Source: Candidatus Heimdallarchaeota archaeon | Lineage (GTDB): Archaea; Asgardarchaeota; Heimdallarchaeia; Heimdallarchaeales; Heimdallarchaeaceae | NCBI GenBank assembly: GCA_030668825.1 | Contig: DAOVET010000001.1 | Location: 32,001 to 96,000 of the forward strand | DNA: 64,000 nucleotides | Direction: 5' to 3' | In this document: in pieces, positions 1 through 64,000 of the stretch | How positions within the stretch are numbered: the first letter of the stretch is position 1 | Layout: each line of letters starts with the position of its first letter | The notes under the pieces: generated by a model | What the model was told of the DNA's origin: nothing | Seen by the model: only the letters and a program-made list of their open reading frames with translations | Databases searched by the model: none | Program-made: the position numbers and the translations under genes

Positions 1-978
1 TCCGCAGCTTTGTACTTTAGCATATTGATGATTCGCATATAGGGGATTGAGACAAACATTTGGGTGATTTTTTTCCAAAAATGCACTCGTTGTTTCCATT
101 TTTCATTGTAGCCAATAATCACTTCTTGGAGACCACGTTCTACCCACATGTTGACCAAAAAACTAGTCAACTTGTGAATGGAATCTTTGAGTTTTTTTCT
201 CCACTTCTCCCGTAAGTTATAGAAAGCAGGTCCATAATTCAATCTGTTTTTAACTTTCAGCTGTTGTTTTTGCTGTTGCACATATTGTTCTCGTAATTGT
301 GTCTGTTTTTTCAAGTAAAATTGCGTAATAGATTTTATTCCTTTCCCCTCGTCCTTGATAACAATCGGTTGACCTCCGAGGTTATCCACAAAGGTAGCGA
401 GGTTATACATCCCTAAATCGATAGCTCCTTTTCTCTTAGCTCGTTTACTGGGTTTAGGTAAGGTTTTAAGATACACTAGTTCTATTGTATATCCTACTCT
501 TCGGGGAACAATTCTCACTTCTCTCAATTTCATTCTAGCCGTTAATCTTGTCTTGTGGTAATACCCTACTTTCCTTGGAAGAACTAGCCACCCATTTTGT
601 ATTCTTGCTTGTTGGTTGGTAAAGATTGCTGCAACTTCCCCATCTTTAGCCTTATATCCTGGAGGATGTGGTATGGCAAAAAATGCAGCAGGTTTAATCT
701 TCCACTCTTTCATCGCTTGGAAATATCCTTTCCAGTTTCTACAGAGAAGTTTGAGTGTGTGTTGAGCGGTCTGAGCAGGGAGAAATTTGTAACATTCCTC
801 CTCTTTGAGGAGGGTGTTAAGATCGTAATAGTAAAGAAGCTTATTTTCTCTTTTTAGTGAGTTTTTAACCAAATAATTTGCTCGATGTATAGAGATTTTT
901 CACTTGATGGCAGAGTTTGCTTAACGCTTGATGATATTTTACTTCTATACATTCAATTCGTAAACCTTGTACCATCAT
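1..978 (-). pseudogene. tnpB: TnpB (IS200/IS605/IS607-type RNA-guided nuclease), frameshifted, runs off the window edge
   Basis: Not in the ORF track. Manual translation of the minus strand from ATG 978 gives MMVQGLRIECIEVKYHQALSKLCHQVKNLY, then one extra base near 887 (TAT-ACAT-CGA instead of TAT-AAT-CGA). The frame is then open to position 1: LPAQTAQHTLKLL, AIDLGMYNL (RuvC-I), IIGYNEKWKQ, MLKYKAA. Colinear with the ORF at 10148-11404. Confidence 0.9.
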
Positions 979-1080
979 TCTTTTGGCAAGCTTTTGCTAT
1001 AAAAACTCCAGTAATATTTGTTCTGAAGTGTCTTTCAAAGTGATTCTTTGTGCGCTTAATATGACAGTATGTTAAAAACA

Positions 1081-1088
1081 TTTTATAA
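1081..1088 (+). promoter_or_regulatory. Putative TATA box (TTTTATAA, A-rich BRE-like run upstream) for a leaderless lhr transcript
   Basis: AAAAACA-TTTTATAA lies about 30 bp before ATG 1117, typical archaeal spacing. Confidence 0.5.
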
Positions 1089-1116
1089 TGAAATAAATAT
1101 TGTAGAAATAATCAAA

Positions 1117-4100
1117 ATGACTCTCCATTACTTAGATGAACCTTCTTCCTCAGCTGATATTTATTCCTTCTTAGCTGATGAAATTAAAGATTGGTTTACA
1201 TCTAAGTTTCCTGGAGGGTTCACTCTTCCTCAGCTTTATGCTATACCTTCTATTCATAATAGAAAAAACACACTAGTATTCAGCTCTACAGGATCAGGTA
1301 AAACCTTTGCAGCTTTCCTTTCAGCAATAAATGAACTGTTTATAGAAGCAAAGGAAGGTAATCTAAAGGATGAGATTTATGTTTTATATATCTCTCCACT
1401 TAAAGCTCTTGGGAATGATATCAGAAAAAATCTCGAAGAGCCATTACAAGGAATCCAAGAGTTAGCAGCTTCAAATAATCTAGTAACACCTAAGATAAGA
1501 GTAGGTGTGAGAACTGGGGATACAACTCAAGCAGAAAGAACTAGAATGCTCAAAACCCCACCCCATATTCTAATAACTACTCCTGAAAGCTTAGGACTTA
1601 TACTAACATCTCCAAAGTTTTCATTGCACTTAAAGAGTATTCGTTGGTTGGTTCTGGATGAAATTCATGAAGTTAGTTCGAATAAAAGAGGAGTAATGCT
1701 TTCACTCTTTCTTTCTTATCTACAGCAAGAAGTTGCAGAAAGAGAAATCACTAGAATTGGCCTGTCTGCAACTCAAGCTCCCATAGAGGAGATTGCTAGA
1801 TTTTTAGTGGGAAGCAAAGATGGCTCTCAAGAAGAAGATTGCTATATAGCCAATCTCCCACCGCAGAGGAAACTAGACTTGGAAGTAAAAAGTCCAGTAA
1901 ATGATATGCTCCATACTCCTTACGTTATTATTCAAGAAGGAATATACGCTATCTTAGCTGATTTAATCTTAGATCACGAAACATCTATAGTTTTCACAAA
2001 CACACGAAGAGGGGCCGAGAATGTAGCGTTTCGATTAAAGGAATATCTTGGGGAAGAGTATGCTTCTTCAATTGCTGTTCATCACTCTAGCCTTTCTAGA
2101 GAAATCCGCTTAGATGTTGAAGATAGATTGAAGAATAATGAATTACTTGCAGCAATAACTTCAACCTCTCTTGAATTAGGTATAGACATAGGAAGTGTAG
2201 AACTTGTATCTCAAATTGGGTCACCAAAGACTGTTGCAAAGTATTTGCAGAGAGTTGGACGAAGTGGTCATTCCCTAGATAGAATAGCAAAGGGGCGACT
2301 AATTACAACTGATAGAGATGACGCAATTGAATGTGCAGTTCTTACCAAAAGTGCTTATAGCCGAGAGATAGATAAAGTTCAAATTCCTATCAACTGTTTA
2401 GATGTTCTTGCTCAATTTATTGTGGGCATATCTCTTATGAAGAGATGGGGTGTTGAAGAAGCATTTGACATGATAAGAAAATCATACAACTACAAGACTC
2501 TTGATTTTGATGATTATATTAACGTACTAGAATATCTGGGAGGGTACAATCTAGATGTAGAAGAGAGAAAAATCTATAGAAAAATATGGTATGATGATAA
2601 AGAAAAAGCATTTGGGAAGAAAAGAGGTTCTAGATTGGTTTTTTACACTAATATAGGAACCATCCCAGAAAATGCAGATTATCGAGTAGAATTAGAAACT
2701 TATAGAACAAGAATAGGTGTTCTTTCTGAAAGTTTCGTTGAACGATTGACACCAGGGGATATTTTCGTATTAGGTAGTCATACCTACCAGTTTAGAAGAA
2801 CAGTGGGTTCCAGAGTTGTTGTAGCTGAAGCTTTTGGAAGGAGACCCACTATACCTAATTGGGTTGGTGAAGAACTCCCTAGATCTTTTGAATTATCGCA
2901 ACAGATTGGGAGATTCATTGATGCTGTTTCAAAGAAAATACAGAAAGAAGATGAAAGTCAAGTAAGAGATTGGATTGAAAGATCATTTCAAGTAGACGAT
3001 ATTATTTCGAAATCAATTGTTGAATATGTTAAGGAACAGATGATGTTTCTCAATGTTACTCCGAGTGACAAAAAACTATTGATAGAATCTTATATTGATC
3101 CACAAGGTAGAATGGTTTTAGTTTTTCATGCCTATTATGGTAGGAGGGTAAATGATGCATTATCAAGGGCTTATGCGTATACTATAGGAAAAGCTATTGG
3201 TTCTGACATAGGATCAGCTGTTAATGATAACGGTTTCTTGTTAATGCTTCCTATAGACAAAATAATAGACACTTCCATTGTTCCTGAACTATTGTCTGCT
3301 GTAAATCTAGAAGAGATTCTTAAACAAGCGATAATTAACACAGAATTGTTTGTTAACAGATTCCGTCATGTAGCAAATAGAGCATTTATGGTTCTAAGAA
3401 GAAGTGGTGAAAAACATATTTCTGTATCTAGACAAAGCATGTATGCTAAAAGAATATTCTCAACGCTTCGGGACCAGGACAGTTTTTGTGTAATAAAGGA
3501 AACTTATCGGGAGATATTAAAAGATTACATGGATCTGGTAAATTGTTTAATAGTTTTATCAAAATTGCAAAAAGGTGAATTTGAGTATCACATCACTCCC
3601 TTGTCAGATATCCCTAGTCCATTTGCTCATGGAATAGTTCTAATGGGTATTTCAGATATAGTCCAGATTTCAGATAGAAGTGCTTTATTAAGAGAGCTAC
3701 ATCAACAGGTTCTGGCGAAAGTTTTTGGTAAGGAAGGATCTAAAGAAATATTATTTAACACTGAATTAGTTGAGAGGATTTTCAATAATCGAAGCTATAA
3801 GAACACTGATCTCCCCATTTCTTCTCTCAAGCAATTGAAGAGCGCTGTAAAAGCTTTAGCACCAATTAAAACAACAGATAGTGTGAATCCAAGCATCTAT
3901 CATCACAGTATTAATGATGCAAAACAGATAAGAGCATGGTCTTTGGCTTTACACAATAATCGGGAATTAATAGAAGTTCATATTGCTAAAGGAGATAGAA
4001 GATCTATACCGATTACAGATTTTCAGTTATTTTGGAATCTTTATCTTAAATCAATTGAGAAAACTGAATTTGATGAGAAAATTCTGAAACTAATTAATGA

Positions 4101-6843
4101 TATTCATCCTATTTCTCTTAACAAAATCGCAGAAGAACTTAAGGAAGAAACAAGAACTGTTCAGATACATCTAGAAAAATTAGAAAGAGCTATGTTAATA
4201 GCTCGTGTTGAATATGAGCTATATGGTGGGAGAATTCGATCAAAATATGCACCAATAAGTGAAGTTGTTCCAGAACCTCTACTTAGAGAAGCAAAAAAGC
4301 TTGATCCTGAAGAATGTTTAAAGAAGATTATCCTTCGTTTCTTAAAGGTACATGGACCTTCTACTATACATCAAATAGCCGATTATTTGAGAATCGAAGA
4401 GGAGAAACTTGTACGAGCTTTGGCTGAACTTGAACAGAAAAATCGAGTACTAAAAGGAAGAATTACTGAATCGTCCACTGACCTTCAATATATTCGTTTA
4501 GAAGATAGAGAATTACTTCGGAATCTCAGTAATCGAAAACCAGATTCGATAATATTAACACCTGAAGATTTAAACTATATGCATTATAATTTCGCAGTTG
4601 AGAGCATATTTGATGAGAATTTACAGGGAAAAGAGAGTGTTCTTAATCTCCTGAATCGCTTTGGCTCAATTGAGGATTTAAGTTCATTATCTGTTAGAAT
4701 AAATGACTTTGATCTTGATTGGATAAGAGATTTAATTGAAAAAAATGAACTTATCAAGGGAAGATTCAGTCACAAGAGATTATCTTTTGTAAGCAGAGAA
4801 ATGTTTCCATACTATTATGTTGCTTATAGAGAACCATTTAATCTCTCTAGAGCTGACGAAAAAATACTCTCAACAATAAGAAAGTATGGACCACTAACAA
4901 AGAGAGAAATTATAGAATTTACGGAAATGGATGGAGATATAATTCAAGAAAGCTTGACGATACTTGATAAAACACTGTATTTAGTTCGAAAATCAGTATC
5001 TCAAGAGTCTTTTATTCCTAAACAATTTGTTCCTAATGTTTATGAAATATCTGAACGATATTTTGCTGTAGATAAACTTCCTTCATTTGAAAAGAGTCAA
5101 GAGTTTATTCTTTTGCAAGCTATTGAATCTCTAGGCCCTGTATCTTTGGTAGAGTTAACCCATCTAATTGGCTTCAGATATAGTAATATCGAGAAATTGA
5201 TTAAGATTCTGTTAAGCAAAAAGAAAATTATTGAGAGAAAACTAACTGAAAGAGAAACTAATTACTATATGACACCTGAGAGATTCAAAGATATTGGTCA
5301 GATAAAAGACAATCTGATAAACATGGCATTGAAGGAGGATGAAAGAATAGTAATACTTCCTAAAAATGATCCCTTCACTAGATTAGGGATGCGCTTACAT
5401 TTACGTGATATTTATGGGGAAGGACAAATTGATCCCATTTTACTAGATGGTGAGATGGTAGGATCAGTTGAATATAAACTTCATAGAGGACAATATTTAC
5501 AGATTTATGACTTAAAACTAAAAGATGAAGTAGCTTTTCATTCAATCACACTTCAGAAAATTGCATCCGAGTTAGTTTCCTATACCAGAAAGATTCATAG
5601 AGTCTTGAGTCTTCAGATAGAAGATATTAACGGGAAATCAGTTCTCTCTAAAAGCAACAATTTCATAAAAACAACTTTGGTAAAAACGGGTTTCAAACTA
5701 ATAAAAGATACTTTAGTAGGTGGAGATACGGTAACCAAAGTATTTCCAGAGAGAGTCATAAATAAGTACATTATGGAGTCTTTGTGGTTAAAGAAAAAAA
5801 CACCTTCCTTAACTGTAGAAATACTTCTACAGATGATCAACCACTTCAGTTTTATCAGCATAAGAGAGATTCTTTCAAGATTCCCCGAAAATATGTCCTC
5901 AATTATAGTCTATCTTCTGAATAATCTTCTTGAAGACAAAGAAGTTATTTGTCAAGGAAATGTATTCCTATCACTAGATTTTGCTCTCTATAAGAAGAGT
6001 GGTTTAAGAAGAAGAAAAAGAATGAATACTGAAATTGAGGAAACCTATAGGAATATTCAGAAAGGAAGTACTAATCAGGTAGAGTTATCCAAAAAATGGA
6101 AAGGGGCCACTTCATCATTAAAATCTGCTTTAAGTACTCTTGAAGAAAATATGAAAATTGGAGTAAGATCATTAAACAATCTATTTGAACCTCAGGACTA
6201 TTGGGATATAGAACCCTTCTTAGTTGAACTGAAAAAAGATATTGCTGAGATAAGGAAAGAATATATTTTTGATATTTTATGTGGTTTAGGTGTTGCTACA
6301 GAAGATCATATTGCTGAAAGAGGAGTTATTCCAGGAGTTTTAACCAAGATAAGAATCAAGGAAGTTCTAGCAGCTCTAATTGATGAAGATAAAATTTATG
6401 GTGGTAGATTTGTTGAAAATGATTTACAATTTTATTATATATCAACAGAAGATTATAACAAACTTCTCAAACTAGAAAAGAAAGAAGAATCTAAAGTTGA
6501 TTATTCTCCCAAAGAAGTTAGAGAAAGATATTACTTGTTATATCCAAAAGATTTAGCTATTAACATTCTCAGAAATCAATTACCTGCGCATTTTGATGTT
6601 TCAACAAATAATTACATGGTCGTTTTAAACCAGAAAGTAGCTGCACAATGCTATACTGAACAACTAAATCAGAGAACACTTGCGATCAAGAATCTTCTAC
6701 TTGCACCTTGGATACATTCTGAGAGTTCATTGAACTATGTAGTAAATGCTATTGAAGACATTCCCTCTTTCGATAATCTTGAAATCAAATCCTTAGTTGT
6801 TGAAAAGATAAATGGGATTCCAGCAAAAACATTGGTGAAATAA
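1117..6843 (+). CDS. lhr: Very long Lhr-family SF2 helicase with a C-terminal extension of winged-helix/AlkZ(HTH_42)-like repeats
   Basis: STGSGKT, YISPLKALGND, RTGDT, ITTPESL, DEIH, IGLSAT, LELGIDIG, QRVGRSGH, plus the DEAD-associated domain ending PSPFAHGI. About 1000 extra aa follow with repeated GPxT wHTH motifs. Likely start is ATG 1117 (ORF track starts at 1069). Confidence 0.92.
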   Translation: MTLHYLDEPSSSADIYSFLADEIKDWFTSKFPGGFTLPQLYAIPSIHNRKNTLVFSSTGSGKTFAAFLSAINELFIEAKEGNLKDEIYVLYISPLKALGNDIRKNLEEPLQGIQELAASNNLVTPKIRVGVRTGDTTQAERTRMLKTPPHILITTPESLGLILTSPKFSLHLKSIRWLVLDEIHEVSSNKRGVMLSLFLSYLQQEVAEREITRIGLSATQAPIEEIARFLVGSKDGSQEEDCYIANLPPQRKLDLEVKSPVNDMLHTPYVIIQEGIYAILADLILDHETSIVFTNTRRGAENVAFRLKEYLGEEYASSIAVHHSSLSREIRLDVEDRLKNNELLAAITSTSLELGIDIGSVELVSQIGSPKTVAKYLQRVGRSGHSLDRIAKGRLITTDRDDAIECAVLTKSAYSREIDKVQIPINCLDVLAQFIVGISLMKRWGVEEAFDMIRKSYNYKTLDFDDYINVLEYLGGYNLDVEERKIYRKIWYDDKEKAFGKKRGSRLVFYTNIGTIPENADYRVELETYRTRIGVLSESFVERLTPGDIFVLGSHTYQFRRTVGSRVVVAEAFGRRPTIPNWVGEELPRSFELSQQIGRFIDAVSKKIQKEDESQVRDWIERSFQVDDIISKSIVEYVKEQMMFLNVTPSDKKLLIESYIDPQGRMVLVFHAYYGRRVNDALSRAYAYTIGKAIGSDIGSAVNDNGFLLMLPIDKIIDTSIVPELLSAVNLEEILKQAIINTELFVNRFRHVANRAFMVLRRSGEKHISVSRQSMYAKRIFSTLRDQDSFCVIKETYREILKDYMDLVNCLIVLSKLQKGEFEYHITPLSDIPSPFAHGIVLMGISDIVQISDRSALLRELHQQVLAKVFGKEGSKEILFNTELVERIFNNRSYKNTDLPISSLKQLKSAVKALAPIKTTDSVNPSIYHHSINDAKQIRAWSLALHNNRELIEVHIAKGDRRSIPITDFQLFWNLYLKSIEKTEFDEKILKLINDIHPISLNKIAEELKEETRTVQIHLEKLERAMLIARVEYELYGGRIRSKYAPISEVVPEPLLREAKKLDPEECLKKIILRFLKVHGPSTIHQIADYLRIEEEKLVRALAELEQKNRVLKGRITESSTDLQYIRLEDRELLRNLSNRKPDSIILTPEDLNYMHYNFAVESIFDENLQGKESVLNLLNRFGSIEDLSSLSVRINDFDLDWIRDLIEKNELIKGRFSHKRLSFVSREMFPYYYVAYREPFNLSRADEKILSTIRKYGPLTKREIIEFTEMDGDIIQESLTILDKTLYLVRKSVSQESFIPKQFVPNVYEISERYFAVDKLPSFEKSQEFILLQAIESLGPVSLVELTHLIGFRYSNIEKLIKILLSKKKIIERKLTERETNYYMTPERFKDIGQIKDNLINMALKEDERIVILPKNDPFTRLGMRLHLRDIYGEGQIDPILLDGEMVGSVEYKLHRGQYLQIYDLKLKDEVAFHSITLQKIASELVSYTRKIHRVLSLQIEDINGKSVLSKSNNFIKTTLVKTGFKLIKDTLVGGDTVTKVFPERVINKYIMESLWLKKKTPSLTVEILLQMINHFSFISIREILSRFPENMSSIIVYLLNNLLEDKEVICQGNVFLSLDFALYKKSGLRRRKRMNTEIEETYRNIQKGSTNQVELSKKWKGATSSLKSALSTLEENMKIGVRSLNNLFEPQDYWDIEPFLVELKKDIAEIRKEYIFDILCGLGVATEDHIAERGVIPGVLTKIRIKEVLAALIDEDKIYGGRFVENDLQFYYISTEDYNKLLKLEKKEESKVDYSPKEVRERYYLLYPKDLAINILRNQLPAHFDVSTNNYMVVLNQKVAAQCYTEQLNQRTLAIKNLLLAPWIHSESSLNYVVNAIEDIPSFDNLEIKSLVVEKINGIPAKTLVK

Positions 6844-9189
6844 ATGACAATTAGTGAAGTATCCTTATCCCTTGAACAACTAGCTCAGTATCTTGCAGAG
6901 AAACAAAATCTCGATAAAGAATTCAAAGGTGTCAACTATAGTCATGCAATATCCATAATAAATAACATAGTTATTTTTCAAGATTCTGAATCGCTTTTTG
7001 TAAGAATGAGAACCTATTCTTCTAATCTTCTTCAATCGCTTGTAAGGAACAAGCACTTGGTTCATGCTCCTTTCAAAGAGAACAAGCTCTCATATGTTGG
7101 TAGAGACAATCTATCGGCCTTTCATAAAATTTCTATAAAAGAAAATATTGAGTACAAGAAACCGCAAGCCAAAGCTGTTCTTGACTATATTAGAGGAGAG
7201 GATTCTTCTACTCGCTTTAAGATAATGGAACACTTTGATTTAACAAAGGATGCAGTGATGGAAATCCTTTCTGAGCTTAGAAATAATTTTCAAATCTTCA
7301 TGTTTTACGATGGAACAAGCTGGTCTATTTTCAGTACAAAATTATTGATGGAGGATCATTCAAAAAGCAAAACATCTGCGATTTCAGATTTAATTTATAA
7401 TGTTATCAAAAGCTATGGACCAATAACAGTTCCTCAGATTATACGAATTCTTAACATGACTGGAGGGAGGATAAGCACAAGTATAATTGAACTATTTGAA
7501 AATAAAAAAATTGTAAGAGGAAACTTCATAGAAAACTCAAGCTATGAAGCTTTTCTAACTACTAATGAATTGGATTATTTGAGAAAATATCTAGAAGCAT
7601 ACACTCCTCAAGTAACTCATCAGATTGTGATACTTCCAAACAACGATCCTCTTTCAGAATATTGGGCCTCTGCTGATTTCTTGAACATAGATGAAATAAA
7701 AAGTGAAATTGTATTTATTGATGGTAAACCCGTCTGTTCCTTTGACTATAAAATTATGGGAGATAAATTACATGTTTCTAATTTTATACGGTCAGTGGAC
7801 TATATTGTTTTGGAAAAGGAAATCAGAGATAAGATTCAGGAGTTTACTGAAAATAAAGGAAAAATTCTTGTCTTTCCAGAATTACACTCAGAAGTTATCG
7901 AAAATCAATCAAAAGTTTTTGCCAATATTCTTTCTCAGCGAGGGTATAGATCTCGATCCTCTGGATTAGTTTATTCAATAACAGGAAAGAAAGCACTAGT
8001 TGGTGATAAAAATCTATTTCCAACAGAAGATATTTTTCCTCTTCTGCTGAGTAAGCAATATCTTAGTAGCAAAACTCAATTCACAACTAAAACTGAAATT
8101 TTAAAGGGATTGGGATCACTGGGGATTCCTCTCCCTATGACTTCTGTTCTAATTAGAACAAGTTCTGGAAAAGAATATTATATAGATGAACTGGTAAAAG
8201 ATAAGCAACTTGCTCTTGGTAAATTTGGGTCATTTACTCGCGGTTCAGTTGTATCAAAAGATTACTCTGTCTTTGCAAAACTTAGTCCTTCTAGATATCA
8301 CGGAGTATTAGAAGAAAGAATTCTCAATCTAATCAAAAAGAAAGAAAGAATTAATTTTTCTCAGTTAAAATCCTCACTAAATCTGTCCAATCGAGTCCTT
8401 CTATCATCTATTCAGAAATTAGAAAATTCTCATGAAATAGTTCAATTAAGGTCTGTTTCTAATCAGATTATCTGGATGCCAGTGTCTAAATTTCTCAGTG
8501 GTATTCAACCCAAAAAATATGAAACTCAAAGAGAATCGTGGTTAGATGTTATTTATAGAATTTTATCATCAAATTTACCATTGACAATTGATCAATTAGC
8601 TAATCTAACAGGTTTATCTAATACTCAGATTGAAGTTAATATCAAGGAATTAATAGCTTCGAAAGGTGTTAGATCTGGAAGATTTATGGAAGATGAGGAA
8701 AATGTCCAATTCACAACAAAAGAGGTTGAAAGCTTAATATCTGGATATATCTACCAGAAGGACGATAATTTGATCCAAGAAGACAGTGTAGAGTTAATTT
8801 ACCTTCCTCGAAATGACCCTATGTTAATAGTTTATAGAAATTATCTTCTGAAACGATTTAAACTTCGTTCTCTATACTCTCGTTCTGTTCCTTCTGATTA
8901 TGGTGAAATAATCCTCAAAAATGGGGAACCCATTGCTCTGCTACATTTCAAAAAGGTAGAAAAAATAGATTTTATTAACAACATTGAGATTTTACCCGAA
9001 TTCAATGATACCCATACATTAATGTTCATTTTCAGTGCAATTCAGGAATTCTTCAATAAAACAAAAGAAGAAGGGAAAAGAATAATCCGAATCAAACAAA
9101 TCAACAGTATCCCGCTTTCTTCCAACGAGGGAGAAGACTATGCCAAGCTGTTGGACGATATGCAAATAGATTACCAAATTCTGTCTTAA
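6844..9189 (+). CDS. Tandem winged-helix protein with two AlkZ/YcaQ(HTH_42)-like units, resembling the Lhr C-terminal extension
   Basis: Starts LSLEQLAQYLAEKQNL; second unit starts FPTEDIFPLLLSKQYL; each unit has LPxNDP followed by a beta-rich end (FIDGKPV, LKNGEPI). Abuts lhr (TAA-ATG). Confidence 0.65.
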   Translation: MTISEVSLSLEQLAQYLAEKQNLDKEFKGVNYSHAISIINNIVIFQDSESLFVRMRTYSSNLLQSLVRNKHLVHAPFKENKLSYVGRDNLSAFHKISIKENIEYKKPQAKAVLDYIRGEDSSTRFKIMEHFDLTKDAVMEILSELRNNFQIFMFYDGTSWSIFSTKLLMEDHSKSKTSAISDLIYNVIKSYGPITVPQIIRILNMTGGRISTSIIELFENKKIVRGNFIENSSYEAFLTTNELDYLRKYLEAYTPQVTHQIVILPNNDPLSEYWASADFLNIDEIKSEIVFIDGKPVCSFDYKIMGDKLHVSNFIRSVDYIVLEKEIRDKIQEFTENKGKILVFPELHSEVIENQSKVFANILSQRGYRSRSSGLVYSITGKKALVGDKNLFPTEDIFPLLLSKQYLSSKTQFTTKTEILKGLGSLGIPLPMTSVLIRTSSGKEYYIDELVKDKQLALGKFGSFTRGSVVSKDYSVFAKLSPSRYHGVLEERILNLIKKKERINFSQLKSSLNLSNRVLLSSIQKLENSHEIVQLRSVSNQIIWMPVSKFLSGIQPKKYETQRESWLDVIYRILSSNLPLTIDQLANLTGLSNTQIEVNIKELIASKGVRSGRFMEDEENVQFTTKEVESLISGYIYQKDDNLIQEDSVELIYLPRNDPMLIVYRNYLLKRFKLRSLYSRSVPSDYGEIILKNGEPIALLHFKKVEKIDFINNIEILPEFNDTHTLMFIFSAIQEFFNKTKEEGKRIIRIKQINSIPLSSNEGEDYAKLLDDMQIDYQILS

Positions 9190-9229
9190 ACGGGGATAAC
9201 TTTTTATTTCAAAATCCTATCTAAGCATA

Positions 9230-10093
9230 ATGATACGTAGAGCAGTTTATGCAGGTTCATTTTATAAAAGCAATCCAGATACCCTGGTTAAATCAGTTGA
9301 AGCCTGTTTTATGGATTCCTTGGGACCAGGAAAACTTCCTAAAGGAATTGCAGAATCAGAAGAAACCTCACCTTTCTTTCTTGTTCCACATGCTGGTCAT
9401 ATGTATAGTGGTCCAGTTGCAGCTTCAAGCTTTCTGGAGATGTGTAAATATAAGAAACCTGATACAATTGTAATCTTAGGACCTAATCATACAGGTATGG
9501 GTTCTGACATTGCTGTTCCAGATAAAGCAGAAGGATGGGAAACTCCACTAGGAACAATGAAAATAAATCAGGAATTTGTAGATAAATTAATTGACATTTG
9601 CAGTTTAGTCAAAAAAAATGATTCATCTCATGATGGAGAACATTCTATTGAGGTTCAATTACCTTTTATTCAATATCTATATGATGACCCACCAGCTCTT
9701 GTTCCAATTGCAATGTTGAACCAAGGTTATGACTCGAGTATGCTACTTGGGGAAACTATTGGAAAGATAATTAATGATGAAAATATAATCGTAATAGCTA
9801 GTAGTGATTTTACTCATTTTGAAAGCCATGATTCAGCTAAGGAGAAAGACGCGCGTGTGCTTAAAGCAATTGAAAACATGGACCCTAAAACCATGTATAA
9901 AATAAAGTATCAAGATGGTGTTTCAATGTGTGGAATTGGCCCAATAGCAGCTACTATTGAAGCAGCTAAACAAACTGGTAGGGAAAAGTGCAAACTACTT
10001 AATTATGCTACATCTGGAGACGTTTCTGGAGATAGGAGTCAAGTAGTGGGATATGGGTCAGCTGTTTTCTATAAAAATGAGTTAATTATCTAG
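9230..10093 (+). CDS. MEMO1 family protein (AmmeMemoRadiSam system protein B)
   Basis: AGSFY, VPHAGHMYSG, LGPNHTG, EHSIEVQLPF, ASSDFTH, SMCGIGP, YATSGD, VVGY motifs. Confidence 0.93.
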   Translation: MIRRAVYAGSFYKSNPDTLVKSVEACFMDSLGPGKLPKGIAESEETSPFFLVPHAGHMYSGPVAASSFLEMCKYKKPDTIVILGPNHTGMGSDIAVPDKAEGWETPLGTMKINQEFVDKLIDICSLVKKNDSSHDGEHSIEVQLPFIQYLYDDPPALVPIAMLNQGYDSSMLLGETIGKIINDENIIVIASSDFTHFESHDSAKEKDARVLKAIENMDPKTMYKIKYQDGVSMCGIGPIAATIEAAKQTGREKCKLLNYATSGDVSGDRSQVVGYGSAVFYKNELII

Positions 10094-10260
10094 ATGTCTC
10101 CATGATTAGATTTTTCCGCTTTACCGTTAAATCTTTTCCTTAGATTGTCATTGCTCAAAGCTCCATCTAAGTGGATAAATCACATATCCTCCTACCCCGC
10201 CCACACTTCTATGTGGAAGTGCTTGCGGATTGCCTTTCATTAGGATATTATATGCTCCAT
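10081..10260 (-). ncRNA. Candidate omega-RNA scaffold overlapping the tnpB 3' end
   Basis: Minus-strand hairpins CACTTC-cacata-GAAGTG, GGATA-tgtgatt-TATCC and AGATTT...AAATCT, plus a long-range TAGATG...CATCTA pairing, at the position where TnpB omega-RNAs are encoded. Boundaries uncertain. Confidence 0.5.
10095..10103. repeat. 9-bp direct repeat TGTCTCCAT, copy 1 (copy 2 at 11474-11482)
   Basis: Identical 9-mer on both sides of the tnpB gene. Confidence 0.6.
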
Positions 10261-11404
10261 TCACATCAGCGTTAATGAGTATACCGTGGGCAGACCTGAA
10301 TAAACCTCGCTTAACTCGTCTTCCCTTATACTTTGTTCTTTTTCTTGAATATTCATTATCAAGAAAACTGCATTTGGAAGTGTAGTTCTCTTCAATCATC
10401 TCAACACTAATTCCTTTTTCCTCTGCTTTATACTTGAGACTATGTATGATTTTGTCAAAAGGGATGATAACAAATATCTGAGTCGTTTTATTACGTAATC
10501 GTATCTGTTGTTTCCATCGGGGATTATACCCGATAAACACTCGTTGTATATTATTTTCTACCCAGTATTTAACGAACTGTTTACTCATCTGATGAATCCA
10601 GTTTCTCACTTTTCTACGCTTAGTTTCACATAACTGGTAAAACCGTGGTCCATAACTTAGCTGATTATAATTTTGTAATGCTGAATGTTGCTGAAATGCA
10701 TACTTTTGCTGTATTTTTTTGACTTCTTTCAGATAGAACTGGATGATGGATTTGATACCTTTACCCTCATCCTTGACAACAATTGGTCTGCTGCCAATGT
10801 TGTCTACATAAGTGATGAGGTTGGTTAATCCTAGATCTATCGCTCCTAAATTATTTCCATTCACCTCAGTATCGGGAATAAGCTTACTATAGACAATCTC
10901 CACCGTATATCCTCTCCCTCGAGGAATAATTCTGACTTCTTTGAGTTTGACAGTTTCTGAAAGTCGAGTTTTCGTAGAAAATGCTATTTTCTTCGGGAGA
11001 ACTAGCTTTCTACCTATTATTCTAGCTTGCTGATTCGTGAAAATTGCTACTTGTTGGCCCTTCTTGGCTTTGTACTTGGGAGTACGAGGTTTTCCGATAA
11101 ACATTTTTGGATTATTTTTGTATTCTATCCTTGCTTGCTGAAAACTCTTCCAATTTCTGGTAAGTATTTTGAGGGTGTGTTGAGCTGTTTGAGCTGGAAG
11201 GTTTTTGTAGCATTTTTCCGTCTTCAGCTTACGATCTAGTTGCTGATACGACAAATATTGCTTCGTTTGACAATAATTTTGTTTGAACAGAAACATTGCC
11301 CGATTGTAGAGGTTCTTTGTTTGATGACACAGTTGCTGAAGAGCAGGTGTTGGATTTGTTTCTATCACTTCTGTTCTCCATACATCTTGCGCCATTTTCT
11401 TCAT
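10148..11404 (-). CDS. tnpB: TnpB RNA-guided endonuclease, stand-alone (no tnpA), rearranged RuvC-II
   Basis: KNLYN, AIDLGLTNL (RuvC-I), VFIGYNPRWKQ (G in place of the canonical E), IEENYTSKCS, INADVNGAYNI (RuvC-III). Confidence 0.93.
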   Translation of the reverse strand: MKKMAQDVWRTEVIETNPTPALQQLCHQTKNLYNRAMFLFKQNYCQTKQYLSYQQLDRKLKTEKCYKNLPAQTAQHTLKILTRNWKSFQQARIEYKNNPKMFIGKPRTPKYKAKKGQQVAIFTNQQARIIGRKLVLPKKIAFSTKTRLSETVKLKEVRIIPRGRGYTVEIVYSKLIPDTEVNGNNLGAIDLGLTNLITYVDNIGSRPIVVKDEGKGIKSIIQFYLKEVKKIQQKYAFQQHSALQNYNQLSYGPRFYQLCETKRRKVRNWIHQMSKQFVKYWVENNIQRVFIGYNPRWKQQIRLRNKTTQIFVIIPFDKIIHSLKYKAEEKGISVEMIEENYTSKCSFLDNEYSRKRTKYKGRRVKRGLFRSAHGILINADVNGAYNILMKGNPQALPHRSVGGVGGYVIYPLRWSFEQ

Positions 11405-11473
11405 TACTTTATTTTGTTTTGCTTATTTAAATCCCAAAATTTCTTTTTTTGTTTAATGGTACAATAGCATCAT

Positions 11474-11482
11474 TGTCTCCAT
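11474..11482. repeat. 9-bp direct repeat TGTCTCCAT, copy 2
   Basis: Matches 10095-10103. Confidence 0.6.
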
Positions 11483-11528
11483 AGAAACAATTATCAGCAA
11501 CAACAGAATCTTGGGAGTAGTGAGCTAA

Positions 11529-12056
11529 GTGTCAAAGAAAACATATCTTACTAACAAAATAGTTCTTATTGGTGACGCAAGAGTGGGAAAAACCTCACTT
11601 GTTCGAAGATTCGTATCAAATATGTTTGATCCATCTTACAAGATTACTTTAGGTACAACAATAATGAAAAAAGTAGTTGATTACCTTTCTTACAATGTGA
11701 CACTAGCGATCTGGGACGTAGGCGGCCAGGAGGTTTTTCGTCAAATAAGAAGCAAATATTTCTTTGGAAGTAAAGGTGCTTTAGCTATTTGTGATGCTTC
11801 CAACCTTGATTCTTTCAAGAATCTTTCTTCCTGGATTGCTTCTTTCAGTAACGAAGTTGGCGATAAACCTATCATTTTTTTAGCCAATAAATGTGATCTT
11901 AAGAATCAAGTTGTTTCTGAAGACCACTTAAAACAACTTGTTCAAGATACTCCTAAATCTGAATTCATGTTTACTTCTGCTAAAGATGGTACTAACACTG
12001 AAAAAGCCTTTATCGACCTCACTCGTCTCATGGTTGCTGAAGAAGATATTATTTAA
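11529..12056 (+). CDS. Rab-like small GTPase, probably chimeric (host 5' half plus island-supplied 3' half)
   Basis: G1 GDARVGKTS, G2 TLG, G3 WDVGGQ, G4 NKCD, G5 SAK; GTG start; no C-terminal prenylation motif. Confidence 0.93.
   Translation: MSKKTYLTNKIVLIGDARVGKTSLVRRFVSNMFDPSYKITLGTTIMKKVVDYLSYNVTLAIWDVGGQEVFRQIRSKYFFGSKGALAICDASNLDSFKNLSSWIASFSNEVGDKPIIFLANKCDLKNQVVSEDHLKQLVQDTPKSEFMFTSAKDGTNTEKAFIDLTRLMVAEEDII
11754..11797 (+). repeat. Left att-like repeat (43/44 identical to 30753-30796)
   Basis: AAATATTTCTTTGGAAG-t/c-AAAGGTGCTTTAGCTATTTGTGATGC is present at both island ends, offset 18,999 bp. Confidence 0.85.
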
Positions 12057-12057
12057 T

Positions 12058-13056
12058 TTATTCATGTTTTACTTTGTTATGCTTTTTTAGATATTCTTCT
12101 AATTTTTCTATTTTCTCTAGAAATCCTCTCTTCTTTTCCTCTTCTCTTTCCTCTCCCCTTAGATAAACATTCGGAAAACTTTCTTTTGTTTCTTTTATTA
12201 TTTTCTCGTATGGTAAATCTACTTCTTCTTCAATATACATTCTTATTTTTCCTGTTAGTGTGTCTAATATTGGTTCCACTTTGTTATAATCCAATACCCA
12301 CTGCAAGTATTTTGCTCTTCTTAAATCTGCTATTATTTCCCTACAGATATTTCTCAGTTTCTTCTTATTTGCTTGTTGTTTTTTCTTTTTCCTATATATC
12401 TCATCTAACATTACTGCTCTTATTATTCTTTCATTTACTATGTGTTCACATTCCCCATATTCTCTTTCACTTAGCGTATCTCCTAAATCATAACAAAAAG
12501 TTAAATCATCCAACATTGAGATAAAGATTATCAATTTCCTTGCAATTACACTTGTTTCATCCTTTACATCCACTCTTTGTTTTAGATTTTCATAAAATTG
12601 AACCAGTGTCCTCAGAATATCTCTTACAGTTTCTTCTTGTTGTTTTTTTTCAAACCTTCTTCCTTCTTTATTAAAATGCTTCAAATATATGCCTACCACA
12701 ATACTAAACAGTATTTCTATTTCTGGATACTTTTGTATAAAATTCCCAGATTGTATTTTCATTTTTACACTGTTAGTTAATTTCTCAATTCTCTTATTAT
12801 AATCGTCTTTCTTCTCTAATCCATATAATTCCAGTAATTCATTCTGAGCATCATTAGAAAGAATTTTTTCTGCTGTTTTAAAAAATTGGAATTCTTGTTC
12901 AATAATTGTAATGAGTTCTAAAAAATCCCAATTAAAATATCCTGTAGAAAAATAATCAATTTTTGTATATTGATGAGATACATTGTACTTTTCATCATTA
13001 ATCATGATAAAATCCAGAAATTCTTGAATTATCTGTGATTCTTGGACTTTGTTCAT
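12058..13056 (-). CDS. Hypothetical helical protein, first gene inside the island's left end
   Basis: 332-aa ORF convergent with the Rab gene (stop codons 1 bp apart); purine-ending codons in the 3' part; no family motif recognised. Confidence 0.7.
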   Translation of the reverse strand: MNKVQESQIIQEFLDFIMINDEKYNVSHQYTKIDYFSTGYFNWDFLELITIIEQEFQFFKTAEKILSNDAQNELLELYGLEKKDDYNKRIEKLTNSVKMKIQSGNFIQKYPEIEILFSIVVGIYLKHFNKEGRRFEKKQQEETVRDILRTLVQFYENLKQRVDVKDETSVIARKLIIFISMLDDLTFCYDLGDTLSEREYGECEHIVNERIIRAVMLDEIYRKKKKQQANKKKLRNICREIIADLRRAKYLQWVLDYNKVEPILDTLTGKIRMYIEEEVDLPYEKIIKETKESFPNVYLRGEEREEEKKRGFLEKIEKLEEYLKKHNKVKHE

Positions 13057-13150
13057 TTTCCTCTTTCCTTGTAATAATATTCATATTCTATAGATTTAAG
13101 CTTTCTGTGGCAAAAAAAGAGTGGAGGAGTGAAAATGACTCACCATTTCT

Positions 13151-13573
13151 TCAATTTAGGAAGTGCCAATTTGTAGTAATCCATTTGAAGAAATCTCGTA
13201 TCTTTGCTTTTTCTGGGAACGAGAAAACTAGATTTAGTGCTTCTATTTTGATTTCATTGATTAACTTTGATAACCAATTCCCACCATCACCTAATGAGTA
13301 TACACCTCTAGTGCTTTCCCATCCTGGAATAATTCTACCTGAAGTTTTCTGTTGTCCAAATCTTATGTTTATTTCTACATCATTTATACGTATATTCCCA
13401 TTCCAATCAATATCAATACGAGAAATACGATTGTTTGCTTGAATTGTACCAAAACTTATCCCATCTGGATAGAGCGAAATTTCTCTTCTTAAATATTGCA
13501 TTGCATCATCACAGTTTCTCTGATAATCTGCTAATATAAGAGCGAAAAGCTTCATCATTTCATCACAATTCAT
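13151..13573 (-). CDS. Hypothetical protein
   Basis: 140-aa ORF with plausible composition and an upstream TATA-like TTTTTATAA. Confidence 0.55.
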   Translation of the reverse strand: MNCDEMMKLFALILADYQRNCDDAMQYLRREISLYPDGISFGTIQANNRISRIDIDWNGNIRINDVEINIRFGQQKTSGRIIPGWESTRGVYSLGDGGNWLSKLINEIKIEALNLVFSFPEKAKIRDFFKWITTNWHFLN

Positions 13574-13628
13574 TCTTTTTAAACAAATAAGTTATAAAAA
13601 ATTATTATCTTAATATAAAGAGGATTTG

Positions 13629-14225
13629 TTAGTCTTTTTGAAAACGATTGTAAATAGGCTTCAAAAGAGGAACAAATAAGAGAAGAGAAAGCATCATAAA
13701 AGAAGTTGAATCTGGATTTGGACGCAGTTCAAACAAAACCAACCATGCCGAACTATGGTCTTCATCTGTCGCTAGTGGTATGTTTTCTGTAAAAGTTAAT
13801 AGGCAACGAACATTACAAGTCCCCCAATTTGAATTATAATTAATAGTTAGGTCTTGTGTAATATAGCTACCAACAGTTGTGAATTCCTCGCTATAGGTTT
13901 TTGTTTCAATGTTACCAATTGTATAAATATCTATAGTTAAACCTATGTTTTTTATTCCTTGTACATTGCTTCCAAGCGCTCCAAGTTCTATAATGATTTT
14001 ACCTTCCGCTTTCTGATTATGATTCAGAGAAACATCATCAAAAGAAGGCTTAATTAAAATCTCTGTCCCACGAGTGGTTGTTACAGTATGTACTTCAAAG
14101 GTAAGCGCAGAAGGATATGAAACAGCTGAGAAAATAAATAGTAAGCCAATGAACAGAATTTTAATCTTTTTATTCAAATGTAATTCACCGCAAATACAAA
14201 GGAAGTAAATATATTTAAAGTGCAC
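13629..14225 (-). CDS. Secreted beta-rich protein with C-terminal membrane anchor
   Basis: Signal-like KKIKILFIGLLFIFSAV (true start probably downstream of the ORF start); C-terminal STSFMMLSLLLFVPLLKPIYNR. Confidence 0.65.
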   Translation of the reverse strand: MHFKYIYFLCICGELHLNKKIKILFIGLLFIFSAVSYPSALTFEVHTVTTTRGTEILIKPSFDDVSLNHNQKAEGKIIIELGALGSNVQGIKNIGLTIDIYTIGNIETKTYSEEFTTVGSYITQDLTINYNSNWGTCNVRCLLTFTENIPLATDEDHSSAWLVLFELRPNPDSTSFMMLSLLLFVPLLKPIYNRFQKD

Positions 14226-14242
14226 TATAAGTTACTTTACAT

Positions 14243-14476
14243 ATGCGAATGAGTAACGAAGGTAAAATCATTTTCAATCACATGGGAATAGAATATAGAG
14301 AATGCATAATAGAACAATGTATGTGGAACGTCAATTGGGAAGAACTACGATTGGCAGAAGAGACAGCGGGAAGACCTCTACCAAAAAAATTCGAGGGAAG
14401 GGTGTGTAATTGTGTTCCAGAGAATCCTATAGGTATTTTAGAAGCTTCTAAAGTACGATGCAATCCAGAAGGTTAA
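14243..14476 (+). CDS. Small cysteine-containing hypothetical protein
   Basis: 77 aa, five Cys (CIIEQC...CNC...C), upstream TATTTAAA. Confidence 0.5.
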   Translation: MRMSNEGKIIFNHMGIEYRECIIEQCMWNVNWEELRLAEETAGRPLPKKFEGRVCNCVPENPIGILEASKVRCNPEG

Positions 14477-14514
14477 AAAGGTTAATTATCAACTGTAGAA
14501 TTCATTTTCTATCT

Positions 14515-14751
14515 TTATATAAAATCTTCTAATCCTAATTGTTTCTTCGGTCTCATAAAATCCTTCAGTTCCTTATCCTTTTGGTCAATGAACCATTGTT
14601 TGATGAGCTTGGTTTCAGGATCAACAACAGACTTAGGTATCCAGATAGGATTATCAACAAAACCATCAATAAGAGCTAGAAAGGCTTTCTCTGTCTCAAT
14701 ATCTACTTTACCTAACTTAAAGTCTGAATACTTACTCCGATTCTCGTCCAT
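14515..14751 (-). CDS. Small virus/plasmid-type protein (ETEKA...WIPKS motif)
   Basis: IETEKAFLAL...IWIPKSVV...IKQWF pattern, which I recall from small mobile-element proteins. Confidence 0.6.
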   Translation of the reverse strand: MDENRSKYSDFKLGKVDIETEKAFLALIDGFVDNPIWIPKSVVDPETKLIKQWFIDQKDKELKDFMRPKKQLGLEDFI

Positions 14752-14905
14752 ATTAAAAAGAAAGAGGAGATTTCAGTTTATAATGATAGAGCAAAGATGT
14801 ATATTAAGTTGGATATTTTTTCTCCTTTTTGCATTTACTTGAATAATCTAAACAAATAACTTTATTGTATTCAATTTCCAATATCTTAGATATTATGGGA
14901 AATTT

Positions 14906-15559
14906 CTATCTCTTGTTTGAATTTTTCTTTCGGATTGCGAAAATCACAGTACATATCAACAAAATGGATAATAGTGGTAATGCAAAAGAAACATTTGTTT
15001 GTTCAGTAGGATAATAGTCAAATTCAATGTAAGTGACATTCATATTACCTGAATTCATCTTTATTAAAGCAGGTAGTTCTAGAGTAGTTATGTTATTTAC
15101 AAAATAACCTGTATTTATTGGTCTCCAGAGAGTATAATTTCCATCCTCGGGTTGAGATAAACCCGATTGATTAATATAAAATTTCACGTAACTATGTTCA
15201 ACAGTGATTCCTGGAGCATAAGAATAGTGCATTATTGTTGCATGAGCTATCATCAATGGATCAATTACCAGTGTTTGGTTACTAAGGGTTGCATTTATGA
15301 AGACTTTAGGATAAAAATCTGATAACTCAACTACTGTTTGATTTTCCTCAGCTCTATTCAGAATTTCTACAGTAACACCGATACCAAATAGAGTAGAATT
15401 TGGTTTATTATATAGATTAGTAATTACAGCAATTTCACTAACTTCTGATACTCTTGAAGCAATAACAGGAAGATTACCAGAAACTGATAAATTGATTGAA
15501 GAAACACATATGTATGCAATTAATATTAAAGTAAGATATTTTCCTAGTGGTTTAATCAT
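14906..15559 (-). CDS. Secreted glycoprotein-like protein with C-terminal TM anchor and basic tail
   Basis: N-terminal signal, several NxS/T sequons, TEQTNVSFALPLLSILLICTVIFAIRKK; SD-like GGAGG upstream. Confidence 0.75.
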   Translation of the reverse strand: MIKPLGKYLTLILIAYICVSSINLSVSGNLPVIASRVSEVSEIAVITNLYNKPNSTLFGIGVTVEILNRAEENQTVVELSDFYPKVFINATLSNQTLVIDPLMIAHATIMHYSYAPGITVEHSYVKFYINQSGLSQPEDGNYTLWRPINTGYFVNNITTLELPALIKMNSGNMNVTYIEFDYYPTEQTNVSFALPLLSILLICTVIFAIRKKNSNKR

Positions 15560-15571
15560 ACTTTTTCCTCC

Positions 15572-15620
15572 ATTTAATCTTTTTAGCAGACGTACCTAAT
15601 TAAAGTTAAGTACGAGGTTT
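15572..15620. terminator. Intergenic hairpin (CGTACCTAA...TTAAGTACG), possible terminator
   Basis: Imperfect inverted repeat just downstream of the S8 peptidase stop codon. Confidence 0.3.
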
Positions 15621-15628
15621 AATAATTC

Positions 15629-16825
15629 TTACCTTGCTAGTCTCCCCTCCGTATATGCCTTTCCAAATGCTAAATAAGCATCTATATATCCATATCCAAA
15701 TTTTTGATCAAAAGTGCTTCGCGAACTAGCATAGTATAAGATATCCAAAACTTTCTGGAGAGAAGGGTCAGTAGAAGAACCTATTCCATTGTGATAAGCT
15801 GTTATTATCAAAGCAATTGTTGCAGCCAAATAGGGAGTACTAAAACTGGTTCCAGCTCCATATTTCCAAATACCTCTATAGATTCCAAGTGATTGATCAT
15901 AATATGCATCCGTTAATATAGGTATACCATTCCCTGGTTCTACCCAGTTTACAATATGATTACCTGTAGTATAAGATTTATACCAAGATGAAAACCAGGA
16001 TTTATGATGTATCCATGAGTCGCTTCGATCTTCATGATCTATTGAACCAACAGCATACCACTCAGAGTAATATGATTGATACATGTAATTATAACCCCAA
16101 CGGTAATTAAGATAATTGTAATAGTTACCAGCTGCTGTAAGTAACATCACATTTTTAGTAATCAAACTTGCCCATTTTTGATGGATTGTTGTATCTTCAG
16201 TAAAATCAATTCTTGAGACCCAAGACCATGAAACTATATCGATATCCTTTGATGCTTGATTATCATCTATCCATTCCCAAATTTCATATTGTCCATAAGT
16301 AAATCCATAGGGATCATATAACTCTTCCTCTTCATTTTCCACATATAAATCGATAAAAATGACTTTTACATCTCTGGCGATGGAAGCTAGTACAGATATA
16401 ACTGCAAATCCATGTCCATGAAACACTTGATTGTCTAGAAATGGATCATTAGGATTAGTAATGAATTTTATTTCATTATAACATCTGAAATCGTTTGTTA
16501 AGAACCCAACAATATCCACATTCGCTTCAGGATTTTGTTCTAAAGCTTTCCATTCCAAATCAGTTAAACCATCATCAATTATTACGACAGTAACATAATC
16601 ATCTATAGTAACTCCATGCTCATACACAATTACATCTGTTTCTGTATACTTATATGCTGCATCTTGAAGATTTCCAACTTTTACTGCTGGATTTATAACA
16701 GGATCACCAATTGCTCCGCATTTTAACCAATCTAACATTTTGAGTTGATTATTACACATATCAGGTAAAGGTGCCAATCCAATACATACTATCAAGCAAA
16801 AGGAAAGAATTTTTTCATATTTCAT
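15629..16825 (-). CDS. Secreted S8 (subtilisin-like) serine peptidase
   Basis: Catalytic triad VIIDDG, HGHG, GTSFSTP; oxyanion AAGN; C-terminal FGYGYIDA; signal peptide. Confidence 0.88.
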   Translation of the reverse strand: MKYEKILSFCLIVCIGLAPLPDMCNNQLKMLDWLKCGAIGDPVINPAVKVGNLQDAAYKYTETDVIVYEHGVTIDDYVTVVIIDDGLTDLEWKALEQNPEANVDIVGFLTNDFRCYNEIKFITNPNDPFLDNQVFHGHGFAVISVLASIARDVKVIFIDLYVENEEEELYDPYGFTYGQYEIWEWIDDNQASKDIDIVSWSWVSRIDFTEDTTIHQKWASLITKNVMLLTAAGNYYNYLNYRWGYNYMYQSYYSEWYAVGSIDHEDRSDSWIHHKSWFSSWYKSYTTGNHIVNWVEPGNGIPILTDAYYDQSLGIYRGIWKYGAGTSFSTPYLAATIALIITAYHNGIGSSTDPSLQKVLDILYYASSRSTFDQKFGYGYIDAYLAFGKAYTEGRLAR

Positions 16826-17044
16826 TATTCTTGACTCCTAGATAGTAATTTTATCAAATTCTAGATCCTCTTGTTTCCTTAAAAACCTGTCTTATTTTCA
16901 GATGCTGCAAATGTGTCGTAAATTTCCAATATTCTTTCTTTCATTTCTTTCAATGTTGTTTTTACCACCTTTATAAATCAAACTCCTGATAATAGTTCAC
17001 CTACACTCCTTGTTTTACATCCCACTGAAAGTAAAAAAGGATAG

Positions 17045-17599
17045 TTGGTGAAAGAAGTGGGTAAGAACATGTATACAAGATTAAAAGAAGAAGTAAAGAA
17101 ATATCTCTCCTCTTTTAAAAGGTTTCAAGAAGAACTACAATCATTTAAAGAATTTAGAAGAAGTATTGATTTACCATCAGAGATGACAATAGATCTATCG
17201 GAAACTAAGGACCAGATGGAAGCTATTAGAAGATATGAAGCAAGATTACAGAAAGGAAAAGATGATCCAACTTGGTTTACTCTCACTAAGATGGTTACTG
17301 ATGTTTTTTTCGAGATGAAAAAAGAGTTTGAGGTATTCATGCAAGAACCTCAGTTTCTAGAAGGTAGAAAGTGTAAAAATCTAGTTGATTTAACTACTTA
17401 TGTAGTTGGAGAATTACAAGAACTAGAAGTTAAGCTTTACTCCAAACACATGGATGAAGTAGATTGTTCTGTTTGTAACCAAAGTCATCTTATTCTTGAT
17501 GAGAATAGAGCAGAACAGACATGTAAAAACTGTGGCATAGTAATTAGAGATAAGATATCCGAAGAGGAAATTAGTCTTAAATCACAACCTTTTTTCTGA
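17045..17599 (+). CDS. Coiled-coil protein with a C-terminal TFIIB-type zinc ribbon
   Basis: CSVCNQSHLILDENRAEQTCKNCGIVIRD matches the TFIIB/TFB ribbon CxxC...D...E..C..CG.V..D. Confidence 0.75.
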   Translation: MVKEVGKNMYTRLKEEVKKYLSSFKRFQEELQSFKEFRRSIDLPSEMTIDLSETKDQMEAIRRYEARLQKGKDDPTWFTLTKMVTDVFFEMKKEFEVFMQEPQFLEGRKCKNLVDLTTYVVGELQELEVKLYSKHMDEVDCSVCNQSHLILDENRAEQTCKNCGIVIRDKISEEEISLKSQPFF

Positions 17600-17663
17600 T
17601 AAAAACTTAAAAAGGATAAGGATAAATTCTACTAATCTTAATTATTACTTAAATAACGAATAT

Positions 17664-18242
17664 TTGGATGGAAAAATAATGACTATTGATGGTTATGATT
17701 TACAGGATGGTTTTACTAGAAATTATCATTCCTTTCAATTGACAGGAGAGCATACAAATACTACTTGGACACATAGAATCCTCGGTTACTTTGATAGACT
17801 GGGGAGAATGCTAGGATACGAAGTACAATTTGAAAAAGAAATATATGATTTAACTTGGTGGGATTATTCAATTAATCAAGAAAAAGGGAAGATTATTCTC
17901 CATGTCGAACATGAAAATTCAACAAATAAGAATAAGATAATCGAAGAAACTTTAGAATACAAAATTCTAGATTCTGAAGCAAAAATAGCTCTTGCTATCT
18001 GTTATCCTAATAATTCTCAAGATTTTGATGAAATTAAACTTTGGATTAAAAAGAATGTTAAAAAACGAATGAAAGCAGAAGAAGTAGCCATCATAGTAGA
18101 TGGTTGTTGTTATGGAGAAGAACCATATCATTTTGCAGTTCACATGATTACGAAAAAGAAATCAGAACTATACCTTTATGACAAAATAACAGTAAATGAA
18201 TATCATTGCTTAGAGTATAAGACAGAAGAAAATTACGCGTGA
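17664..18242 (+). CDS. PD-(D/E)XK-superfamily nuclease-like protein
   Basis: LGYEVQFEKEIYDLTWW...ILHVEHEN...K: a D...ExE(N) variant active-site pattern. Confidence 0.6.
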   Translation: MDGKIMTIDGYDLQDGFTRNYHSFQLTGEHTNTTWTHRILGYFDRLGRMLGYEVQFEKEIYDLTWWDYSINQEKGKIILHVEHENSTNKNKIIEETLEYKILDSEAKIALAICYPNNSQDFDEIKLWIKKNVKKRMKAEEVAIIVDGCCYGEEPYHFAVHMITKKKSELYLYDKITVNEYHCLEYKTEENYA

Positions 18243-18271
18243 TGGACGTATCGTGTAAAATTGTGAATTAT

Positions 18272-18502
18272 TCATTGATTTTGTATTCTCGCTTTTATTT
18301 TTTTTGTTTCTTCTTCAGATAAAATCTTATCTCTCTTCCCTAAACTACATTCTTTGCATGTTGTTGCTAGATTGTCTAGTGAATGTTCTTTTACTATTGA
18401 CCAAGGTATAATATGGTCAACTTGTAATTCAACTTCTGGAGCTGAACGACCACAAATTATACAAGAAAAATTATCTCGTTGTAGAACCTCAAATCTCAAA
18501 CT
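18272..18502 (-). pseudogene. HNH endonuclease domain, probably 5'-truncated
   Basis: LRFEVLQRDNFSCIICG...LQVDHIIP...NLATTCKECSLGK. Begins immediately after the stop of the upstream gene, and the usual final Asn (CN..K) is Ser. Confidence 0.7.
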
Positions 18503-19126
18503 TTAAGGAATTGAACTTTCATCATCTTTTTTGATTTTTGCTGTAAATACAAAACCCCCTAAACATACAAAGAAAATTCCAAATGTTAAGAGAAAAGCAC
18601 CAATAACCATCCACCACCATTCTAAGTCAAAAACTAATATCCATAATCCAACAATAGAAGAATATAGTAAGTTCAAGTAAGTACGTCCTCTGAATATCAA
18701 TCTGCAAAACAATTCCTTTCCATTCTTTGGAATACTATAACCTAGAATATATTTCCTGATTTCTTCATTATCAAATCCTTTTATTTGTAATCGAACAAAA
18801 TGCAGAAGCACGTATTCTTTCATCTCTTCGTACATAGTTGTAAGATTAAAATAATTGCACCCAATAACAAAGATTCCAATAAAAATTACAAAACCAATCC
18901 GTAGATAAGGTTCATCATTTTGTGTTGAAGGAAAATCGATCTGAATGTAACTTGAACCAAAATACGCTCCTAATGAAATTATTGCTAACAATGATGGGAA
19001 TACAGAAATAAATCTAAACTTTTGAGAATTTAGGAATTTAATTCTATTAAGAATCTGTTCATGAAGAGTCAGAAGTTGTTCTTGTGGAATATCATCGTTT
19101 TCTTTCTTATCATCTTTTTTTGTCAT
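18503..19126 (-). CDS. Membrane protein (about 4 TM helices)
   Basis: Two pairs of hydrophobic segments. Confidence 0.7.
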   Translation of the reverse strand: MTKKDDKKENDDIPQEQLLTLHEQILNRIKFLNSQKFRFISVFPSLLAIISLGAYFGSSYIQIDFPSTQNDEPYLRIGFVIFIGIFVIGCNYFNLTTMYEEMKEYVLLHFVRLQIKGFDNEEIRKYILGYSIPKNGKELFCRLIFRGRTYLNLLYSSIVGLWILVFDLEWWWMVIGAFLLTFGIFFVCLGGFVFTAKIKKDDESSIP

Positions 19127-19338
19127 TTTCTTTCATCGTAAACAGATAAATAGCACATATTTAAATCCCGATGTTTTTTTCACTAAATATAATAGATGTA
19201 AGAATTTTAATTTTTTTTCAATTTTCGGTATGTTTCTGATACTATACACTCCAATAATTCGTCAAAAACTACTTTTTATACTCAAATTTAAATAGAATAA
19301 AAAATAATTAAGATTGCTTTGAGTAATTCGTATATAAG

Positions 19339-19884
19339 TTGGGAAAAATCATGAATAACACTTCAAATAACAAAAGTGATGAACAACTACAATATGAATT
19401 AAAAAAACTAATAGACAAGTATAATAAATTCAAGAGAGACAAAGGTCGTTCAGGTTTAAATAAATTGAATGAAGCAGAAGTAAGAAAAGACTTCATTGAT
19501 CCTTTCTTTGCAATTCTTGGGTGGAATATTCATGATTCCTCAGAGTATGGTACTGAAGAACATATCAAAGGTGTAGGAAGAGCAGATATCATATTAAGAG
19601 ATTCCAAGCTTATTTCCACAAAACCTCAAAGTCTTGTTTATGTTGAAGCAAAACGGTTTGGTATTCTTCATTCTAAACCACTTGATACTAAACAAGTTGA
19701 TCTTTTGGGAAAATTTGTTCCTGATTGGACAGAAGAAGATAGACAAGCAACTAATTATGCAATGGCAAAAAACATAAGATGGGCAAGAATTAATGGAATA
19801 TATCCTATTGTTGTCAGTCAAGAAATCAACAATCAGATAATGGGTAAAATAACATTTGAAATTATTGCACATTCAGATATTTAA
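19339..19884 (+). pseudogene. HsdR_N-like restriction endonuclease N-terminal domain, truncated (type I/IIG R-M remnant)
   Basis: NEAEVRKDFIDPFFAILGW, GRADIIL, VEAKR, QATNYA..IRWA. The sequence then departs from the expected W.ILTN and stops; no methyltransferase follows. Confidence 0.75.
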
Positions 19885-19910
19885 TATTTTGTTAATTAGG
19901 TTCAGAAAAT

Positions 19911-22256
19911 TTATAATAAATTAGCTAAATCATTTAATACCTCAAATTCTGAAAAATCGGTTCCAATTCTCTCCACTAATCTATATATCATTTCACTACT
20001 TGTGCTTTTTAATCTAATTTTTTCTCCAGCAATTTCTTCTAAAACTTCTTCTAAAGAGCCCAATTTCCAAATAAATATATTATCTTCTAAAAGGAGTTTG
20101 GTAAAATCATTTAGAATTTGTTCATTTGCTAAAACATTTTCTAGATTCTTATCAAGAAACTTAGATAATTCTTCTTGTTCTTTGAATTCATTTAGCATTT
20201 TTCCAAGAACAGAATCCTTGAAAGGTAAATATTTCTTTTTTGTATCCCCTTTAGTTTTGTTTGCAATTGGAAAAGCTGCATCTAGATCTACTACTATTAA
20301 GGCTTCAACCTCAAGTTTTTTTATTAGTTTCCAAACAATTGGAAGGTTTCTAATTCCATGTAATTCAATTATATCCCAACCATTTGATTCTAATTTGAAA
20401 TTCTCAGGAAAATTAGTCCCCAGTTCTTCAACGAATAATTTATCGTTTGGTCCTTCTACAATCATAACTTTGTTAGAAAAGAGTAGTTTATTTACACTGT
20501 CGATTCTTTTTAGGAATTTACTTGCTTTACCTTCAGATGACTTTCTTTTTGATTCTTCTTCTTTGTCATCAATCTCAGATATGTTAAATCTTATTAGTTT
20601 TCCATATACACCTTTCCAGATTTGTGTTCTGAGAAAATCGTTAATGAAATATGGGGAATGAGTAATCAAAATATAAGTAGGAATAATCTCTTCATTTAGA
20701 TAGTTCGATATTGTGTTAATCACTTTTCTTTGTAGTTGTGGATGTAATGCTCTTGCTGGCTCATCAATTATGATTGTTTTATCTCCTCTTTCAAATAAAG
20801 AAGTTAGAATCATTAAAGTTTCATAAGCTCCACTTGGTGCTTCATGCATCTCTATTGGTACATTCATGCTATCTGTAAATTGAATTAAGGGAGCTCTTTC
20901 TATAACATTTTCTTCTATATCAGCCCATTTAACATTTTTTTGAATATCTTCATTATATCCTGTTGTTGATGTTGTTCTAATAACATCCCCAATTATAAGT
21001 TTAGGATAATTTTCTGTTACTCTAATTGGTTCTTCTTTTACATAAACATCAAATTTCATTTTGAAAAGATTCTCAAATTCTTTCTTTAAATCATAAAATC
21101 TCTTTCGTTCATTCTGTATAGAAGAATTTTTCCATCTATAAAGTGTTTCAGATAATTGGTTTATGGTGAAATAGCTGATACCCGAATAATCTTCAGCAAT
21201 AAGACCTCTATGTTCAGGTATAATAATTGTTCTGTTTTTAAAGAGTTTTTTAATAATGTTGCAAAAAATAATATGAGAACCTTCATTTTCAATCGGATAA
21301 AACGCTTTAATTTTTTGAAATACTTCATATGAAAGATTTTTAATTTCACCCTTTCCATACTTTAGATTCAGATTTGGTAAAGTTATCTTATAGGAAATAT
21401 CTGCATCAAATGTACTTTCAAGCATTTTGTTTACAACATTAGGAGAAATTTTAGCATCATCTTTTCTCAAAAAAATATGCATTGCTTTTAGTAAACTTAG
21501 ATTAACATCACTGTTCTTCTCATTACTTAAACCATCATAATCTATTAGATAGCATCTAGATTTCTGAAAAACAGATATTGAAGGTATCAATCTAGTAACA
21601 TCTGCTTTAAGATTAACTTTTATTTTCTTAAATAGTTGACCGATATTAGAATGCATATCATTTGATAAAAGAATCCTCTTGAATTCTAATAGTCTATTAC
21701 CTTTCAAAAAACCAAGTTTAAAAGTAAAATCAGACTTTTCAAGGGTTTCTTTAAATTTCTCAAAGTTATTTTTATCCAGTTTTGAAAAAAGTTGATTTCT
21801 TTTTTCTTGAATTTTCAGCACTGGGGTTTGTTTAGTCTCAGGCAATTTAAGATTTAAAATATTTTTATTAAATTCATATAGATTATTGATTTCGTTATCA
21901 TCAATATCAAATATAATTTCTCTGATGAACATTTCCTTGAAATCATTAAATCTGTTTGATTCTTCCATCTCTTCTATTTCTCTATAGATACTCACGCATA
22001 ATATTGAACCAAGTAGTTCCTGCTCAAATTTTGATAGTTCAAGTTCTATGTTTAGGTTAATATCTGGATCATATTTACCTAAATCTACAGAGTTTTTTTC
22101 TAAACACAAACCCACCAGTTTAATAGCTCTTACTACATTGGTTTTTCCAGATCCATTAGGTCCAACTATGAAGTTGTTTCCGTTGTTAAAAGTGATTTCT
22201 TGGGTATCTTCTCCATAAGACAGGAAATTCCTGAGTTGGAGTGATGTAATTTTCAT
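19911..22256 (-). CDS. OLD-family ATP-dependent nuclease (ABC ATPase + TOPRIM)
   Basis: LRNFLSY, GPNGSGKT (Walker A), IIDEP (Walker B), THSP, VEGPND and DLD (TOPRIM). Confidence 0.88.
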   Translation of the reverse strand: MKITSLQLRNFLSYGEDTQEITFNNGNNFIVGPNGSGKTNVVRAIKLVGLCLEKNSVDLGKYDPDINLNIELELSKFEQELLGSILCVSIYREIEEMEESNRFNDFKEMFIREIIFDIDDNEINNLYEFNKNILNLKLPETKQTPVLKIQEKRNQLFSKLDKNNFEKFKETLEKSDFTFKLGFLKGNRLLEFKRILLSNDMHSNIGQLFKKIKVNLKADVTRLIPSISVFQKSRCYLIDYDGLSNEKNSDVNLSLLKAMHIFLRKDDAKISPNVVNKMLESTFDADISYKITLPNLNLKYGKGEIKNLSYEVFQKIKAFYPIENEGSHIIFCNIIKKLFKNRTIIIPEHRGLIAEDYSGISYFTINQLSETLYRWKNSSIQNERKRFYDLKKEFENLFKMKFDVYVKEEPIRVTENYPKLIIGDVIRTTSTTGYNEDIQKNVKWADIEENVIERAPLIQFTDSMNVPIEMHEAPSGAYETLMILTSLFERGDKTIIIDEPARALHPQLQRKVINTISNYLNEEIIPTYILITHSPYFINDFLRTQIWKGVYGKLIRFNISEIDDKEEESKRKSSEGKASKFLKRIDSVNKLLFSNKVMIVEGPNDKLFVEELGTNFPENFKLESNGWDIIELHGIRNLPIVWKLIKKLEVEALIVVDLDAAFPIANKTKGDTKKKYLPFKDSVLGKMLNEFKEQEELSKFLDKNLENVLANEQILNDFTKLLLEDNIFIWKLGSLEEVLEEIAGEKIRLKSTSSEMIYRLVERIGTDFSEFEVLNDLANLL

Positions 22257-22477
22257 AAATATTTTAGTCTCAACTTAATTTATAAATCATACGATTGAAT
22301 GTTCATTTAAAATTCTAATCAATCAGATTCTATGATTGGTTGGTTTAAAGAAAGAATCTATCTCCACTTTATTGATTTCCAAATTTTTAATATCAATTTC
22401 TCTGCTAAACATAAATAGTACTACTACGAAGATCAATATACAGTAAGAATCAAATAAAAAGTGTAAATTCTGATGTT

Positions 22478-22849
22478 CTAATACTGTCTTTTTCTATTAA
22501 GAAAGTTTGCTTCTACTTCTGCTTCTATCTCTTCTCTTATCTTCTCCTCCATTCTTTCAGCCCATTTATTGAAGAGATACTTAAATGGTAACACTTCTAT
22601 TAAGAATAATAGTAAGAATATTCCAGAACCTATTACTCCCAATATTCTCAATAATATCATCCATATTGCTTCCCCCAAAACTGTCTTCTCAAAATAGAAT
22701 GCTGCTGCTGTTCCGCAAATAAACACTACTGCTCCTATGAACGCACCTAATCTATCTTCCCAGCTAAATACTTTTTCTCTCTCTCTTCTTATCCTTTCTG
22801 CGTATCTCTTTAATTCAGTATTTTTTATTATCATATAAACCCAAACCAT
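22478..22849 (-). CDS. Small two-TM membrane protein
   Basis: Two hydrophobic helices flanked by charged segments; strongly purine-ending codons. Confidence 0.65.
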   Translation of the reverse strand: MVWVYMIIKNTELKRYAERIRREREKVFSWEDRLGAFIGAVVFICGTAAAFYFEKTVLGEAIWMILLRILGVIGSGIFLLLFLIEVLPFKYLFNKWAERMEEKIREEIEAEVEANFLNRKRQY

Positions 22850-22951
22850 ATCTTTTTTTCATCTTTCTACTCATCTCTGCAGGATGTGTTTCTTCTATTA
22901 TTATCACCATCCACATGACGAAAAATACTGTCAAATATCCCATTATCTCTA

Positions 22952-23266
22952 TCAACTTATCCCCTCCACTAACAGCTCCCCTATTGTCCTCTCTGTCATC
23001 TCAAAGAAGCTCATTATCCCCTCACTCTCATGGATCAGTTCATGTAGTTTCTTTAGTTTCACTTCCCTTCCCAGATTATCCTCGAAAGCTATCTCATAAC
23101 TCCATGCTCTCTTCTCCCTCTCTTCTATCATCCACTCCTTCTGTTCTTCAAAGAAGTTCTTCAGGAAGAATTGTAATCCATATACTGTCGTTATCTTCTG
23201 TCTTGTTAGTTCTATCCTTCCCTCTTTCCCTTCTACATAGATTACAAAGACCATATTCCAGTTCAT
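22952..23266 (-). CDS. Hypothetical protein
   Basis: 104-aa ORF with the same skewed codon usage as 22478-22849. Confidence 0.6.
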   Translation of the reverse strand: MNWNMVFVIYVEGKEGRIELTRQKITTVYGLQFFLKNFFEEQKEWMIEEREKRAWSYEIAFEDNLGREVKLKKLHELIHESEGIMSFFEMTERTIGELLVEGIS

Positions 23267-23349
23267 TTTGCTCTATTTTGCTTATCAGAACTTTGGTTTA
23301 TAAAGTAGGGAAAGTTTTTTTCTCGAGTTTTTAAATCAATTTACAGATT

Positions 23350-23432
23350 AGTGGTTGAAGCTGGCACAAACCCTTGAAATTCATATATCTAAAAAATATA
23401 ACTCATCACACTTTAGCTGGCTTCGACCCACT
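23350..23432 (+). other. Long imperfect inverted repeat with G-U pairs (structured RNA or ssDNA hairpin)
   Basis: AGTGGTTGAAGCTGGC (23350-23365) pairs with GCTGGCTTCGACCCACT (23416-23432): 16 pairs including 3 G-U and one bulged C, followed by a pyrimidine run. Confidence 0.55.
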
Positions 23433-23665
23433 CTTTTCTTCTCTCAATCTCCTTCATCAGTTACTTATGGAAGCAAAATTAAAAATCTGGGTTTTAGATT
23501 GATAAAATAGAGAAAATTAGTGAATTTTTCAACCTTCCTCTCAAACACCTGAAAAAAATAGACTTCTAACTTATCTCACATTTAGTATTTCTATATCCTT
23601 ATTTTATTTCGATAGAGGAAAATCAAAAATGCAAAAATCAAACAAACTATTCTTGTTCAAGTATA

Positions 23666-25333
23666 CTATCTTCTTCTTTTAGAACTAAATCGGGAATAAC
23701 CAAATACAATTAGTGGGATTAGTACAATTAAAGAAAGAAACGAGTAGTAAATATTATTATTCCTATAAACTGGAGGTTCAGAAAGAGGATAAAGATCTTG
23801 TGCATTTGCAAATCCATCAATATAATAGCTACCAACTACCACAAAATAGTCTGACCAATAATTTCCTTCCTCATTTTCTTCATCATACCAGAGATTATCT
23901 CCATCATCTCTCGCTTGGGAAGTACCGTAATACTGGTTGTTATTGTAAAAGGAATTATGGTGAACAAGATTGTTGACTGAATCTTCATCTAAAAATACTC
24001 CCCAAAAATAATTATTAGTTAAAGTATTGTAAGTAATAGAGATATTTGATGAGTTTTCAAGCACTAACCCATGATTATTATTGCTTAAAATATTATTTTC
24101 GATTAATGAATTACTTGTTTGCACAAGTAGAATCCCTTGTTTTTTATTGAAACTACAGTTATTGTTCATGATGGTTATTCTATCACTAAATTTAACATGT
24201 ATTCCTATTAATGTTTGATCCAAGACTTGATTTTTTATCATGAATTCAGAGCAATTGGAAATAAATAGCTGACCATAGATTGGTTTTGTTATTTTCAAAT
24301 TATTTTGGTTTGTAAAATAACCGTACTCTTTTCCATTTATCATATTGTTGTACACTGTGTAAGTATGATAATCTGCTGGATTTAATTCGTAAAAATAATA
24401 GTCACACTCTGTTAATGTATTCCCAATAAATTCAGAAAATTCTGAATCCCTTACATATATACCATTAGACTCGGTAGTAATTTCATTATTTATAACAGAG
24501 ACATTTCCACTATATACTACTGTTAATCCTATTCCTCCTCCAAAACAGTAATTGTCTGTTACTACAGAATCATTTGAATGAGATAATCGAATGTTAAACT
24601 GAACATTATTGAAACAAGAGTTATTTGCAACTAAAGCTGCTCTAGATGTATGAAGATATATCCCTCCTAAATAAGAATTGTTATGAAGAGAATTGCTAAC
24701 AACGGTAGCGAAGAAACTGCTACCAAGAAGTAATCCTCCTTTGAAATTATCTGAAATATTATTACCATAGATATAACTAGAATTACAATTATTAAGGAAA
24801 ATACCTCCTTCATTACTCTTTGTACATGTATTATTTACGATTCTAATATTTGGTGAAAATATTACATGGATACCATAGCGTAAACCTTCATTACATGTAT
24901 TTTTGATGAGCTCTATACCTTCTGCTTTACTGATCTCCATCCCAGATTTTTGATAATTCTGACACAAATTTTCCTTAATTTTGATACTGTTAGGTGCTAC
25001 ATTTAGAATATAGATACTGTAGTTATCACCATCCAGAAAACAATTTTGGATCAGGAAGCATTTGGTAGTATAAGATATTGATATACACGCTTCTTCGGTT
25101 GTAGTAATGTTAAGATTCTCTATACGGTAAGGATCTACAGCTGTTCCTTCTCCTGGTAAGCTGTAAAGAGAGATATTGGTATCAGATTGTATGACAATAG
25201 GTATCGAGATTATATATGAATTAGAATTTAAATTTCCACTATCTGTGGTAGCTGTAGTAATTTCTATACTCCAACTTTTCATTAGAATTAAACTGAAACA
25301 CACCACTACTAGTAACCCTTTCTGATATTTCAT
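23666..25333 (-). CDS. Cell-surface right-handed parallel beta-helix (NosD/CASH) protein with C-terminal TM anchor
   Basis: GEGTAVDPYRIENLNI, repeated NN..GI.L, GNYWSDY, DLYPL, TM plus KRRR. Confidence 0.88.
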   Translation of the reverse strand: MKYQKGLLVVVCFSLILMKSWSIEITTATTDSGNLNSNSYIISIPIVIQSDTNISLYSLPGEGTAVDPYRIENLNITTTEEACISISYTTKCFLIQNCFLDGDNYSIYILNVAPNSIKIKENLCQNYQKSGMEISKAEGIELIKNTCNEGLRYGIHVIFSPNIRIVNNTCTKSNEGGIFLNNCNSSYIYGNNISDNFKGGLLLGSSFFATVVSNSLHNNSYLGGIYLHTSRAALVANNSCFNNVQFNIRLSHSNDSVVTDNYCFGGGIGLTVVYSGNVSVINNEITTESNGIYVRDSEFSEFIGNTLTECDYYFYELNPADYHTYTVYNNMINGKEYGYFTNQNNLKITKPIYGQLFISNCSEFMIKNQVLDQTLIGIHVKFSDRITIMNNNCSFNKKQGILLVQTSNSLIENNILSNNNHGLVLENSSNISITYNTLTNNYFWGVFLDEDSVNNLVHHNSFYNNNQYYGTSQARDDGDNLWYDEENEEGNYWSDYFVVVGSYYIDGFANAQDLYPLSEPPVYRNNNIYYSFLSLIVLIPLIVFGYSRFSSKRRR

Positions 25334-25387
25334 TTTATCACTCTTGTTTTATCTTCTAAATCTCACTTATTCACAATTTATTCTGAA

Positions 25388-27109
25388 TTATCTCAATTTC
25401 TTTTCTTGATTATTGAATCTTTTTTTCCTAATTGTTATTTGGAAATAACCATAAATCATCAGAGGAATAATAACAGCAAACGAGAAAAAAGCATAGTAAA
25501 TATTCTTATTTCTATAAACTGGGTGTTCAGAAAGAGGATAAGGATCTACAACACCAGCAAAACCGTCTATACTGTAGTTTCCAACTCCTGAATAGTCTTC
25601 CCAGTAGTTCCCCTCCTCTTTTTTCTCATCATACCAGAGATTATCTCCATCATCTTTTGCTTGGGATGTACCATAGAAGTTGTTGTTTATGAAAACGTTA
25701 TGGTGTATTGAGTTATTAGCAGAACCACCACCTAATACCACTCCCCATAATCCGCTATTTGTTATCACATTGTATGTGATCTCATTGTATGAGGATTGCT
25801 CTAATAAGATTCCATACAACCCATTATATTCTGAAGTGTTGTTAATTATATTCACTCGTTCAGATTTAAATAAATAGACTCCACTTCTGCTATTAAACTT
25901 GAAAACTGATTTTGAAATAGATATGTCCTCGCAATAATATAGACTTACTCCTGTAGAAAAACTACTTATCAACTGGTTCTTAATTTTGATGTTATTACAA
26001 TTTACAAGATGTAACTGATTAAAGATTGCTTCTGAAAGAGTAAGGTCATTTTCATCAACAAAATACCCGAAAAGTTTGTCATTAACGTAATTGGAAGTTA
26101 CGTAGTACTTCCTGAAATCTTCCACAGTTGATTCGTATATTCTAAACCCACAATCATAAAGCATATTATTGCTGATTATTGAGTATTCCGCATCCTTTAG
26201 ATATATACCTGTATTACTCCCTGCACAGATATTGTCAGAAACAGTCACGTTACCGCCTAAAACAACAATAATCCCATATATTTCACCAGAACAAATGTTT
26301 CTTGTTACTAAAGAGAAATTTGAGCTGTGGATATCTAAATTAGGTTGCCGATTATTATAACAGATATTATCAGAAACTGTCGATGTATAACACCTAAGTA
26401 ATCTTATCCCTCCATGTAAATCATTTAAGTAACAGCGATTATGCATAATAAGAGAATTCGTACAATCATCCAACACAATCCCTCCTTTTTTATTCTCATA
26501 ACAAGTATTGTTTTTAACTATGCTTTCAGAACTTTTATCTATAAACATCCCGACCCAGCTGTTATCAAAACAAGTATTAAGCTCGATTTGACAATTTGGT
26601 GAATCTTTGATATGTATACCAAAATAGCTATTTGAGTAACAGGTGTTATTAATTATCAGTGAGTTTGATGAATTATAAATACGAATTCCTCGTATAGAAT
26701 TACCAATACAAATGTTGTTTTCAATTTTTGCAGTTTCATTTTTAACTGATTCTATTACAATACCATTTACAGATGCGTTTACAAAACAATTTTGAATTAG
26801 AAAGTGTTTAGTTGTATTGTAAACATAAATTCCCCTTTCTTTTGTTGTAGTTATATTGAGATTTTCAATTATGAAAGGATTTACAGCTGTTCCATCACCT
26901 AGAAATCCATAATCTGTGAAATTAGAGTCATTTGTAATAACGATTGGTAATGAGTCAATATAGGAAAGAAAAGGTTGATAAGCTTCTTTAGAAGGAAATC
27001 TATAACATGTATTCTGAAATTCAGTTTCTTTAGATTCTACTGAGGTAAACATTGACAGTAACAAAATACAAAAAATTGTAACTGTTACATTCTTTCTCAT
27101 ATAACCCAT
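25388..27109 (-). CDS. Cell-surface right-handed parallel beta-helix (NosD/CASH) protein, tandem paralog
   Basis: GDGTAVNPFIIENLNI, beta-helix repeats, GNYWEDY, DPYPL, TM plus basic tail; colinear with 23666-25333. Confidence 0.88.
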   Translation of the reverse strand: MGYMRKNVTVTIFCILLLSMFTSVESKETEFQNTCYRFPSKEAYQPFLSYIDSLPIVITNDSNFTDYGFLGDGTAVNPFIIENLNITTTKERGIYVYNTTKHFLIQNCFVNASVNGIVIESVKNETAKIENNICIGNSIRGIRIYNSSNSLIINNTCYSNSYFGIHIKDSPNCQIELNTCFDNSWVGMFIDKSSESIVKNNTCYENKKGGIVLDDCTNSLIMHNRCYLNDLHGGIRLLRCYTSTVSDNICYNNRQPNLDIHSSNFSLVTRNICSGEIYGIIVVLGGNVTVSDNICAGSNTGIYLKDAEYSIISNNMLYDCGFRIYESTVEDFRKYYVTSNYVNDKLFGYFVDENDLTLSEAIFNQLHLVNCNNIKIKNQLISSFSTGVSLYYCEDISISKSVFKFNSRSGVYLFKSERVNIINNTSEYNGLYGILLEQSSYNEITYNVITNSGLWGVVLGGGSANNSIHHNVFINNNFYGTSQAKDDGDNLWYDEKKEEGNYWEDYSGVGNYSIDGFAGVVDPYPLSEHPVYRNKNIYYAFFSFAVIIPLMIYGYFQITIRKKRFNNQEKKLR

Positions 27110-27273
27110 GCAAAATCCTCTTCACTCAAAATAAGGCAGATATTAATTTTTAAAGATTTTGACTGCATTTTAATTAATTTCCTTTTTCGAATACTATTAT
27201 AAGTGTTTAAGATATATTATTCTAGATAAAAAGACGGTTCAAACATATAGAAGACTTATCTAAAGGTGAAAGA

Positions 27274-28725
27274 TTGAAAACCAAATTCAAAGTGGCTATA
27301 ATTGCCGGAGCAATAATAGGGCTCGTAAGTATAACTATCCCTACTGTTTTTTTTCTAATACAACCTCCAGAGATAACCAATGGTAATAATGACAATAAGA
27401 GTATTGATAATGTTATTTACCCAAATCCGCTTTTTTACCGAGGAACAATTTCAGATATGATGCTTGAAAGTGACGACAGAGTACAGTTTATTGTAGGTAG
27501 CTATAATGCCACCTATGTCACCTATCCTCATTCACCTGCTTATATAATTTTAGATCACAAAAATCAAACGTGTACATATAAAGAGATGTTCCCAGGAATT
27601 ACTTCAGGAAATATGCATCAACTAAAAATAGGTTTAGGTCCAAATAATGAGTCAATTGCTTATAATTTTTTTACCAATCCTTTCGGTTATCTAGTGGCAT
27701 ACTTGTACAAAACAAATACTCTTGGGAGATGGATATTCTATCCTGCACTTTCTGATAAACCCATGCCTTACGGTGGTTTTAATAGGAGAAGTGTGTATAA
27801 CTGGAATTTTATGCCTTCAGGAAAAATAAATCTCGCTTTCTTATATCAAGGAACTTATAATACACCTGCAATCTATAATGAAACAACAGATAGTTTTTTC
27901 TTCTTGAGCGATGTTTTTGAGGAAATTAAAGATCAAGTAATTCTTAACAGGTATGGAGACTTTGCAGTTGTAGATTCAAATATTTTCTACTTTTGGTCAG
28001 AATATATAAATGAGTACAACTTTCATCCTTATCTAGCTATTAAATGGCAGGGAGAAGGATGGCAACTAACAAGAATAGGAAATGAATCAGAAACATATAT
28101 GCCCATCAGTATTATTCCTCAGAAAAATGTAGTGAATATTTTTTATCATGATTCTGGTAAAAGCAGTTTGAATAGTAGACTCTATCACACCCAGATTTAT
28201 AATTCTACTAGTAATACTACAACACTTCTACACCAATTTGATGGGAGAACTGTTTTTCGTCAAGATTCTGTATGTGCTCTCTCTCAAAATGAGTATGTGT
28301 TCTTGTATACTAAAGGGTCGTATGTACTAAATGCACAAAGAGATCTGTTTATGGGTTATTATGATGGTAAAGAATTCTATGAATTTATGCTTACAGATAC
28401 TCCACAACTTCTTGAACATCGAGCACATTGTGAATTAGGGGAGAATTACATTCATTTGGCTTGGGAAACTAGTATAGACAAAGGAACTGGAATCTATGAC
28501 CCAATGCAGACTAATCTTTTCTATAATAGAATATCCTTAAAGGAAATAAGACTGTCAAAAGAAACTGTTATAATACCATCAATGATAACCATAAAGAATG
28601 AAAACCATAGAACAAAGCTCTTTAACGATTGGACTTTCTTAAAACTTACTATCTATATTGCTCTGTCCATCAAAATCCTTTTTTTTCCAGTAAAATTCTT
28701 GTGTGAGATACAGGGATTCTTATGA
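27274..28725 (+). CDS. Membrane-anchored extracellular beta-rich (possibly propeller) protein
   Basis: N-terminal TM, aromatic beta-strand repeats (IHLAWE, LFYNR); SD-like AGGTGA before a TTG start. Confidence 0.6.
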   Translation: MKTKFKVAIIAGAIIGLVSITIPTVFFLIQPPEITNGNNDNKSIDNVIYPNPLFYRGTISDMMLESDDRVQFIVGSYNATYVTYPHSPAYIILDHKNQTCTYKEMFPGITSGNMHQLKIGLGPNNESIAYNFFTNPFGYLVAYLYKTNTLGRWIFYPALSDKPMPYGGFNRRSVYNWNFMPSGKINLAFLYQGTYNTPAIYNETTDSFFFLSDVFEEIKDQVILNRYGDFAVVDSNIFYFWSEYINEYNFHPYLAIKWQGEGWQLTRIGNESETYMPISIIPQKNVVNIFYHDSGKSSLNSRLYHTQIYNSTSNTTTLLHQFDGRTVFRQDSVCALSQNEYVFLYTKGSYVLNAQRDLFMGYYDGKEFYEFMLTDTPQLLEHRAHCELGENYIHLAWETSIDKGTGIYDPMQTNLFYNRISLKEIRLSKETVIIPSMITIKNENHRTKLFNDWTFLKLTIYIALSIKILFFPVKFLCEIQGFL

Positions 28726-30417
28726 AATTATTATTGTTTTCATTAAATTGGTTTGAACTAAGAAATATTCAGGGTCTGTATTGTCGTTATAACAAGTGAG
28801 CACAAAATTAATTGTAGAATCTACAATAAATGAAGTGTTGAGAAAACCTCTAATTTGATAATTACCTGATTTTTGGAGCACAAAAGAGTAACCTCGTGAT
28901 CTATTTAAGATTAAGTATTCCAATTGCGGTTCTTCTGCAATGATTTCAATATAACTAAATAATCTAAATGTGTCAAATAACAAATTATTGTCACTATCTA
29001 TAACTATAGAATCGACTCTAATAATATCTGCACGCATAAAATCTGGAACATTGTGGTAAATATATTGGAAATTAATTTCCATTACAAAAGTAGAATTTTC
29101 ATATAATTCTACTTCTTTAATCGTTATTGATGAATTACTAGACCAATTCATACCATAAGCATCAGCAATTTCAAAGTTGTTGACAGTCCAACCATCACAA
29201 ACTTCTTCTCCTTGGATGATCAAATTACTAGGAAGCCCTAGAACTAAAATTATTAGAATAAAGGAGATTGCTTTTTCAATTTTTATCTTTTTGGAATAAT
29301 TAATTGGAACGATTTTATCCACTTCTTTAACAATCTTATCCTCTTCTTCAGTCTGATCAGTTTTTTTTCTCATTTTTAGTTTATGTATTAGAAATAGCAA
29401 ACTCGAAGATAGTATCAATGGAATTATAAATAATAAAAGAACCATAATAAAACCTGCTAGAAATTCGCTTGAAATTGCAGAAATGTCCAAATTGAGATAT
29501 GATTCTAGAATAAGGGATAAGAGTAAATTGTGAAATAACAAATCGCTCCAGAAAAATATTGTAAACAAGGTTATAGCTATAAAAAATATACTAGCTATCG
29601 AAAGTGAAATAATTTTAATTTTTCGTGATTTTGCTATTAAAGGTTCCTTAATCTTGCTTTGTAGTTTTGAAAGTATTAAAAAGATCCCACTTGTCACAAA
29701 AATATAAGCTAAGTAGATACCCAAAGGACCAACTTTTCCAGTAATAGGTAAAGTAAAAAGACAAGCAGAACCGAACATTCCAACTAAGCTAAAAGTATAA
29801 ATCCCATAGAATGGAATAAATGCAATTGTTTGATCAACTAGTTCTTCTTTACTATTTGTCCCCTTATGTTCACTTGAGCTCCTTGTTTTTTTCGTAGAAA
29901 TAATTAAGATCACCCCTTTTAGAAACAACAATAAAGGAGTAATAAATATTAAGAACAAGAAAAGAACATTCAAATTATTAGTATAACTATTTGCTCCACC
30001 AAGAAACATTATAGCTCCCCCTGCCCCATGAGACGAGTATTGTATGTGAGCTATTAGTCTTACTAGCTCATCTATATGATATATTGCGAAAAAAACACTA
30101 AATAATCCCACTTTTCTTGGGTAGAGTCTAGAGAGAAGGAAACCAGTGAGTACAAGAATTGCACTTAATATATAATTGGCTAAAGTGTTTTTTTCATTTG
30201 AAATATATGCGTCTATCTCGACCCAATTATATTCTATTGTTCCATTAGCTGAAGATATATCCTGAATTTGAATCGTTTGATCATATAGTGTTAACTTTGA
30301 TACTCTTATAGTTGCAATAAGTATAAAACCAACAATTATCAAAACAGAGAGTATTAAAACAATATAATCCCAACATTTATTCTTGGAAATGTAAAAATGC
30401 ATTCTTGTTTTCCTCAT
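28720..30417 (-). CDS. Polytopic membrane protein with a C-terminal extracellular domain
   Basis: About 9 hydrophobic segments, then a soluble beta-rich tail. Confidence 0.7.
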   Translation of the reverse strand: MRKTRMHFYISKNKCWDYIVLILSVLIIVGFILIATIRVSKLTLYDQTIQIQDISSANGTIEYNWVEIDAYISNEKNTLANYILSAILVLTGFLLSRLYPRKVGLFSVFFAIYHIDELVRLIAHIQYSSHGAGGAIMFLGGANSYTNNLNVLFLFLIFITPLLLFLKGVILIISTKKTRSSSEHKGTNSKEELVDQTIAFIPFYGIYTFSLVGMFGSACLFTLPITGKVGPLGIYLAYIFVTSGIFLILSKLQSKIKEPLIAKSRKIKIISLSIASIFFIAITLFTIFFWSDLLFHNLLLSLILESYLNLDISAISSEFLAGFIMVLLLFIIPLILSSSLLFLIHKLKMRKKTDQTEEEDKIVKEVDKIVPINYSKKIKIEKAISFILIILVLGLPSNLIIQGEEVCDGWTVNNFEIADAYGMNWSSNSSITIKEVELYENSTFVMEINFQYIYHNVPDFMRADIIRVDSIVIDSDNNLLFDTFRLFSYIEIIAEEPQLEYLILNRSRGYSFVLQKSGNYQIRGFLNTSFIVDSTINFVLTCYNDNTDPEYFLVQTNLMKTIIIS

Positions 30418-30585
30418 TCTTGATTAGATGTTATAAGTACAAACGCGCTCTTAAAAATTCTTTGGAACATTGCTATAGCGCAAAACATAGAATCCATTTT
30501 ATCATTCTCGCCCTTCAAATTATCATAAAACTAGTGGAGTAGCAATGATATATGAAATTCTATCTTTTTACAAGTAATATAAATT

Positions 30586-30712
30586 GACACCGGTGGACAG
30601 GGGATGTTTACCTATCTCCGTCCCAAATACTACTCTTGACATCCCTGTTATCATCTGCGGTAACAAATTTGACCTTAACGAAGCTCGTACTCTTGATAAA
30701 GATACTATTTAA
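30586..30712 (+). pseudogene. Relic of a second, different Rab-like GTPase 3' half (G3 and G4 motifs, internal deletion)
   Basis: Manual translation: DTGGQGMFTYLRPKYYS* (30586-30639), then in another frame DIPVIICGNKFDLNEARTLDKDTI* (30638-30712). Confidence 0.8.
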
Positions 30713-30725
30713 ATTATATTCGTCT

Positions 30726-31055
30726 CAAGAAGTTTTCAGACAAATCAGAAGTAAATATTTCTTTGGAAGCAAAGGTGCTTTAGCTATTTGTGATGCCTCT
30801 AATTCTGAATCTTTTAAGAATATCCCCTCGTGGGTTGAATCTTTTAAAAAGGAAGTGGGAGATAAGCCTATCATTTTTCTAGCAAATAAATGTGATTTGA
30901 AGGATCAACAAGTCACTGAGGATGACATGAAACAATTGGTTAAGGATTACAGTAACACTGAATATCTGTATTCCTCTGCAAAAGATGGAACAAATGCTGA
31001 AAAAGCTTTCATCAACTTAACCAGACTTATGGTTGCTGAAGAAGATATAGTATAG
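30726..31055 (+). pseudogene. Displaced 3' half of the Rab-like GTPase at 11529
   Basis: QEVFRQIRSKYFFGSKGALAICDASN...NKCD...SAK...AEEDIV: 109 aa, colinear and 84/109 identical (hand count) to 11727-12056; no G1/G2 upstream. Confidence 0.92.
30753..30796 (+). repeat. Right att-like repeat
   Basis: 43/44 identical to 11754-11797. Confidence 0.85.
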
Positions 31056-31239
31056 TTATTTGAATAATTCTCTTAATCCGTTTGAGCTTCTTTCTTTATA
31101 AGGTTCAAAGCAAGAGTGATTTCCCAAAAAAACCTAATTCTTATAGTTTATCCATAAATTTCTGAAAATCACTAATCTAAGAAACCTTTTTATTATTGAA
31201 GGAGAGTTTTATTTTTGAGAATCTAAAAGGCGAACAACA

Positions 31240-33060
31240 ATGAAAAAAAGTATCCTAATTTTTATCTGTCTTTTTCTTTTCTTACCTTCTATTACTCAAA
31301 TTAATGCTCAAAATCCAGATCCATTTTTCTCTCTTTCTTTCCTAACTCCAAATACTTCAACTGAAAGAATTGAATGGTCAGAGCTAATAGCTCAAGAGCT
31401 TGGACAAATAGGTGTTGAAGTTAATTTGAACAATATTACTGGCTGGTCTGGAATTGGTTCCAGAACTTGGGGTTATCCATTAATTGATTATGACTACATA
31501 CCACCTTATGATGAAGGCGGCTACGATGTATTATTTATGGGATGGAATGATTATTTTGATTGGAATCCCGAAGCCTGGTTTGCTTCAGAAAGTATAGTAC
31601 CTTATGGTGATAATTTCTATCAATACAACAATACTCAGTTTGACCAAAAACTAACTGAATATCTTTTAGAAGCTAATATCACTACTAGAATTGAAAAAGG
31701 GAAAGAACTACAAGGTATTATTTATGAAGATCAACCCGCTATAGGAATTGTATACTTAAAACATGTCTATGGATTCAATGAAAATATAGTAGGTATGGAT
31801 ACTACTCTGTTCGGTCAAGCTTCTGATCAAACTCAGTTTTGGGATGTTCCGAGTGATCACAATCTTACTTTTGTTTCTCCCACAGTTTTTTACGACAATA
31901 ATATCTTTCGTGCCAGTTCATACTTTGATGCACAATGGATGCAAGCTGTTTATGGTTCTTTATTAAGAAGATCTCAAAATTCTCATCTTTTTGAACCTGA
32001 AATTGCAAAAAATATTTCATATACTCCAATAATCAACGATGAAATCAACATTACAGTTTTCCTTGATCCAAATGCTAAATTCAGTGATTTAAGTCCAGTA
32101 TTACCCTCTGATGTAAAATACAGCTATGAATTATATATGACTCCCGAAGTAAATTCAGATCGTTACGGAGAATTTGCTTTTGGCTATTTTGAAAGCCTTG
32201 ATTCAATTGAAATAATTGGACCAGATGTTTCTGGAGGACAATTATTATTCAAAATGAAAGTAATAGATTACTATTGGATGAATGCTTTTGATGCTGGTAT
32301 TATAGATAAGAGTGAAGTTGAACCTCTTATCTCAACCTATGGTTATAATATCTTCTGGGAACCTCCAGGCACAGGTAACGTAGGTTGGTCTCTTGTCAAA
32401 TCCTGCGGACCATTTGTTGTAGACAAATATAATCCTACACTAAATATCGTAAACCTAAAAACACAACCGTACTGGGTAAATCTAATAGCTTCAGGTGGAA
32501 GTCCTGCAAAACTCTCCGAGTTAAATTTCAAACATATTCCTACAAAAGAGGCTGCATTTGGGGAATTGTTAACTGGAGAAGCTGATATAATAGACCGTTA
32601 CTACTATTACCCCTTAAGTATTTTTGAAGATTTTTCTGGAATTATTGGTATAAAAGCAAAATCTCTGAGTCACCAACAATTAGCTATCAATATGAAACAC
32701 CCAATAATTGGAACAGGAGAGTTGACACCAATTGGATTAGCTGGAGCAGCTAGAAATATTAGAAAAGCAATAAGTTGTTCAATCCCACGAGATTATATAG
32801 CCGCTAATGCTACATCTCAATCTCAATATAATTATAGTTATGATCCAGGAATCCTTCCTATTTCTGAAGCAATAGTTGGATTTCTTGATAGTCTTCAGCC
32901 TTATCCTTATGATATAAATATGGCAAGGTTATTTATGGAACTAGCCGGATATGTTATCACAATAAAAGAATTCAGCAACATAAATATTTTCTTAATAACA
33001 GTTGTAGGTTTATGTTCTATACTACTAATAAGAAGGAGAAAGAATAGTAAAAATTGTTAG
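31240..33060 (+). CDS. ABC transporter substrate-binding protein, family 5 (peptide/nickel), apparently circularly permuted, C-terminally anchored
   Basis: ELIAQELGQIGVEV and YNNTQFDQKL near the N-terminus; AKFSD..PV.PSDVKYSYE, GPF and IRKAISCSIPR later; IKEF plus TM plus RRRK tail. Confidence 0.85.
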   Translation: MKKSILIFICLFLFLPSITQINAQNPDPFFSLSFLTPNTSTERIEWSELIAQELGQIGVEVNLNNITGWSGIGSRTWGYPLIDYDYIPPYDEGGYDVLFMGWNDYFDWNPEAWFASESIVPYGDNFYQYNNTQFDQKLTEYLLEANITTRIEKGKELQGIIYEDQPAIGIVYLKHVYGFNENIVGMDTTLFGQASDQTQFWDVPSDHNLTFVSPTVFYDNNIFRASSYFDAQWMQAVYGSLLRRSQNSHLFEPEIAKNISYTPIINDEINITVFLDPNAKFSDLSPVLPSDVKYSYELYMTPEVNSDRYGEFAFGYFESLDSIEIIGPDVSGGQLLFKMKVIDYYWMNAFDAGIIDKSEVEPLISTYGYNIFWEPPGTGNVGWSLVKSCGPFVVDKYNPTLNIVNLKTQPYWVNLIASGGSPAKLSELNFKHIPTKEAAFGELLTGEADIIDRYYYYPLSIFEDFSGIIGIKAKSLSHQQLAINMKHPIIGTGELTPIGLAGAARNIRKAISCSIPRDYIAANATSQSQYNYSYDPGILPISEAIVGFLDSLQPYPYDINMARLFMELAGYVITIKEFSNINIFLITVVGLCSILLIRRRKNSKNC

Positions 33061-33115
33061 AGAATAATGATATCCATATTATAGAAAAAGGACCTAGCTT
33101 AGTGTAGCGATTTAG

Positions 33116-33595
33116 CTAATCATCTATTTCTATTTCTTTTCTTAATTGATACAATGCGAGTGTTATTTCTCCTAAGCAACCCAGTTCATTCCCTTTATCA
33201 AAGTAAACTGAAATGCCTTTATCTAGCTCTTGTTTAGTTAAACCAGGTTCAGATCCACCAAATATTAGCAAAATATTTTTTCCTTTATTATAAGAAGCAG
33301 CTATTTTTTCTGGATTAAAGATTTCTTTTGAAAAAGGTTGTTTGATAAAGAGATAAACCTCATCAGGTTGGCACAATTCAACAGAATCATCAATATCTTG
33401 CAAATATAGAAGGTTAGCTTTTTTTGAATGAACTAGCTTTTGTGCAACTGGTACTCCACTTGTTGCAGCAGTTCCTGATGCCTTAGAAAGGACTATATCT
33501 CTTGCCCCTAATCCCAATGCTATTTTGACGAATTCTCTACAGTAATTAACACTACTGAAATTGTGTAATTGAACAATTATTTTCCCGGAGCTCAT
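33116..33595 (-). CDS. Archaeal SPOUT-type RNA methyltransferase-like protein (DUF2122/COG4080)
   Basis: LHNFSS, SKASGTAATSGVP, DIDDSVEL..PD, FGGSEPGLTKQEL. Confidence 0.75.
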   Translation of the reverse strand: MSSGKIIVQLHNFSSVNYCREFVKIALGLGARDIVLSKASGTAATSGVPVAQKLVHSKKANLLYLQDIDDSVELCQPDEVYLFIKQPFSKEIFNPEKIAASYNKGKNILLIFGGSEPGLTKQELDKGISVYFDKGNELGCLGEITLALYQLRKEIEIDD

Positions 33596-33693
33596 TGTTT
33601 AGAGAAAATCGTGCCACTAAAAAAGGATAGCTATTCCTCTTTTAGTATTCTACGACAATTTTTAAAAACAAAGATGTAAAATAAACATTAATT

Positions 33694-33768
33694 GCCCCGA
33701 TAGTATAGCGGCTAGTATTGTGGATTGTGGCTCCATAGAGGCAGGTTCGAATCTTGCTCGGGGCACCA
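33694..33768 (+). tRNA. tRNA-His(GTG), CCA encoded, discriminator A73
   Basis: Acceptor GCCCCGA/TCGGGGC, D stem GTAT/GTAT, anticodon stem GTGGA/TCCAT with loop TTGTGGC, T arm GCAGG-TTCGAAT-CTTGC, then A-CCA. Confidence 0.95.
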
Positions 33769-33770
33769 GC

Positions 33771-33779
33771 TTTTTTTTT
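33771..33779 (+). terminator. Oligo-T terminator after the tRNA
   Basis: Nine T residues two bases after CCA. Confidence 0.65.
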
Positions 33780-33847
33780 ATTAACTCTGTAGTAAATGAG
33801 GAAGATTTAAAGAAGAGTTATCATTGATACAATATCAAGGTGAAAAT

Positions 33848-34318
33848 ATGCCGTGGGTTGATGAAGTCATCATGGGTGGAACTTTTGACCATCTTCATCA
33901 AGGGCACAAGGCACTTTTGGAAGCCGCTTTAAGTTTTGGAAAATTAATCCGTATTGGTTTAACTAATGATAAATTTGCTAAGAGTCTTAGACGGTCTGAT
34001 CGAAATTTGGACTTAATGCAAACATTTGATATAAGAAAAAGAGAATTGCAAAAATATCTGGAAAAAAGAGGTTGTACAGATTTTGAAATTATTGAAATTG
34101 ATCATAGATATGGTTTCGCTTTGGATGCAAAAAATGCTGAAGGAATAGTAGTAACAGAAGAAACCTATCCAACGGCTGTTGATATCAATAAACTTAGACC
34201 ATTAAGTGGTATGGATCAATTACTAATTTTGGTGATTCCTTTTGTTTATGATGAACAAGGAATAATTATAAGCTCAAGAAGAATAAGACAACAACTAGCT
34301 GAAGTTAAAGAGAATTAG
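33848..34318 (+). CDS. coaD: Phosphopantetheine adenylyltransferase (archaeal/eukaryotic type)
   Basis: GGTFDHLHQGH, GLTND, IVVTEET, ISSRRIR; likely start ATG 33848 after AGGTGA. Confidence 0.88.
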   Translation: MPWVDEVIMGGTFDHLHQGHKALLEAALSFGKLIRIGLTNDKFAKSLRRSDRNLDLMQTFDIRKRELQKYLEKRGCTDFEIIEIDHRYGFALDAKNAEGIVVTEETYPTAVDINKLRPLSGMDQLLILVIPFVYDEQGIIISSRRIRQQLAEVKEN

Positions 34319-34338
34319 AAAAGTTTGTTTTGGAATTT

Positions 34339-34869
34339 TTAATCTCTAGCTTCAATTCCCTGAAGAATTTCCTCTCCCATTACAATAAATGCATTTCCAA
34401 CATTGATTCCATTTTTAGCAGAAGTTTCAATAAAACCGATACATCCAGAATCTTTTGCGTACTTCTTACCTTCTTCTGTAGAAACATCTCGCAAATCTTC
34501 AAGATCATTTTTGTTACCTACAAGCATGAGCATAATTCGAGGACTCTCTGTTCTGGCTTCTCGAATCCAAGTATCCAGATTTTCAAAGGACTGGCGACGA
34601 GTAATATCATAAGTTACTAATGCTCCTAAACTGCCTTTAAAGAAAATTTGACGCATTGATGCGAACCTATCTTGTCCAGCAATATCCCAAAGCTGCAAAC
34701 AAATTCGAGTATCTTTAATTGTCTCAAATCGGCTGTAGGGTTCCATTCCTATTGTCATGAGGTATCCTGACTGAAATTTATTATGAATGAATCTCTGGAC
34801 TAAACTTGTCTTCCCTACTGCACCGTCTCCTAGTAAAAGAATCTTGAATGTATACTTGTAGCTTGCCAT
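34339..34869 (-). CDS. Rab-like small GTPase
   Basis: YTFKILLLGDGAVGKTS, TIG, WDIAGQDRF, GNKND, ETSAK; no prenylation motif. Confidence 0.95.
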   Translation of the reverse strand: MASYKYTFKILLLGDGAVGKTSLVQRFIHNKFQSGYLMTIGMEPYSRFETIKDTRICLQLWDIAGQDRFASMRQIFFKGSLGALVTYDITRRQSFENLDTWIREARTESPRIMLMLVGNKNDLEDLRDVSTEEGKKYAKDSGCIGFIETSAKNGINVGNAFIVMGEEILQGIEARD

Positions 34870-35078
34870 TTACTATTCAAAAGACTCGATAACCTTATTG
34901 TTTATAATTATTTTGATGTTTCCCGTCTTGTTCTTTGAAATAATAATCTAATAATTTAAATCAGTGCTGCATTCAACAGTAGAATCACGCATTTCTCAAC
35001 AATGATTAACAAGTTGATGTTTCATGTCACATTGAAGAAACTTTTTAACGCTTTGAATTTTTCTAATTTTAGTCCAAA

Positions 35079-37016
35079 ATGATAGACTCAAACAATCTAG
35101 ATTTTAAAAAATTAGGCTTTCATGCGGGTTTGGAAGTTCACCATCATATAAAATCTAAACGTAAACTTTTTTGTAATTGTCCCACTATTCTTGAGGAAGA
35201 TCCAGAAAATATGGAATACAGTTTTTATAGATATTTTCGACCAGTTCTTGGCGAGATGGGAGACTTCGACCCAGGTATGCTTGTAGAATTCGAAAAAGGG
35301 TACAAAGTAATTTATCTTGCTAATGAAAGAAATACTTGCACTTATGAAATGGATGAAACCCCTCCGTTTTTCCCCGATATGGAAGCTATTGAGAAGGGTT
35401 ATATTCTCTCCGAATACTTCCATTGTACATCATTTGCTGAAGAAATTGTGGTAAATAGAAAACAGTATTTGGATGGTTCTATTACCACTGGATTTCAGAG
35501 AACTTTTATTTCCGCAAGAGATGGTTGGGTACCTGTAAATGGTAAGAAAGTTCGAATAACGAATTTGTATATTGAAGAAGATGCAGCACGCAGAGTTAAT
35601 TGGGATGATACTTCTAGTCGAACAGTGTACTTTAACCTAGATAGGTTGGGTTTTCCTCTAACTGAAGTAATTACAGAGTATACAGATGTTGAAACTCCCG
35701 AGGAATTGATAGAAACAGCAAAACAGATTGGACGAGTTTTAAGAATAAGTAAAATTGGACGAAGAGGTTTGGGTACAGCTCGACAAGATGTAAATATTAG
35801 TATTACTGGTGGAAACCGAGTTGAGATTAAGGGAGTTCAAGATTTAGATCTGTTTGATTTAATGTGTCGTAATGAAGTAGTAAGACAGCATACTCTGATA
35901 GAAATAAAGGAGGAAATGCTTAAACGAGGAATTACTAAAGATGATTTCGAACACACATACGTTGATGTTTCTCATCTTTTCGAATCTGAAACTAAATACT
36001 TTGCAGTTATTTGTCCAAAAATGAAAGGACTATTTGGACTCGAAGTTCAGCTTAACAAAGATTTTGGCTTGGAAATTTTTGAAAAAAGTATGTTAATATC
36101 TGGTGTTCATAGAGCGGATCAATACCATAGTGATGAATTTGAGGATGAATCCATTAGAAGAAATTCAGATTATCCTAGTAAATTGGAAATCGACAAGCAA
36201 CTCTATGAGAAACTATGTTCAATTCTAAATCCGAAGGAAAATGATGCATTTGTTGTTGTGAAAGGCTCAGAAAAACAATCTATGCACGCTTTAAAGAAAA
36301 TTATAGAAAGAATAAAGATGGCACTGGATGGAGTTCCACAAGAAACCAGAAGATTTATTCGAAATGGTAACTCTGAATTTCTAAGAGTCATTCATGGAAA
36401 GGATAGAATCTACCCAGACACTGATACTCCCCCTGTTGTAATCTCTTTAGATAAAATTGAAAAGATAACTAGAAATATAGGAAGACGACCTTGGGAGGTT
36501 TTTGAGGAACTTAATTCAAAATATGGTTTCAGCCAAAATAAAGTTGATCTTCTCATTCGAGATGAGCAACTGGACAGTTTCTACAGATTTACTGCAGAGC
36601 TTAACATGAACGCTCATTTAGCTTATAAGCTTCTGATTGATATCCCAAGAGAAAATAGAAGAAAAGATGTTATTATCAATGAAGAAATAATAGAAAGAAT
36701 TGCAGATTTGTTAGCATCAGAGACTATTATACCCGAACAATTAGATCAAGTTATTTCGCTTCTCTCTAAAAACAAACATCTAACAGAAGAAGAACTAATA
36801 GATCAACTAAATATCAAAGAAATATCAAATGAAGAATTGGCAACAATTGTTAAACAAAAAATAGATTTTATTGGAAAGGATAAAATACAAACATCAGAAG
36901 ATGAACAAAGATATCTCCCAAAGATTGTTGCTCTAGTTTTAAAAGAATGTAACTATTCAATCAAAGGACAAACGGTAGTGAATCTTGTTAATTCATTCAT
37001 AAAGGAGGTAATCTAG
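35079..37016 (+). CDS. gatE: Glu-tRNA(Gln) amidotransferase subunit E
   Basis: GLEVH, KLFCNCP, DETPP, RKQYLDGSITTGFQRT, EEDAARR, LDRLG.PL.E, RRGLGTARQDVNISI, R.YPDTDTPP. Confidence 0.95.
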   Translation: MIDSNNLDFKKLGFHAGLEVHHHIKSKRKLFCNCPTILEEDPENMEYSFYRYFRPVLGEMGDFDPGMLVEFEKGYKVIYLANERNTCTYEMDETPPFFPDMEAIEKGYILSEYFHCTSFAEEIVVNRKQYLDGSITTGFQRTFISARDGWVPVNGKKVRITNLYIEEDAARRVNWDDTSSRTVYFNLDRLGFPLTEVITEYTDVETPEELIETAKQIGRVLRISKIGRRGLGTARQDVNISITGGNRVEIKGVQDLDLFDLMCRNEVVRQHTLIEIKEEMLKRGITKDDFEHTYVDVSHLFESETKYFAVICPKMKGLFGLEVQLNKDFGLEIFEKSMLISGVHRADQYHSDEFEDESIRRNSDYPSKLEIDKQLYEKLCSILNPKENDAFVVVKGSEKQSMHALKKIIERIKMALDGVPQETRRFIRNGNSEFLRVIHGKDRIYPDTDTPPVVISLDKIEKITRNIGRRPWEVFEELNSKYGFSQNKVDLLIRDEQLDSFYRFTAELNMNAHLAYKLLIDIPRENRRKDVIINEEIIERIADLLASETIIPEQLDQVISLLSKNKHLTEEELIDQLNIKEISNEELATIVKQKIDFIGKDKIQTSEDEQRYLPKIVALVLKECNYSIKGQTVVNLVNSFIKEVI

Positions 37017-38408
37017 ATGGTAGAAGAAAATACTATTTATGATCCAGAGGGATATAGAGGAACCTTAAGAGAACGTTTGATTAAGGATAAAATCAGAACT
37101 TGGAGCAAAGTTTCTGTGAAAAAGGGTGAGGCACATTACGAGGGACTTTTACTTCCTCGAAGCCAGCATACAGATGATGATTACGTTACACTTAAAGTAG
37201 ATACTGGATACAATCTAGGTATATTAGTTGATGAGGAAACAGATATCCAAGAAATTGGTTATCAGAAAGGTCATTATAAGCTTCCTCACGTTGATGTAGA
37301 ATTCAAGAAAGAACTTCCAAATGTTACTCTTCTAGGAACAGGTGGAACAGTTGCTTCAAGATTAGATTACCGCACTGGAGCAGTACTACCAGCTTTTACT
37401 CCCGAAGAGTTATTTTCAGCGGTTCCAGAATTGACCTCTACCGTCAATCTGACTCCTAAAACTCTCTATCAGATTCTAAGTGAAAATTTCAGACCTGAAT
37501 ATTGGGTTAAAACAGCAGAATCAATAGCTAAGGAAATAGAATCAGGAGCTAATGGTATAATCATTGGTCATGGAACTGATACAATGTGCGTCACTGGTTG
37601 TGCACTGGCTTATTTCTTAAGAAATCTACCAGTACCCGTTGTTCTTGTAGGTAGTCAAAGAAGTTCAGATCGACCATCATCCGATGGACCTAGAAATATT
37701 CTCTACGCTGCACAACTAGCTGGTTATGAGAATTTTGCTGAAGTTGTCATATCAATGCATGGTACTCCTAGTGACAGTTATAATCTGGTTCATAGAGCCA
37801 CTCGATGCAGAAAAATGCACTCAGCACGTCGTGATACCTTTCGAAGTTTGAGTGACATACCTTTAGGTAAAATAGATGATAGTGGTACTACCTGGTTCAA
37901 GGATGATATTAAAACTCGTTCAAATCCAGAAGATTTCTATCTTGATGCTAAGATTGATAGTCGAGTTGGAATGCTCTATTTTTATCCAGGCATGAATCCC
38001 GATCTTTTAGAATCTATGGTTGACTTAGGATATCATGGGGTTATAGTAATAGGTACTGGATTGGCACATGTAGGAACAGATGTTTATCCTGCCTTAGAGA
38101 GATGTAAAGAAGAAGAAATACCTGTAGTAATGGTAGTTGAACCATTGTATGGTTTTGCACAGTTACGTGTCTATGAGACAGGAAGAGATATGCTAGCACG
38201 GGGAGTCATCGAAGGAGAAAATATGCTTCCATCAGCTGCATATACCAAATTAATCTGGGCACTTGGACATACTAGAAATCTTGAAGAAGTAAGAGACATC
38301 ATGCTTACTCCTATAGCCGGAGAAATAACAAATAGAGAAAGTCCTAGAGGTTTTATGATAATGCAAGGAATTGAACCAGGGATAGACCAGATACTGAAGA
38401 ATCTTTAA
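37017..38408 (+). CDS. gatD: Glu-tRNA(Gln) amidotransferase subunit D
   Basis: LKVDTGYNLG, GTGGTVASRLDYRTGAV, HGTDT, GSQRSSDRPSSD, RKMHSARRDTF. Confidence 0.96.
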   Translation: MVEENTIYDPEGYRGTLRERLIKDKIRTWSKVSVKKGEAHYEGLLLPRSQHTDDDYVTLKVDTGYNLGILVDEETDIQEIGYQKGHYKLPHVDVEFKKELPNVTLLGTGGTVASRLDYRTGAVLPAFTPEELFSAVPELTSTVNLTPKTLYQILSENFRPEYWVKTAESIAKEIESGANGIIIGHGTDTMCVTGCALAYFLRNLPVPVVLVGSQRSSDRPSSDGPRNILYAAQLAGYENFAEVVISMHGTPSDSYNLVHRATRCRKMHSARRDTFRSLSDIPLGKIDDSGTTWFKDDIKTRSNPEDFYLDAKIDSRVGMLYFYPGMNPDLLESMVDLGYHGVIVIGTGLAHVGTDVYPALERCKEEEIPVVMVVEPLYGFAQLRVYETGRDMLARGVIEGENMLPSAAYTKLIWALGHTRNLEEVRDIMLTPIAGEITNRESPRGFMIMQGIEPGIDQILKNL

Positions 38409-38468
38409 TATCCCTTCCTTTTGTTATGTTCCAAAGCTTTTTAGATTTCAACAAAATCTGTCTTAACA

Positions 38469-39821
38469 ATGCTCATTAGCAACTACGATATACGGCTATT
38501 TTACAGATGCCCAATGTTATTTTATCTAAGTAAGTTTGGTCCTGAGCAGGAAAAAGATGTACATCCCATTTTGGGAAGAAGTAGAGATAGATCTAAACAT
38601 CATATAACCTCAGAAGAAGAAATAAGAGAAAAAGCTGAGCAAACAAAGGCAAGAATGATCCAAGGAAAATCTCAAATTAGTCAGGGCTGGATTCTAGCAG
38701 AAAATTTATCCTCCAGAATTGATCGTTTGAAAAAGATAGACTTGGAAGGTTCTTTTGGTTCGTATTCATATATCCCAATTCTATTAAGAAATGTAAAATA
38801 TTTAAGAAAACCAATAATTATGGAAGGAGTTTATGCTGCTTATGTTTGTTCACTCTTTCAAGAAGCTAAAATCGATTATTTTCAGATTTATAGAGATAAT
38901 GAATATGAAACTCATTCGACAGAGAATTTGATAGATGAATTAAAAGAAGATATAGATAAAATCAACAAAATACTTGCTGGTGAGTTAAAGATATCTCCAA
39001 ATTATACAAGAAGTTGTAGAGTATGTGAATGGAGAAAGTATTGCAAAAAGCTTGTTGCTGATAGTTTGGATGTCACATTAATTAGTGGAATTGGAAAACG
39101 TATTAAAAAGCAGCTACTTGATTATGGAATTACTGATGTTCCAAGTTTAGCTCAAGCAGATTTAACTGATTTAAAAATGGAAAATGTAAGTAAGAAAGAA
39201 CTAGAATATCTTGTACTTCAGGCTCAATCGTTAGTAGATAAAAAAGAAAAAATAAGAGACAAAATTGTTTTTCCTTCTTCTTCCTACGAACTTTATGTAG
39301 ATATAGAGGGGTCTTCTCATCATAACTTTGTTTGGATTATTGGTTGTCTGCTAAGGAAAGGAACTGAACATAGATACCTTCATTTCTTAGCTGAATCGCC
39401 ACAAAAAGAGGAACAAATGTTTAGATCATTTTTGAAGTTTCTAGAAGAACTAGATGGTGATTTCACACTCTACCATTGGTCATTAGCTGAACCACAATAC
39501 TTTCAGAATTTAGCATCTAAATACTCAATTAAATCAAAAAGGATAGCTGCCCTGATACACAGCTCCTTTGACTTATTTCCAGTTTTCAAGAATAAAATAA
39601 TACTTCCTGTATATACCTACACTTTGAAAGATGTTGCAAACTGGCTAGGTTTTGAATGGTTTGATCCACTAGTCGATGGAGCCACTAGTATAATACTTTT
39701 CGACAAATGGTATTTACATAATGACAGAGAAGCTCTGCATAAAGCTATCTCTTACAACTCTGACGATTGCAAGGCTTTACTCATTATCAAAGATTATCTG
39801 ACCAAAAAAATCTCACAGTAA
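38469..39821 (+). CDS. TM0106-family RecB-like nuclease with HhH and RNase H-like domains
   Basis: RCP, CRVCEWRKYC, ISGIG, YVDIEG, YTLKDVA, YNSDDC. Confidence 0.85.
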   Translation: MLISNYDIRLFYRCPMLFYLSKFGPEQEKDVHPILGRSRDRSKHHITSEEEIREKAEQTKARMIQGKSQISQGWILAENLSSRIDRLKKIDLEGSFGSYSYIPILLRNVKYLRKPIIMEGVYAAYVCSLFQEAKIDYFQIYRDNEYETHSTENLIDELKEDIDKINKILAGELKISPNYTRSCRVCEWRKYCKKLVADSLDVTLISGIGKRIKKQLLDYGITDVPSLAQADLTDLKMENVSKKELEYLVLQAQSLVDKKEKIRDKIVFPSSSYELYVDIEGSSHHNFVWIIGCLLRKGTEHRYLHFLAESPQKEEQMFRSFLKFLEELDGDFTLYHWSLAEPQYFQNLASKYSIKSKRIAALIHSSFDLFPVFKNKIILPVYTYTLKDVANWLGFEWFDPLVDGATSIILFDKWYLHNDREALHKAISYNSDDCKALLIIKDYLTKKISQ

Positions 39822-39840
39822 AAGGTTTCTTCTACGATAA

Positions 39841-40047
39841 CAGGAAAATTCAAAACATATCCGTTTCAAGGGTTCAAATAGAGAAAGAAGAGGCCAAATA
39901 CTCAAGTTTGTCCCTAAAAACAAAGAAGCATCACTTACAGATTTAAGAAAACTTCTAAGTACAAATAAAACTCATCTGGACGCAATTTTAGAGGAAATGA
40001 TTAAAGAGGGACTTCTAACCAAAACTAAAGGTAATTACTCTGTCTAG
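39841..40047 (+). pseudogene. Orphan 3' fragment resembling the C-terminal winged helix of short MutY-like glycosylases
   Basis: Start-less frame ...RFKGSNRERRGQILKF...LDAILEEMIKEGLLTK...YSV*, preceded by TAA at 39838. Confidence 0.6.
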
Positions 40048-40106
40048 TGGGTAATTATTTCCTTTAGCAAAAACATATATTAGCTGGTAGATTAGAGTGA
40101 TATGAA

Positions 40107-40634
40107 ATGAGAGCTTTATACTTAGGACGTTTTAATCCTCCTCATAAGGGACATATCTATTCATTAGAGTATATATTAAATCAGCCAGATATTGATGAAA
40201 TAATCATCCTTATTGGAAGTGGAGAAAAAGCTTATTCACTAAAGAATCCTTTCACCGGTGGGGAGAGATATGAAATGGTTGTAACAATGGTCAAGGAACA
40301 TTTCAACTATGATCAATTCTTTATTTCTGCAATTCCAGATATTAATCGAAACACAATCTGGCCGGCGAATGTTATAGACCTAATTCCAAGTTTTGATGTA
40401 ATCTTCACAAATAATTCTCTTGTTCAAGAGCTGTTTACAGACTTAAGTAACAAAGAAGTAAGAGAAATTCCTCTCAACAAAAGAGAAGAATTAAGTGGAA
40501 AAATTATAAGAGAAAAAATGATTAAGGGAGAGAACTGGCAGCAAGCCATTCCTGATGAACTTCTTCCACTTATTGAGAAATATCAAGGGATTAAGAGAAT
40601 TCAATCTTTGGCAACTAAAGATGAAATTAAATAA
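40107..40634 (+). CDS. nadM: Nicotinamide-nucleotide adenylyltransferase (archaeal NMNAT)
   Basis: GRFNPPHKGH, IGS, NPFTGGER, LSGKIIRE..W. Confidence 0.9.
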   Translation: MRALYLGRFNPPHKGHIYSLEYILNQPDIDEIIILIGSGEKAYSLKNPFTGGERYEMVVTMVKEHFNYDQFFISAIPDINRNTIWPANVIDLIPSFDVIFTNNSLVQELFTDLSNKEVREIPLNKREELSGKIIREKMIKGENWQQAIPDELLPLIEKYQGIKRIQSLATKDEIK

Positions 40635-40673
40635 TCACACAAATCTTTTATTCATTTTATCTAATGTTAATCT

Positions 40674-41288
40674 ATGAATGTAGATGATGCAATTCGTAAT
40701 AGAAGATCTATAAGAAAATACAAGGAAAAACCTCTTACAAAAGAACAAATAGTAGAAATCCTTGACGCAGGAAATAGAGCTCCCTCTGCAAAAAATCGTG
40801 TTCAGTGGAGATTTCATGTTTTTCAAGACGAAGCCAAAGCTAAATTGATACAAGTTTGTAGAGAAGGATTTGAAAAGCTTCCAAAGATACCCCTCATGGC
40901 TTCCGCAGCTAATTCTTATAATATTATGGAACAAGCTCCAGTAGTGATTCTTGTATTACAGACATGCGAATGGGGAGGAATCAGTGCAGAAATTCAGTCT
41001 GTATCAGCTGCAATACAGAATATGTTATTGAAAGCGCATAGTATGGGTTTGGGAACAGTCTGGATAAATGATGTTCTTTTTGTTGAGAATGCAATTCTCG
41101 ATTTCCTTGATTTTGAAAAAGAGGAATCAGAGTTTAAGGAAATGCTTTTAGATTTTGGTCGAAAAACTGGTGAGGTAATAGGTTATTCAGGTCCACTGAT
41201 TGCAGCTATAGCCTTAGGGCATCCTAATGAAAATCCAAAACGAGATCCTAGAAAAACTGTAGAGGAAGTTACTATTTGGCATGAATAG
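40674..41288 (+). CDS. Nitroreductase family protein
   Basis: RRSIRKY, APSAKN, AAIQNMLL.AHSMGLGTVW. Confidence 0.92.
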   Translation: MNVDDAIRNRRSIRKYKEKPLTKEQIVEILDAGNRAPSAKNRVQWRFHVFQDEAKAKLIQVCREGFEKLPKIPLMASAANSYNIMEQAPVVILVLQTCEWGGISAEIQSVSAAIQNMLLKAHSMGLGTVWINDVLFVENAILDFLDFEKEESEFKEMLLDFGRKTGEVIGYSGPLIAAIALGHPNENPKRDPRKTVEEVTIWHE

Positions 41289-41294
41289 AAAAAT

Positions 41295-41321
41295 TCAAGG
41301 TGATTATCGAATCACACTTGA
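41295..41321. terminator. Hairpin between convergent genes
   Basis: TCAAG-GTGATT-atcg-AATCAC-a-CTTGA. Confidence 0.5.
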
Positions 41322-41328
41322 CAGTTTT

Positions 41329-42825
41329 CTACCAATTTCGTAAGACATCAATGATTAATCTAACAGCTGGACCTTTGCTACCTTTAGGATTGTAGTCTTT
41401 ATCACCACTTTGTTCCATTGCACCTGCTATATCTAGATGAGCCCATGGAACATCCATAGTAAATTTACTTAGAAACCTTGCTGCTGTTATTGAGCCACCA
41501 GGTCTTCCCCCTGTGTGTTTAAAGTCTGCTAGATCACTTTTTAGCTGTTCATCGTAATCTTCCCACAAGGGCATTCTCCAAATTTTATCACCACTAGATT
41601 TGGAAGCTTCTTCTAGCTTATCAACTACGAAATCATGATTGGAAAAGTATCCTACTGCATGCTCACCTAAAGCTATCATCATCGCTCCAGTTAATGTTGC
41701 AAAATCGAACATAGCCTTTGGTTCATAATGTTTAGCCGCATAGGTTAATGCATCATTCAGAACCATTCGTCCTTCAGCATCAGTATTGATGACTTCAATT
41801 GTGTGACCACTATAGCTTGTTATTATATCTCCAGGATGGTAAGCTGTTCCAGAAGGCATATTGTCTGTTGCTGGTACAATCCCTACTACATGCAGGTTAA
41901 TATCTAATTTGGCTATTGCTTCCATAGCTGCAATCACTACTGCACCACCTGTCATATCAGCTTTCATTTTTTCCATATTTTGACCAGGTTTGAGACTTAT
42001 GCCACCACTGTCAAAGGTGATTGCTTTACCAATTAATGCAACTGTTTCGACTCCTTGTTTGTCAGCACCATGTTCCATGATTATAAATTTAGGTGGTTCC
42101 TTTGTTCCTCTTGCAACAGCTAGAAAACTTGTCAGGCCTATTTCTTTGATTTTTTCTCTATCGAAAATAGTTGTTTTAATTCCCGTTTCTTTTTCCATTC
42201 GTAGGGCTTCATCGGCAAGTTTGGTTGGAGTGATATAATTAGCAGGACCCCATGCCAATGTTCTACATAGGTTAACGGAATCAGCGATTATTTTCCCACT
42301 TTCAGCTCCTTTCTTCATAATGTCTTCTTCAACTGTTTCGCTGAAAATCTGCAGTTCGTCGATTTTCTTATATTTTTCAAGTTTTTCTGTTTTGTAAGTA
42401 ATATTTTGGAAACTTCCCATAATCATGCCTTGAACGATAGCTTCTGTTGTTTCAACAATATCCAGTTTTTCTCTTGAAAAGAAATCAAGATTGACTCCTA
42501 GTTTCTTTATACCAAGATCTCTAGCTTCTCTTGAAGAATTACCTAATGCTTTTCGAACTGTTTCTACAGTTAGCTTTTCTTCCTTTCCTAAACCTACTAG
42601 GAGAAGTCTTTTGGTAGGGATTGATCCTTGTGTGTATACCAAGGATATTTGTCCTGGTTTTCCTTTGAAATCACCGAGATCTAAAATTTCACAAACAGTT
42701 TCATTTAATTCTTTAAGCATAACATCTTCTTTTGCTGCTTCTAAAACCCCTAGAATGACTAGAGGTAAGTCATTTTCCTTTAGATTAATCCTTTTTACAT
42801 CAACTTTCATGATGACCACATTCAA
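41329..42825 (-). CDS. pepA: Leucyl aminopeptidase (M17)
   Basis: GKAITFDSGG, MKADMTG, NTDAEGRMVL, ATLTGA, HLDIAG. Confidence 0.95.
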   Translation of the reverse strand: MNVVIMKVDVKRINLKENDLPLVILGVLEAAKEDVMLKELNETVCEILDLGDFKGKPGQISLVYTQGSIPTKRLLLVGLGKEEKLTVETVRKALGNSSREARDLGIKKLGVNLDFFSREKLDIVETTEAIVQGMIMGSFQNITYKTEKLEKYKKIDELQIFSETVEEDIMKKGAESGKIIADSVNLCRTLAWGPANYITPTKLADEALRMEKETGIKTTIFDREKIKEIGLTSFLAVARGTKEPPKFIIMEHGADKQGVETVALIGKAITFDSGGISLKPGQNMEKMKADMTGGAVVIAAMEAIAKLDINLHVVGIVPATDNMPSGTAYHPGDIITSYSGHTIEVINTDAEGRMVLNDALTYAAKHYEPKAMFDFATLTGAMMIALGEHAVGYFSNHDFVVDKLEEASKSSGDKIWRMPLWEDYDEQLKSDLADFKHTGGRPGGSITAARFLSKFTMDVPWAHLDIAGAMEQSGDKDYNPKGSKGPAVRLIIDVLRNW

Positions 42826-42885
42826 ATAAGGTAGACAAAGGGGATTAAAAACAGTTTTTGTTTAACGATAGAATGTTGTTTAAAT

Positions 42886-42916
42886 TCTTGTACAAGATTT
42901 AATAATGGCTGTACAA
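42886..42916. promoter_or_regulatory. Candidate operator: palindrome TCTTGTACAAGA plus a second TGTACA 21 bp away, just upstream of a TATA box
   Basis: TGTACA at 42889 and 42910; TTTTATTATA at 42921. Confidence 0.45.
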
Positions 42917-42972
42917 AACATTTTATTATAAGAGTCTTTGAGCATGAGCTTCTCGAAGTAAGTACACTTCAG

Positions 42973-43674
42973 ATGATGAAAATGAGTGATGAAAAAATAT
43001 TGAGTAAAGCAATCTCAAGAAACTTAAAAAGTAGTTTCATTAAATGGCTAGCTATTGGTTTTGGTATAGCAGTTGTTACAGGAGGGATTGTGGGAATTGG
43101 AGTATACTTTGGTATTCAAGACCCAACTACACCAAATCCTGAAGTAGACTCATTCTCAACACAATTGGCTGAATCAGTATATGCTTTGATATCCAATGTA
43201 GTACATGTGGAAATCATTGGAAATGCGACAGCTCAGATAAATAGTCGAATGATAAGTGCAACTTTTGATAGAGTTGGTGATAATGTTACCTACTCATGGG
43301 CTGTTACAGGATATGCCATTGATCCAATAGAGGAAGTCAACTTTGTACTCACAACAAATCAAGTAAACCAAATAGGTCAAGGATTATTAGAATCAATTAA
43401 TAATACTGAAAAAGTAGGAATTTGGGGAGTTGACACCTATTCATCAGGAGGAGAGCAACCTAATATGAAATGGATAACAGAGTTGTATCTTGAAAACAGT
43501 ACTGTTATCTATTTGTATGTCAACATGGAAAGTTTAGTTCTATTCCAATCAACAACTTGGACTGGAGATTATCAAGCCCCTATTAACATGATTGGAGCAA
43601 CAGTTCTTGAACCAGAAAGTGCTTTTGATGAATATATATCCGTTTTAAGTACTTTATTCGCTCCATACTTCTGA
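42973..43674 (+). CDS. Membrane-anchored hypothetical protein
   Basis: Single N-terminal TM followed by an extracellular domain. Confidence 0.7.
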   Translation: MMKMSDEKILSKAISRNLKSSFIKWLAIGFGIAVVTGGIVGIGVYFGIQDPTTPNPEVDSFSTQLAESVYALISNVVHVEIIGNATAQINSRMISATFDRVGDNVTYSWAVTGYAIDPIEEVNFVLTTNQVNQIGQGLLESINNTEKVGIWGVDTYSSGGEQPNMKWITELYLENSTVIYLYVNMESLVLFQSTTWTGDYQAPINMIGATVLEPESAFDEYISVLSTLFAPYF

Positions 43675-43690
43675 AATTGGTGAAACCTGA

Positions 43691-44164
43691 ATGACTGAGA
43701 AGAATGATGAAGATATAATCTCTTCTTTAACTGGAACAGCTTTACGCGTATTTGTATATGCATTAAAGAAAGCTAAAGATGTTGGAGTTAGAGAAACTCA
43801 AAGAGATTTAGGATTTAAATCAGCTAGTCATTCTCAATATCACCTTCAAAGATTAGAACAACTTGGACTCCTTGAAAAAAATAAGAACAATAGATATGAT
43901 TTAAAAGAACAATATGAAAACTTGCGAAGTCTAAGAATAGGCATTCTTACAGAAATTTATGTGTTTAAAGGATGGATGATACCTTCTTTAGGACTTTTTT
44001 CAGGATTTTTGGCAAGCAGCTTGATTATTTCAATACTGTTCTACTTCCTGCTGACTCCTTTAGCGGCAATAATATTCAGTTCTGTTGCACTATCTATGAG
44101 TTCTATTTATTCAGGATATAGAGCAATTAAAGTTATCAAATCTTTCAAACAGAGTGAAGAGTAA
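43691..44164 (+). CDS. Membrane-tethered winged-helix transcription regulator
   Basis: VGVRETQRDLGFKSASHSQYHLQRLEQLGLL wHTH followed by two TM helices. Confidence 0.82.
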   Translation: MTEKNDEDIISSLTGTALRVFVYALKKAKDVGVRETQRDLGFKSASHSQYHLQRLEQLGLLEKNKNNRYDLKEQYENLRSLRIGILTEIYVFKGWMIPSLGLFSGFLASSLIISILFYFLLTPLAAIIFSSVALSMSSIYSGYRAIKVIKSFKQSEE

Positions 44165-44177
44165 GAATTCACTTCTG

Positions 44178-44645
44178 TTATTTTTCTTCTAATATATTTT
44201 TTACATGCTCTAGAGCTTTTTTGTTGTCTTCCCACTTGAGCAGTTTCATTGCTTCTTCAAAAGAACACCATTTCCATTGATCATGCTCTTTTGGATCAAT
44301 ACTAGGTAAATCAGGTTGATTGATTCTTGCCACAAAAACATATTCAGGAATATCTTTAACACCTTCAGGATAATCCTTGTTGTATTTTTCTTCTATTTTA
44401 ATATTATATGAAAAATCAGTCTGAAAAATAAAGTTCGGTATATAACTTGTCTCTTCTAACAATTCTCTTTTGGCTGCATCTAGCAAATCTTCTCCTTTTT
44501 CAGGGGCTCCAGTTACTCCTTGCCAGAAACCACCAATGCTTTCAATTCTTTTAAGCAGAAGATATTCCCAAAGATCATCTTTTTCTCTTACAGGATAAAC
44601 CAGTACTTGTTCTGGAATTCTCATTAATATTAAAAATTCCCTCAC
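44178..44645 (-). CDS. NUDIX hydrolase (NudB-like)
   Basis: FWQGVTG, GEDLLDAAKRELLEET Nudix box, EH..WKW. Confidence 0.9.
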   Translation of the reverse strand: MREFLILMRIPEQVLVYPVREKDDLWEYLLLKRIESIGGFWQGVTGAPEKGEDLLDAAKRELLEETSYIPNFIFQTDFSYNIKIEEKYNKDYPEGVKDIPEYVFVARINQPDLPSIDPKEHDQWKWCSFEEAMKLLKWEDNKKALEHVKNILEEK

Positions 44646-44683
44646 CTATAAAATAAGTTTCATTTTGCACATTTACTAAAAGT

Positions 44684-45550
44684 TCACCCCTTTTCTTCTT
44701 TCCTTTTTTCTATAAATCTATAAACAGCTCCCCACATATAGTTATCTTCTCTTTCTTTAACTTCAAGATTATTGGTGTGCATCCATTTCTGTAAGGATTC
44801 CTTGGTAACATCGTCATACTTAGAGTCAATCTTACCATCATAAAAACCATCAATTGTCAAAACTTCCTTGATGGTTTTCATAACATCTCCCCCTAGCTTA
44901 ACTTTATCATCAGGATCATCTCGCTTAAGCAGTGAAAGGTCATAAAGTTCAAACACTCTTCGTAATTCCTTAATGGGGTGCTCGTGCTCATCAACTCTTA
45001 CATTGATGTATCTATCAGTTCCTCCATCATATGCCCCTTCTTCTTTAACAATTAGAATTGCAGCTGATTGTTTACCTCTACTATCTCCTCCTGCATCCTG
45101 ACCTTCTTCCAAAGCTGCTAGAAATTTTTCAACAAGATCCCCAGATGTTTCTCTATAGGCATGAGACATTGCTAAAACAGTATCTTCAGAAACAAGTATA
45201 TTCCCTTGACATGAATAGTTTTCACCAATTACATGTCCAGCCCAATCAAAGCATTTATTACCTGTAAATGAAGCAACGTTTCCAAAAGAGTCAACTATAC
45301 CAACTTGTCTATGTTCTCTTTTCTCATCATGTTGAGTGATTATTTTGATTGTCTCTTCAGCTGTCATACCTTGTTCCAATAAGGCTAAGCTTTTTGGACC
45401 ATAACTTGTGTTCGTCCATGCTTGTGTAGCTACTGCTCCAACATTCGCTTTGGCAAATGGAACAATGCTTCCAACTGCAATGAATTTTGACTGCACTGCT
45501 ACTCCCCATTCTTTCTTCTCAGGATCATAAGCAACTATTGAAAATGTCAT
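44684..45550 (-). CDS. DUF1028 Ntn-hydrolase-like protein with a C-terminal peptidoglycan-binding-like domain
   Basis: MTFSIVAYD..GVAVQS, ATQA, RQVGIVD, QGNIL, GGDSRGKQSAA, RVDEH; likely start 45550. Confidence 0.9.
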   Translation of the reverse strand: MTFSIVAYDPEKKEWGVAVQSKFIAVGSIVPFAKANVGAVATQAWTNTSYGPKSLALLEQGMTAEETIKIITQHDEKREHRQVGIVDSFGNVASFTGNKCFDWAGHVIGENYSCQGNILVSEDTVLAMSHAYRETSGDLVEKFLAALEEGQDAGGDSRGKQSAAILIVKEEGAYDGGTDRYINVRVDEHEHPIKELRRVFELYDLSLLKRDDPDDKVKLGGDVMKTIKEVLTIDGFYDGKIDSKYDDVTKESLQKWMHTNNLEVKEREDNYMWGAVYRFIEKRKEEKG

Positions 45551-45773
45551 TTTTCTCAAATAAAGATTGAATCTGTTCATATTAAGTTTTATCCAGAGAA
45601 AAACAAAATTCAAAGGAAATTGTACGGAAATAATACGATAGCAATTCGCTTTTTGTCGGGATTATGTTGTCGTCTAGAACGTTCTCACAGCTTTAAAGCT
45701 AAATATACGTAAAAAAATCTAGTTATCTAGGTGAAAATTTAATATTTTACAAAAAAATGAGAGAGAGAAAGCT

Positions 45774-46172
45774 TTATTCGTTGATTCTAGGTTCACTAAT
45801 AATCTGTATAGAATTTCCTTCTGAGTCTTTAATATTAAAATACGATACCATCTTAGGTATGTCAACAATATCTGTTGTTTCTATACTTTTACCTTCAAAG
45901 TATTTCTTATTTGCTTTTAGATCTGGGACATTAAAAGTAAGTACTCCTGAGTTGGGGAGATATTCATGATCTTTTTCAACAAGATTCAGCCCTAGCTTTG
46001 CAACCTTACCAGGAAGGAAAAATTCACACCAACCAGCTTCAGGACCCATATACCAAGATATCTCAAAATTGAATGTGTCTTTATAGAATTTCTTAGCTCT
46101 CTCTATATCTGTGACTTTAATTTGGAAATAAATTTCCTTAATAGGAACAGGATATTCTCTTTCGTCAATCAT
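45774..46172 (-). CDS. VOC/glyoxalase family protein
   Basis: VTDIERAKKFY, FNVPDL, IKDSEGNSIQI. Confidence 0.9.
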   Translation of the reverse strand: MIDEREYPVPIKEIYFQIKVTDIERAKKFYKDTFNFEISWYMGPEAGWCEFFLPGKVAKLGLNLVEKDHEYLPNSGVLTFNVPDLKANKKYFEGKSIETTDIVDIPKMVSYFNIKDSEGNSIQIISEPRINE

Positions 46173-46301
46173 GAGTGAATTCTAAGTTTTCAGTTTAATA
46201 AGTATTAATATTAAACAAATAGTTACTAATTTATAACTCTACTGCAATCTAACGGCAATTTGCTGAAGAAAGTTTAAATAGGTTTACTCATCCGACACTG
46301 T

Positions 46302-46877
46302 ATGTCGAACTCAAACATAATATACAAAGTTCAAAAAGCTATGATGGGCTCAAAATATAACATTTTTGAAATAGATTCAGAAGAAATAATATACACAGCT
46401 GTTGTAACACCACTCATTTCTAAGTTGTTCCCTAAAATTACTGTAAAGGATCATACAGGAGCAACAATCGGTACTTTGAAATCAAATCCGCTCAAATCAA
46501 AATGGACATTAACTCTAGAAGATGGAGAAGATGCAATTATTAATGTTCCAGTCATCACAATGTTCGGGATTCATTTTTCAATTGAAATAGGTGGAGTTAC
46601 TTACAAAGCTCCTCATGTAAGGTGGGATTATACAGCAGTAGATGAACAAGGAAACCCTGGGTTCACTATAAATAAAATGCTTTTAGAGTATTTACGAAAT
46701 ACTTTTCATGCACAAACAAGTGGTATCCAAAATCCTCTATACGCTATTTGCACATCCATAGTAATGGATTATCGTTTCTACAAAGGCAGCTGGTTATCAT
46801 TTAAATTCTTCAAGCTATTCAGGAATTCAAAACCAACAAGAAGAGCATATCGTCGTCACAGAAAGAGTCAGCAGTAG
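46302..46877 (+). CDS. LURP-one/scramblase/tubby-C-like protein
   Basis: YKVQKAMMGSKYNI, beta-strand core, W-DY, terminal helix AICTSIVMD; basic tail. Confidence 0.55.
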   Translation: MSNSNIIYKVQKAMMGSKYNIFEIDSEEIIYTAVVTPLISKLFPKITVKDHTGATIGTLKSNPLKSKWTLTLEDGEDAIINVPVITMFGIHFSIEIGGVTYKAPHVRWDYTAVDEQGNPGFTINKMLLEYLRNTFHAQTSGIQNPLYAICTSIVMDYRFYKGSWLSFKFFKLFRNSKPTRRAYRRHRKSQQ

Positions 46878-46963
46878 TTCTTCTTTCACTTATTTTTTTC
46901 TCAAAGTAATTTTTTTCTCAAAAAAAGGTAAAGGCATATTAATGTCACAATTCATTAAAGTTC

Positions 46964-47407
46964 ATGGAAATTGAAGATATTATTGAATACTTTAAAACCC
47001 AACCTTTGATGTATCTTGCAACTGTAGATGGCAACCAACCTAAAGTAAGACCAATGGCTTTAATCTATCATAAGGATACATGCTGGTTTGTTAGCATTGC
47101 AGGAAGAAAAAAGATTAAGGAAATTGAAACTAATGATAACGTTGAATTTGCAATTAACCCACAAGATAGGGAAGATTTGAGCACAATAAGAGGTGCTGGA
47201 AGAGCAATTTTAATAGATGATCAAGAAATAAGACAAGATTTAGCTAATGCTATTCCTTGGTTTGATGAATATTGGGAATCAGCAGAAGATCCTAGATTTT
47301 TCCTCTATAAAATTGATTTAGAACAAGTAAGCGTGCAAATTCCTGTAAAAAGAGACATATATATATTCAACATTAAAACAGGAAAAACAGAGGTAAGACC
47401 AGAATAA
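46964..47407 (+). CDS. Pyridoxamine 5'-phosphate oxidase-like FMN-binding protein
   Basis: YLATVDGNQPKVRPM, K..EI..N.NV, W...EDP. Confidence 0.88.
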   Translation: MEIEDIIEYFKTQPLMYLATVDGNQPKVRPMALIYHKDTCWFVSIAGRKKIKEIETNDNVEFAINPQDREDLSTIRGAGRAILIDDQEIRQDLANAIPWFDEYWESAEDPRFFLYKIDLEQVSVQIPVKRDIYIFNIKTGKTEVRPE

Positions 47408-47423
47408 ATGGCTGTTGATAAAA

Positions 47424-48320
47424 CTATTTTTTCCAATCTAAGTGGATTTCACGTCGAGGGGGAGCTCTTAGAAACTCTTGTTCAGGATGTCCAATTATGA
47501 AAACTCCATGAACATTGTGATTTTTTGGTATCCCTAGTTGTTTTCTTGTTTTTTTACTCCTCCAAAGATATTCTTGAGCAAAACCATTCCAACATGTTCC
47601 CAAACCCATTGAATGAGCTGCTAGCATTCCATGAGTTATAGCAATTCCCGCATCTGAAGCTGTCATCTTTGAATAAGGTGGTGCATGTAAAATAATAACA
47701 CACGGAGCGTTGAAAAAGATTTGATCAACACCTTTACTTCTTCTATCAAAAAATCTATCCAAACTTATTTTAGTTTTTGGACTAAGTAATCTTTTTCGTA
47801 ATAATCCACTAGTGAATGGAACTACAAGGTACTTTAATTTAAGATACTTCTTTGCTCTAACCATTAAAGTAGCAACTTTGTCAGATAAGAAATCAATATC
47901 TTCTTTCTTAGAAAGAACAATGTAGTAACGATTTTGTCTATTACTTGCACTTGGGGAAAATCTCATAGCTTCAAGAATTTGTGTAATTTCTTCTTCTGAA
48001 AGAGGTTGTTGTTTGAAAATCCTAGTTGACCTTCTACTACGTGAGAATTTCATAAATTCTTCATAAGATAGTAACTGTGAAGGATTCTTGGCTTCTTCAA
48101 AATTATATGGCTGATCTGCTCCTTCATAGAGTATTGCCTCTGTCGGGCAAATAGCTATACAATGTCCGCATCTAAAACAAAATCTCAACGGATCCTCAAA
48201 ATGTATCTCTTTTTCCATATTGTCTTTTCTTTCAACTGAGAATAATTCAACAGTACAAGATGCTATGCATTCCTCACATTTGATACATTTTTCTTTGTCT
48301 ATTCCAAGAATTTTTAGCAT
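47424..48320 (-). CDS. Nitroreductase with N-terminal 2x[4Fe-4S] ferredoxin domain
   Basis: CIKCEECIASC, CFRCGHCIAICP, RRSTR, PSASNRQ, GLGTCWNG. Confidence 0.92.
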   Translation of the reverse strand: MLKILGIDKEKCIKCEECIASCTVELFSVERKDNMEKEIHFEDPLRFCFRCGHCIAICPTEAILYEGADQPYNFEEAKNPSQLLSYEEFMKFSRSRRSTRIFKQQPLSEEEITQILEAMRFSPSASNRQNRYYIVLSKKEDIDFLSDKVATLMVRAKKYLKLKYLVVPFTSGLLRKRLLSPKTKISLDRFFDRRSKGVDQIFFNAPCVIILHAPPYSKMTASDAGIAITHGMLAAHSMGLGTCWNGFAQEYLWRSKKTRKQLGIPKNHNVHGVFIIGHPEQEFLRAPPRREIHLDWKK

Positions 48321-48462
48321 TTATATCTGAAACAAGGAAAAAAATACTAGTATATATCTTTAACAGAAAGAGAGAAAAAAAATCTTTATGGTAATCAATT
48401 TTGTATTTTCTCCATTACTAAACACTTATCAGTTTCTAGAACTAGAAAAACCCAATAATTAG

Positions 48463-49974
48463 TTGATGATTATGTTAGAACAATATGATAAGCTTCTTAA
48501 GAGAATGAAGGAGTTAAGGGTAATTGGGCAGATAGCCCAGCTCCTGGGATGGGATCAACAAGTCATGATGCCCAAAGGTTCAGTTATGCAGAGAAGTGAG
48601 CAACAAGCATTTGTAGCCACATTGGCTCATAGCAAGCAAACAGATCCTGAAGTCGGAAAGATGCTTAAGAAAATTAAGGAACATCCTGATTATGACACTT
48701 TAGGTTATCAAGAAAAAAGAAACATTTACCTAATTCAAAGAGATTATGACAGAGCAATTAAAATACCACCAGAATTTGTTGAGGAATACACAAAAGCTTC
48801 AGTTATTTCTGTTGAAAAGTGGAAGGAAGCCAGAACAAACGATGATTTCAGTGTCTTTAAACCCTATTTAGAAAAAATGTTTGAGCTGACAAAAAAGTAT
48901 GCAAACTTCCTAAATCCTGACTTACCAGCTTATGAAGTCCTACTAGATTTATACGAGCCTGGAATGACAACTGAACAATACAATAAGATTTTTGATCCTC
49001 TAAAGAATGCAACAGTGGAATTACTAGAAAAGATTAATCAGTCTGGAAAAAAACCTGATCTATCTCTAATCAGAAGAGAAGTTCCTTTGGAATTACAACA
49101 GAAATTATCTATAGATCTGATGAATCTATTGAATTTTGATATGGATAGAGGAAGAATCGATGTATCTGCTCATCCCTTTACTGGAGGAGAATATGATGAT
49201 ATTAGAATTACTACCAGATACTCGCTTGATGATTTTACAGGATCATTGTTTGCTGTAATGCATGAAACTGGACATGGTTGTTATGAACAGAACTTACCTG
49301 ATGATCTTCGTTATCAACCTATTGGAAATTATTGTTCAATGGGTGTTCATGAATCTCAATCTCGTTTCTATGAAAATATAATTGGAAGGAGCAAATCATT
49401 TTGGTGGTTCTATTTGGAGAAATTCAAGGAACTTATGGGGGATATCTTTAGTGATGCAACCTATGATGATTTTATCCTGGCTATTAATGCTGTACAACCA
49501 TCTCTCATTAGAGTTGAAGCCGATGAAGTTACATACAACTTGCATATCATTCTACGCTTTGAAATAGAAAGGGATCTTTTTGAAGGAAAAATCAAGATTG
49601 ATGAACTTCCAGAGGCATGGAACAAGAAAATGAAAGAGATGTTAGGTGTAAATGTCGATAAGATAAGTAATGGTGTAATCCAAGATATTCACTGGAGCGG
49701 TGGATCTTTTGGTTATTTCCCAACATATACCTTAGGTAATGTGTATGGTGCTCAATTCTCTGCTAAACTTGTGAAAGATATCCCGGATTGGAACGTGAAA
49801 CTAGAAAAAGGTGATATCAAATCTTTAACCGACTGGTTAACTGAAAATATTCATCACAAAGGTAATCTTTTCGACCCTCCAGAACTGGTTAAGGAAGTAA
49901 CAGGAGAGCTACCTGATCCCAAATATCTGATTCAGCATTTGAACGATAAATATTCTTATTTGTATGGTTTCTAG
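48463..49974 (+). CDS. Carboxypeptidase M32
   Basis: WDQQVMMP, HPF, RITTR, HETGH, HESQS, IRVEADE, QDIHW, GYFPTY. Confidence 0.95.
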   Translation: MMIMLEQYDKLLKRMKELRVIGQIAQLLGWDQQVMMPKGSVMQRSEQQAFVATLAHSKQTDPEVGKMLKKIKEHPDYDTLGYQEKRNIYLIQRDYDRAIKIPPEFVEEYTKASVISVEKWKEARTNDDFSVFKPYLEKMFELTKKYANFLNPDLPAYEVLLDLYEPGMTTEQYNKIFDPLKNATVELLEKINQSGKKPDLSLIRREVPLELQQKLSIDLMNLLNFDMDRGRIDVSAHPFTGGEYDDIRITTRYSLDDFTGSLFAVMHETGHGCYEQNLPDDLRYQPIGNYCSMGVHESQSRFYENIIGRSKSFWWFYLEKFKELMGDIFSDATYDDFILAINAVQPSLIRVEADEVTYNLHIILRFEIERDLFEGKIKIDELPEAWNKKMKEMLGVNVDKISNGVIQDIHWSGGSFGYFPTYTLGNVYGAQFSAKLVKDIPDWNVKLEKGDIKSLTDWLTENIHHKGNLFDPPELVKEVTGELPDPKYLIQHLNDKYSYLYGF

Positions 49975-50040
49975 TAAACCATTACTCTCATTTTTTGTAA
50001 AAAGCACGTTTTTTAATAAGTTTGTTTTGAATGTTAATTA

Positions 50041-50748
50041 ATGAATGACGAATATACTCCTCTAAATGTTGTTGCTGTTTTTGCTCATCCTGATGACGAA
50101 GCAGGTGCTGTTGGAACATTAATGAATCACAGCGATCGTGGGGATAATGTCTATGTTGTTTTACTAACTCATGGTGAAAATGCTTCTTCTTTGCAAGGAA
50201 CACATGATGAAATAACCCTGATTAGACAAGGACATGTAAATAAAATAGAGAAAATAGTTGGAGCGCAATACAGATTACTTGACTTACCGGATTCTGGTGT
50301 ATTTCCATCTGTAGAAAATGCAAAAAAACTTGCTCGTATTTTTAAACAACTTAAACCAGATATTGTTATTACTTGGGGAAAATCACATAATATTGGTACA
50401 GGTCATCCTGATCATAGATATACTCATGACATTACATTAGACGCTATATCGTATGCAAGATACAATGATGATGGGGACAACTTAACCCCTAATAGAAAAT
50501 CAATCAGTCTCTATACACCAATGATAAGTTTAGATTCATCTAGTGATAATTGTGTATATGTAGATGTAACTCACCAACAGGATAGAATAATGAAATTCTT
50601 TGATGTTTATGAAGAAGCTTACGGTGAATGGCCAGTTAGAGCATTTAAGATTGCAGGAATGCTTATGATTGGAAGAGTTGCATTTGCAAAATATGGAGAA
50701 GCCTTCAAGAAATTTACTTGGCGCAAAGCGTTAAATCATCTTGATTAA
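50041..50748 (+). CDS. PIG-L family deacetylase
   Basis: AHPDDE, LTHGE, HPDH. Confidence 0.9.
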   Translation: MNDEYTPLNVVAVFAHPDDEAGAVGTLMNHSDRGDNVYVVLLTHGENASSLQGTHDEITLIRQGHVNKIEKIVGAQYRLLDLPDSGVFPSVENAKKLARIFKQLKPDIVITWGKSHNIGTGHPDHRYTHDITLDAISYARYNDDGDNLTPNRKSISLYTPMISLDSSSDNCVYVDVTHQQDRIMKFFDVYEEAYGEWPVRAFKIAGMLMIGRVAFAKYGEAFKKFTWRKALNHLD

Positions 50749-50752
50749 GCTT

Positions 50753-53161
50753 TTATTTTTCAAATACAAGATAGTTTGATTTTTCTTCACCGAAAATTGT
50801 TATTTCTCCTAATTCGATATATTTTCTCTTTTTTCCTTCTCGACTTATTTTGAAATACCATGTGTTTTTTGCTTTCTTTTCTCCTTGGATTTTAACAATC
50901 TCATAGTCTCCTTTTGAAAATTCAAGAGAATCTCCATCATCTAGATAGATCTCTCCTTCAGCTGTAGAATCTGTTGGAGAATCTGTTGGATATACTCTAA
51001 GAGAAATTTTAGAGTTGTATATCTCTCCTGTATGTTGAATCGGTTTTTCAATGTAAGGTATTATTGAACCTTCCTTAACAAACAATGGTGTCACATCTAA
51101 TGGAACATCAATTTCATGTACTTTACCACCTTCAAAAACAAGTTCTCCACAGAAACTATACCACCTTCCATGAGGAAGATAAACATCTCGTTTCCTTCTA
51201 CCTCTCTTAAGAATTGGTGCTAAAAGTAAACTGTCTCCAAACAGATATTCAGTTTCTGACCATTCAGCAATTTGAGCTATTGGATCATTTGGGTAATCTA
51301 TCCATAAAGCTCGAAAAACTGGAATGCCAGTTAAGCAAGTTTGTCTGACACTTGTGTAGATATAAAGCATCAAGGAATATCTTAATTGAATTGTTTTTCT
51401 GATAATATCTTCTGTTTTCTTTCCAAAAACCCATGGTTCTTGAGAGCACTTCTTGTTAATTGTATGATTTCTGAAATATGGATACAGACATCCAGCTTGA
51501 TACCAGCGAATAAGGAGCTCAGCTCCTGGTTTTCCTGCAAATCCTCCAATATCTGGACCTATCATTAATTGACCAGAAGCAGCCATATTTAACAACATAG
51601 GAATCGAAATTTGTAAATGGTCCCAGTTGGAGATATTGTCACCCGTCCAAGTCCCTGCATACCTATGAGTTCCCAAATAAGCTGATCTGGAGTTGATATA
51701 GATTCGCTTGTTTGGTAACAGTTTTTCTAATCCTTCATAAGCTGCTTTTGCCATTAAATGACCATACTCATTATGCACATCTTTGTGTAAACGAGGTTTA
51801 CCTTCATTTGGATGGATAACATCATCATCTATTGTTCCTTTTTCGTTAAAAAGAGATGGATCGTTCATATCAATCCAAAAACCACTAATGCCTACATTTG
51901 TTAGAGCAAAAAAGTGACTACCAAACCATTCACGAGTTTTTATCTGAGTAAAATCAGGAAAATGACAATCACCAGGCCATACTGGACCAATAAATACCGA
52001 ACCATCGGGATTTAAGCAGAAATGACCTTCTTTAATTCCTTCTTTATAAATTTTATATTTAGGATCTACTTTAACTCCTGGATCTGTAATGGCCATTAAA
52101 CGAAAACCTTGTTCCAGAAGATCTTTTGATAATTTCTTAGGATTAGGAAAATGAGTTTTGTTCCAAGTAAAAATTCGGTATTCATTCATGTAGTCGATAT
52201 CCAAATGTATGTAATCACATGGGATATTCCTGTTTCGAAATTCTGAAGCTAGTTTTCTTACTTCTGATTCTGGATAATAAGACCAACGACTTTGATGATG
52301 ACCGAGGGCAGAAATTGGAGGAAATGGAGCTTTTCCGAGAAGATCAGCTAATTTTGAAAACACCTTATTTACTGTTGGACCAACAATAAGATAATAATTG
52401 ATTCCTCCCCCATTAACATAGTATTTTGTTGAACAATCTTCATTGTCACCTATCTTGATTTGGCTACGATTTGGATTATCAAATACAATAGCATAGCAGA
52501 ATCCGTTTGATCGAACTACTATTTGCACAGGTTGAGATTGATATAATTTTGAATCATCTGTGTTATATAAAAACGAATCAGTATTCCAGAAGGAAATTGT
52601 CTCACCCTTCTTATCTAGTGGTCTTCCTTTTTCCCCAAATCCATAATAATTCTCACACCCAACTTCTGGTAATTTTTCTATCTTATACCAGTCTTCTTCA
52701 TGATAACTAGGAAATTCTTCAGCAAATAGTTGGAATCCAAATCCATCTTTAAAGACAATTTGACCTTTTTCCTTGTCTATCTCAGTAACAAGAAATACAA
52801 TTGGTCCTGACTCCTGGCTAATTGTAATTTTCTCTTTCTCTTCCGTGGTTACTAAAGCTGGAGGGTTTTTACTTTCAAGTATAATTGCATCAGTTTGTGG
52901 AATATCTGATAAATTCTTAGAAATTCGAATATTTATAATTCCATTAGCTACAGATTTGATCTGAAATTCCCCATCCTCTAAGGATGCCTCAAAATCATAT
53001 TTACGAGCTTTACTGGAAACAATATTATTCATTTTTTTCCATTTTGATTCATCTTTAGGCAAAACCACCTTATTATACTCTAACATTTTCCTTCTGAAGA
53101 CATTATTTATTGCGAATTTCACCATCCAAAATGGAATTTTTCCAACAATATCTGAAGACAT
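50753..53161 (-). CDS. Glycoside hydrolase family 31 (alpha-glucosidase-like)
   Basis: YGFGEK, HQSRWSY, LDIDYM, VWPG, WIDMNDP, WTGDN, DIGGF, FRNH. Confidence 0.93.
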   Translation of the reverse strand: MSSDIVGKIPFWMVKFAINNVFRRKMLEYNKVVLPKDESKWKKMNNIVSSKARKYDFEASLEDGEFQIKSVANGIINIRISKNLSDIPQTDAIILESKNPPALVTTEEKEKITISQESGPIVFLVTEIDKEKGQIVFKDGFGFQLFAEEFPSYHEEDWYKIEKLPEVGCENYYGFGEKGRPLDKKGETISFWNTDSFLYNTDDSKLYQSQPVQIVVRSNGFCYAIVFDNPNRSQIKIGDNEDCSTKYYVNGGGINYYLIVGPTVNKVFSKLADLLGKAPFPPISALGHHQSRWSYYPESEVRKLASEFRNRNIPCDYIHLDIDYMNEYRIFTWNKTHFPNPKKLSKDLLEQGFRLMAITDPGVKVDPKYKIYKEGIKEGHFCLNPDGSVFIGPVWPGDCHFPDFTQIKTREWFGSHFFALTNVGISGFWIDMNDPSLFNEKGTIDDDVIHPNEGKPRLHKDVHNEYGHLMAKAAYEGLEKLLPNKRIYINSRSAYLGTHRYAGTWTGDNISNWDHLQISIPMLLNMAASGQLMIGPDIGGFAGKPGAELLIRWYQAGCLYPYFRNHTINKKCSQEPWVFGKKTEDIIRKTIQLRYSLMLYIYTSVRQTCLTGIPVFRALWIDYPNDPIAQIAEWSETEYLFGDSLLLAPILKRGRRKRDVYLPHGRWYSFCGELVFEGGKVHEIDVPLDVTPLFVKEGSIIPYIEKPIQHTGEIYNSKISLRVYPTDSPTDSTAEGEIYLDDGDSLEFSKGDYEIVKIQGEKKAKNTWYFKISREGKKRKYIELGEITIFGEEKSNYLVFEK

Positions 53162-53212
53162 TAATTGTACAATTAACTAAGAATTCAAAAATTTATCTAG
53201 AGAAAACTGAAT

Positions 53213-53743
53213 TTAAGTGAAAATATATACTAATAATCCTATCAAAAATGCGGTAAGAGTAATTGACGCTGCTGTAAATGAGCTTGCGGGAAGAATTCTC
53301 AGATCAATTGTGAATTTAGGGTAAAATGGAGCTAAAGGTTTCATTTTACCAGACAACAAATCCAGCAGAAAATGCCCTAAATAGCAACAAGAAGCAAGAA
53401 TTGCAAGTTCAGGATATGGTCCTTTTATCCCGAATATAAGATAACTTATTCCTCCAACAACTACCACCCCAAAGGGTTCATGTAACCAAGTATGATAAAT
53501 GAAATCATCTCTTTCATCGAGTGTTGTGAAATATACTTTGATTAATTTTGGAATATTCCATATTTTGATTCCTTTGAAATTTTTTCGATAATAAAAAACA
53601 TGATCGTAGTCTACGAGAATTCCAAAAACAAACATAACAATGAGAAGTAACCAAATAGGTATATCATGATAGAATTGAACAAATATCAACCCAATTAGAA
53701 CAGAAACACTACCGTGAGTCACAGCATCCATTATGCATTTCAA
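53213..53743 (-). CDS. Membrane-bound metal-dependent hydrolase (YdjM-like)
   Basis: TH, DYDH, HTWLH, HFLLD, PLAP with TM helices. Confidence 0.8.
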   Translation of the reverse strand: MKCIMDAVTHGSVSVLIGLIFVQFYHDIPIWLLLIVMFVFGILVDYDHVFYYRKNFKGIKIWNIPKLIKVYFTTLDERDDFIYHTWLHEPFGVVVVGGISYLIFGIKGPYPELAILASCCYLGHFLLDLLSGKMKPLAPFYPKFTIDLRILPASSFTAASITLTAFLIGLLVYIFT

Positions 53744-53816
53744 TTAAATGATAGTTAAAAATTTTCTCATCAACCTTTTCTCAAAGTTTATTTAAAAGGA
53801 AGGTAATATTACTTTA

Positions 53817-54278
53817 ATGGATTGCAGTACGTTTGATAAAATTGTATCTACACCTTCTTTAGGAGATTCAGCTAGACGGGAAGCACTTCAAGATTTAATA
53901 AAAAACGGCTGCTTAACTTCTCTCTTTGGGCATGCTCAAACCTCTTCAAGGATTGATTGGGTAAGAAATTATTCACTTTTAGCTCTTACTAAATTTGCTT
54001 CAGTTAATACAGCTGCTGAGGATATTGCAATTACTTTACAAGACGATGAAGTGTTACTAGATTATTCATTAGACAAGGAAAAACTAAAACTAAAAGCTGC
54101 AAAATTACTTTTTCTTTTCATAACTCTTGAAAATAAGCCAAGAAAGTTCAAAAAAATTGCTCTAATTGGATTGATAGTTGGAGAACATTGGGACTATTGT
54201 TATGAACTGGGAGAGGATCCAAATATAGAAGAGTGGATTCAACGAACTATTCAATCAGCTCTTAAAACAAAAAAATAG
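53817..54278 (+). CDS. Hypothetical helical-repeat protein
   Basis: 153-aa ORF with HEAT-like R..AL..L patterns. Confidence 0.6.
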   Translation: MDCSTFDKIVSTPSLGDSARREALQDLIKNGCLTSLFGHAQTSSRIDWVRNYSLLALTKFASVNTAAEDIAITLQDDEVLLDYSLDKEKLKLKAAKLLFLFITLENKPRKFKKIALIGLIVGEHWDYCYELGEDPNIEEWIQRTIQSALKTKK

Positions 54279-54292
54279 AGAAAAAAAGGAAA

Positions 54293-56950
54293 TTAGATAA
54301 CTAATAGTGCTTTTTCCTTTGTAAGTTGTTCAGCTTCAGCTGCAGCCTCATTGAAAATTGATATTTGAAATCTATTATGGAAGGGTGATATTTTTGAGGC
54401 CCATTCAGAAATTTTGTAAAAAGGTTTAGCCATGAAGCGGAATCCTTTTACCATTTCTGTTGCTGTCTTTAGTTCTCCTAACGTGTTGTCATCAAAAGCT
54501 CCAAACCAACTTGCAATGAAAGCATAAAGATATAACCCAAATATTGTTCCTACTAGCAAAATCACAACCGAAGTGATGATTTCTCCTTGCCAAATTAATT
54601 GGAATAATCCTTCAAGGATACCAAATAGAATTGCAGCTGAAATCAGGGGAGCGATAATTCCTTGCCAATAAAGATCCTTCCATTTGAATTTGAAATAATC
54701 ATTCCTCCTAATCTGCCACCACATAAAGATGTTTTTGATAATTAAAGCAGGGAAGTAAGCAAACATAATAGCAATCATAGGAGAACCAAACGTTGCTGCA
54801 AACCACCCGTTGAGCGGTATAAATACAGCCAGTAAACTAGCTCGTATTACTTGTTCTATCACCCAGCTTATAGCTGCCCAACCTGGTCTGTCTGATCCTG
54901 CGAAAAGCCAATCTCCTAGCCATGAGAAATATCCAATTGAGTGAAAGAATAAGAACCAGATGATTAAAGTACCAGCACTTGCCCATTCAGCACCTGCTCC
55001 ACCTGCTATGAATCTCCATCCAATAGCCGCAAGGGCAGCGACAAGATACCAATCAAAGTACGCACTCCATTTAAGAGAACTGACTGTATAATATCTCGTT
55101 AATACTGGTTTCTTTGCATGGTAGGATTCAGATATTGCAGGTAAGAAACCTTGAGCAAAAAGACCTACTAACATTACAATCATTGCAAAGTTCCAAGCTA
55201 TAGAGAAGAAACCTTGTTGTTGCGTGTAATTTGGTAAGAATTTTGATAATAGGAACAACTGAATAAACCAGCCTAAAGGTGGCAAAATAGCTCCCATCAT
55301 CCATTTCACACCAAATTTTAATGCCTCTTTAATTTCTGCCTTCGTAAAATCAATTCTGAAGATCGTTTTCAATGAGAATCCCAATTTCTTAAAGAAGAGC
55401 AACCCAACAAAAAACGATACAATTTGAATAACATAGAATCCAACACTATACCCAATGGCACCCGCTAATCCATCACCAAACATTGGGTTTCGTCCTAATG
55501 TATATCTGAATAGTACAATAATTCCATATTGGATCGTTATGTTGAAGACTGCGTAGAGTAGTAAATTCAATATTTGATAGATGTCTATCCGGTTCATTGC
55601 TTGGAAGAGATACATAAATACTAGAAAGAACGCAGGCCATTGGAAAAATGCATGTGTAACAAAAAGCCATGACATATGGGCTAAGAATGTGTGTGGGAAT
55701 ACAATTGAACCGATAAATGAAATTATGAATAGTTGTGCAACCCCTGACACCATTTGGAACCAAACAAACAATTGTACATATTTGATTGCTTGCTCAGGTC
55801 GTTTTACTCTATGTTCGCTGAAGAACTTTACAAGAATAACGGAAGTACCTAAGTCAAAGAATAACCATAGCGCTTCAAAGAATCTAATTGTAAAATCGTA
55901 AAATCCTACCGCTTGAGGACTTGGAAGAATGATTAAAGGAAAAACTAATGCTGACATAACTGCATTTGGTAGGATGATGAGAAGTCCTGCAAATAACTGC
56001 ACCAAAAATCCACCCAATTGTCTATGCATACCAACTTCTTCCCATCCTGCAGCTTTCTCCTCTTCTTTACTCATTTCTTTTAAATCGCTTTTCTTAATTG
56101 GATTTTTCTTCGAATATTTCTTTGCAAAAATGAAACCAACTATCGTAGCGATACTTGTCAATAAAACAGCTACTCCCAGAATTATAGTTTCATTTGTATG
56201 AGGAACTGGAGAATAATCCCAGTTAGCATAACTTCTGACTGGATCTCCGATTGATGATTTCATAGTTAAATATAACATATAATTGAAAAAAGGCCATTCA
56301 ACTAACTCTTTGTTGAAATCCATACTTGGGAAGAAATTGAATACGAAATGTTTGTCATTTCCTGAAGTAGTGATTAGTGCTAGATTGGGGTCATCACTTG
56401 TATCTGAAGTTTCAATAAGAGTAGTTCCTTCAAGCTTGATATTAGTATAGTTTGTAATAGTAGGCACTGAATTCCATTGAATGTTTTCTAAGATGGGATG
56501 AGGATCTCCAATAAACGTTTCAGATACCGGAACAGGTAGAGAATAATTTCCACTAGTAATTGTTCCGTTTATACTTGAAGCTAATCCAAGAGAAATTAAC
56601 AAAGTAGCATTGGAAGCGAGATTTGTGTAGATAAATACCGCAATGCCACCAGGAAAAGCTCCCAGCAAATTGATCTCTGCTGTGGTAGGAGTATAATCTA
56701 AAATAACAATACTATCATAACTACTAATGTCTGATCCAATTGTATTACTCTCTGTAATCACAAACATTGGATCCAGGGATAATCTTGCAAGTAGAGCTTC
56801 TTCAATGTCTTCACCTACTACCAGAACTTCTATTGATGTCTGTGCTTGAATTTGTGTAGTAACAATACTAAGGGTAAGGACAGATAAAAGACAAAGAAGC
56901 ATTAATAGAATGAATTTCTTCTTCATAATAATACCATATTCAAGCAACAA
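54293..56950 (-). CDS. MOP-superfamily (oligosaccharide flippase-like) transporter fused to an N-terminal extracellular domain
   Basis: Signal peptide, ~220-aa soluble domain and a TM, then about 14 TM with FDLGT..KFFSE and PAISESY. Confidence 0.75.
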   Translation of the reverse strand: MLLEYGIIMKKKFILLMLLCLLSVLTLSIVTTQIQAQTSIEVLVVGEDIEEALLARLSLDPMFVITESNTIGSDISSYDSIVILDYTPTTAEINLLGAFPGGIAVFIYTNLASNATLLISLGLASSINGTITSGNYSLPVPVSETFIGDPHPILENIQWNSVPTITNYTNIKLEGTTLIETSDTSDDPNLALITTSGNDKHFVFNFFPSMDFNKELVEWPFFNYMLYLTMKSSIGDPVRSYANWDYSPVPHTNETIILGVAVLLTSIATIVGFIFAKKYSKKNPIKKSDLKEMSKEEEKAAGWEEVGMHRQLGGFLVQLFAGLLIILPNAVMSALVFPLIILPSPQAVGFYDFTIRFFEALWLFFDLGTSVILVKFFSEHRVKRPEQAIKYVQLFVWFQMVSGVAQLFIISFIGSIVFPHTFLAHMSWLFVTHAFFQWPAFFLVFMYLFQAMNRIDIYQILNLLLYAVFNITIQYGIIVLFRYTLGRNPMFGDGLAGAIGYSVGFYVIQIVSFFVGLLFFKKLGFSLKTIFRIDFTKAEIKEALKFGVKWMMGAILPPLGWFIQLFLLSKFLPNYTQQQGFFSIAWNFAMIVMLVGLFAQGFLPAISESYHAKKPVLTRYYTVSSLKWSAYFDWYLVAALAAIGWRFIAGGAGAEWASAGTLIIWFLFFHSIGYFSWLGDWLFAGSDRPGWAAISWVIEQVIRASLLAVFIPLNGWFAATFGSPMIAIMFAYFPALIIKNIFMWWQIRRNDYFKFKWKDLYWQGIIAPLISAAILFGILEGLFQLIWQGEIITSVVILLVGTIFGLYLYAFIASWFGAFDDNTLGELKTATEMVKGFRFMAKPFYKISEWASKISPFHNRFQISIFNEAAAEAEQLTKEKALLVI

Positions 56951-57018
56951 CTCTAACTAGTATATATCTCTTATTGAAAAAAATTGAGCACATCTACTCT
57001 AATTTGAGCAATTAACTT

Positions 57019-57450
57019 TCATGGGGAGTAATCTACTACATATCCTTCTGCTTCTAGAAAATCTTTATAGCTAGAAAGAATCGCGTTTCTAAGAAAAGCT
57101 ACAGTTTCTGCATTAAGAGAATAAACCATTATTTCTCTTAGAGTTAAGAAGAATTTTATCAAAATCTCATCAAAAGCTTTCATTCTTTCATTTGCATGAA
57201 TGAATCTGAATTCATTTATTGGACGACCTTTCTCTTTTTCCCACTCTCGGCATGTCTGTTTTAGAACCGTCTCAATTCCAGCTCTATTCGTGCTTGGCAT
57301 AGCATTCATAACACATTCGAGGAGCTTTTCAAAGATTTCCAACTGTCCCTTATTGAGCATAATCTTTCTTGATTTAATCTTAATCGCATTGAGTTTTCCT
57401 TGTTCAAGCTCAAAACTTATACTCATTATAATGTAAATTTGCTTGCTCAT
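57019..57450 (-). CDS. Hypothetical protein
   Basis: ORF with plausible composition; true start may be the internal Met (MLNKGQ). Confidence 0.55.
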   Translation of the reverse strand: MSKQIYIIMSISFELEQGKLNAIKIKSRKIMLNKGQLEIFEKLLECVMNAMPSTNRAGIETVLKQTCREWEKEKGRPINEFRFIHANERMKAFDEILIKFFLTLREIMVYSLNAETVAFLRNAILSSYKDFLEAEGYVVDYSP

Positions 57451-57556
57451 CTATAAATTTTTTCGAAGTATATGCTATTTCACAAAAAAAAAGATTGAAA
57501 ATTTATCTAAATATCACATGACAAACAATTTTAAATTACAAGCACCAATCTATTGT

Positions 57557-58102
57557 ATGACTGTTCATTTTCCCAAACCAGGTGATCATTCTGAAGAAGT
57601 ATTTGCTCTAGTGAACAGAAGACTAGAACAGGGGGATATTGACCAAGTTATAATAGCTACAACCTCAGGAAACACTGCTTTAAAAGCAGTTAAAGCCTTT
57701 GCAGGAGTTAAGTTAATAGCTGTCACTCATCAAGCTGGATTTCGAGAAATTGGTGAAATGGAAATTCCTGTTGAAACAATTCAAGAACTAGAATCTAAAG
57801 ATGTAAAGGTTGTAACAGCTACTCATGTTTTAGCTGGTGTTGATAGAGCAGTTAGGAAAAAACATGGTACGTGGTTAACAGCTGAAATTATGGCTGAGAC
57901 TCTGAGAATATTTGGTCAAGGTACTAAGGTTTGTGCAGAAATTGTTGTTATGGCGGCAGATGCTGGTGTCATTTCCATGAATGATGTAATCGTTATTGGA
58001 GGAACAGGAAGAGGAGCTGATACTGCATGGGTTGTAACCCCTGCTCATTCTAATACTTTTTTCCACATGAAAATGAAAGAATTGTTATGTAAACCAGAAT
58101 GA
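57557..58102 (+). CDS. Pyruvate kinase alpha/beta-domain-like protein (COG1751 type)
   Basis: FPKPG, IATTSGNTA, VTHQAGF, LRIFGQGTKVC.EI..MAADAG, GGTGRGADTA; likely start MTVHF. Confidence 0.88.
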   Translation: MTVHFPKPGDHSEEVFALVNRRLEQGDIDQVIIATTSGNTALKAVKAFAGVKLIAVTHQAGFREIGEMEIPVETIQELESKDVKVVTATHVLAGVDRAVRKKHGTWLTAEIMAETLRIFGQGTKVCAEIVVMAADAGVISMNDVIVIGGTGRGADTAWVVTPAHSNTFFHMKMKELLCKPE

Positions 58103-58120
58103 ATCAGTTGGCGTGAAGAA

Positions 58121-58834
58121 ATGGAGTTTAACACCACTCAAGTAGATTGGATACGTGACCTAGTTGCTCTTCTAGTTATTATTGTAACTGTGAACTCTAT
58201 TTTTTTGCTTAAAGCGGTAGGATGTAAAAGGTGGCAGATTAGAAAGATAGGACATATGATTTTGCATACAGTTGTTGCATTCTTTCCATATTTCTTCGAT
58301 AATTTATTTGATATTTATGTGTCAGTTCTTTTAGCTCTAGGGCTTTTCTTATTTCTTTCAGCTATCCCACAAGTTCGGTATCTTCAGAGAATATTCAAGA
58401 TGTGTTCAAGAGAGGAAAGTAATTCATGGGAATTATTTTTTAACTCAATATTTACTGGTATAACACTCTTAGTCCTTCTTTGGCTCTTCAAAGATCAAGC
58501 TCTTTTGTTTGTTTTTACAGCAGCATATCTAACCATGAGTTTAGGTGATGGATTAGGGGAAATGATAGGGCGACCTTTTGGTAAAATTAAATACAAAATA
58601 TTTTCAGAGAAAAGCTTGGAAGGGTCTTTTGCAGTTTTTGTAGGAACAGCTATTGCAATTACAATCTCTCTTGCAGTTAATTCAATGATTATGTTACCAG
58701 GAGTATGGTGGAAAATTCTTGTAACATCTGTAGTCGGAGTAGCTGTTGAAGCTTTGAGTTACAAATTCCTTGATAATGCTACACTTCCAGGAATTACGGC
58801 GTTAATGCTCTATTTATTCTTCGTTCTAATATGA
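58121..58834 (+). CDS. Dolichol/phytol kinase family membrane protein
   Basis: RKIGH, GDGLGEMIG, KSLEGS, E...DN..LP. Confidence 0.88.
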   Translation: MEFNTTQVDWIRDLVALLVIIVTVNSIFLLKAVGCKRWQIRKIGHMILHTVVAFFPYFFDNLFDIYVSVLLALGLFLFLSAIPQVRYLQRIFKMCSREESNSWELFFNSIFTGITLLVLLWLFKDQALLFVFTAAYLTMSLGDGLGEMIGRPFGKIKYKIFSEKSLEGSFAVFVGTAIAITISLAVNSMIMLPGVWWKILVTSVVGVAVEALSYKFLDNATLPGITALMLYLFFVLI

Positions 58835-59398
58835 AGAATTTTTCTTAGCATTAAGAAGATAGGTGGATTTAGTCAACCTCTCCCATTCTACTGTAAAATT
58901 ATATTTCTTACATATTTCTTCGAGACTTTTAGGTGAAAGAAACTTGCTTCCAAATAGTAATAATTTTTCAAAGAAAATAAGAAAGCGTGTTTTCCAGTGG
59001 TCTGGATCAAATTCTCTTACCATTAAGTGACCTGAAGTGCTTAGTATTTCATAACATTGTTCAATTGTTTCATCTTGCTTATGTATGTGATGTAAAGTGT
59101 CATTAGCAAAAATCTGAGGAATTGACCCTTTTCGAAAAGGCAAAGCTTCACTTACACCTTGTACTATCATAATAGTAGTAGATTTCTTTTTAGCTTGATT
59201 TATCATCTCAAAGGATCTATCTAAAAGAATACAACCATTAACATATTCTTCAAATGCTACAGCTAATCTTCCTGTTCCACCACCTAAATCTAATATGACT
59301 TCATTATGAATTAGTGTTAGATTATCTAAAATTGTACTTAGGTCAAAACCTTTTATGATTTTATCATATCTTTTAGCAATCCTAGAAAATAAATCCAT
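58826..59398 (-). CDS. Class I SAM-dependent methyltransferase (UbiE-like)
   Basis: IAKRYD, LDLGGGTG, DRSFEM, EALPF, LHH. Confidence 0.9.
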   Translation of the reverse strand: MDLFSRIAKRYDKIIKGFDLSTILDNLTLIHNEVILDLGGGTGRLAVAFEEYVNGCILLDRSFEMINQAKKKSTTIMIVQGVSEALPFRKGSIPQIFANDTLHHIHKQDETIEQCYEILSTSGHLMVREFDPDHWKTRFLIFFEKLLLFGSKFLSPKSLEEICKKYNFTVEWERLTKSTYLLNAKKNSSY

Positions 59399-59451
59399 AA
59401 ATTAAAAAAATGCACTCACATATAAATGAATGTAAAAAGAAGAAGTGAAGT

Positions 59452-60429
59452 TTAGCAAATTTCTGTTGGCCATTCTTCATCCTTATACCAATAGGGTTTT
59501 CTTATCATTCCAAAAGCGTTGTGAGCTGCAATTGCCCCCTGAGCTACTGCAATAACAATCAATTGATATTTTGAAGCAATATCTCCTATAGCAAAGACTC
59601 CAGGAACGTTTGTTCTCATCTCTCTATCAACAAGTACATATTTTCCATCTGTTTCTAAGCCGATTTCTTCAAAAATCTCTAAACTAGTTTTTAGACCAAC
59701 AGCTAAAACACATTTATCAATTTCTACAACCTTTTCTTCTTTTGTTTCAACTTGTTCAAGTATTGCTTTTTCTAAGTTTTCTTCACCCTCTAAAGCTTTC
59801 AATTGATGTAAGTAGATTATTTCTGCTAAATCATTGTCTACGATTTCCTGAACTGTTGTTTCAGCTGCTCTGAAACTATCTCTTCGGTGACACAGATAGA
59901 TCTTTTTAGCTAAACCTGAAATTGTTCTAACAGCATCAATAGCTGTATCTCCTCCACCAACAACTAGAACGGTGCTTCCTTTGAAGCGATCAGGATCTGT
60001 AACGAAATTGTACAATCCTCTATCTTTTCTTTTGAACTTATTTTCTCCTGGAACACCTAATTCAGCAGGTCTTGAACCAGTAGCAATAACTATACTTCTA
60101 AAATTATAGCTGCTTTCATTTGTTACGATTGTGAGAGCATCATCCTTTTTCTCAACTTTAACAACTCTCTCGTCAATAATTTCGGCATCTACTTCTTTAG
60201 ATTGAATAACAAATTCATCAATTAGTCTTTTTGCCAAAATACTAGGGTTACCTGGATAATTTTCAACTATTTTTCGACCATAAAGTGTAGTAACTATACC
60301 ACCCAACCTACCTCCTTCAAAGACAGTTACTTTAAGTCCTTTATAGGCAGCAATGATAGCACAACCCATACCACCTACTCCCCCACCTACGATCCCAAGA
60401 TCTCCATGAAACATATCATCTGATGACAT
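59452..60429 (-). CDS. Thioredoxin-reductase-fold flavoprotein lacking CxxC (ferredoxin-NADP+ reductase-like)
   Basis: GGGVGG, VENYPG, IATGS, GGGDTA, HRRDSFRA, TNVPGVFAIGD; YNFVTD where TrxR has CxxCD. Confidence 0.85.
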   Translation of the reverse strand: MSSDDMFHGDLGIVGGGVGGMGCAIIAAYKGLKVTVFEGGRLGGIVTTLYGRKIVENYPGNPSILAKRLIDEFVIQSKEVDAEIIDERVVKVEKKDDALTIVTNESSYNFRSIVIATGSRPAELGVPGENKFKRKDRGLYNFVTDPDRFKGSTVLVVGGGDTAIDAVRTISGLAKKIYLCHRRDSFRAAETTVQEIVDNDLAEIIYLHQLKALEGEENLEKAILEQVETKEEKVVEIDKCVLAVGLKTSLEIFEEIGLETDGKYVLVDREMRTNVPGVFAIGDIASKYQLIVIAVAQGAIAAHNAFGMIRKPYWYKDEEWPTEIC

Positions 60430-60532
60430 AAGAGCTGAAAATCGTTCTTATTAATAATCTTTATGAACTCGACATGTTTGGAGTAATAAAATAATAACCT
60501 TGTAGGATTAATTTTCCTCTAATTGTTGAGAA

Positions 60533-61360
60533 GTGGTCGTTTTGGAAAACAAATATGCTCAGAATTTGGAATTTTATAACGATTCTCCTGTTTGTATTTT
60601 GATTTTTCATGGACTATCTGCTACTCCTTTTGATATGAAACATCTAGCAGAATCGCTTTCGAAACAAGGATATGATGTATTCGTGCCAATAATACCTTAT
60701 CATGGAATTTCTTTTGACCATCTTCTTGAGCTAAAAGACCCCACAGAACTTTATGAATGGGGAAAGGCATTAATTTTTCAAAAAAAACAAGAATATGATA
60801 AGCTTATTGTTCTTGGGTTCTCTTTAGGGGCAGGGATGACTTTTGTAGCTGAGACTAGTAATCCAACAGCTGATGCTTATATCGGGATAAGCACTGGCGG
60901 AATATTCTCTTGGATGTTAAGGTTGTTCTCATTTGTCTATAGGTTCATTAAAATCAAATCAATTCCTTTTTCTTTACCAAGTGACTACGACAAAACGTTG
61001 GTTGATGAAGAATATCTAGAATGGAAAATGGAAAATATGAACAAAATGCCAATGAGCATTTTGGTCCATGCAGTTCGTCATTCCAAGCATTTGAAGAAGG
61101 TAGTTAACAAACTAGTTACGCCTGTTTTAATCATTAATGGAGTCAAAGACTTGACAACTAGTAAGAAAGCTACTACTTATGTTGTTAAGAATGCTTCTTC
61201 AAAAATAAGGAAAGGATTTCTTGTGAAGGGTGGTGGTCATTTGCTCCTGAGTACTGGATTTTTTGACATAATTTTTGAAGAAATAATAACTTTCATCCAT
61301 CAAGTTCTAGAAAATGATCAAAAAGAAGTTGAATATCTAGGAGAACTCTCTCTAAAATAG
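60533..61360 (+). CDS. Alpha/beta hydrolase (carboxylesterase-like)
   Basis: FHGL, GFSLG nucleophile elbow, GVKD, GGH. Confidence 0.88.
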   Translation: MVVLENKYAQNLEFYNDSPVCILIFHGLSATPFDMKHLAESLSKQGYDVFVPIIPYHGISFDHLLELKDPTELYEWGKALIFQKKQEYDKLIVLGFSLGAGMTFVAETSNPTADAYIGISTGGIFSWMLRLFSFVYRFIKIKSIPFSLPSDYDKTLVDEEYLEWKMENMNKMPMSILVHAVRHSKHLKKVVNKLVTPVLIINGVKDLTTSKKATTYVVKNASSKIRKGFLVKGGGHLLLSTGFFDIIFEEIITFIHQVLENDQKEVEYLGELSLK

Positions 61361-61439
61361 ATGAATTTACATTTTCAACGAATTTTTCTTATTTTGTGTT
61401 AAACCTAACACAAGAATAGTTAATAATTCACAAATAGTA

Positions 61440-61455
61440 TACTTTAGCTAAAGTA
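61440..61455. promoter_or_regulatory. Perfect 16-bp palindrome TACTTTAGCTAAAGTA upstream of the DUF3160 gene
   Basis: Ends 11 bp before ATG 61467. Confidence 0.45.
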
Positions 61456-61466
61456 CAGGGATATTA

Positions 61467-63653
61467 ATGGCAATGTTCAGTAAAAAAATCATAGTAATTG
61501 CAAGTACTAGCTTGTGTGGTGTTCTTGCTATAACAGGTCTTTTAATTTCTTTACCTTATATTATGAATCCAAGGGAAAAAATAGATTTTCACCCAGATCC
61601 ACTGCTAGATGGAACAGCATCTACTTACCAAATCAAAGAAACAGTTAGTACTTCGTTTGGTTCTTATTCTCCTCTTCATATTGATATTACACCCAATATA
61701 AAACCAACAATAATTGGTAATAACTTGGGAAATGTAGACAAACAAGGACTAGAAGTTACTCCCCAGATGAAGGAATTCTTAGAAACGTTTGGTTTTGTGA
61801 TTGTTGATGAGGGATATGAAGATATCTATCACATTTATGAAGGAAAAGAAATTCCTAAGTTTATAACTACTGATTTATGCTTGCATGCTTATCATGTTCT
61901 TTATGATATTAGTTTGCGAATTTTAGAAGGAGAAAGGTTCTTCTTTGATTTCGAAACTATGTTACTAGCTCTTCGAGATGCTCAAATTGCACTTAACTCA
62001 ACAGCTTCAGAAATATCTGTTCAAGAAGCATTAAACAAAAATGTTGCCTATCTTTCTGTCATGCTTTATCTTCTTAATGAGACTAGTACAATTCCAGTAG
62101 AAGTTGAAGCACTAACAATTGCAGAACTTACCCTGATGAATGATAGTGTAAGAGATTATTCAGCTATATTTGGATATGAGGAAGATTATACTCAGTATAA
62201 AGTAAGGGGGCATTATACTAGAAATGAACTTCTTGGGAATTATTTCAAAGCGATGATGTATGCTGGAAGAATGAGTTTTCTTACCCAAAGTCCTCAGGGA
62301 GACCCAGAAATGGGTATCAATCATACAAGGATGGCACTTCTGCTTATTTCAAGTTTCAATGAGACAATTTCAACTTCTAATGTTTGGGAATATTGGGATC
62401 GTATTTACGAGCCAACTGTCTTTTATGTAGGTGCAAGTGATGATCTTACAGCTGAGGAATACTATCAAATATGGCAAAATAATGGTGCTCCTTCTGGTGA
62501 TGCATTGTCAGAAAGAAGCTTAATTGAAGTAATAATCGAGGAGATTCAGTCTTATAGAAAACCAAAAATCAACTCTATGTTTGTTTATGATGATCAAGAA
62601 GTAGGAAACGTCACACAGGGATTCAGATTTATGGGTCAACGATTTATTCCTGATTCTTATATTTTCCAACAACTTGTCCATGATGAAGTATATAACAGAT
62701 TTATGCCTACCGGATTAGATGTTTTTTCTGTTTTTGGAAGCCCAAGAGCTGATTATTTTATGGAAAATGAAAATCAGCTTTATCCTGGATATGATGAACA
62801 AATAAGCAAACTCAGACAGGAATTTGGTAATCTTACTGATTATGATTGGACACAGAATCTTTATTGGCTGTGGTTGTTTTCACTCTTCCCACTTCTTGAT
62901 CCAGCATCCGAAGGATATCCTGGATTTATGCTTAGTGATGCGTGGACTGACAAATCCTTAATGACAGCTTCAAGCTCTTGGGCAGAATTAAGACATGATA
63001 CAATTCTTTATGCTAAGCAATCTTATACTGTAGAAGCAGTAAGTATTCCAAAGACATATCCTGGTTATGTTGAGCCCTATCCTGAAGTTTATGCGAGACT
63101 TGCTAGTTTGGTAAGACTGATGATAAATGGATTAAGTGAAAGAGGTTTACTCCTTGAAAGTTTTGCTCTCAAACTTACAGAGATAGCAGAAGTCTTTGAG
63201 AATCTACAGATGATTAGCGTCAAAGAACTAGAAAATGAACCATTAACTGATCAAGATATTGGCTATATAAATGGCGTTGCTACAATTATAGAACGTCTAG
63301 CAAGTTATGATGATCCAGAATATGAAGAATGGGTTAGTGCTGCGGATGATAGGATGGCAGTAATAGCCGATGTACATACTGACCCAAATACAGGAATGGT
63401 CTTAGAGGTGGGAACTGGAAATCCTTTTGTTATTTATGTAATCGTTCAAGATCACAGAGGAAATCTTAGATTAGCAAGAGGAGGAACCTTTTCCTACTAC
63501 GAATTTGAACAACCTATGACAGAAAGATTAACCGATGAAGAATGGCAGGATATGTTAGACAATAACCCACCACCATTGCCTGAATGGATGATACTAACCA
63601 TGCCTTTTGCTTGTGTGAATGCTGTTTCACATGTATCAAGGAAAGAAAACTAG
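61467..63653 (+). CDS. DUF3160 domain membrane-anchored protein
   Basis: PKFITTD..LH.YH, DYTQYKVRGHYT, YFKAMMY.GR, FRFMGQRFIPDS, NLY..WL, SWAELRHDTILYAKQS, GYVEP, IADVHT, SYYEF. Confidence 0.9.
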   Translation: MAMFSKKIIVIASTSLCGVLAITGLLISLPYIMNPREKIDFHPDPLLDGTASTYQIKETVSTSFGSYSPLHIDITPNIKPTIIGNNLGNVDKQGLEVTPQMKEFLETFGFVIVDEGYEDIYHIYEGKEIPKFITTDLCLHAYHVLYDISLRILEGERFFFDFETMLLALRDAQIALNSTASEISVQEALNKNVAYLSVMLYLLNETSTIPVEVEALTIAELTLMNDSVRDYSAIFGYEEDYTQYKVRGHYTRNELLGNYFKAMMYAGRMSFLTQSPQGDPEMGINHTRMALLLISSFNETISTSNVWEYWDRIYEPTVFYVGASDDLTAEEYYQIWQNNGAPSGDALSERSLIEVIIEEIQSYRKPKINSMFVYDDQEVGNVTQGFRFMGQRFIPDSYIFQQLVHDEVYNRFMPTGLDVFSVFGSPRADYFMENENQLYPGYDEQISKLRQEFGNLTDYDWTQNLYWLWLFSLFPLLDPASEGYPGFMLSDAWTDKSLMTASSSWAELRHDTILYAKQSYTVEAVSIPKTYPGYVEPYPEVYARLASLVRLMINGLSERGLLLESFALKLTEIAEVFENLQMISVKELENEPLTDQDIGYINGVATIIERLASYDDPEYEEWVSAADDRMAVIADVHTDPNTGMVLEVGTGNPFVIYVIVQDHRGNLRLARGGTFSYYEFEQPMTERLTDEEWQDMLDNNPPPLPEWMILTMPFACVNAVSHVSRKEN

Positions 63654-63711
63654 TCAAAAAGTAAAAATATCAAATAATAATACTGTATACATTAGTTAAT
63701 TTGGGATTTAC

Positions 63712-64000
63712 ATGTTGGTACTGAATAAAAAGATGAAGATTATTGTTGGTTCAGGCATTATCATAATTTTGATTGCAGCAAGTTTGGGAATTGTTCTCCC
63801 CATAGTTATTAATCCAAAGATGACAATAAACTGGAATCCAGATCCTCTAATTGATGAAACAGCATCCACTTATCAAATTAAGGATTCAGTTTTAACGTCC
63901 TTTGGTTCTTATAATCCACTTCACCTAAATTTCACACCTTCTATCAAACCTACTCTAATAAAAAGTAATCTAAGGAATGTTGATATGCAAGATTTGATCA
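63712..64000 (+). CDS. Second DUF3160-type paralog, partial (runs off the window)
   Basis: Manual translation MLVLNKKMKIIVG...NPDPLIDETASTYQIKDSVLTSFGSYNPLH...IKPT..NL.NVD aligns with the N-terminus of 61467-63653. Confidence 0.85.
   Translation, partial: MLVLNKKMKIIVGSGIIIILIAASLGIVLPIVINPKMTINWNPDPLIDETASTYQIKDSVLTSFGSYNPLHLNFTPSIKPTLIKSNLRNVDMQDLI

Follow-up and report, generated by a model that had tools for sequence, protein, structure and literature searches.

A Rab-like GTPase gene of a Heimdall-group Asgard archaeon is intact, and yet its last 109 codons are found a second time about 19 kb downstream, behind a series of unrelated genes. We asked which of the two 3' parts is the original one, how the intervening DNA came to lie between them, and whether the same has happened elsewhere. 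The analyzed window is a stretch of 64,000 nucleotides; the genome it belongs to is denoted G000, and related genomes of the same genus are denoted G001, G004, etc. The gene of interest is referred to as RabA, and a second Rab-like paralog as RabB.

The repeated 3' part and the origin of its two copies

The gene at 11529-12056 (+) encodes a 175-aa Ras/Rab-family GTPase (Pfam Ras, E 6.5e-37) with an intact frame. The two copies of its 3' part lie at an offset of 18,999 bp; 84 of 109 amino acids are identical, including the first 26 residues, the nucleotide identity is 75.8% over 109 codons, and a 44-bp stretch contains a single mismatch. The homology starts abruptly at the Gln codon on the left and stops at the stop codon on the right. 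This is far beyond chance: the downstream fragment is the closest relative of the gene in the genome (74% amino acid identity, E 6e-54), while the next of the 20 listed paralogs is only 39–40% identical. The fragment covers positions 58–160 of the Pfam Ras profile, has no G1 or G2 part, and lies in an ORF (30636-31055) whose first 30 codons are unrelated. Hence, what the first-pass annotation saw at this locus is confirmed. Its statement that only accessory or truncated genes lie between the copies is roughly right; however, the interval also holds two gene families that recur in islands of sister species (12058-13056 and 13151-13573), and the 140 nt immediately to the left of the fragment are themselves a decayed 3' fragment of a different Rab paralog. 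The features of the locus are listed in the table.

Features of the RabA locus, with the evidence for each assignment (coordinates within the 64,000-nt window)
Coordinates	Strand	Feature	Evidence
11529-11714	+	Resident 5' part of the Rab-like GTPase gene (codons 1-62: P-loop, switch I, up to Trp of WDxGGQ)	94.1% nt identity (186 nt) to the orthologs of G013, G012 and G009, the level seen in the flanks (93-95%)
11715-12056	+	Foreign replacement 3' part of the gene (codons 63-175 and stop: G3 Gln, switch II, G4 NKCD, G5 SAK)	From Gln67 on, 75.5-77.6% nt identical to clade orthologs and to G001, and less to the others; dS 1.3-1.5, dN/dS 0.10-0.12; long separate branch in the tree of 3' halves; Asp63-Gly66 differ from the clade at 5 of 12 nt and match the intact gene of G024
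12058-13056	-	Member of a small Asgard-only family (here 332 aa; full-length relatives have an N-terminal double zinc ribbon and a helical domain) that sits beside the foreign 3' half in sister islands	No Pfam hit here; homologs beside Rab genes in G024, G013, G016 and G004 and in metagenome contigs; DZR domain in the 419-aa form
13151-13573	-	140-aa C-terminal remnant of a protein family of 520 to about 900 aa	89% identical to residues 384-520 of the 520-aa protein of the G013 island; longer forms of 725-906 aa exist
13629-16825	-	Cargo: two predicted membrane or secreted proteins (13629-14225, 14906-15559) and a subtilase (15629-16825)	Peptidase_S8 E 4e-10; no Pfam family for the other two; a subtilase is also in the G013 island
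17045-19126		Cargo: protein with a TFIIB-type zinc ribbon (17045-17599 +), unknown (17664-18242 +), 75-aa HNH endonuclease (18272-18499 -), membrane protein (18503-19126 -)	HNH E 1.2e-11
19339-22256		Defence-like cargo: N-terminal fragment of a restriction enzyme (19339-19884 +) and an OLD-family ATPase/TOPRIM nuclease (19911-22256 -)	Pfam OLD-like TOPRIM, AAA_21, AAA_15; PADLOC Old, AriA, GajA models, and type IIG REase model for the fragment
22478-30417		Cargo: small membrane protein (22478-22849 -), two paralogous NosD/beta-helix surface proteins (23666-25333 and 25388-27109, -), 483-aa (27274-28725 +) and 565-aa (28720-30417 -) membrane proteins	Pfam scan; block 26612-30516 recurs at 90-97% nt identity on three contigs of G018, whose Rab gene at this locus carries the resident-type 3' half and abuts DUF2122
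30586-30725	+	Decayed orphan 3' fragment of the second Rab paralog (RabB type), starting at the Asp of its DTGGQ motif, with an internal deletion and stop codons, fused to the next feature	tblastn: RabB residues 74-94 (76%) and 123-146 (87.5%); 30634-30730 is 82-85% nt identical to the island-type RabB 3' halves against 71-72% for resident types; shared 9 nt AAGAAGTTT at the fusion
30726-31055	+	Displaced resident 3' half of the Rab gene (codons 67-175 and stop), an orphan without start, G1 or G2	98.2% nt identical to G009, 93.9% to G012, 92.4% to G013; groups with G009 in the tree (support 0.948); no internal stop

Comparison of genomes shows that the interval is an insertion. Of 17 genomes readable across both sides, 15 have the gene order memo–Rab–DUF2122 with no island; the Rab gene and DUF2122 are 0–65 bp apart in 12 of them, about 0.95 and 1.3 kb apart in two, and 2.06 kb apart, with one transporter gene between them, in G012. 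The other two genomes, G000 and G024 (a sister species), are occupied. The direction of the swap follows from the identities and trees of the halves: the right-hand fragment clusters with host orthologs while the 3' part of the intact gene does not, an outcome that had been set beforehand as a test of the insertion reading. The G+C content of the island is 0.28–0.32, against 0.32–0.36 in the flanks.

The crossover is placed differently than in the first-pass annotation, which had it either right before the Gln codon of GGQ or within the 44-bp core. The intact gene is already foreign at Asp63 (upstream of it, 11 of 186 nt differ from the clade), and the fragment is host-like from its first base. 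The start of the fragment at Gln67 results from a later deletion through the 9-nt microhomology, which fused it to the RabB-type orphan; hence, the apparent boundary is secondary, and the locus was hit at least twice.

Recurrence in sister species and in a second Rab-like gene

A related island is found in the same gene of G024. Here, the intact gene is followed by an 85%-identical homolog of 12058-13056, and an orphan lies beside DUF2122; the junction and the right end differ from those in the window. The 3' half of the intact G024 gene is a mosaic, host-like in the middle and near-identical to that of G000 in about the last 90 nt.

RabB, located between CDC48 and a CBS protein, has the same architecture in three species, being occupied in G013 (9.4 kb), G024 (2.4 kb), and G018, and empty in G012, G009, G010, and G006. 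The orphans there are 97.5–98% identical in amino acids to the empty-site genes, and again the copy fused to the gene is element-borne while the displaced one is resident. The RabB islands in G013, G024, and G018 share a right end and hence may represent one event and not three; no right-end sequence shared by all islands was found. The locus in the window demonstrates serial insertion across paralogs, as a RabB-type orphan sits inside the RabA locus, and metagenome contigs hold two modules in tandem; in two of these contigs (L068 and L070) an orphan is followed by its own copies of the two linked families.

All junctions fall in the codons of the G3 motif, WDxGGQ. RabB has TGGG/ATACAGG (the slash marks the junction) in the intact and empty forms, with the orphan starting at ATACAGG; the RabA orphan of G024 starts at CTGGG/AT; and the RabB-type orphan in the window starts at GAC of DTGGQ. 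The block shared between the junctions is 7 nt (ATACAGG) at RabB and 6 nt (CTGGGA) at RabA of G024; in the window the right junction has been removed by the deletion, so that no identical core can be shown there. The foreign 3' half is usually accompanied by the two linked families: the linkage is seen in G000, G024, G013, the G016-like contigs, and G004, but the gene beside the stop codon of the intact gene varies between islands.

In the six genomes screened with PF00071, internal orphans occur only for these two paralogs, out of about 30 Ras-family genes per genome (31 matches in G000). In five genomes from four other genera, no partial matches were found among 150 matches of the PF00071 scan, 15 weaker ones left aside.

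Search for the agent of insertion

No tyrosine or serine recombinase, DDE or HUH transposase, Tn7 genes, or Cas1 were found by Pfam, PHROGs, and PADLOC scans among the island ORFs of 60 aa or more, nor were any found in the G013 island or in the metagenome array. The family PF00589 has no match in the whole of G000 (90.6% complete) or in G013, G004, and G016; serine recombinase and DDE families were covered at the level of the islands only. The TnpB gene at 10148-11404 is ruled out as the agent, since G009 has the same TnpB at the same place with a resident-type gene.

The two conserved genes give no recombinase signal. The AlphaFold model of the zinc-ribbon/helical protein is all-helical (mean pLDDT 72.7), and a Foldseek search of the PDB gave no match at E<=0.001, only designed helical repeats. 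A complex prediction for the GTPase with this adjacent protein returned no answer (score 0.00), which is not evidence either way. The 520-aa family is 5'-truncated in every island seen, and none of eight retrieved loci of full-length members lies near a Rab gene. For the long forms Pfam found nothing, a PDB sequence profile search and the ESM Atlas gave nothing usable, and the model of the 725-aa member was too poor for a fold search (mean pLDDT 47.1). A GFDD...E-x-K motif in the extra N-terminal part of the long forms resembles, by eye alone, a PD-(D/E)xK nuclease motif.

Contigs from four public sequencing runs of four studies were compared with positions 11300-31250. The island is present in all four, and no joint linking about 11.7 kb to about 30.7 kb was found, although assembled contigs drop rare forms and say nothing about them.

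A provirus is not supported, as 10 proteins scanned against PHROGs gave a single hit, to a family of unknown function (the zinc-ribbon part), with no capsid, terminase, or portal, and no relative of the helical protein was found in IMG/VR contigs.

Mechanism, related systems, and implications

The interpretation given by the first-pass annotation is only partly supported. Supported are its claims that the interval is an insertion into a Rab-like gene of an Asgard archaeon (homologs of an island protein in sister genomes carry source names for Heimdallarchaeota and the Asgard group, and one genome holds about 30 Ras-family genes) and that the swap exchanges the half carrying G4/G5. Its placement of the crossover is not supported; with no excised or empty form seen, the suggested toggling of two GTPase alleles by integration and excision remains conjecture; and the island is not one clean element but a degenerate product of at least two insertions.

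We favor, with moderate confidence, the following explanation. The stretch 11715-30725 is horizontally acquired DNA inserted into the G3 codons of the resident gene. Its left end would be a foreign, functional copy of the 3' part fused in frame to the resident 5' part, so that the cell keeps an intact but chimeric GTPase with resident P-loop and switch I and foreign switch II, G4, G5, and C-terminal helices, while the resident 3' part is pushed 19 kb downstream. The island would belong to a family found in one Heimdall-group genus, whose members have entered the same few codons of two paralogous genes in several species and usually carry a Rab 3' half, the zinc-ribbon/helical protein gene, and a gene of the 520-aa family, followed by variable cargo of surface proteins, a subtilase, and defence genes. 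In the window, an earlier insertion left the RabB-type orphan. The insertion itself, the direction of the swap, the recurrence at two genes, and the serial insertion are established by the comparisons above. In contrast, that entry is site-specific is inferred, from junctions coinciding within about 6 nt at the extreme left edge of the homology, in targets too different for homologous recombination; so is the enzyme, which is either of an unrecognised kind, acts in trans, or has been lost. The present copy is degenerate and probably no longer moves as a unit.

The main rival, which we consider possible but less likely, is recombinational cassette displacement, as in Rhs/CdiA toxin loci. Here, the Rab 3' half and the adjacent zinc-ribbon/helical protein, with the 520-aa family gene, would form a co-adapted module, and incoming modules from other lineages would recombine through the highly conserved 5' half or the G3 region, displacing the older module downstream, so that orphan arrays build up with no dedicated integrase. 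This agrees with the absence of recombinases from the islands scanned, the linkage of the foreign half to the same two families, the tandem arrays, the mosaic 3' half in G024, and the conserved motif at the border between the constant and variable parts. However, an illegitimate right-hand join does not predict orphans starting within about 6 nt of the same position in separate cases and in two paralogs; the resident sequence at RabB is conserved on both sides with no loss, the signature of a single reciprocal insertion; a RabB-type half entered RabA, although the two proteins are only about 35% identical, too little for homologous recombination; and the cargo is large and unrelated to GTPase function.

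Homing-like spread seems unlikely. In this view, a nuclease carried by some islands or encoded elsewhere (candidates are the HNH protein, the OLD nuclease, or full-length members of the 520-aa family) would cut the unoccupied G3 site, and the break would be repaired from an occupied allele, with the 5' half and the orphan as homology arms and the recoded G3 codons protecting occupied alleles. Indeed, nucleases lie in the island of the window, the foreign halves use different Gly-Gly-Gln codons from the resident types at both genes, and intact, host-like orphans (dN/dS of 0.04–0.23) would be useful as arms; but the RabB islands of G013 and G024 hold no recognisable nuclease, donor and recipient chromosomes would have to meet in one cell, which has not been described for these organisms, and neither the first insertion nor the RabB-type half in RabA is explained. 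Local tandem or segmental duplication followed by decay of one 5' half, which the expansion of small GTPase families in these genomes might suggest, is contradicted by the data: no relative has two full copies at these positions, the copies differ at dS of about 1.5 while the orphan differs from the G009 gene at dS 0.05, and the two halves of the intact gene have different histories.

Among known systems, integrative elements that enter the 3' part of a gene and restore it with a carried copy, e.g., tRNA/tmRNA-targeting islands and e14 and phage 21 in E. coli icd, similarly are absent from relatives, produce a direct repeat of the target's 3' part running from the crossover to the end of the gene, fuse the element-borne copy to the resident 5' part, and displace the resident copy. 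Here, however, no integrase is found, the target is a Ras-superfamily GTPase gene, the replaced part is two thirds of the protein (113 of 175 codons) and differs in 23% of amino acids, and two paralogous genes are used. SGI1-type islands have their attachment site in trmE, a bacterial GTPase gene (PMC9035990). SGI1 uses the last few codons of a TrmE-type GTPase and encodes a tyrosine integrase, whereas here the site is the G3 motif in mid-gene of a Rab-like GTPase, and no integrase is found. A Tn7-like element of 'Ca. Heimdallarchaeota' disrupts a methylase gene and carries a 75%-identical methylase (10.1101/2025.07.27.667033); it also supplies a replacement for what it disrupts, but it has Tn7 genes, is TniQ-directed, makes a target-site duplication, and carries a whole replacement gene, while in the island ORFs scanned no TnsA, TnsB, TnsC, or TniQ families are found, only the 3' part is supplied, fused in frame, and the repeat is 330 nt of diverged gene, not a short exact duplication.

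Rhs and CdiA loci share with the present one a constant N-terminal and a variable C-terminal part split at a conserved motif, displaced C-terminal fragments kept downstream with their neighbouring gene, and arrays formed by serial displacement; in contrast, the variable part here is the G4/G5 half of a GTPase, the adjacent protein has no toxin, immunity, or PADLOC family, and the cargo reaches 19 kb. Of other Asgard mobile DNA, integrated elements of Atabeyarchaeia and aloposons/HeimV of Heimdallarchaeum (PMC11529989; PMC8813620) have tyrosine integrases with short att motifs or integrate at tRNA genes; one Atabeyarchaeia region carries Arf-type GTPases, but as whole cargo genes and not as the target. 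The tandem giant genes of aloposons (3,000–6,000 aa; PMC8813620), such as Otus/Ephialtes, are absent here, the largest island ORF being 781 aa, and the only tRNA gene in the window (tRNA-His, 33694-33768) lies outside the island. In open papers and preprints, leaving aside supplementary tables that may list integration sites, we found no description of an element targeting a Rab-like gene.

A bolder possibility, which we consider less likely than not, is a previously unrecognised kind of mobile island, without any known integrase or transposase, that recognises the DNA encoding the near-universal G3 motif of small GTPases and can therefore move between paralogous Rab-like genes, each time exchanging the effector-facing C-terminal two thirds together with a linked partner gene. 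This would be a natural domain-swapping system diversifying eukaryote-type trafficking GTPases in the closest archaeal relatives of eukaryotes, with the intact orphans kept as reusable alternative halves.

Small Ras/Rab-like GTPases are among the signature 'eukaryotic' proteins of Asgard archaea, and how their families expanded and diversified is an open question. The locus points to a recombination or insertion activity, aimed at the G3-motif codons, for which no known enzyme family is present among the sequences scanned. It shows foreign DNA repeatedly rewriting such genes in place: the nucleotide-binding front of the protein is kept, and the back part, which in Rab proteins faces regulators and effectors, is replaced by a version differing in about one residue in four. 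The result is a concrete, testable route for horizontal exchange and mosaic evolution of these GTPases.

Insertion in the Rab-like gene and direction of the swap

The genome analyzed here (G000; 2.76 Mb in 138 contigs, 90.6% complete; the window is positions 32001-96000 of contig 20) contains a Rab-like gene, whose product matches the Pfam Ras family with E 6.5e-37 and whose G1-G5 motifs can be read in the translation. Its last 109 codons recur downstream, in a fragment called here the orphan, with an offset of 18,999 bp. Of the 109 residues, 84 are identical, including the first 26; nucleotide identity is 75.8%, with a 44-nt stretch holding one mismatch; homology begins abruptly at the Gln codon and ends at the stop codon. 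The orphan is by far the closest relative of the gene in the genome, with 74% amino acid identity against 39-40% for the next of 20 listed paralogs. The repeat reported in the first-pass annotation is confirmed.

Features of the locus and of related loci (window positions unless a locus or genome is named)
Position	Strand	Feature
10148-11404	-	Solo TnpB/Cas12f-like gene (418 aa) between the memo-like gene and the Rab gene
11529-12056	+	Rab-like gene, encoding a 175-aa Ras/Rab-family GTPase
11738-11750		Segment just after the junction; one contig of sequencing run X10 differs here at four positions and ends about 50-60 nt further on
12058-13056		Helical-protein gene (all-helical in a predicted model)
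13151-13573		Remnant corresponding to the C-terminus of the 520-aa protein of genome G013
17664-22256		Defence-like cluster inside the island: 75-aa HNH endonuclease, membrane protein, N-terminal restriction-enzyme fragment, and OLD-family ATPase/TOPRIM nuclease matching the Old, AriA, and GajA models; no partner helicase seen
23666-27109	-	Two tandem paralogous NosD/right-handed beta-helix proteins (direct repeats D2 and D3, 70-81% nucleotide identity)
28350-29610		565-aa membrane protein gene plus a remnant of its neighbour
30586-30725		Decayed RabB-type 3' fragment
30634-30730		Segment of the RabB-type fragment used in the identity comparison
30726-31055		Orphan, the recurring last 109 codons of the Rab-like gene
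31240-33060	+	Solute-binding protein gene (SBP_bac_5) between the orphan and DUF2122
L022 10526-11825 (G001)		Insertion between the Rab stop codon and DUF2122: one secreted-protein ORF and a 21-25-codon Rab C-terminal remnant
L031 10574-11527 (G020)		Insertion between the Rab stop codon and DUF2122: secreted protein of 274-276 aa, found also in G012 contig C94
L038 475-5733 and L037 475-1430 (G012 extra contigs)		Insertions between the Rab stop codon and DUF2122: 5.3 kb of repeat-rich ORFs in contig C11 and secreted protein of 274-276 aa in contig C94
G008:C25:6733-8937		Member of the 520-aa family inside an open frame of 2,979 aa
G041:C38:203799-205934		Member of the 520-aa family inside an open frame of 4,635 aa

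We searched for the GTPase in 40 related genomes (denoted by G numbers). Of 24 genomes of the same genus, 22 have an ortholog; 20 loci were retrieved, and the proteins of the window were mapped on them. Fifteen genomes (G013, G001, G016, G004, G021, G012, G019, G020, G007, G008, G005, G017, G002, G022, and G011) have the order helicase, 781-aa protein, memo-like, Rab, DUF2122 nuclease, 164-aa protein, second Rab, GatE, with no island. In 12 of them, Rab and DUF2122 are 0-65 bp apart; the gap is 0.95 kb in G020, 1.3 kb in G001, and 2.06 kb in G012. The spacer of G001, which contains the Rab C-terminal remnant, has probably also been hit once. The gap of G012 holds the same solute-binding gene that the window has downstream of the orphan; of the 15 island-free loci only G012 has it at this place, so the short interval after the Rab gene has taken up other DNA as well. 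The G012 bin holds three copies of the locus (contigs C163, C94, and C11), two of which are only 76-77% identical to the window's gene and start at contig ends, so the bin probably mixes two species. On the other side of the Rab gene, the TnpB gene has a 96%-identical copy at the same place in G009 and none there in G013, G012, and G024; it is a separate IS200/605-type insertion next to the hot spot.

In the closest clade, where the flanks are 93-95% identical at the nucleotide level, the two halves of the gene have different histories. The 5' 186 nt of the window's gene are 94.1% identical to G013, G012, and G009; the orphan is 98.2% identical to G009, 93.9% to G012, and 92.4% to G013; while the 3' half of the intact gene is only 75.5-77.6% identical to any ortholog. 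In the tree of 3' halves, the orphan groups with G009 (support 0.948), and the half of the intact gene sits on a long branch outside the clade. The foreign half differs from resident types at dS 1.3-1.5 with dN/dS 0.10-0.12; it is therefore an old, selected GTPase half and not a decaying copy.

Related islands at two Rab-like genes

The same architecture is seen in a second species. G024 has the intact gene followed by an 85%-identical homolog of the helical-protein gene, where the contig ends; on another contig, an orphan lies beside DUF2122. That orphan starts at Trp62, five codons earlier than the window's, and the DNA to its left encodes a different protein, a zinc-ribbon membrane protein like one in the G013 island. 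The intact gene of G024 has a mosaic 3' half.

The helical-protein family occurs in 5 of 25 genomes of the genus. In G013 it lies next to a different Rab paralog, RabB (195 aa, about 35% identical to the first gene, RabA). The 9.4 kb beyond it holds the 520-aa protein, three paralogous membrane proteins, a zinc-ribbon membrane protein, and a subtilase; an orphan RabB 3' half comes next. RabB is occupied in G013, in G024 (2.4 kb, two membrane-protein genes), and in G018 (two contigs); it is empty (CDC48, 283-aa protein, RabB, CBS protein) in G012, G009, G010, and G006. G004 has the intact gene plus the helical-protein gene at a contig start, G016 has only an orphan, and the RabB gene of G000 itself is cut by a contig end. 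The orphans are again of the resident type, being 97.5-98% identical in amino acids to the genes of G012 and G009, against 85-86% for the intact gene of G013.

Three metagenome contigs of a G016-like organism show two modules in tandem, in the order RabB 3' part, helical-protein gene, 520-family gene cut at residue 154, then an orphan from residue 93 with its own helical-protein gene and 520-family remnant. Screens of six genomes with PF00071 found internal partial matches only for these two paralogs, out of about 30 per genome; five further genomes of the genus showed none, except one at a contig end, and five genomes of four other genera showed none among their stronger matches.

Parts of the cargo also occur away from Rab genes. 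A 97%-identical copy of the block containing the 565-aa membrane protein gene sits next to housekeeping genes (eRF1-like, M50 peptidase, rubrerythrin) on contig C257 of G018 (locus L072), hence this block moves independently of Rab genes. A 50-52%-identical copy of the NosD-type proteins lies next to the full-length 725-aa member of the 520-aa family on G000 contig C45. The members of this family found inside very long open frames in G008 and G041 are reminiscent of the giant genes described for Heimdallarchaeum aloposons, a resemblance only.

Junctions, recombinases, and selection on orphans

At RabB, the intact, empty, and orphan forms read ...TGGG|ATACAGG..., and the orphans begin at ATACAGG; to the right of these 7 nt the intact genes are foreign and the orphans resident. 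The RabA orphan of G024 keeps CTGGG|AT. In the window, the intact gene is foreign from Asp63, where 5 of 12 nt differ from the clade and match the intact gene of G024, whereas the orphan begins only at Gln67. The reason lies just upstream, in the decayed RabB-type fragment. It starts at the Asp of its own DTGGQ motif, has an internal deletion and stop codons, and runs straight into the RabA orphan at a shared AAGAAGTTT. Its compared segment is 82-85% identical to the island-type RabB halves, against 71-72% for resident types; its first about 50 nt are closer to resident types, although these are small numbers. So a deletion between two orphans removed the first codons of the RabA orphan. The first-pass annotation had placed the crossover either at the boundary GG^Q or within the 44-nt core; the former is secondary, and the latter is not the crossover. 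The locus received at least two insertions, one of which brought a RabB-type half into RabA. The differences seen just after the junction in one contig of run X10 may reflect a strain variant, or a related allele collapsing at the repeat.

No integrase, transposase, or Tn7 gene appears among the ORFs of 60 aa or more of the island, in the G013 island, or in the tandem array. The tyrosine recombinase family PF00589 has no match in G000 (E<=0.01), G013, G004, or G016; it is found in 13 of 25 genomes of the genus, so even a Xer-type recombinase was not detected in many of them. The predicted structure of the helical protein has no PDB fold match. The 520-aa family is 5'-truncated in every island seen, and its full-length forms (725-906 aa, some inside giant ORFs) are not near Rab genes. 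No excision joint was seen in the assembled contigs of four sequencing runs, which say nothing about rare forms. In the window both conserved genes are truncated, so this copy is degenerate.

Orphans differ from intact orthologs, and from each other, with dN/dS of 0.04-0.23, the same range as in comparisons between intact genes. This is compatible with recent displacement, with separate entry of the islands into each species, or with orphans being kept intact, three readings that the data do not separate.

Mode of entry and relation to known systems

The insertion, the direction of the swap, its recurrence at a second Rab-like gene, and the repeated insertion at the RabA locus are shown by the sequence comparisons, while site-specific entry is inferred from the position of the junctions. 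Duplication of the gene followed by 5' decay is excluded. Crossovers at the extreme left edge of the homology, at the same codons in two genes only about 35% identical, argue for site-specific entry and against homologous recombination. The interpretation in the first-pass annotation is supported in part: the swap runs in the direction that it proposed, although the crossover does not lie where it was placed. The islands work like the classical gene-restoring integrative elements, but differ from them in that no integrase was found; they share the orphan-array appearance of Rhs/CdiA loci without any toxin logic. No Rab-targeting element is described in the open papers and preprints searched, supplementary tables excepted.

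The finding is real and stronger than the single locus suggested. It shows a family of islands, in one Heimdall-group genus (homologs of an island protein in sister genomes carry Heimdallarchaeota and Asgard-group source names), that insert at the G3-motif codons of two Rab-like genes and replace the 3' two thirds of the gene. More tentatively, there is a real possibility that an unrecognised insertion mechanism is involved.

What the first reader, a model, noticed from the sequence alone, without database searches (positions are those of the whole stretch)
11798..23460. Strand-specific pyrimidine skew marks the island backbone and identifies which Rab half is foreign
Seen (hand counts): in the left Rab 3' half after the core (11798-12056), all 34 four-fold-degenerate codons end in C/T. 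The 5' half and the displaced right copy use many A/G endings (about 10 in the right copy). Minus-strand genes at 12058, 22478 and 22952 show the mirror pattern in the stretches I checked (four-fold sites almost all A/G), and the relic at 30586 is again mostly C/T-ending. The plus strand is therefore pyrimidine-rich regardless of coding direction in these blocks. Inference: these blocks evolved on a replicon with strongly asymmetric replication (rolling-circle or strand displacement), and the replacement Rab half was kept under purifying selection there for a long time.
Basis: partly seen in the sequence, partly recalled or inferred. Interest (0 to 1): 0.75.

Follow-up and report, generated by a model that had tools for sequence, protein, structure and literature searches.

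The report
Pyrimidine-skewed patch at island junction
In an Asgard (Heimdall-group) archaeon, the half-gene supplied by a mobile island and the DNA just beyond it carry almost only C or T on one strand at freely changeable codon positions; this is real and rare, but it is a local patch at the insertion point, not a mark of the whole island.

Summary
The hand counts hold. In 11799-12053 all 34 four-fold sites end in C/T. Only 3 of 2,298 ORFs hold such a 34-site window.

The skew is strand-specific but local. Plus-strand sites 11777-12583 are 73/75 pyrimidine, across the convergent junction of the GTPase 3' half and gene 12058-13056. A second block lies at 22478-23334. The other 1,544 island sites are 50-51% pyrimidine, so "island backbone" fails.

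The left 3' half is foreign. A relative has the empty site. The right copy matches native orthologues (dS 0.06), while left versus right gives dS 1.68, omega 0.12.

A rolling-circle past is not supported. No Rep or integrase domain was found. Another species without the island shows a purine-to-pyrimidine switch at the same GTPase site, in host genes. Two host gene families (FTHFS, P-type ATPases) keep such switches across the genus despite saturated synonymous sites.

Best reading: a persistent, polar, DNA-level bias anchored at a recombination core. The mechanism is inferred.

The parts
11529..12056 (+). Ras/Rab-like small GTPase gene, chimeric: host 5' part joined to an island-borne 3' part
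   Evidence: Pfam Ras PF00071, E 6.5e-37. Orthologues in 22 of 24 other genomes of the genus.
11727..11797 (+). Stretch shared with the right copy (30726-30796). It starts at the QE of the G3 motif DVGGQE. The last 45 bases (11753-11797) differ at one place and form the likely crossover core.
   Evidence: Pairwise alignment, multi-genome view, direct repeat D1.
11799..12053 (+). Island-derived replacement 3' half of the GTPase gene. All 34 four-fold sites are C/T.
   Evidence: Against the right copy: 70 differences, transversions R>Y 32 versus Y>R 5. dS 1.68, dN 0.20, omega 0.12.
11777..12583 (.). Skew patch 1. The plus strand is pyrimidine at 73 of 75 four-fold sites, across two convergent genes. 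All-site Y is 0.65.
   Evidence: Second-strongest of 33 segments genome-wide; within-gene shuffles gave 5-18 segments. Counts and p = 1.5e-19. 200-base profile.
12058..13056 (-). 'Gene X': 332 aa, helical, no known family. Its 3' half is purine-ended (35/37 in 12058-12583). It is the first island gene and is convergent with the GTPase gene.
   Evidence: No Pfam or PHROGs hit. 8 proteins in the large database, two of them named by their source as from Heimdallarchaeota. Found in 5 of 31 genomes of the family. Again convergent with a GTPase 3' part in G024 and G013.
12058..30725 (.). Inserted island of about 18.7 kb. Cargo: S8 peptidase, OLD-family nuclease, two NosD-like beta-helix proteins, membrane proteins. 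Absent from the empty site of a relative.
   Evidence: Empty site in L003. Domains. Contigs of 4 independent runs cover it.
22478..23334 (.). Skew patch 2. The plus strand is pyrimidine-rich over two small minus-strand genes: 22478-22849 with 24/34 and 22952-23266 with 25/27. All-site Y is 0.655. No core or gene relic was found beside it.
30586..30712 (+). Broken relic of the 3' part of a different, paralogous small GTPase. It starts at its G3 motif DTGGQ. 17 of 19 four-fold codons end in C/T (hand count).
   Evidence: It resembles the GTPase that lies beside gene X in G013.
30726..31055 (+). Displaced native 3' part of the GTPase gene (from Q67 to the stop), with ordinary codon endings (19/29 Y after the CDA motif).
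   Evidence: dS 0.063 to the native gene of L005.
10148..11404 (-). TnpB-like (IS605 OrfB) gene just upstream of the GTPase gene. It is not skewed and is not part of the island.
   Evidence: Pfam PF07282 and PF01385. Shared at 96% with L005. Y+ 0.54.

Best explanation
An 18.7-kb island sits inside a Ras/Rab-like GTPase gene. It entered by a crossover in the conserved G3/switch-II coding stretch and carries its own 3' half of the gene. That half now completes the gene; the host's own 3' half is displaced to 30726-31055. These steps are shown.

The pyrimidine skew is not a property of the island as a replicon. It is a local patch of about 0.8 kb that starts at the crossover core. There, the strand running 5'->3' away from the core has become pyrimidine at nearly every position free to change, in whichever gene lies there.

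The same core-anchored pattern is seen elsewhere:
- It recurs beside gene X in two other genomes.
- It appears as a two-armed switch (purine-rich before the core, pyrimidine-rich after it) at the same GTPase site in a species that lacks the island.
- It appears in the host genes FTHFS and P-type ATPase across the genus. There the pyrimidine-rich arm is far more diverged between close relatives than the rest of the gene.

Inferred: a persistent, polar, DNA-level process tied to recurrent recombination or cassette replacement at these cores. Candidates are repair or displacement synthesis, or single-strand exposure, that begins at the core and runs outward. It pushes free sites towards pyrimidines on the outgoing strand. 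Which enzyme does this, and whether the bias is mutational or a biased conversion, is not shown.
For: Locality and strand-specificity:
- 73/75 Y on the plus strand in 11777-12583, across two convergent genes. The rest of the island is 397/790 and 382/754 (profile).
- The bias also touches non-synonymous and codon-family choices. Right>left transversions are R>Y 32 versus Y>R 5. At position 2 they are 6 versus 0. Leu/Arg/Ile choices move to CTY/CGT/ATY.

Foreignness of the left half: empty site in L003; right copy dS 0.063 to a native gene, against 1.68 to the left half.

Recurrence with gene X:
- G024 has the same gene X (85% identity), 22/27 Y, and a pyrimidine-rich spacer.
- G013 has gene X convergent with a paralogous GTPase. 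Its four-fold sites turn almost wholly Y right after DTGGQ, and plus-strand counts at the junction are 3/28 and 2/31.
- The relic at 30586 is 17/19 Y.

Without the island: in G014 the plus strand is 17/97 Y over the downstream host gene plus the GTPase 3' half, then 50/63 Y over Memo, with the switch in mid-GTPase. Orthologues of those host genes elsewhere are unskewed: 0.54 and 0.50.

Host genes:
- All 15 full-length FTHFS orthologues of the genus have Y 0.27-0.48 in aa 1-279 and 0.74-0.96 in aa 280-488.
- Partial 3' FTHFS copies in the genus often start at aa 269-282.
- P-type ATPase: 15/109 Y before the GDGVND motif and 60/76 after it in G000. The switch is alike in 10 of the 11 orthologues scored and much weaker in the eleventh (L071, about 0.38 then 0.51). 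It is also present in two 30%-identical paralogues.

Persistence: four-fold sites of the Y arms are 0.8-1.0 of saturation between most genus members, yet transversion differences stay at 0.02-0.25.

Cassette replacement or local hypermutation: between close relatives the Y arm is far more diverged than the 5' part. FTHFS against L023 gives 0.74 versus 0.18 of saturation. P-ATPase against L062-L065 gives 0.79-0.92 versus 0.20-0.31, with aa identity 0.87-0.89 versus 0.95-0.96.

Not translational: a ribosomal-protein cluster in G004 is 0.49-0.57 Y (the protein names are my recognition). FTHFS and ATPase orthologues in sister genus g13 lack the switch.
Against: - No nick, break, single-stranded form or recombinase has been seen. 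The mechanism is inference from polarity only.
- Patch 2 (22478-23334) has no recognisable core or gene relic beside it.
- The skew is not a general property of island-borne gene ends. Of 17 intact-gene/3'-fragment pairs in this genome, only the GTPase (42/43 versus 25/37), FTHFS and one other (C133) are Y-rich. One pair (C39) goes the other way, 7/31.
- At attR the island-side arm is not purine-rich (about 0.5). Only the host side is mildly Y-rich, 85/123. The window therefore shows one arm only.
- The excess of R->Y over Y->R switches is weak once loci are counted rather than positions: 8 versus 3 loci over G000, 800 kb of G045 and 400 kb of G001.
- Sister genus g13 has switch loci at a similar density, in other genes. 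The phenomenon is therefore wider than the genus, and it has not been tested outside this family.
- Non-synonymous positions in FTHFS show no direction (9 versus 9 and 35 versus 32).
- The link to 'conserved motifs' is exact for the ATPase (rank 1 window) but only rank 5 for FTHFS.
Confidence: 0.5

Rival explanations
1. The skewed blocks are remnants of a replicon that replicated by rolling circle or strand displacement (or was transferred as one strand). One strand therefore lost purines over a long time.
For: - The plus strand is Y-rich whatever the coding direction in two blocks and in the relic.
- In the window the patch is one-armed and fades with distance from the core: 35/37, then 22/34 within gene X. 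A region displaced first from a nick at the core could look like this.
- Homologues of the island gene 13629-14225 in G013 and G024 are 0.91 and 0.89 Y on their coding strand.
Against: - 1,544 four-fold sites of the remaining island are 50-51% Y.
- No Rep/HUH, relaxase or integrase domain was found in the island proteins scanned. Several island proteins have no family, so this is weak.
- A two-armed switch occurs at the same site in G014 in native host genes.
- The same pattern occurs in vertically inherited host DNA: the ATPase purine-rich arm has low divergence.
Confidence: 0.12
2. Selection on RNA. The minus-strand transcript of gene X runs on through the antisense of the GTPase 3' half (in the circular form it would continue towards the next minus-strand gene) and is kept purine-rich and unstructured. 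The pyrimidine endings of the GTPase half are the mirror image of that constraint.
For: - The purine-rich minus strand is continuous from inside gene X across its stop into the GTPase 3' half.
- The non-coding spacer in G024 is also pyrimidine-rich on the plus strand.
- In G014 all three neighbouring host genes have purine-rich coding strands, except the GTPase 3' half.
Against: - The gene divergent from FTHFS has a pyrimidine-rich coding strand, 0.60-0.68. That follows the DNA strand, not the transcript.
- The genome as a whole shows no purine loading at four-fold sites (Y = 0.524).
- This reading gives no reason for the switch to sit at the crossover core or at conserved motifs.
- No known RNA family matches in 10000-24000.
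Confidence: 0.15
3. Recoding for stability. The island's copy of the 3' half is selected to differ from the host copy beyond the core, so that the two direct repeats do not recombine and delete the island.
For: Beyond the 45-base core the two copies are only about 75% identical, with saturated synonymous sites. A short identical stretch remains at the very end of the gene.
Against: - Divergence alone needs no direction, yet transversions are 32 R>Y versus 5 Y>R.
- It does not explain the purine endings of gene X, patch 2, G014, or the host genes.
- Other diverged pairs in this genome are not skewed.
Confidence: 0.1
4. Ordinary codon bias, translational selection, or chance.
For: FTHFS is likely highly expressed, and its pyrimidine-rich arm is also C-enriched: 41 C of 96 against a 0.097 background.
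Against: - p = 1.5e-19 for the patch, and only 3 of 2,298 ORFs hold an all-Y window.
- Half-gene boundaries and the opposite sign in the convergent gene do not fit.
- Ribosomal-protein genes are about 0.5 Y.
- Orthologues in g13 and in nine genomes of another family lack the pattern.
Confidence: 0.03

Closest known systems
Replication-associated strand asymmetry (GC/AT skew; purine asymmetry of PolC-type Firmicutes). Recalled; the review PMC3269016 was seen only in a search listing.
   Same: One DNA strand is enriched in a class of bases whatever the gene direction, with a sign change at a defined point.
   Different: Here the arms are 0.5-1 kb, not a replichore. The bias is purine versus pyrimidine and nearly saturated (97% of free sites). 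The switch lies inside genes at a recombination core.
T-rich coding strands of single-stranded and rolling-circle replicons (recalled, not tested)
   Same: Loss of purines or gain of T on the strand that spends time single-stranded.
   Different: Such skew is replicon-wide. Here 1,544 of the island's four-fold sites outside the two patches are unskewed, and no Rep was found.
Integrative elements that insert into the 3' part of a gene and bring a replacement end (classically tRNA genes; archaeal pNOB8/SSV-type integrases; recalled)
   Same: Direct repeats of the target's 3' part flank the island, the gene stays intact, and a relative has an empty site.
   Different: The target is a protein-coding gene cut at a conserved motif. 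The carried piece is long (about 110 codons) and saturated at synonymous sites. No integrase was detected. A relic of a paralogue's fragment shows a past change of target.
Strand-coordinated mutation clusters at breaks and break-induced replication (kataegis; recalled)
   Same: Polar, strand-specific changes within about 1 kb of a DNA end, with opposite sign on the two sides.
   Different: Those are single events in single cells, mostly C>T or C>G. Here there is an evolutionary steady state of purine-to-pyrimidine bias, kept through saturating divergence.
Purine loading of transcripts (Szybalski's rule; recalled)
   Same: Gene X and, in G014, three host genes have purine-rich coding strands.
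   Different: The genome overall has none at four-fold sites. The GTPase 3' half, the FTHFS and ATPase 3' arms and the gene divergent from FTHFS go against it.

Membership tests
Rolling-circle / single-stranded replicon | Encodes a Rep (HUH) initiator or relaxase | tested here: not met
   No such domain in the island proteins scanned with Pfam, or in the 10 of them also scanned with PHROGs. Several proteins have no family, so absence is not proven.
Rolling-circle / single-stranded replicon | Strand skew over the whole replicon | tested here: not met
   397/790 and 382/754 Y outside the two patches.
Rolling-circle / single-stranded replicon | Double- and single-strand origins; a single-stranded or circular form | tested here: inconclusive
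   Contigs of 4 runs showed no circle or empty-site joint. Contigs cannot show absence.
Site-specific integrative element with replacement of the target's 3' end | Direct repeats of the target flank the insert, and the intact gene is restored | tested here: met
   11727-12026 versus 30726-31025 at 75% identity, with a 45-base core holding 1 mismatch. The ORF is intact.
Site-specific integrative element with replacement of the target's 3' end | Empty site in a relative | tested here: met
   L003 (G012) has Memo-GTPase-SBP contiguous.
Site-specific integrative element with replacement of the target's 3' end | Integrase (tyrosine or serine recombinase) gene | tested here: not met
   None found by Pfam or PHROGs. 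The gene X model was too poor to search (pLDDT 60). Integration by homologous crossover remains possible.
Ras/Rab-like small GTPase | Ras-family G domain with G1 and G3 motifs | tested here: met
   PF00071, E 6.5e-37, residues 10-168. GDARVGKT and DVGGQE are visible.
Replication origin/terminus skew switch | Skew extends over the replichores on both sides | tested here: not met
   The patch ends within about 1.3 kb. Flanks are 0.52-0.54 Y.

The most novel reading that the evidence does not exclude
Heimdall-group archaea of this family may harbour an undescribed polar process anchored at recombination cores that lie in conserved-motif coding DNA. From the core outward, the outgoing strand is driven to pyrimidines, and the opposite arm to purines, at essentially all free sites. 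The process could be a strand-biased repair or displacement synthesis, or a mismatch-type-biased gene conversion. The same cores are where mobile islands swap the 3' 'cassettes' of host genes (GTPases, FTHFS, possibly P-type ATPases). If so, the skew would be a readable footprint of recurrent gene-segment replacement.
Probability: 0.3. Interest if true: 0.85.

Novelty: new variant of a known kind. Interest (0 to 1): 0.62.

Why it matters
Strand asymmetries are normally read as marks of replication or transcription over long distances. Here there is a kilobase-scale, near-saturated purine/pyrimidine asymmetry that starts at a recombination core. It crosses gene borders and survives saturating synonymous divergence.

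If it marks recurrent cassette replacement, it offers three things:
- a sequence-only way to find recombination hot spots and island attachment sites in uncultured Asgard archaea;
- a handle on their DNA repair;
- an example of mobile elements rewriting halves of conserved host genes, including small GTPases of the kind discussed in eukaryote origins.

It also warns that codon-usage or skew anomalies inside a gene need not mean a foreign replicon.

Tried and rejected
- No RNA holder was listed for 11400-13100, so expression and antisense transcripts could not be examined.
- Read laying on 11400-31300 with 4 runs gave no joint for an empty site or a circle. One joint, 12437->22948 in X5, has only 27 letters on one side and lies in low-complexity CT-rich sequence. 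I treat it as unreliable.
- Gene X: no Pfam or PHROGs family. The AlphaFold model had mean pLDDT 60 and was all helices, so no fold search was run. The protein atlas gave no usable hit.
- Rfam found nothing in 10000-24000 at E <= 0.1.
- Six-frame search of nine non-coding zones of the island for gene relics: nothing beside patch 2. Only the GTPase relic at 30578-30709 and a small ORF family at 14518-14772 turned up.
- The paralogue of 22952-23266 on C45 is unskewed, 13/26.
- 'Island-borne 3' ends are always all-Y': rejected, since only 3 of 17 pairs are Y-rich.
- 'The switch phenomenon is confined to this genus': rejected, since 800 kb of G045 has 3 loci.
- 'Strong excess of R->Y polarity': weakened to 8 versus 3 loci.
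- 'Switches always at the single most conserved motif': true for the ATPase, rank 5 for FTHFS.
- P-type ATPase of the C134 type: no clear partial 3' copies in 25 genomes. One partial copy (aa 447-954) of the C33 type was found in G041.
- Non-synonymous direction test against unskewed g13 orthologues: no signal in FTHFS, mild in the ATPase purine-rich arm.
- The two relic rows were computed in a wrong frame. They are replaced by a hand count.
- Literature: three full-text searches found no description of such intragenic purine/pyrimidine switches. In PMC8813620 I saw only passages for six search terms; 'skew' and 'pyrimidine' each had 0 occurrences. Supplements were not available.

Full report
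**What is there.** The window belongs to a 2.76-Mb, 138-contig genome of about 33% G+C. Homologues of one island protein are named by their sources as Heimdallarchaeota. ORF 11529-12056 (+) is a Ras/Rab-like small GTPase (Pfam Ras, E 6.5e-37). A second, partial copy covering Q67 to the stop lies at 30726-31055. The two copies share a 45-base core (11753-11797, one mismatch) and are about 75% identical beyond it.

Between the copies lie about 18.7 kb. They encode a family-less 332-aa protein ('gene X', 12058-13056, minus strand), an S8 peptidase, a TFIIB-like zinc ribbon protein, an OLD-family nuclease, two NosD-like beta-helix proteins and membrane proteins. No integrase, Rep or relaxase domain was found.

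**Check of the observation.** In the GTPase frame, 11799-12053 holds 34 four-fold-degenerate codons and all 34 end in C/T (27 T, 7 C). The 5' half has 22/42 and the right copy 19/29.

I called 2,298 ORFs in the whole genome. Four-fold sites there are A .397, C .097, G .079, T .427, so Y = .524, with a per-ORF sd of .07. Of 218,769 within-gene windows of 34 consecutive four-fold sites, 38 are all-Y. They lie in three ORFs: this one, formate-tetrahydrofolate ligase (FTHFS) on contig C27, and a tandem-repeat gene. None is all-R.

Gene X has the lowest coding-strand Y of 2,276 ORFs (0.197). Gene 22478-22849 is tenth lowest (0.294). Gene 22952-23266 has 25/27 purine endings.

The relic at 30586-30712 reads DTGGQGMFTYLRPKYYS* / LDIPVIICGNKFDLNEARTLDKDTI*. 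Only 'almost all' for 22478 (24/34) is generous.

The DNA, including both junctions, is present with 0-7 differences per listed piece in contigs of four runs from four studies. It is not an assembly artefact.

**Where the skew is.** Mapped to the plus strand, four-fold sites are 73/75 Y in 11777-12583 (p = 1.5e-19). Inside gene X the fraction falls from 35/37 (12058-12583) to 22/34 (12584-13056). It is 397/790 in 13629-22256 and 382/754 in 23666-30417 (200-base profile).

The patch is the second strongest of 33 such segments in the genome. Within-gene shuffles gave 5-18 segments. It spans the convergent junction of the GTPase 3' half and the 3' half of gene X. A second block, 22478-23334, is similar in all-site composition (0.655 Y), but nothing recognisable flanks it.

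**Which half is foreign.** Genome G012 (L003) has Memo, the GTPase gene and the SBP gene contiguous, which is an empty site. The window's right copy and its downstream DNA align to it at 92%. The right copy is nearly identical to the native gene of G009 (98% DNA; dS 0.063).

Left versus right 3' halves give pS 0.67, dS 1.68, dN 0.20 and omega 0.12. The left 3' half is thus the imported one, and it evolved under purifying selection for a long time.

Relative to the right copy, its transversions run R>Y 32 versus Y>R 5. This includes 6 versus 0 at codon position 2. Leu, Arg and Ile choices shift to CTY, CGT and ATY. That is a compositional pressure on the DNA or RNA, not a tRNA-level preference.

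The relic just left of the right copy is the broken 3' part of a different GTPase paralogue. It starts at its own G3 motif, so the island has changed target between paralogues at this motif.

**Sister copies.** Gene X occurs in 5 of 31 genomes of the family.
- In G024 it again follows the GTPase gene (85% identity). The 3' half there is 22/27 Y, and the displaced fragment lies on another contig.
- In G013 it is convergent with the paralogous GTPase. That gene's four-fold sites turn almost entirely Y right after DTGGQ.

**Why a rolling-circle past is not the best reading.** There are three lines.

First, the island is unskewed outside the patches.

Second, G014 has the GTPase gene in native synteny without the island, yet its 3' half is 32/33 Y. 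On the plus strand of that locus, the downstream host gene plus the GTPase 3' half are 17/97 Y and the upstream Memo gene is 50/63 Y, with the sign change in mid-GTPase. Orthologues of those host genes elsewhere are unskewed: 0.54 and 0.50.

Third, the strongest patch in this genome is in FTHFS. All 15 full-length orthologues of the genus have Y 0.27-0.48 in aa 1-279 and 0.74-0.96 in aa 280-488. Displaced partial copies are Y-rich too (66/94 to 77/90).

Three paralogous P-type ATPases switch at the GDGVND motif. In G000 the counts are 15/109 before it and 60/76 after it. Ten of the 11 orthologues scored look alike; in the eleventh (L071) the switch is much weaker.

These switches are present in a second genus of the family (g10). 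They are absent from g13 and from nine genomes of another family.

**Persistence and divergence.** Between G000 and most genus members, the four-fold sites of the pyrimidine-rich arms are at 0.8-1.0 of their saturation level. Transversion differences nevertheless stay at 0.02-0.25. The class (Y) is kept while the individual sites turn over, so the pressure is ongoing.

Between close relatives, the pyrimidine-rich arm is much more diverged than the rest of the gene. For FTHFS against L023 the values are 0.74 versus 0.18. For the ATPase against L062-L065 they are 0.79-0.92 versus 0.20-0.31, with amino-acid identity 0.87-0.89 versus 0.95-0.96. The boundary lies at the switch. This fits replacement of 3' 'cassettes', or a local hypermutable zone.

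FTHFS is plainly an integration hot spot. Partial 3' copies in the genus start at aa 259-282 (9 hits), 369-387, 439-459, 488-499 and 526, sometimes in tandem. This genome's FTHFS has a displaced fragment 8 kb away, across an island with similar cargo.

**Limits found by controls.**
- Of 17 intact-gene/3'-fragment pairs in this genome, only the GTPase, FTHFS and one other are Y-rich. The skew is therefore not a general mark of island-borne gene ends.
- A switch scan with 35 four-fold sites on each side gives 146 R->Y and 27 Y->R positions in G000, against 14 and 13 after within-gene shuffling. 800 kb of G045 (g13) gives 53 and 28, and 400 kb of G001 gives 3 and 11. Counted as loci at |d| >= 0.6, the tally is 8 versus 3.
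- Such loci thus exist across the family, and the polarity excess is weak.
- The switch window is the most conserved 10-aa window in the ATPase but only fifth in FTHFS.
- Non-synonymous positions show no direction in FTHFS and a mild one in the ATPase.
- Nothing outside this family was scanned.

**Mechanism.** Shown:
- The asymmetry is local, strand-specific and indifferent to gene orientation.
- It starts at the crossover core.
- It is near saturation and persists through divergence.
- It coincides with a boundary of elevated divergence.

Inferred: a polar DNA-level process starting at the core. The rule that fits all cases is that the strand running 5'->3' away from the core becomes pyrimidine-rich. 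Three processes are compatible with that polarity:
- repair or displacement synthesis primed at the core, with a pyrimidine-biased error spectrum;
- purine loss on a nascent or displaced strand that stays single-stranded, as in break-induced or nick-primed synthesis;
- a conversion bias that treats purine-purine and pyrimidine-pyrimidine mismatches differently in heteroduplex seeded at the core.

Simple 5'-resection with purine loss on the 3' tails predicts the opposite sign. Selection on a purine-rich minus-strand RNA remains a real rival, and it could not be tested because no RNA run was listed.

**Verdict.** The identification of the foreign half and of purifying selection is right. 'Island backbone' and 'rolling-circle replicon' are not supported.

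What is there is a core-anchored, kilobase-scale purine/pyrimidine asymmetry. It also occurs in host genes of this archaeal family. I found no description of it in three literature searches. Its cause is open.

Noticed in passing
G000 contig C27 8630-18566; genus loci L021-L050: FTHFS is a repeated integration target in this genus. Partial 3' copies start at aa 259-282 (9 hits in the list), 369-387, 439-459, 488-499 and 526. Three lie in tandem on G020:C22. The C27 island carries a beta-helix protein and a large membrane protein like those of the window's island.
   Followed up: partly
window 30586-30712: A broken fragment of a different small-GTPase paralogue (internal deletion or frameshift, early stop) sits directly left of the displaced native fragment. 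The same paralogue lies beside gene X in G013, and G000 holds another partial copy on C3 5110-5388 (aa 103-195, 81%).
   Followed up: partly
window 11738-11750: In contigs of three other runs (X6, X8, X10) four bases differ: T>C, A>T, A>C, A>T. By my reading these turn ATA AGA into ATT CGT, two more purine-to-pyrimidine synonymous changes that extend the Y run upstream.
   Followed up: no
window 11529-11798 versus 30798-31052: Mosaic history. The displaced 3' half is almost identical to G009's native gene (dS 0.06), but the 5' half of the same gene differs from G009 at dS 0.49.
   Followed up: no
window about 12085-12135 and 23123-23201: Contigs of other metagenomes break here, and loose ends continue into different sequence. 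This suggests that the island-type GTPase end is joined to other DNA in some populations.
   Followed up: no
window 10148-11404: A TnpB-like gene lies 125 bases upstream of the GTPase gene. It is shared at 96% with G009 and absent between Memo and the GTPase gene in most relatives. Many TnpB copies are spread over the genome.
   Followed up: no
window 19911-22256: An OLD-family nuclease (TOPRIM plus AAA ATPase, 781 aa) is part of the island's cargo. It is a likely defence gene.
   Followed up: no
G000 contig C56 423-1172: A likely ribosomal protein S11 (my recognition, no family scan) with a 120-aa Lys/Glu-rich N-terminal extension. It shows pyrimidine, then purine, then pyrimidine blocks at four-fold sites, and is the only strong Y->R switch in the genome.
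   Followed up: no
L079 3312-3965 (G013) and L056 4631-5317 (G024): Homologues of the island gene 13629-14225 have coding-strand Y of 0.91 and 0.89 over the whole gene. The window's copy is 0.56.
   Followed up: no
G041:C36 733-8683 (L094, L104): A P-type ATPase with a partial 3' copy (aa 447-954, 79%) 3.6 kb downstream. This looks like another gene-internal insertion with a carried gene end.
   Followed up: no
G000, several contigs: About ten further genes have a short 3' fragment a few kb away on the same contig. Examples are C116 28193-29326, C22 28086-29255, C29 20642-22519 and C127 9361-11223. These are candidate attachment sites of other islands in protein-coding genes.
   Followed up: partly

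Follow-up and report, generated by a model that had tools for sequence, protein, structure and literature searches.

A decayed fragment of a second GTPase paralog at the edge of an island inserted in the G3 codons of an archaeal small-GTPase gene

Few eukaryote-like gene families of Asgard archaea are as expanded as the small GTPases. In the stretch of Candidatus Heimdallarchaeota DNA analysed here (64,000 nucleotides in length, hereafter the window), a preliminary description had noticed, in unannotated DNA just inside the right end of an island, a relic of a different Rab that begins at the G3 motif and lies close to a displaced GTPase half. What is this relic a copy of, how did it come to lie within another GTPase gene, and are the G3 codons a place at which such genes are repeatedly broken and rejoined? 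The answers bear on how the Asgard GTPase family diversified. The word Rab was the label of that description; the Pfam families matched by the GTPases here are Ras, Roc and Arf only, and we refer to the interrupted gene of the window as GTPase Y and to the parent of the relic as paralog X. Our main reading, to which we assign a probability of roughly 0.6, is that the relic is what remains, dead and truncated, of a spare 3′ half for X carried by an island, and that islands with such cassettes occur at the G3 codons of both X and Y.

Sequence and parentage of the relic

The right end of the island contains the following features:
30517–30585 (no strand assigned): unplaced segment of 69 nt that separates the cargo from the relic
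30586–30633 (+ strand): relic part A, which covers G3 and switch II of X and begins at the D codon; 37–42 of 48 nt identical to 12 X genes
30634–30735 (+ strand): relic part B, from P-D-I-P via G4 (NKFD) to ...RLKKF, downstream of a 95-nt deletion
30725–30735 (+ strand): 11-nt overlap, TCAAGAAGTTT, which holds the L-K-K-F codons in the X cassette and the G-Q-E-V-F codons in resident Y; here relic and orphan meet

Translated as it stands, 30586–30636 gives DTGGQGMFTYLRPKYYS followed by TGA, and 30638–30709 (frame +2) gives DIPVIICGNKFDLNEARTLDKDTI followed by TAA at 30710–12; an I codon and TAA lie directly upstream of the relic's D codon. The G3 motif DxxGQ and switch II are present (DTGGQGMFTYLRPKYY, 30586–30633) and align to the 12 X genes. 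In this alignment the first base of the relic is the first base of the D codon in DTGGQ, which is precisely the start that the preliminary description had proposed. The G4 motif NKxD is found as GNKFDL, at positions 104–125 of the 162 in the Pfam Ras profile. The two pieces are colinear and share their strand with the orphan GTPase half at 30726–31055, and the spacing from G3 to G4 is correct when the 95 nt missing between 30633 and 30634, by alignment to X genes, are counted in. An internal deletion or frameshift had been postulated; the lesions are real and can now be placed exactly, as this 95-nt deletion plus a 1-nt deletion at 30709/30710 that generates the TAA at 30710–12. Since the relic continues in the shifted frame through 30735 (LNYIRLKKF, 30709–30735), the 13-bp spacer once thought to separate it from the displaced half is itself relic sequence: relic coding fills the gap and overlaps the orphan by 11 nt.

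Because the pieces are short (one of 24 residues), the relic falls below the Pfam cut-off and profile support alone is weak. The 43-aa frame that contains the second peptide matches Ras (PF00071) with E 0.062 and 13.3 bits, below the curated cut-off of 21.6; the full-length relatives of the relic match the same profile with E 4.6e-40 to 2.1e-39. A profile made from the genome's own GTPases retrieves the relic at E 0.05 among 71,409 frames, at positions 122–144 of 193. The profile-HMM check that had been suggested for the two peptides therefore yields a G4-peptide match at the right place in the profile at a sub-threshold score, and it is the DNA matches that are decisive. Aligned to full-length GTPase genes over 103 columns, 30634–30735 is 85% identical to that of G018 (E 7.8e-28), 84% to that of G024 and 83% to that of G013, and 30586–30636 is 78–89% identical to the G3 region of the same three genes at the DNA level. 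The relic resembles neither GTPase of the window, as had been claimed: against Y, 8 of 16 residues agree at G3, and identity is 36% over 22 residues at G4. Judged by these alignments, 30586–30735 is a decayed copy, from G3 to past G4, of a second Ras-family GTPase, paralog X. An assembly artefact was ruled out by contigs that carry the relic together with its junction, from runs X1 (28962–30955, 1 difference), X12 (30362–30754) and X13 (30295–30755), the last two extending just 29–30 nt beyond the relic/orphan junction; X1 may be the sample from which the genome itself derives.

Paralog X is a conserved GTPase of ~195 residues, encoded between a 283-aa gene and a CBS-domain gene, and is intact in 10 of the 10 relatives whose locus was fetched. 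The genome of the window (G000) holds of its own X a 3′ piece only, on contig C3 (5110–5388), where the gene is cut by the contig end; the relic is 67% identical to this piece and therefore was not copied from the resident gene. Part B of the relic (30634–30735) matches the island-side complete X of G013, G024 and G018 at 85–88 of 102 nt (83–86%), the resident-type X (G009, G012, the C3 piece of G000 and both orphan halves) at 65–68 of 102 nt (64–67%), and the X of more distant species at 68–75 of 102 nt. Part A, over its 48 nt, is 77–88% identical to X genes, with a resident-type gene as the best, and does not discriminate the two X types. By the identities of part B, the relic is of the island-borne X type. 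The parent paralog that the preliminary description had proposed to look for is thus found, and X is itself a G3 insertion site, in G013 and G024.

The 5′ half of X and its 283-aa neighbour are absent from the G000 assembly, and contig C1 (12497–13435) carries an 84% relative of an X-island surface protein. The X locus of G000 may be island-bearing as well.

The island in GTPase Y and its uninterrupted alleles

The island and the two halves of Y that flank it are laid out as follows:
11529–12056 (+ strand): complete GTPase Y (175 aa), resident 5′ half plus island-borne 3′ half; Pfam Ras, E 6.5e-37
11709–12056 (+ strand): island-borne Y 3′ cassette; the foreign tract begins between 11706 and 11717 (A-I-W-D codons)
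11753–11797 (+ strand): 45-nt stretch, 43/45 identical to 30752–30796
12058–13056 (− strand): 332-aa gene adjoining the cassette, common to X-type and Y-type islands
13151–13573 (− strand): 140-aa remnant of a 520-aa island gene, 89% identical to residues 384–520 of the G013 island protein
13574–30516 (no strand assigned): island cargo with an S8 peptidase, two NosD/beta-helix proteins, membrane proteins, an OLD-family nuclease, a 75-aa HNH protein and a TFIIB-type zinc-ribbon protein (Pfam)
30726–31055 (+ strand): orphan resident Y 3′ half, from the Q codon of G3 to the stop; Pfam Ras positions 58–160, E 6.1e-19

In G009, G012 and G013, Y is one continuous gene that corresponds to the 5′ half of the window gene followed by 30726 onward; the downstream flank is matched too at the G012 locus, and the Y of G018 (contig C24) likewise runs uninterrupted through G3. 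From these uninterrupted genes in relatives it follows that ~19 kb (about 11709–30725) were inserted at the G3 codons. In run X12, 11716 and 30725 are connected on one contig via 9 resident-type letters at a depth of 13.1; the short side of this joint is 21 nt only, and the contig may therefore come from a close relative. Identity to the uninterrupted Y of G009, G012 and G013 is 170/180 to 171/180 over 11529–11708 and 184–192 of 259 over 11798–12056, and the orphan half agrees with the uninterrupted G009 gene at 324 of 330 nt. On this evidence the gene is completed by the first 340 nt of the insertion, a foreign Y 3′ half. The complete Y (11529–12056) and the orphan (30726–31055) have 300 nt in common at 75% identity. 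The Y genes on G012 contigs C94 and C11 (both starting inside Y) were set aside as those of another co-binned relative in an ordinary context.

The left boundary of the foreign tract is marked by positions 11708, 11717, 11718, 11720 and 11726, all mismatched to each of the three uninterrupted genes, and the recoded A-I-W-D-x-G-G codons are common to the island-bearing Y of G000 and G024. As the foreign tract of G000 begins 10–20 nt upstream of the point at which the orphan starts, ~12 resident nt are missing there, which is not what a conservative site-specific crossover leaves. Within the Y repeat (300 nt at 75%, including the 43/45 core), sequence types switch at G3, at least 26 nt upstream of the core; a crossover within the 45-nt core was ruled out, both copies changing sequence type upstream of it. 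The 45-nt stretch (11753–11797 and 30752–30796) has flanks that are 72–77% identical between the foreign and resident Y halves, and is equally conserved in Y genes that have no island; its conservation could reflect a constraint at the nucleotide level or gene conversion.

At the right end, homology of the island to contigs of G011 and G018 stops at 30516; to the right part of the window's island, that of G018-like strains is 90–97% identical. A source for the 69 nt that follow (30517–30585) was sought, and no match was found in 41 genomes, G000 or the fetched loci. The relic comes next and, as its sequence reads, is fused to the orphan Y half via the 11-nt microhomology at 30725–30735.

A second Y island, that of G024, has a left end like that of the window (cassette plus 332-aa gene, 86%) and a different right end, at which the orphan begins at the W codon and no X relic is present. 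Its complete Y is resident-like to about residue 140 and cassette-like at the end only, so that homologous recombination between the two copies does occur; this crossover near residue 140 suggests plain homologous recombination.

Islands in paralog X, G3 breakpoints and the search for an enzyme

The islands in X measure 9.4 kb in G013 (contig C101) and 2.4 kb in G024 (contig C21), and in both the order is complete X, island, orphan X half from G3 (Pfam positions 52–158) and CBS-domain gene. Empty X sites, at which X directly abuts the CBS-domain gene, are seen in five genomes (G009, G006, G014, G007 and G019). The G013 X island starts with the X cassette, followed by a 419-aa relative of the 332-aa gene (59% identity) and then by the 520-aa gene, of which the last 137 residues are 89% identical to the 140-aa frame of the window. 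From this order, set against that of the window, the same module follows the X cassette there and the Y cassette here; in G013 a member of the 332-aa family adjoins the X cassette, and in G024 one adjoins the Y cassette.

Relatives of the 332-aa gene occur in 5 of the 25 genomes of the genus. The 332-aa protein matches no Pfam or PHROG family, its 419-aa relative of G013 has a double zinc ribbon (DZR, Pfam), and the protein atlas search returned no usable match for the 520-aa protein. A search with the 332-aa family gave four genome loci and three loci in metagenome collections, all of island types already found and none of these seven with a recombinase. Viral contigs searched with Y and X gave 26%-identical GTPases of giant-virus contigs, or nothing.

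An X fragment in a rearranged island was observed in G016 (L034, 2480–3085) and in metagenome contigs (L046, 2866–3198; L044, 485–817), the rearrangement being seen in G016 plus three such contigs. It begins near residue 90 and is fused in antisense to the 5′ part of the 520-aa gene, with a 333-aa gene downstream in the same direction. By its arrangement, this is an inversion within the island with a breakpoint away from G3. The orphan X half of G013 and that of G024 are directly preceded by 57 nt from an S8-peptidase gene (DPLT.SQLQ.VLKYTG; L012, 6825–6890, − strand; L011, 8960–9015, + strand). At this right junction of the X islands, the peptidase fragment is joined to X over a 9-nt overlap at the D-T-G-G codons.

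Where orphan GTPase fragments begin was tabulated across four genomes (G000, G013, G024 and G016), the last three having 124 matches to the Ras profile between them. In G000, only the orphan Y half and the relic lie clear of contig ends; two other candidates there, C16:5982–6137 and C3:5110–5388, were ruled out as genes cut by contig ends. In the other three genomes, the orphans clear of contig ends comprise two X halves (52–158), one Y half (49–160) and one X piece from position 72, which sits in the rearranged G016 island; three further partial Ras hits lie at contig ends (G013, G024 and G016). The clustering at the W, D and Q of G3 that the preliminary description had predicted is borne out, with four of the five orphans away from contig ends beginning within W-D-x-x-G-Q (Pfam positions 49–58). 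As a recurrent breakpoint, however, G3 is supported by two paralogs only and, as the X orphans of G013 and G024 share one junction, the number of independent events is probably three or four. The relic begins at nucleotide 1 of the D codon, no more than 1 nt away from where the orphan X halves begin (nucleotide 2 of that codon). This clean D-codon end is, in our reading of the junctions, the strongest hint at discrete G3-delimited cassettes and at a G3-directed process; plain homologous recombination would not be expected to make the same G3 boundary twice.

Neither integrase, transposase nor any other recombinase was found in the islands examined (Pfam; PHROGs on 10 proteins). The Pfam scans took in the window island and the complete G013 X island in full and the larger frames of the G016-type islands (L044/L046); among the small frames in unannotated gaps, Pfam detected only the 75-aa HNH. 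For the tyrosine recombinase family PF00589, the whole G000 assembly (2.76 Mb, 90.6% complete) gave 0 matches at E <= 1, and 14 of 14 control genomes gave matches. Two candidates for the agent were rejected. Relatives of the HNH protein occur in 4 of 25 genomes and are absent from the G013 and G024 contigs that carry an X or Y island, so a homing enzyme common to the islands it is not; the TnpB gene at 10148–11404 is external to the island, and the Y island of G024 occurs without TnpB. A circle or excision joint, from 30725 back to about 11709–11727, is not among the listed contig joints of four runs, in which contigs drop rare forms.

A possible history of the relic and its nearest parallels

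In this Asgard genus, variable islands sit inside X and Y at the WDxGGQ (G3) codons. Each opens with a diverged 3′ half of its own, by which the gene is kept whole, and the resident 3′ half is left as an orphan on the island's other side. As we envision it, insertion would be directed to G3 by a putative recombinase or nuclease, and the island would spread between strains by homologous recombination via the 5′ half of the gene and the orphan half. The Y site would once have harboured an X-type cassette whose 5′ end was discrete and lay at the D codon; this would have been the head of a second, tandem element or else a former cassette of the same element. A deletion across the 11-nt repeat would have fused this cassette to the orphan Y half and would also have removed the first 13–14 nt that are still kept in the G024 orphan, and later deletions of 95 nt and 1 nt would have killed the frame of the relic. 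Arrival of the X cassette at Y, microhomology cut-back and decay, in that order, is the succession that we infer to be the most likely.

The suggestion in the preliminary description that an element carries 3′ cassettes for more than one GTPase paralog is largely supported, by the shared module, by the insertions in both X and Y and by the type of the relic, and is held back by the missing recombinase and the few events; with no recombinase found, that the element moves is something we infer. The islands may instead be passive and flexible, each gene having undergone one illegitimate event that was passed on by flanking homologous recombination, with the relic a repair or rearrangement patch joined by microhomology. 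We regard this as possible though unlikely. The fruitless searches for a recombinase agree with it, as do the right junctions of either kind with their microhomology (11 nt in G000, 9 nt in G013/G024), right ends that are a patchwork of short fragments (69 nt, then the relic), crossover points that differ between genomes, a weak X12 contig joint (31057 to 12151), a foreign tract that extends upstream of G3 in both X and Y, and rearrangements away from G3 such as the X fragment from about residue 90 in G016 and the metagenome contigs. Passive islands would require, however, that several independent illegitimate events struck two genes no more than ~15 nt from G3 (where the orphan X halves, the relic and the orphan Y halves of G024 and G000 begin), and they leave unexplained both the clean D-codon end and island-borne type of the relic and why each island brings a diverged 3′ half that fits its gene and leaves that gene whole.

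Two further explanations deny the relic any link to such cassettes. That it is a decayed, tandem, X-like resident paralog beside Y, unrelated to the island, seems very improbable: tandem GTPase genes do exist in this genome (C60), but the uninterrupted Y of G009, G012 and G013 has nothing between its halves, the relic lies on the island side of the junction, and the resident X is elsewhere, in the 283-aa/CBS context, with the C3 copy of G000 67% identical to the relic. Chance resemblance or mis-assembly is hardly credible, given 103-column DNA matches of 83–85% with E down to 7.8e-28, G3 and G4 pieces that are colinear on one strand, and the same sequence in contigs of runs from different studies; the Pfam E value of 0.062, taken alone, is what would speak for it. 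The reading of the relic as a dead X cassette can also be carried further than we would press it, to an integrase-free class of mobile island that homes to G3 by a putative nuclease or recombinase, uses exchangeable 3′ halves as its address label and switches target by cassette swap, the relic being the fossil of an X-to-Y switch. We regard this bolder version as unlikely. If true, integrase-free islands homing to G3 would be a ready engine for modular exchange of GTPase halves in a lineage ancestral to the eukaryotic GTPase families, and an enzyme specific for G3 DNA, should it exist, would represent a new kind of targeting system.

Displacement of 3′ ends at a conserved motif, with orphan modules left downstream, is known from the toxin genes Rhs and CdiA. 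Here, too, a new 3′ coding end arrives with cargo at a conserved motif and the old end becomes an orphan that starts at the motif, and the relic plus orphan recall the orphan arrays that successive arrivals leave in those genes. Unlike them, the genes concerned are small GTPases rather than toxins, there are no immunity genes, and what is carried is an island of several genes. Two other known processes are intron-less homing, driven by free-standing homing endonucleases, and illegitimate recombination facilitated by homology. With these the islands share breakpoints in a highly conserved motif, target codons that are recoded in the carrier allele, and joints with homology on one side and 9–11 nt of microhomology on the other. 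In contrast, no endonuclease is consistently linked to the islands here, and classical homing replaces the target segment without an orphan copy, whereas an orphan is present here.

In some integrative elements and genomic islands, among them those of tRNA genes, the attachment site lies within a gene and the incoming DNA brings a replacement for the displaced gene end; dusA-specific islands are reported as another case (PMC4482086). The present islands resemble these in that incoming DNA supplies the missing part and the target gene stays whole, in the partial gene duplicate that flanks the island and in the island-free alleles of relatives. They differ in that no integrase is found, the target is the mid-gene G3 motif rather than a gene end, the duplicate is ~330 nt long and only 75% identical, and ~12 resident nt are lost in G000. 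Among Asgard archaea, the portions of the literature used here describe aloposons and proviruses at tRNA genes (PMC8813620), Atabeyarchaeia elements together with a variable, possibly mobile region encoding Arf-like GTPases (PMC11529989), and Tn7-like elements (bioRxiv 10.1101/2025.07.27.667033), which have Asgard hosts and strain-variable islands in common with our case. None of the passages drawn on from these three papers describes G3 insertion within a GTPase gene, or 3′ halves that are spare or orphaned.

Two GTPase genes emerge as hot spots at which multi-gene islands enter mid-gene, at the most conserved motif. The foreign 3′ half joins the working protein, which makes allelic chimeras of a resident 5′ half and a ~25% diverged 3′ half. 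Shuffling of halves between paralogs, which the preliminary description thought could generate chimeric GTPases, found no support: no X/Y chimera was seen, and every complete gene combines X with X or Y with Y halves. The relic is the sole evidence of a cassette of one paralog at the site of the other, a precondition for shuffling between paralogs.

With its surface proteins, peptidases and defence-type nucleases, the cargo bears on strain-level variation in these uncultured archaea. The 75-aa HNH endonuclease (18272–18499, − strand), a weak type I restriction HSDR_N match (19339–19884, + strand) and a 781-aa OLD-family ATPase/TOPRIM nuclease (19911–22256, − strand) look like defence cargo. 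Two tandem, paralogous NosD/right-handed beta-helix surface proteins (23666–25333 and 25388–27109, both − strand) are visible as the direct repeats D2, D3 and D6 at a spacing of 1746–1749 nt. Elsewhere in the window, TnpB-type genes (Pfam OrfB_IS605, Cas12f1-like TNB) lie at 10148–11404 and 3–872 (both − strand); the syntenic stretch of G024 is without TnpB, with the counterparts of 9000–10103 and 11474 onward contiguous, and 10148–11404 is therefore a separate, recent IS insertion.
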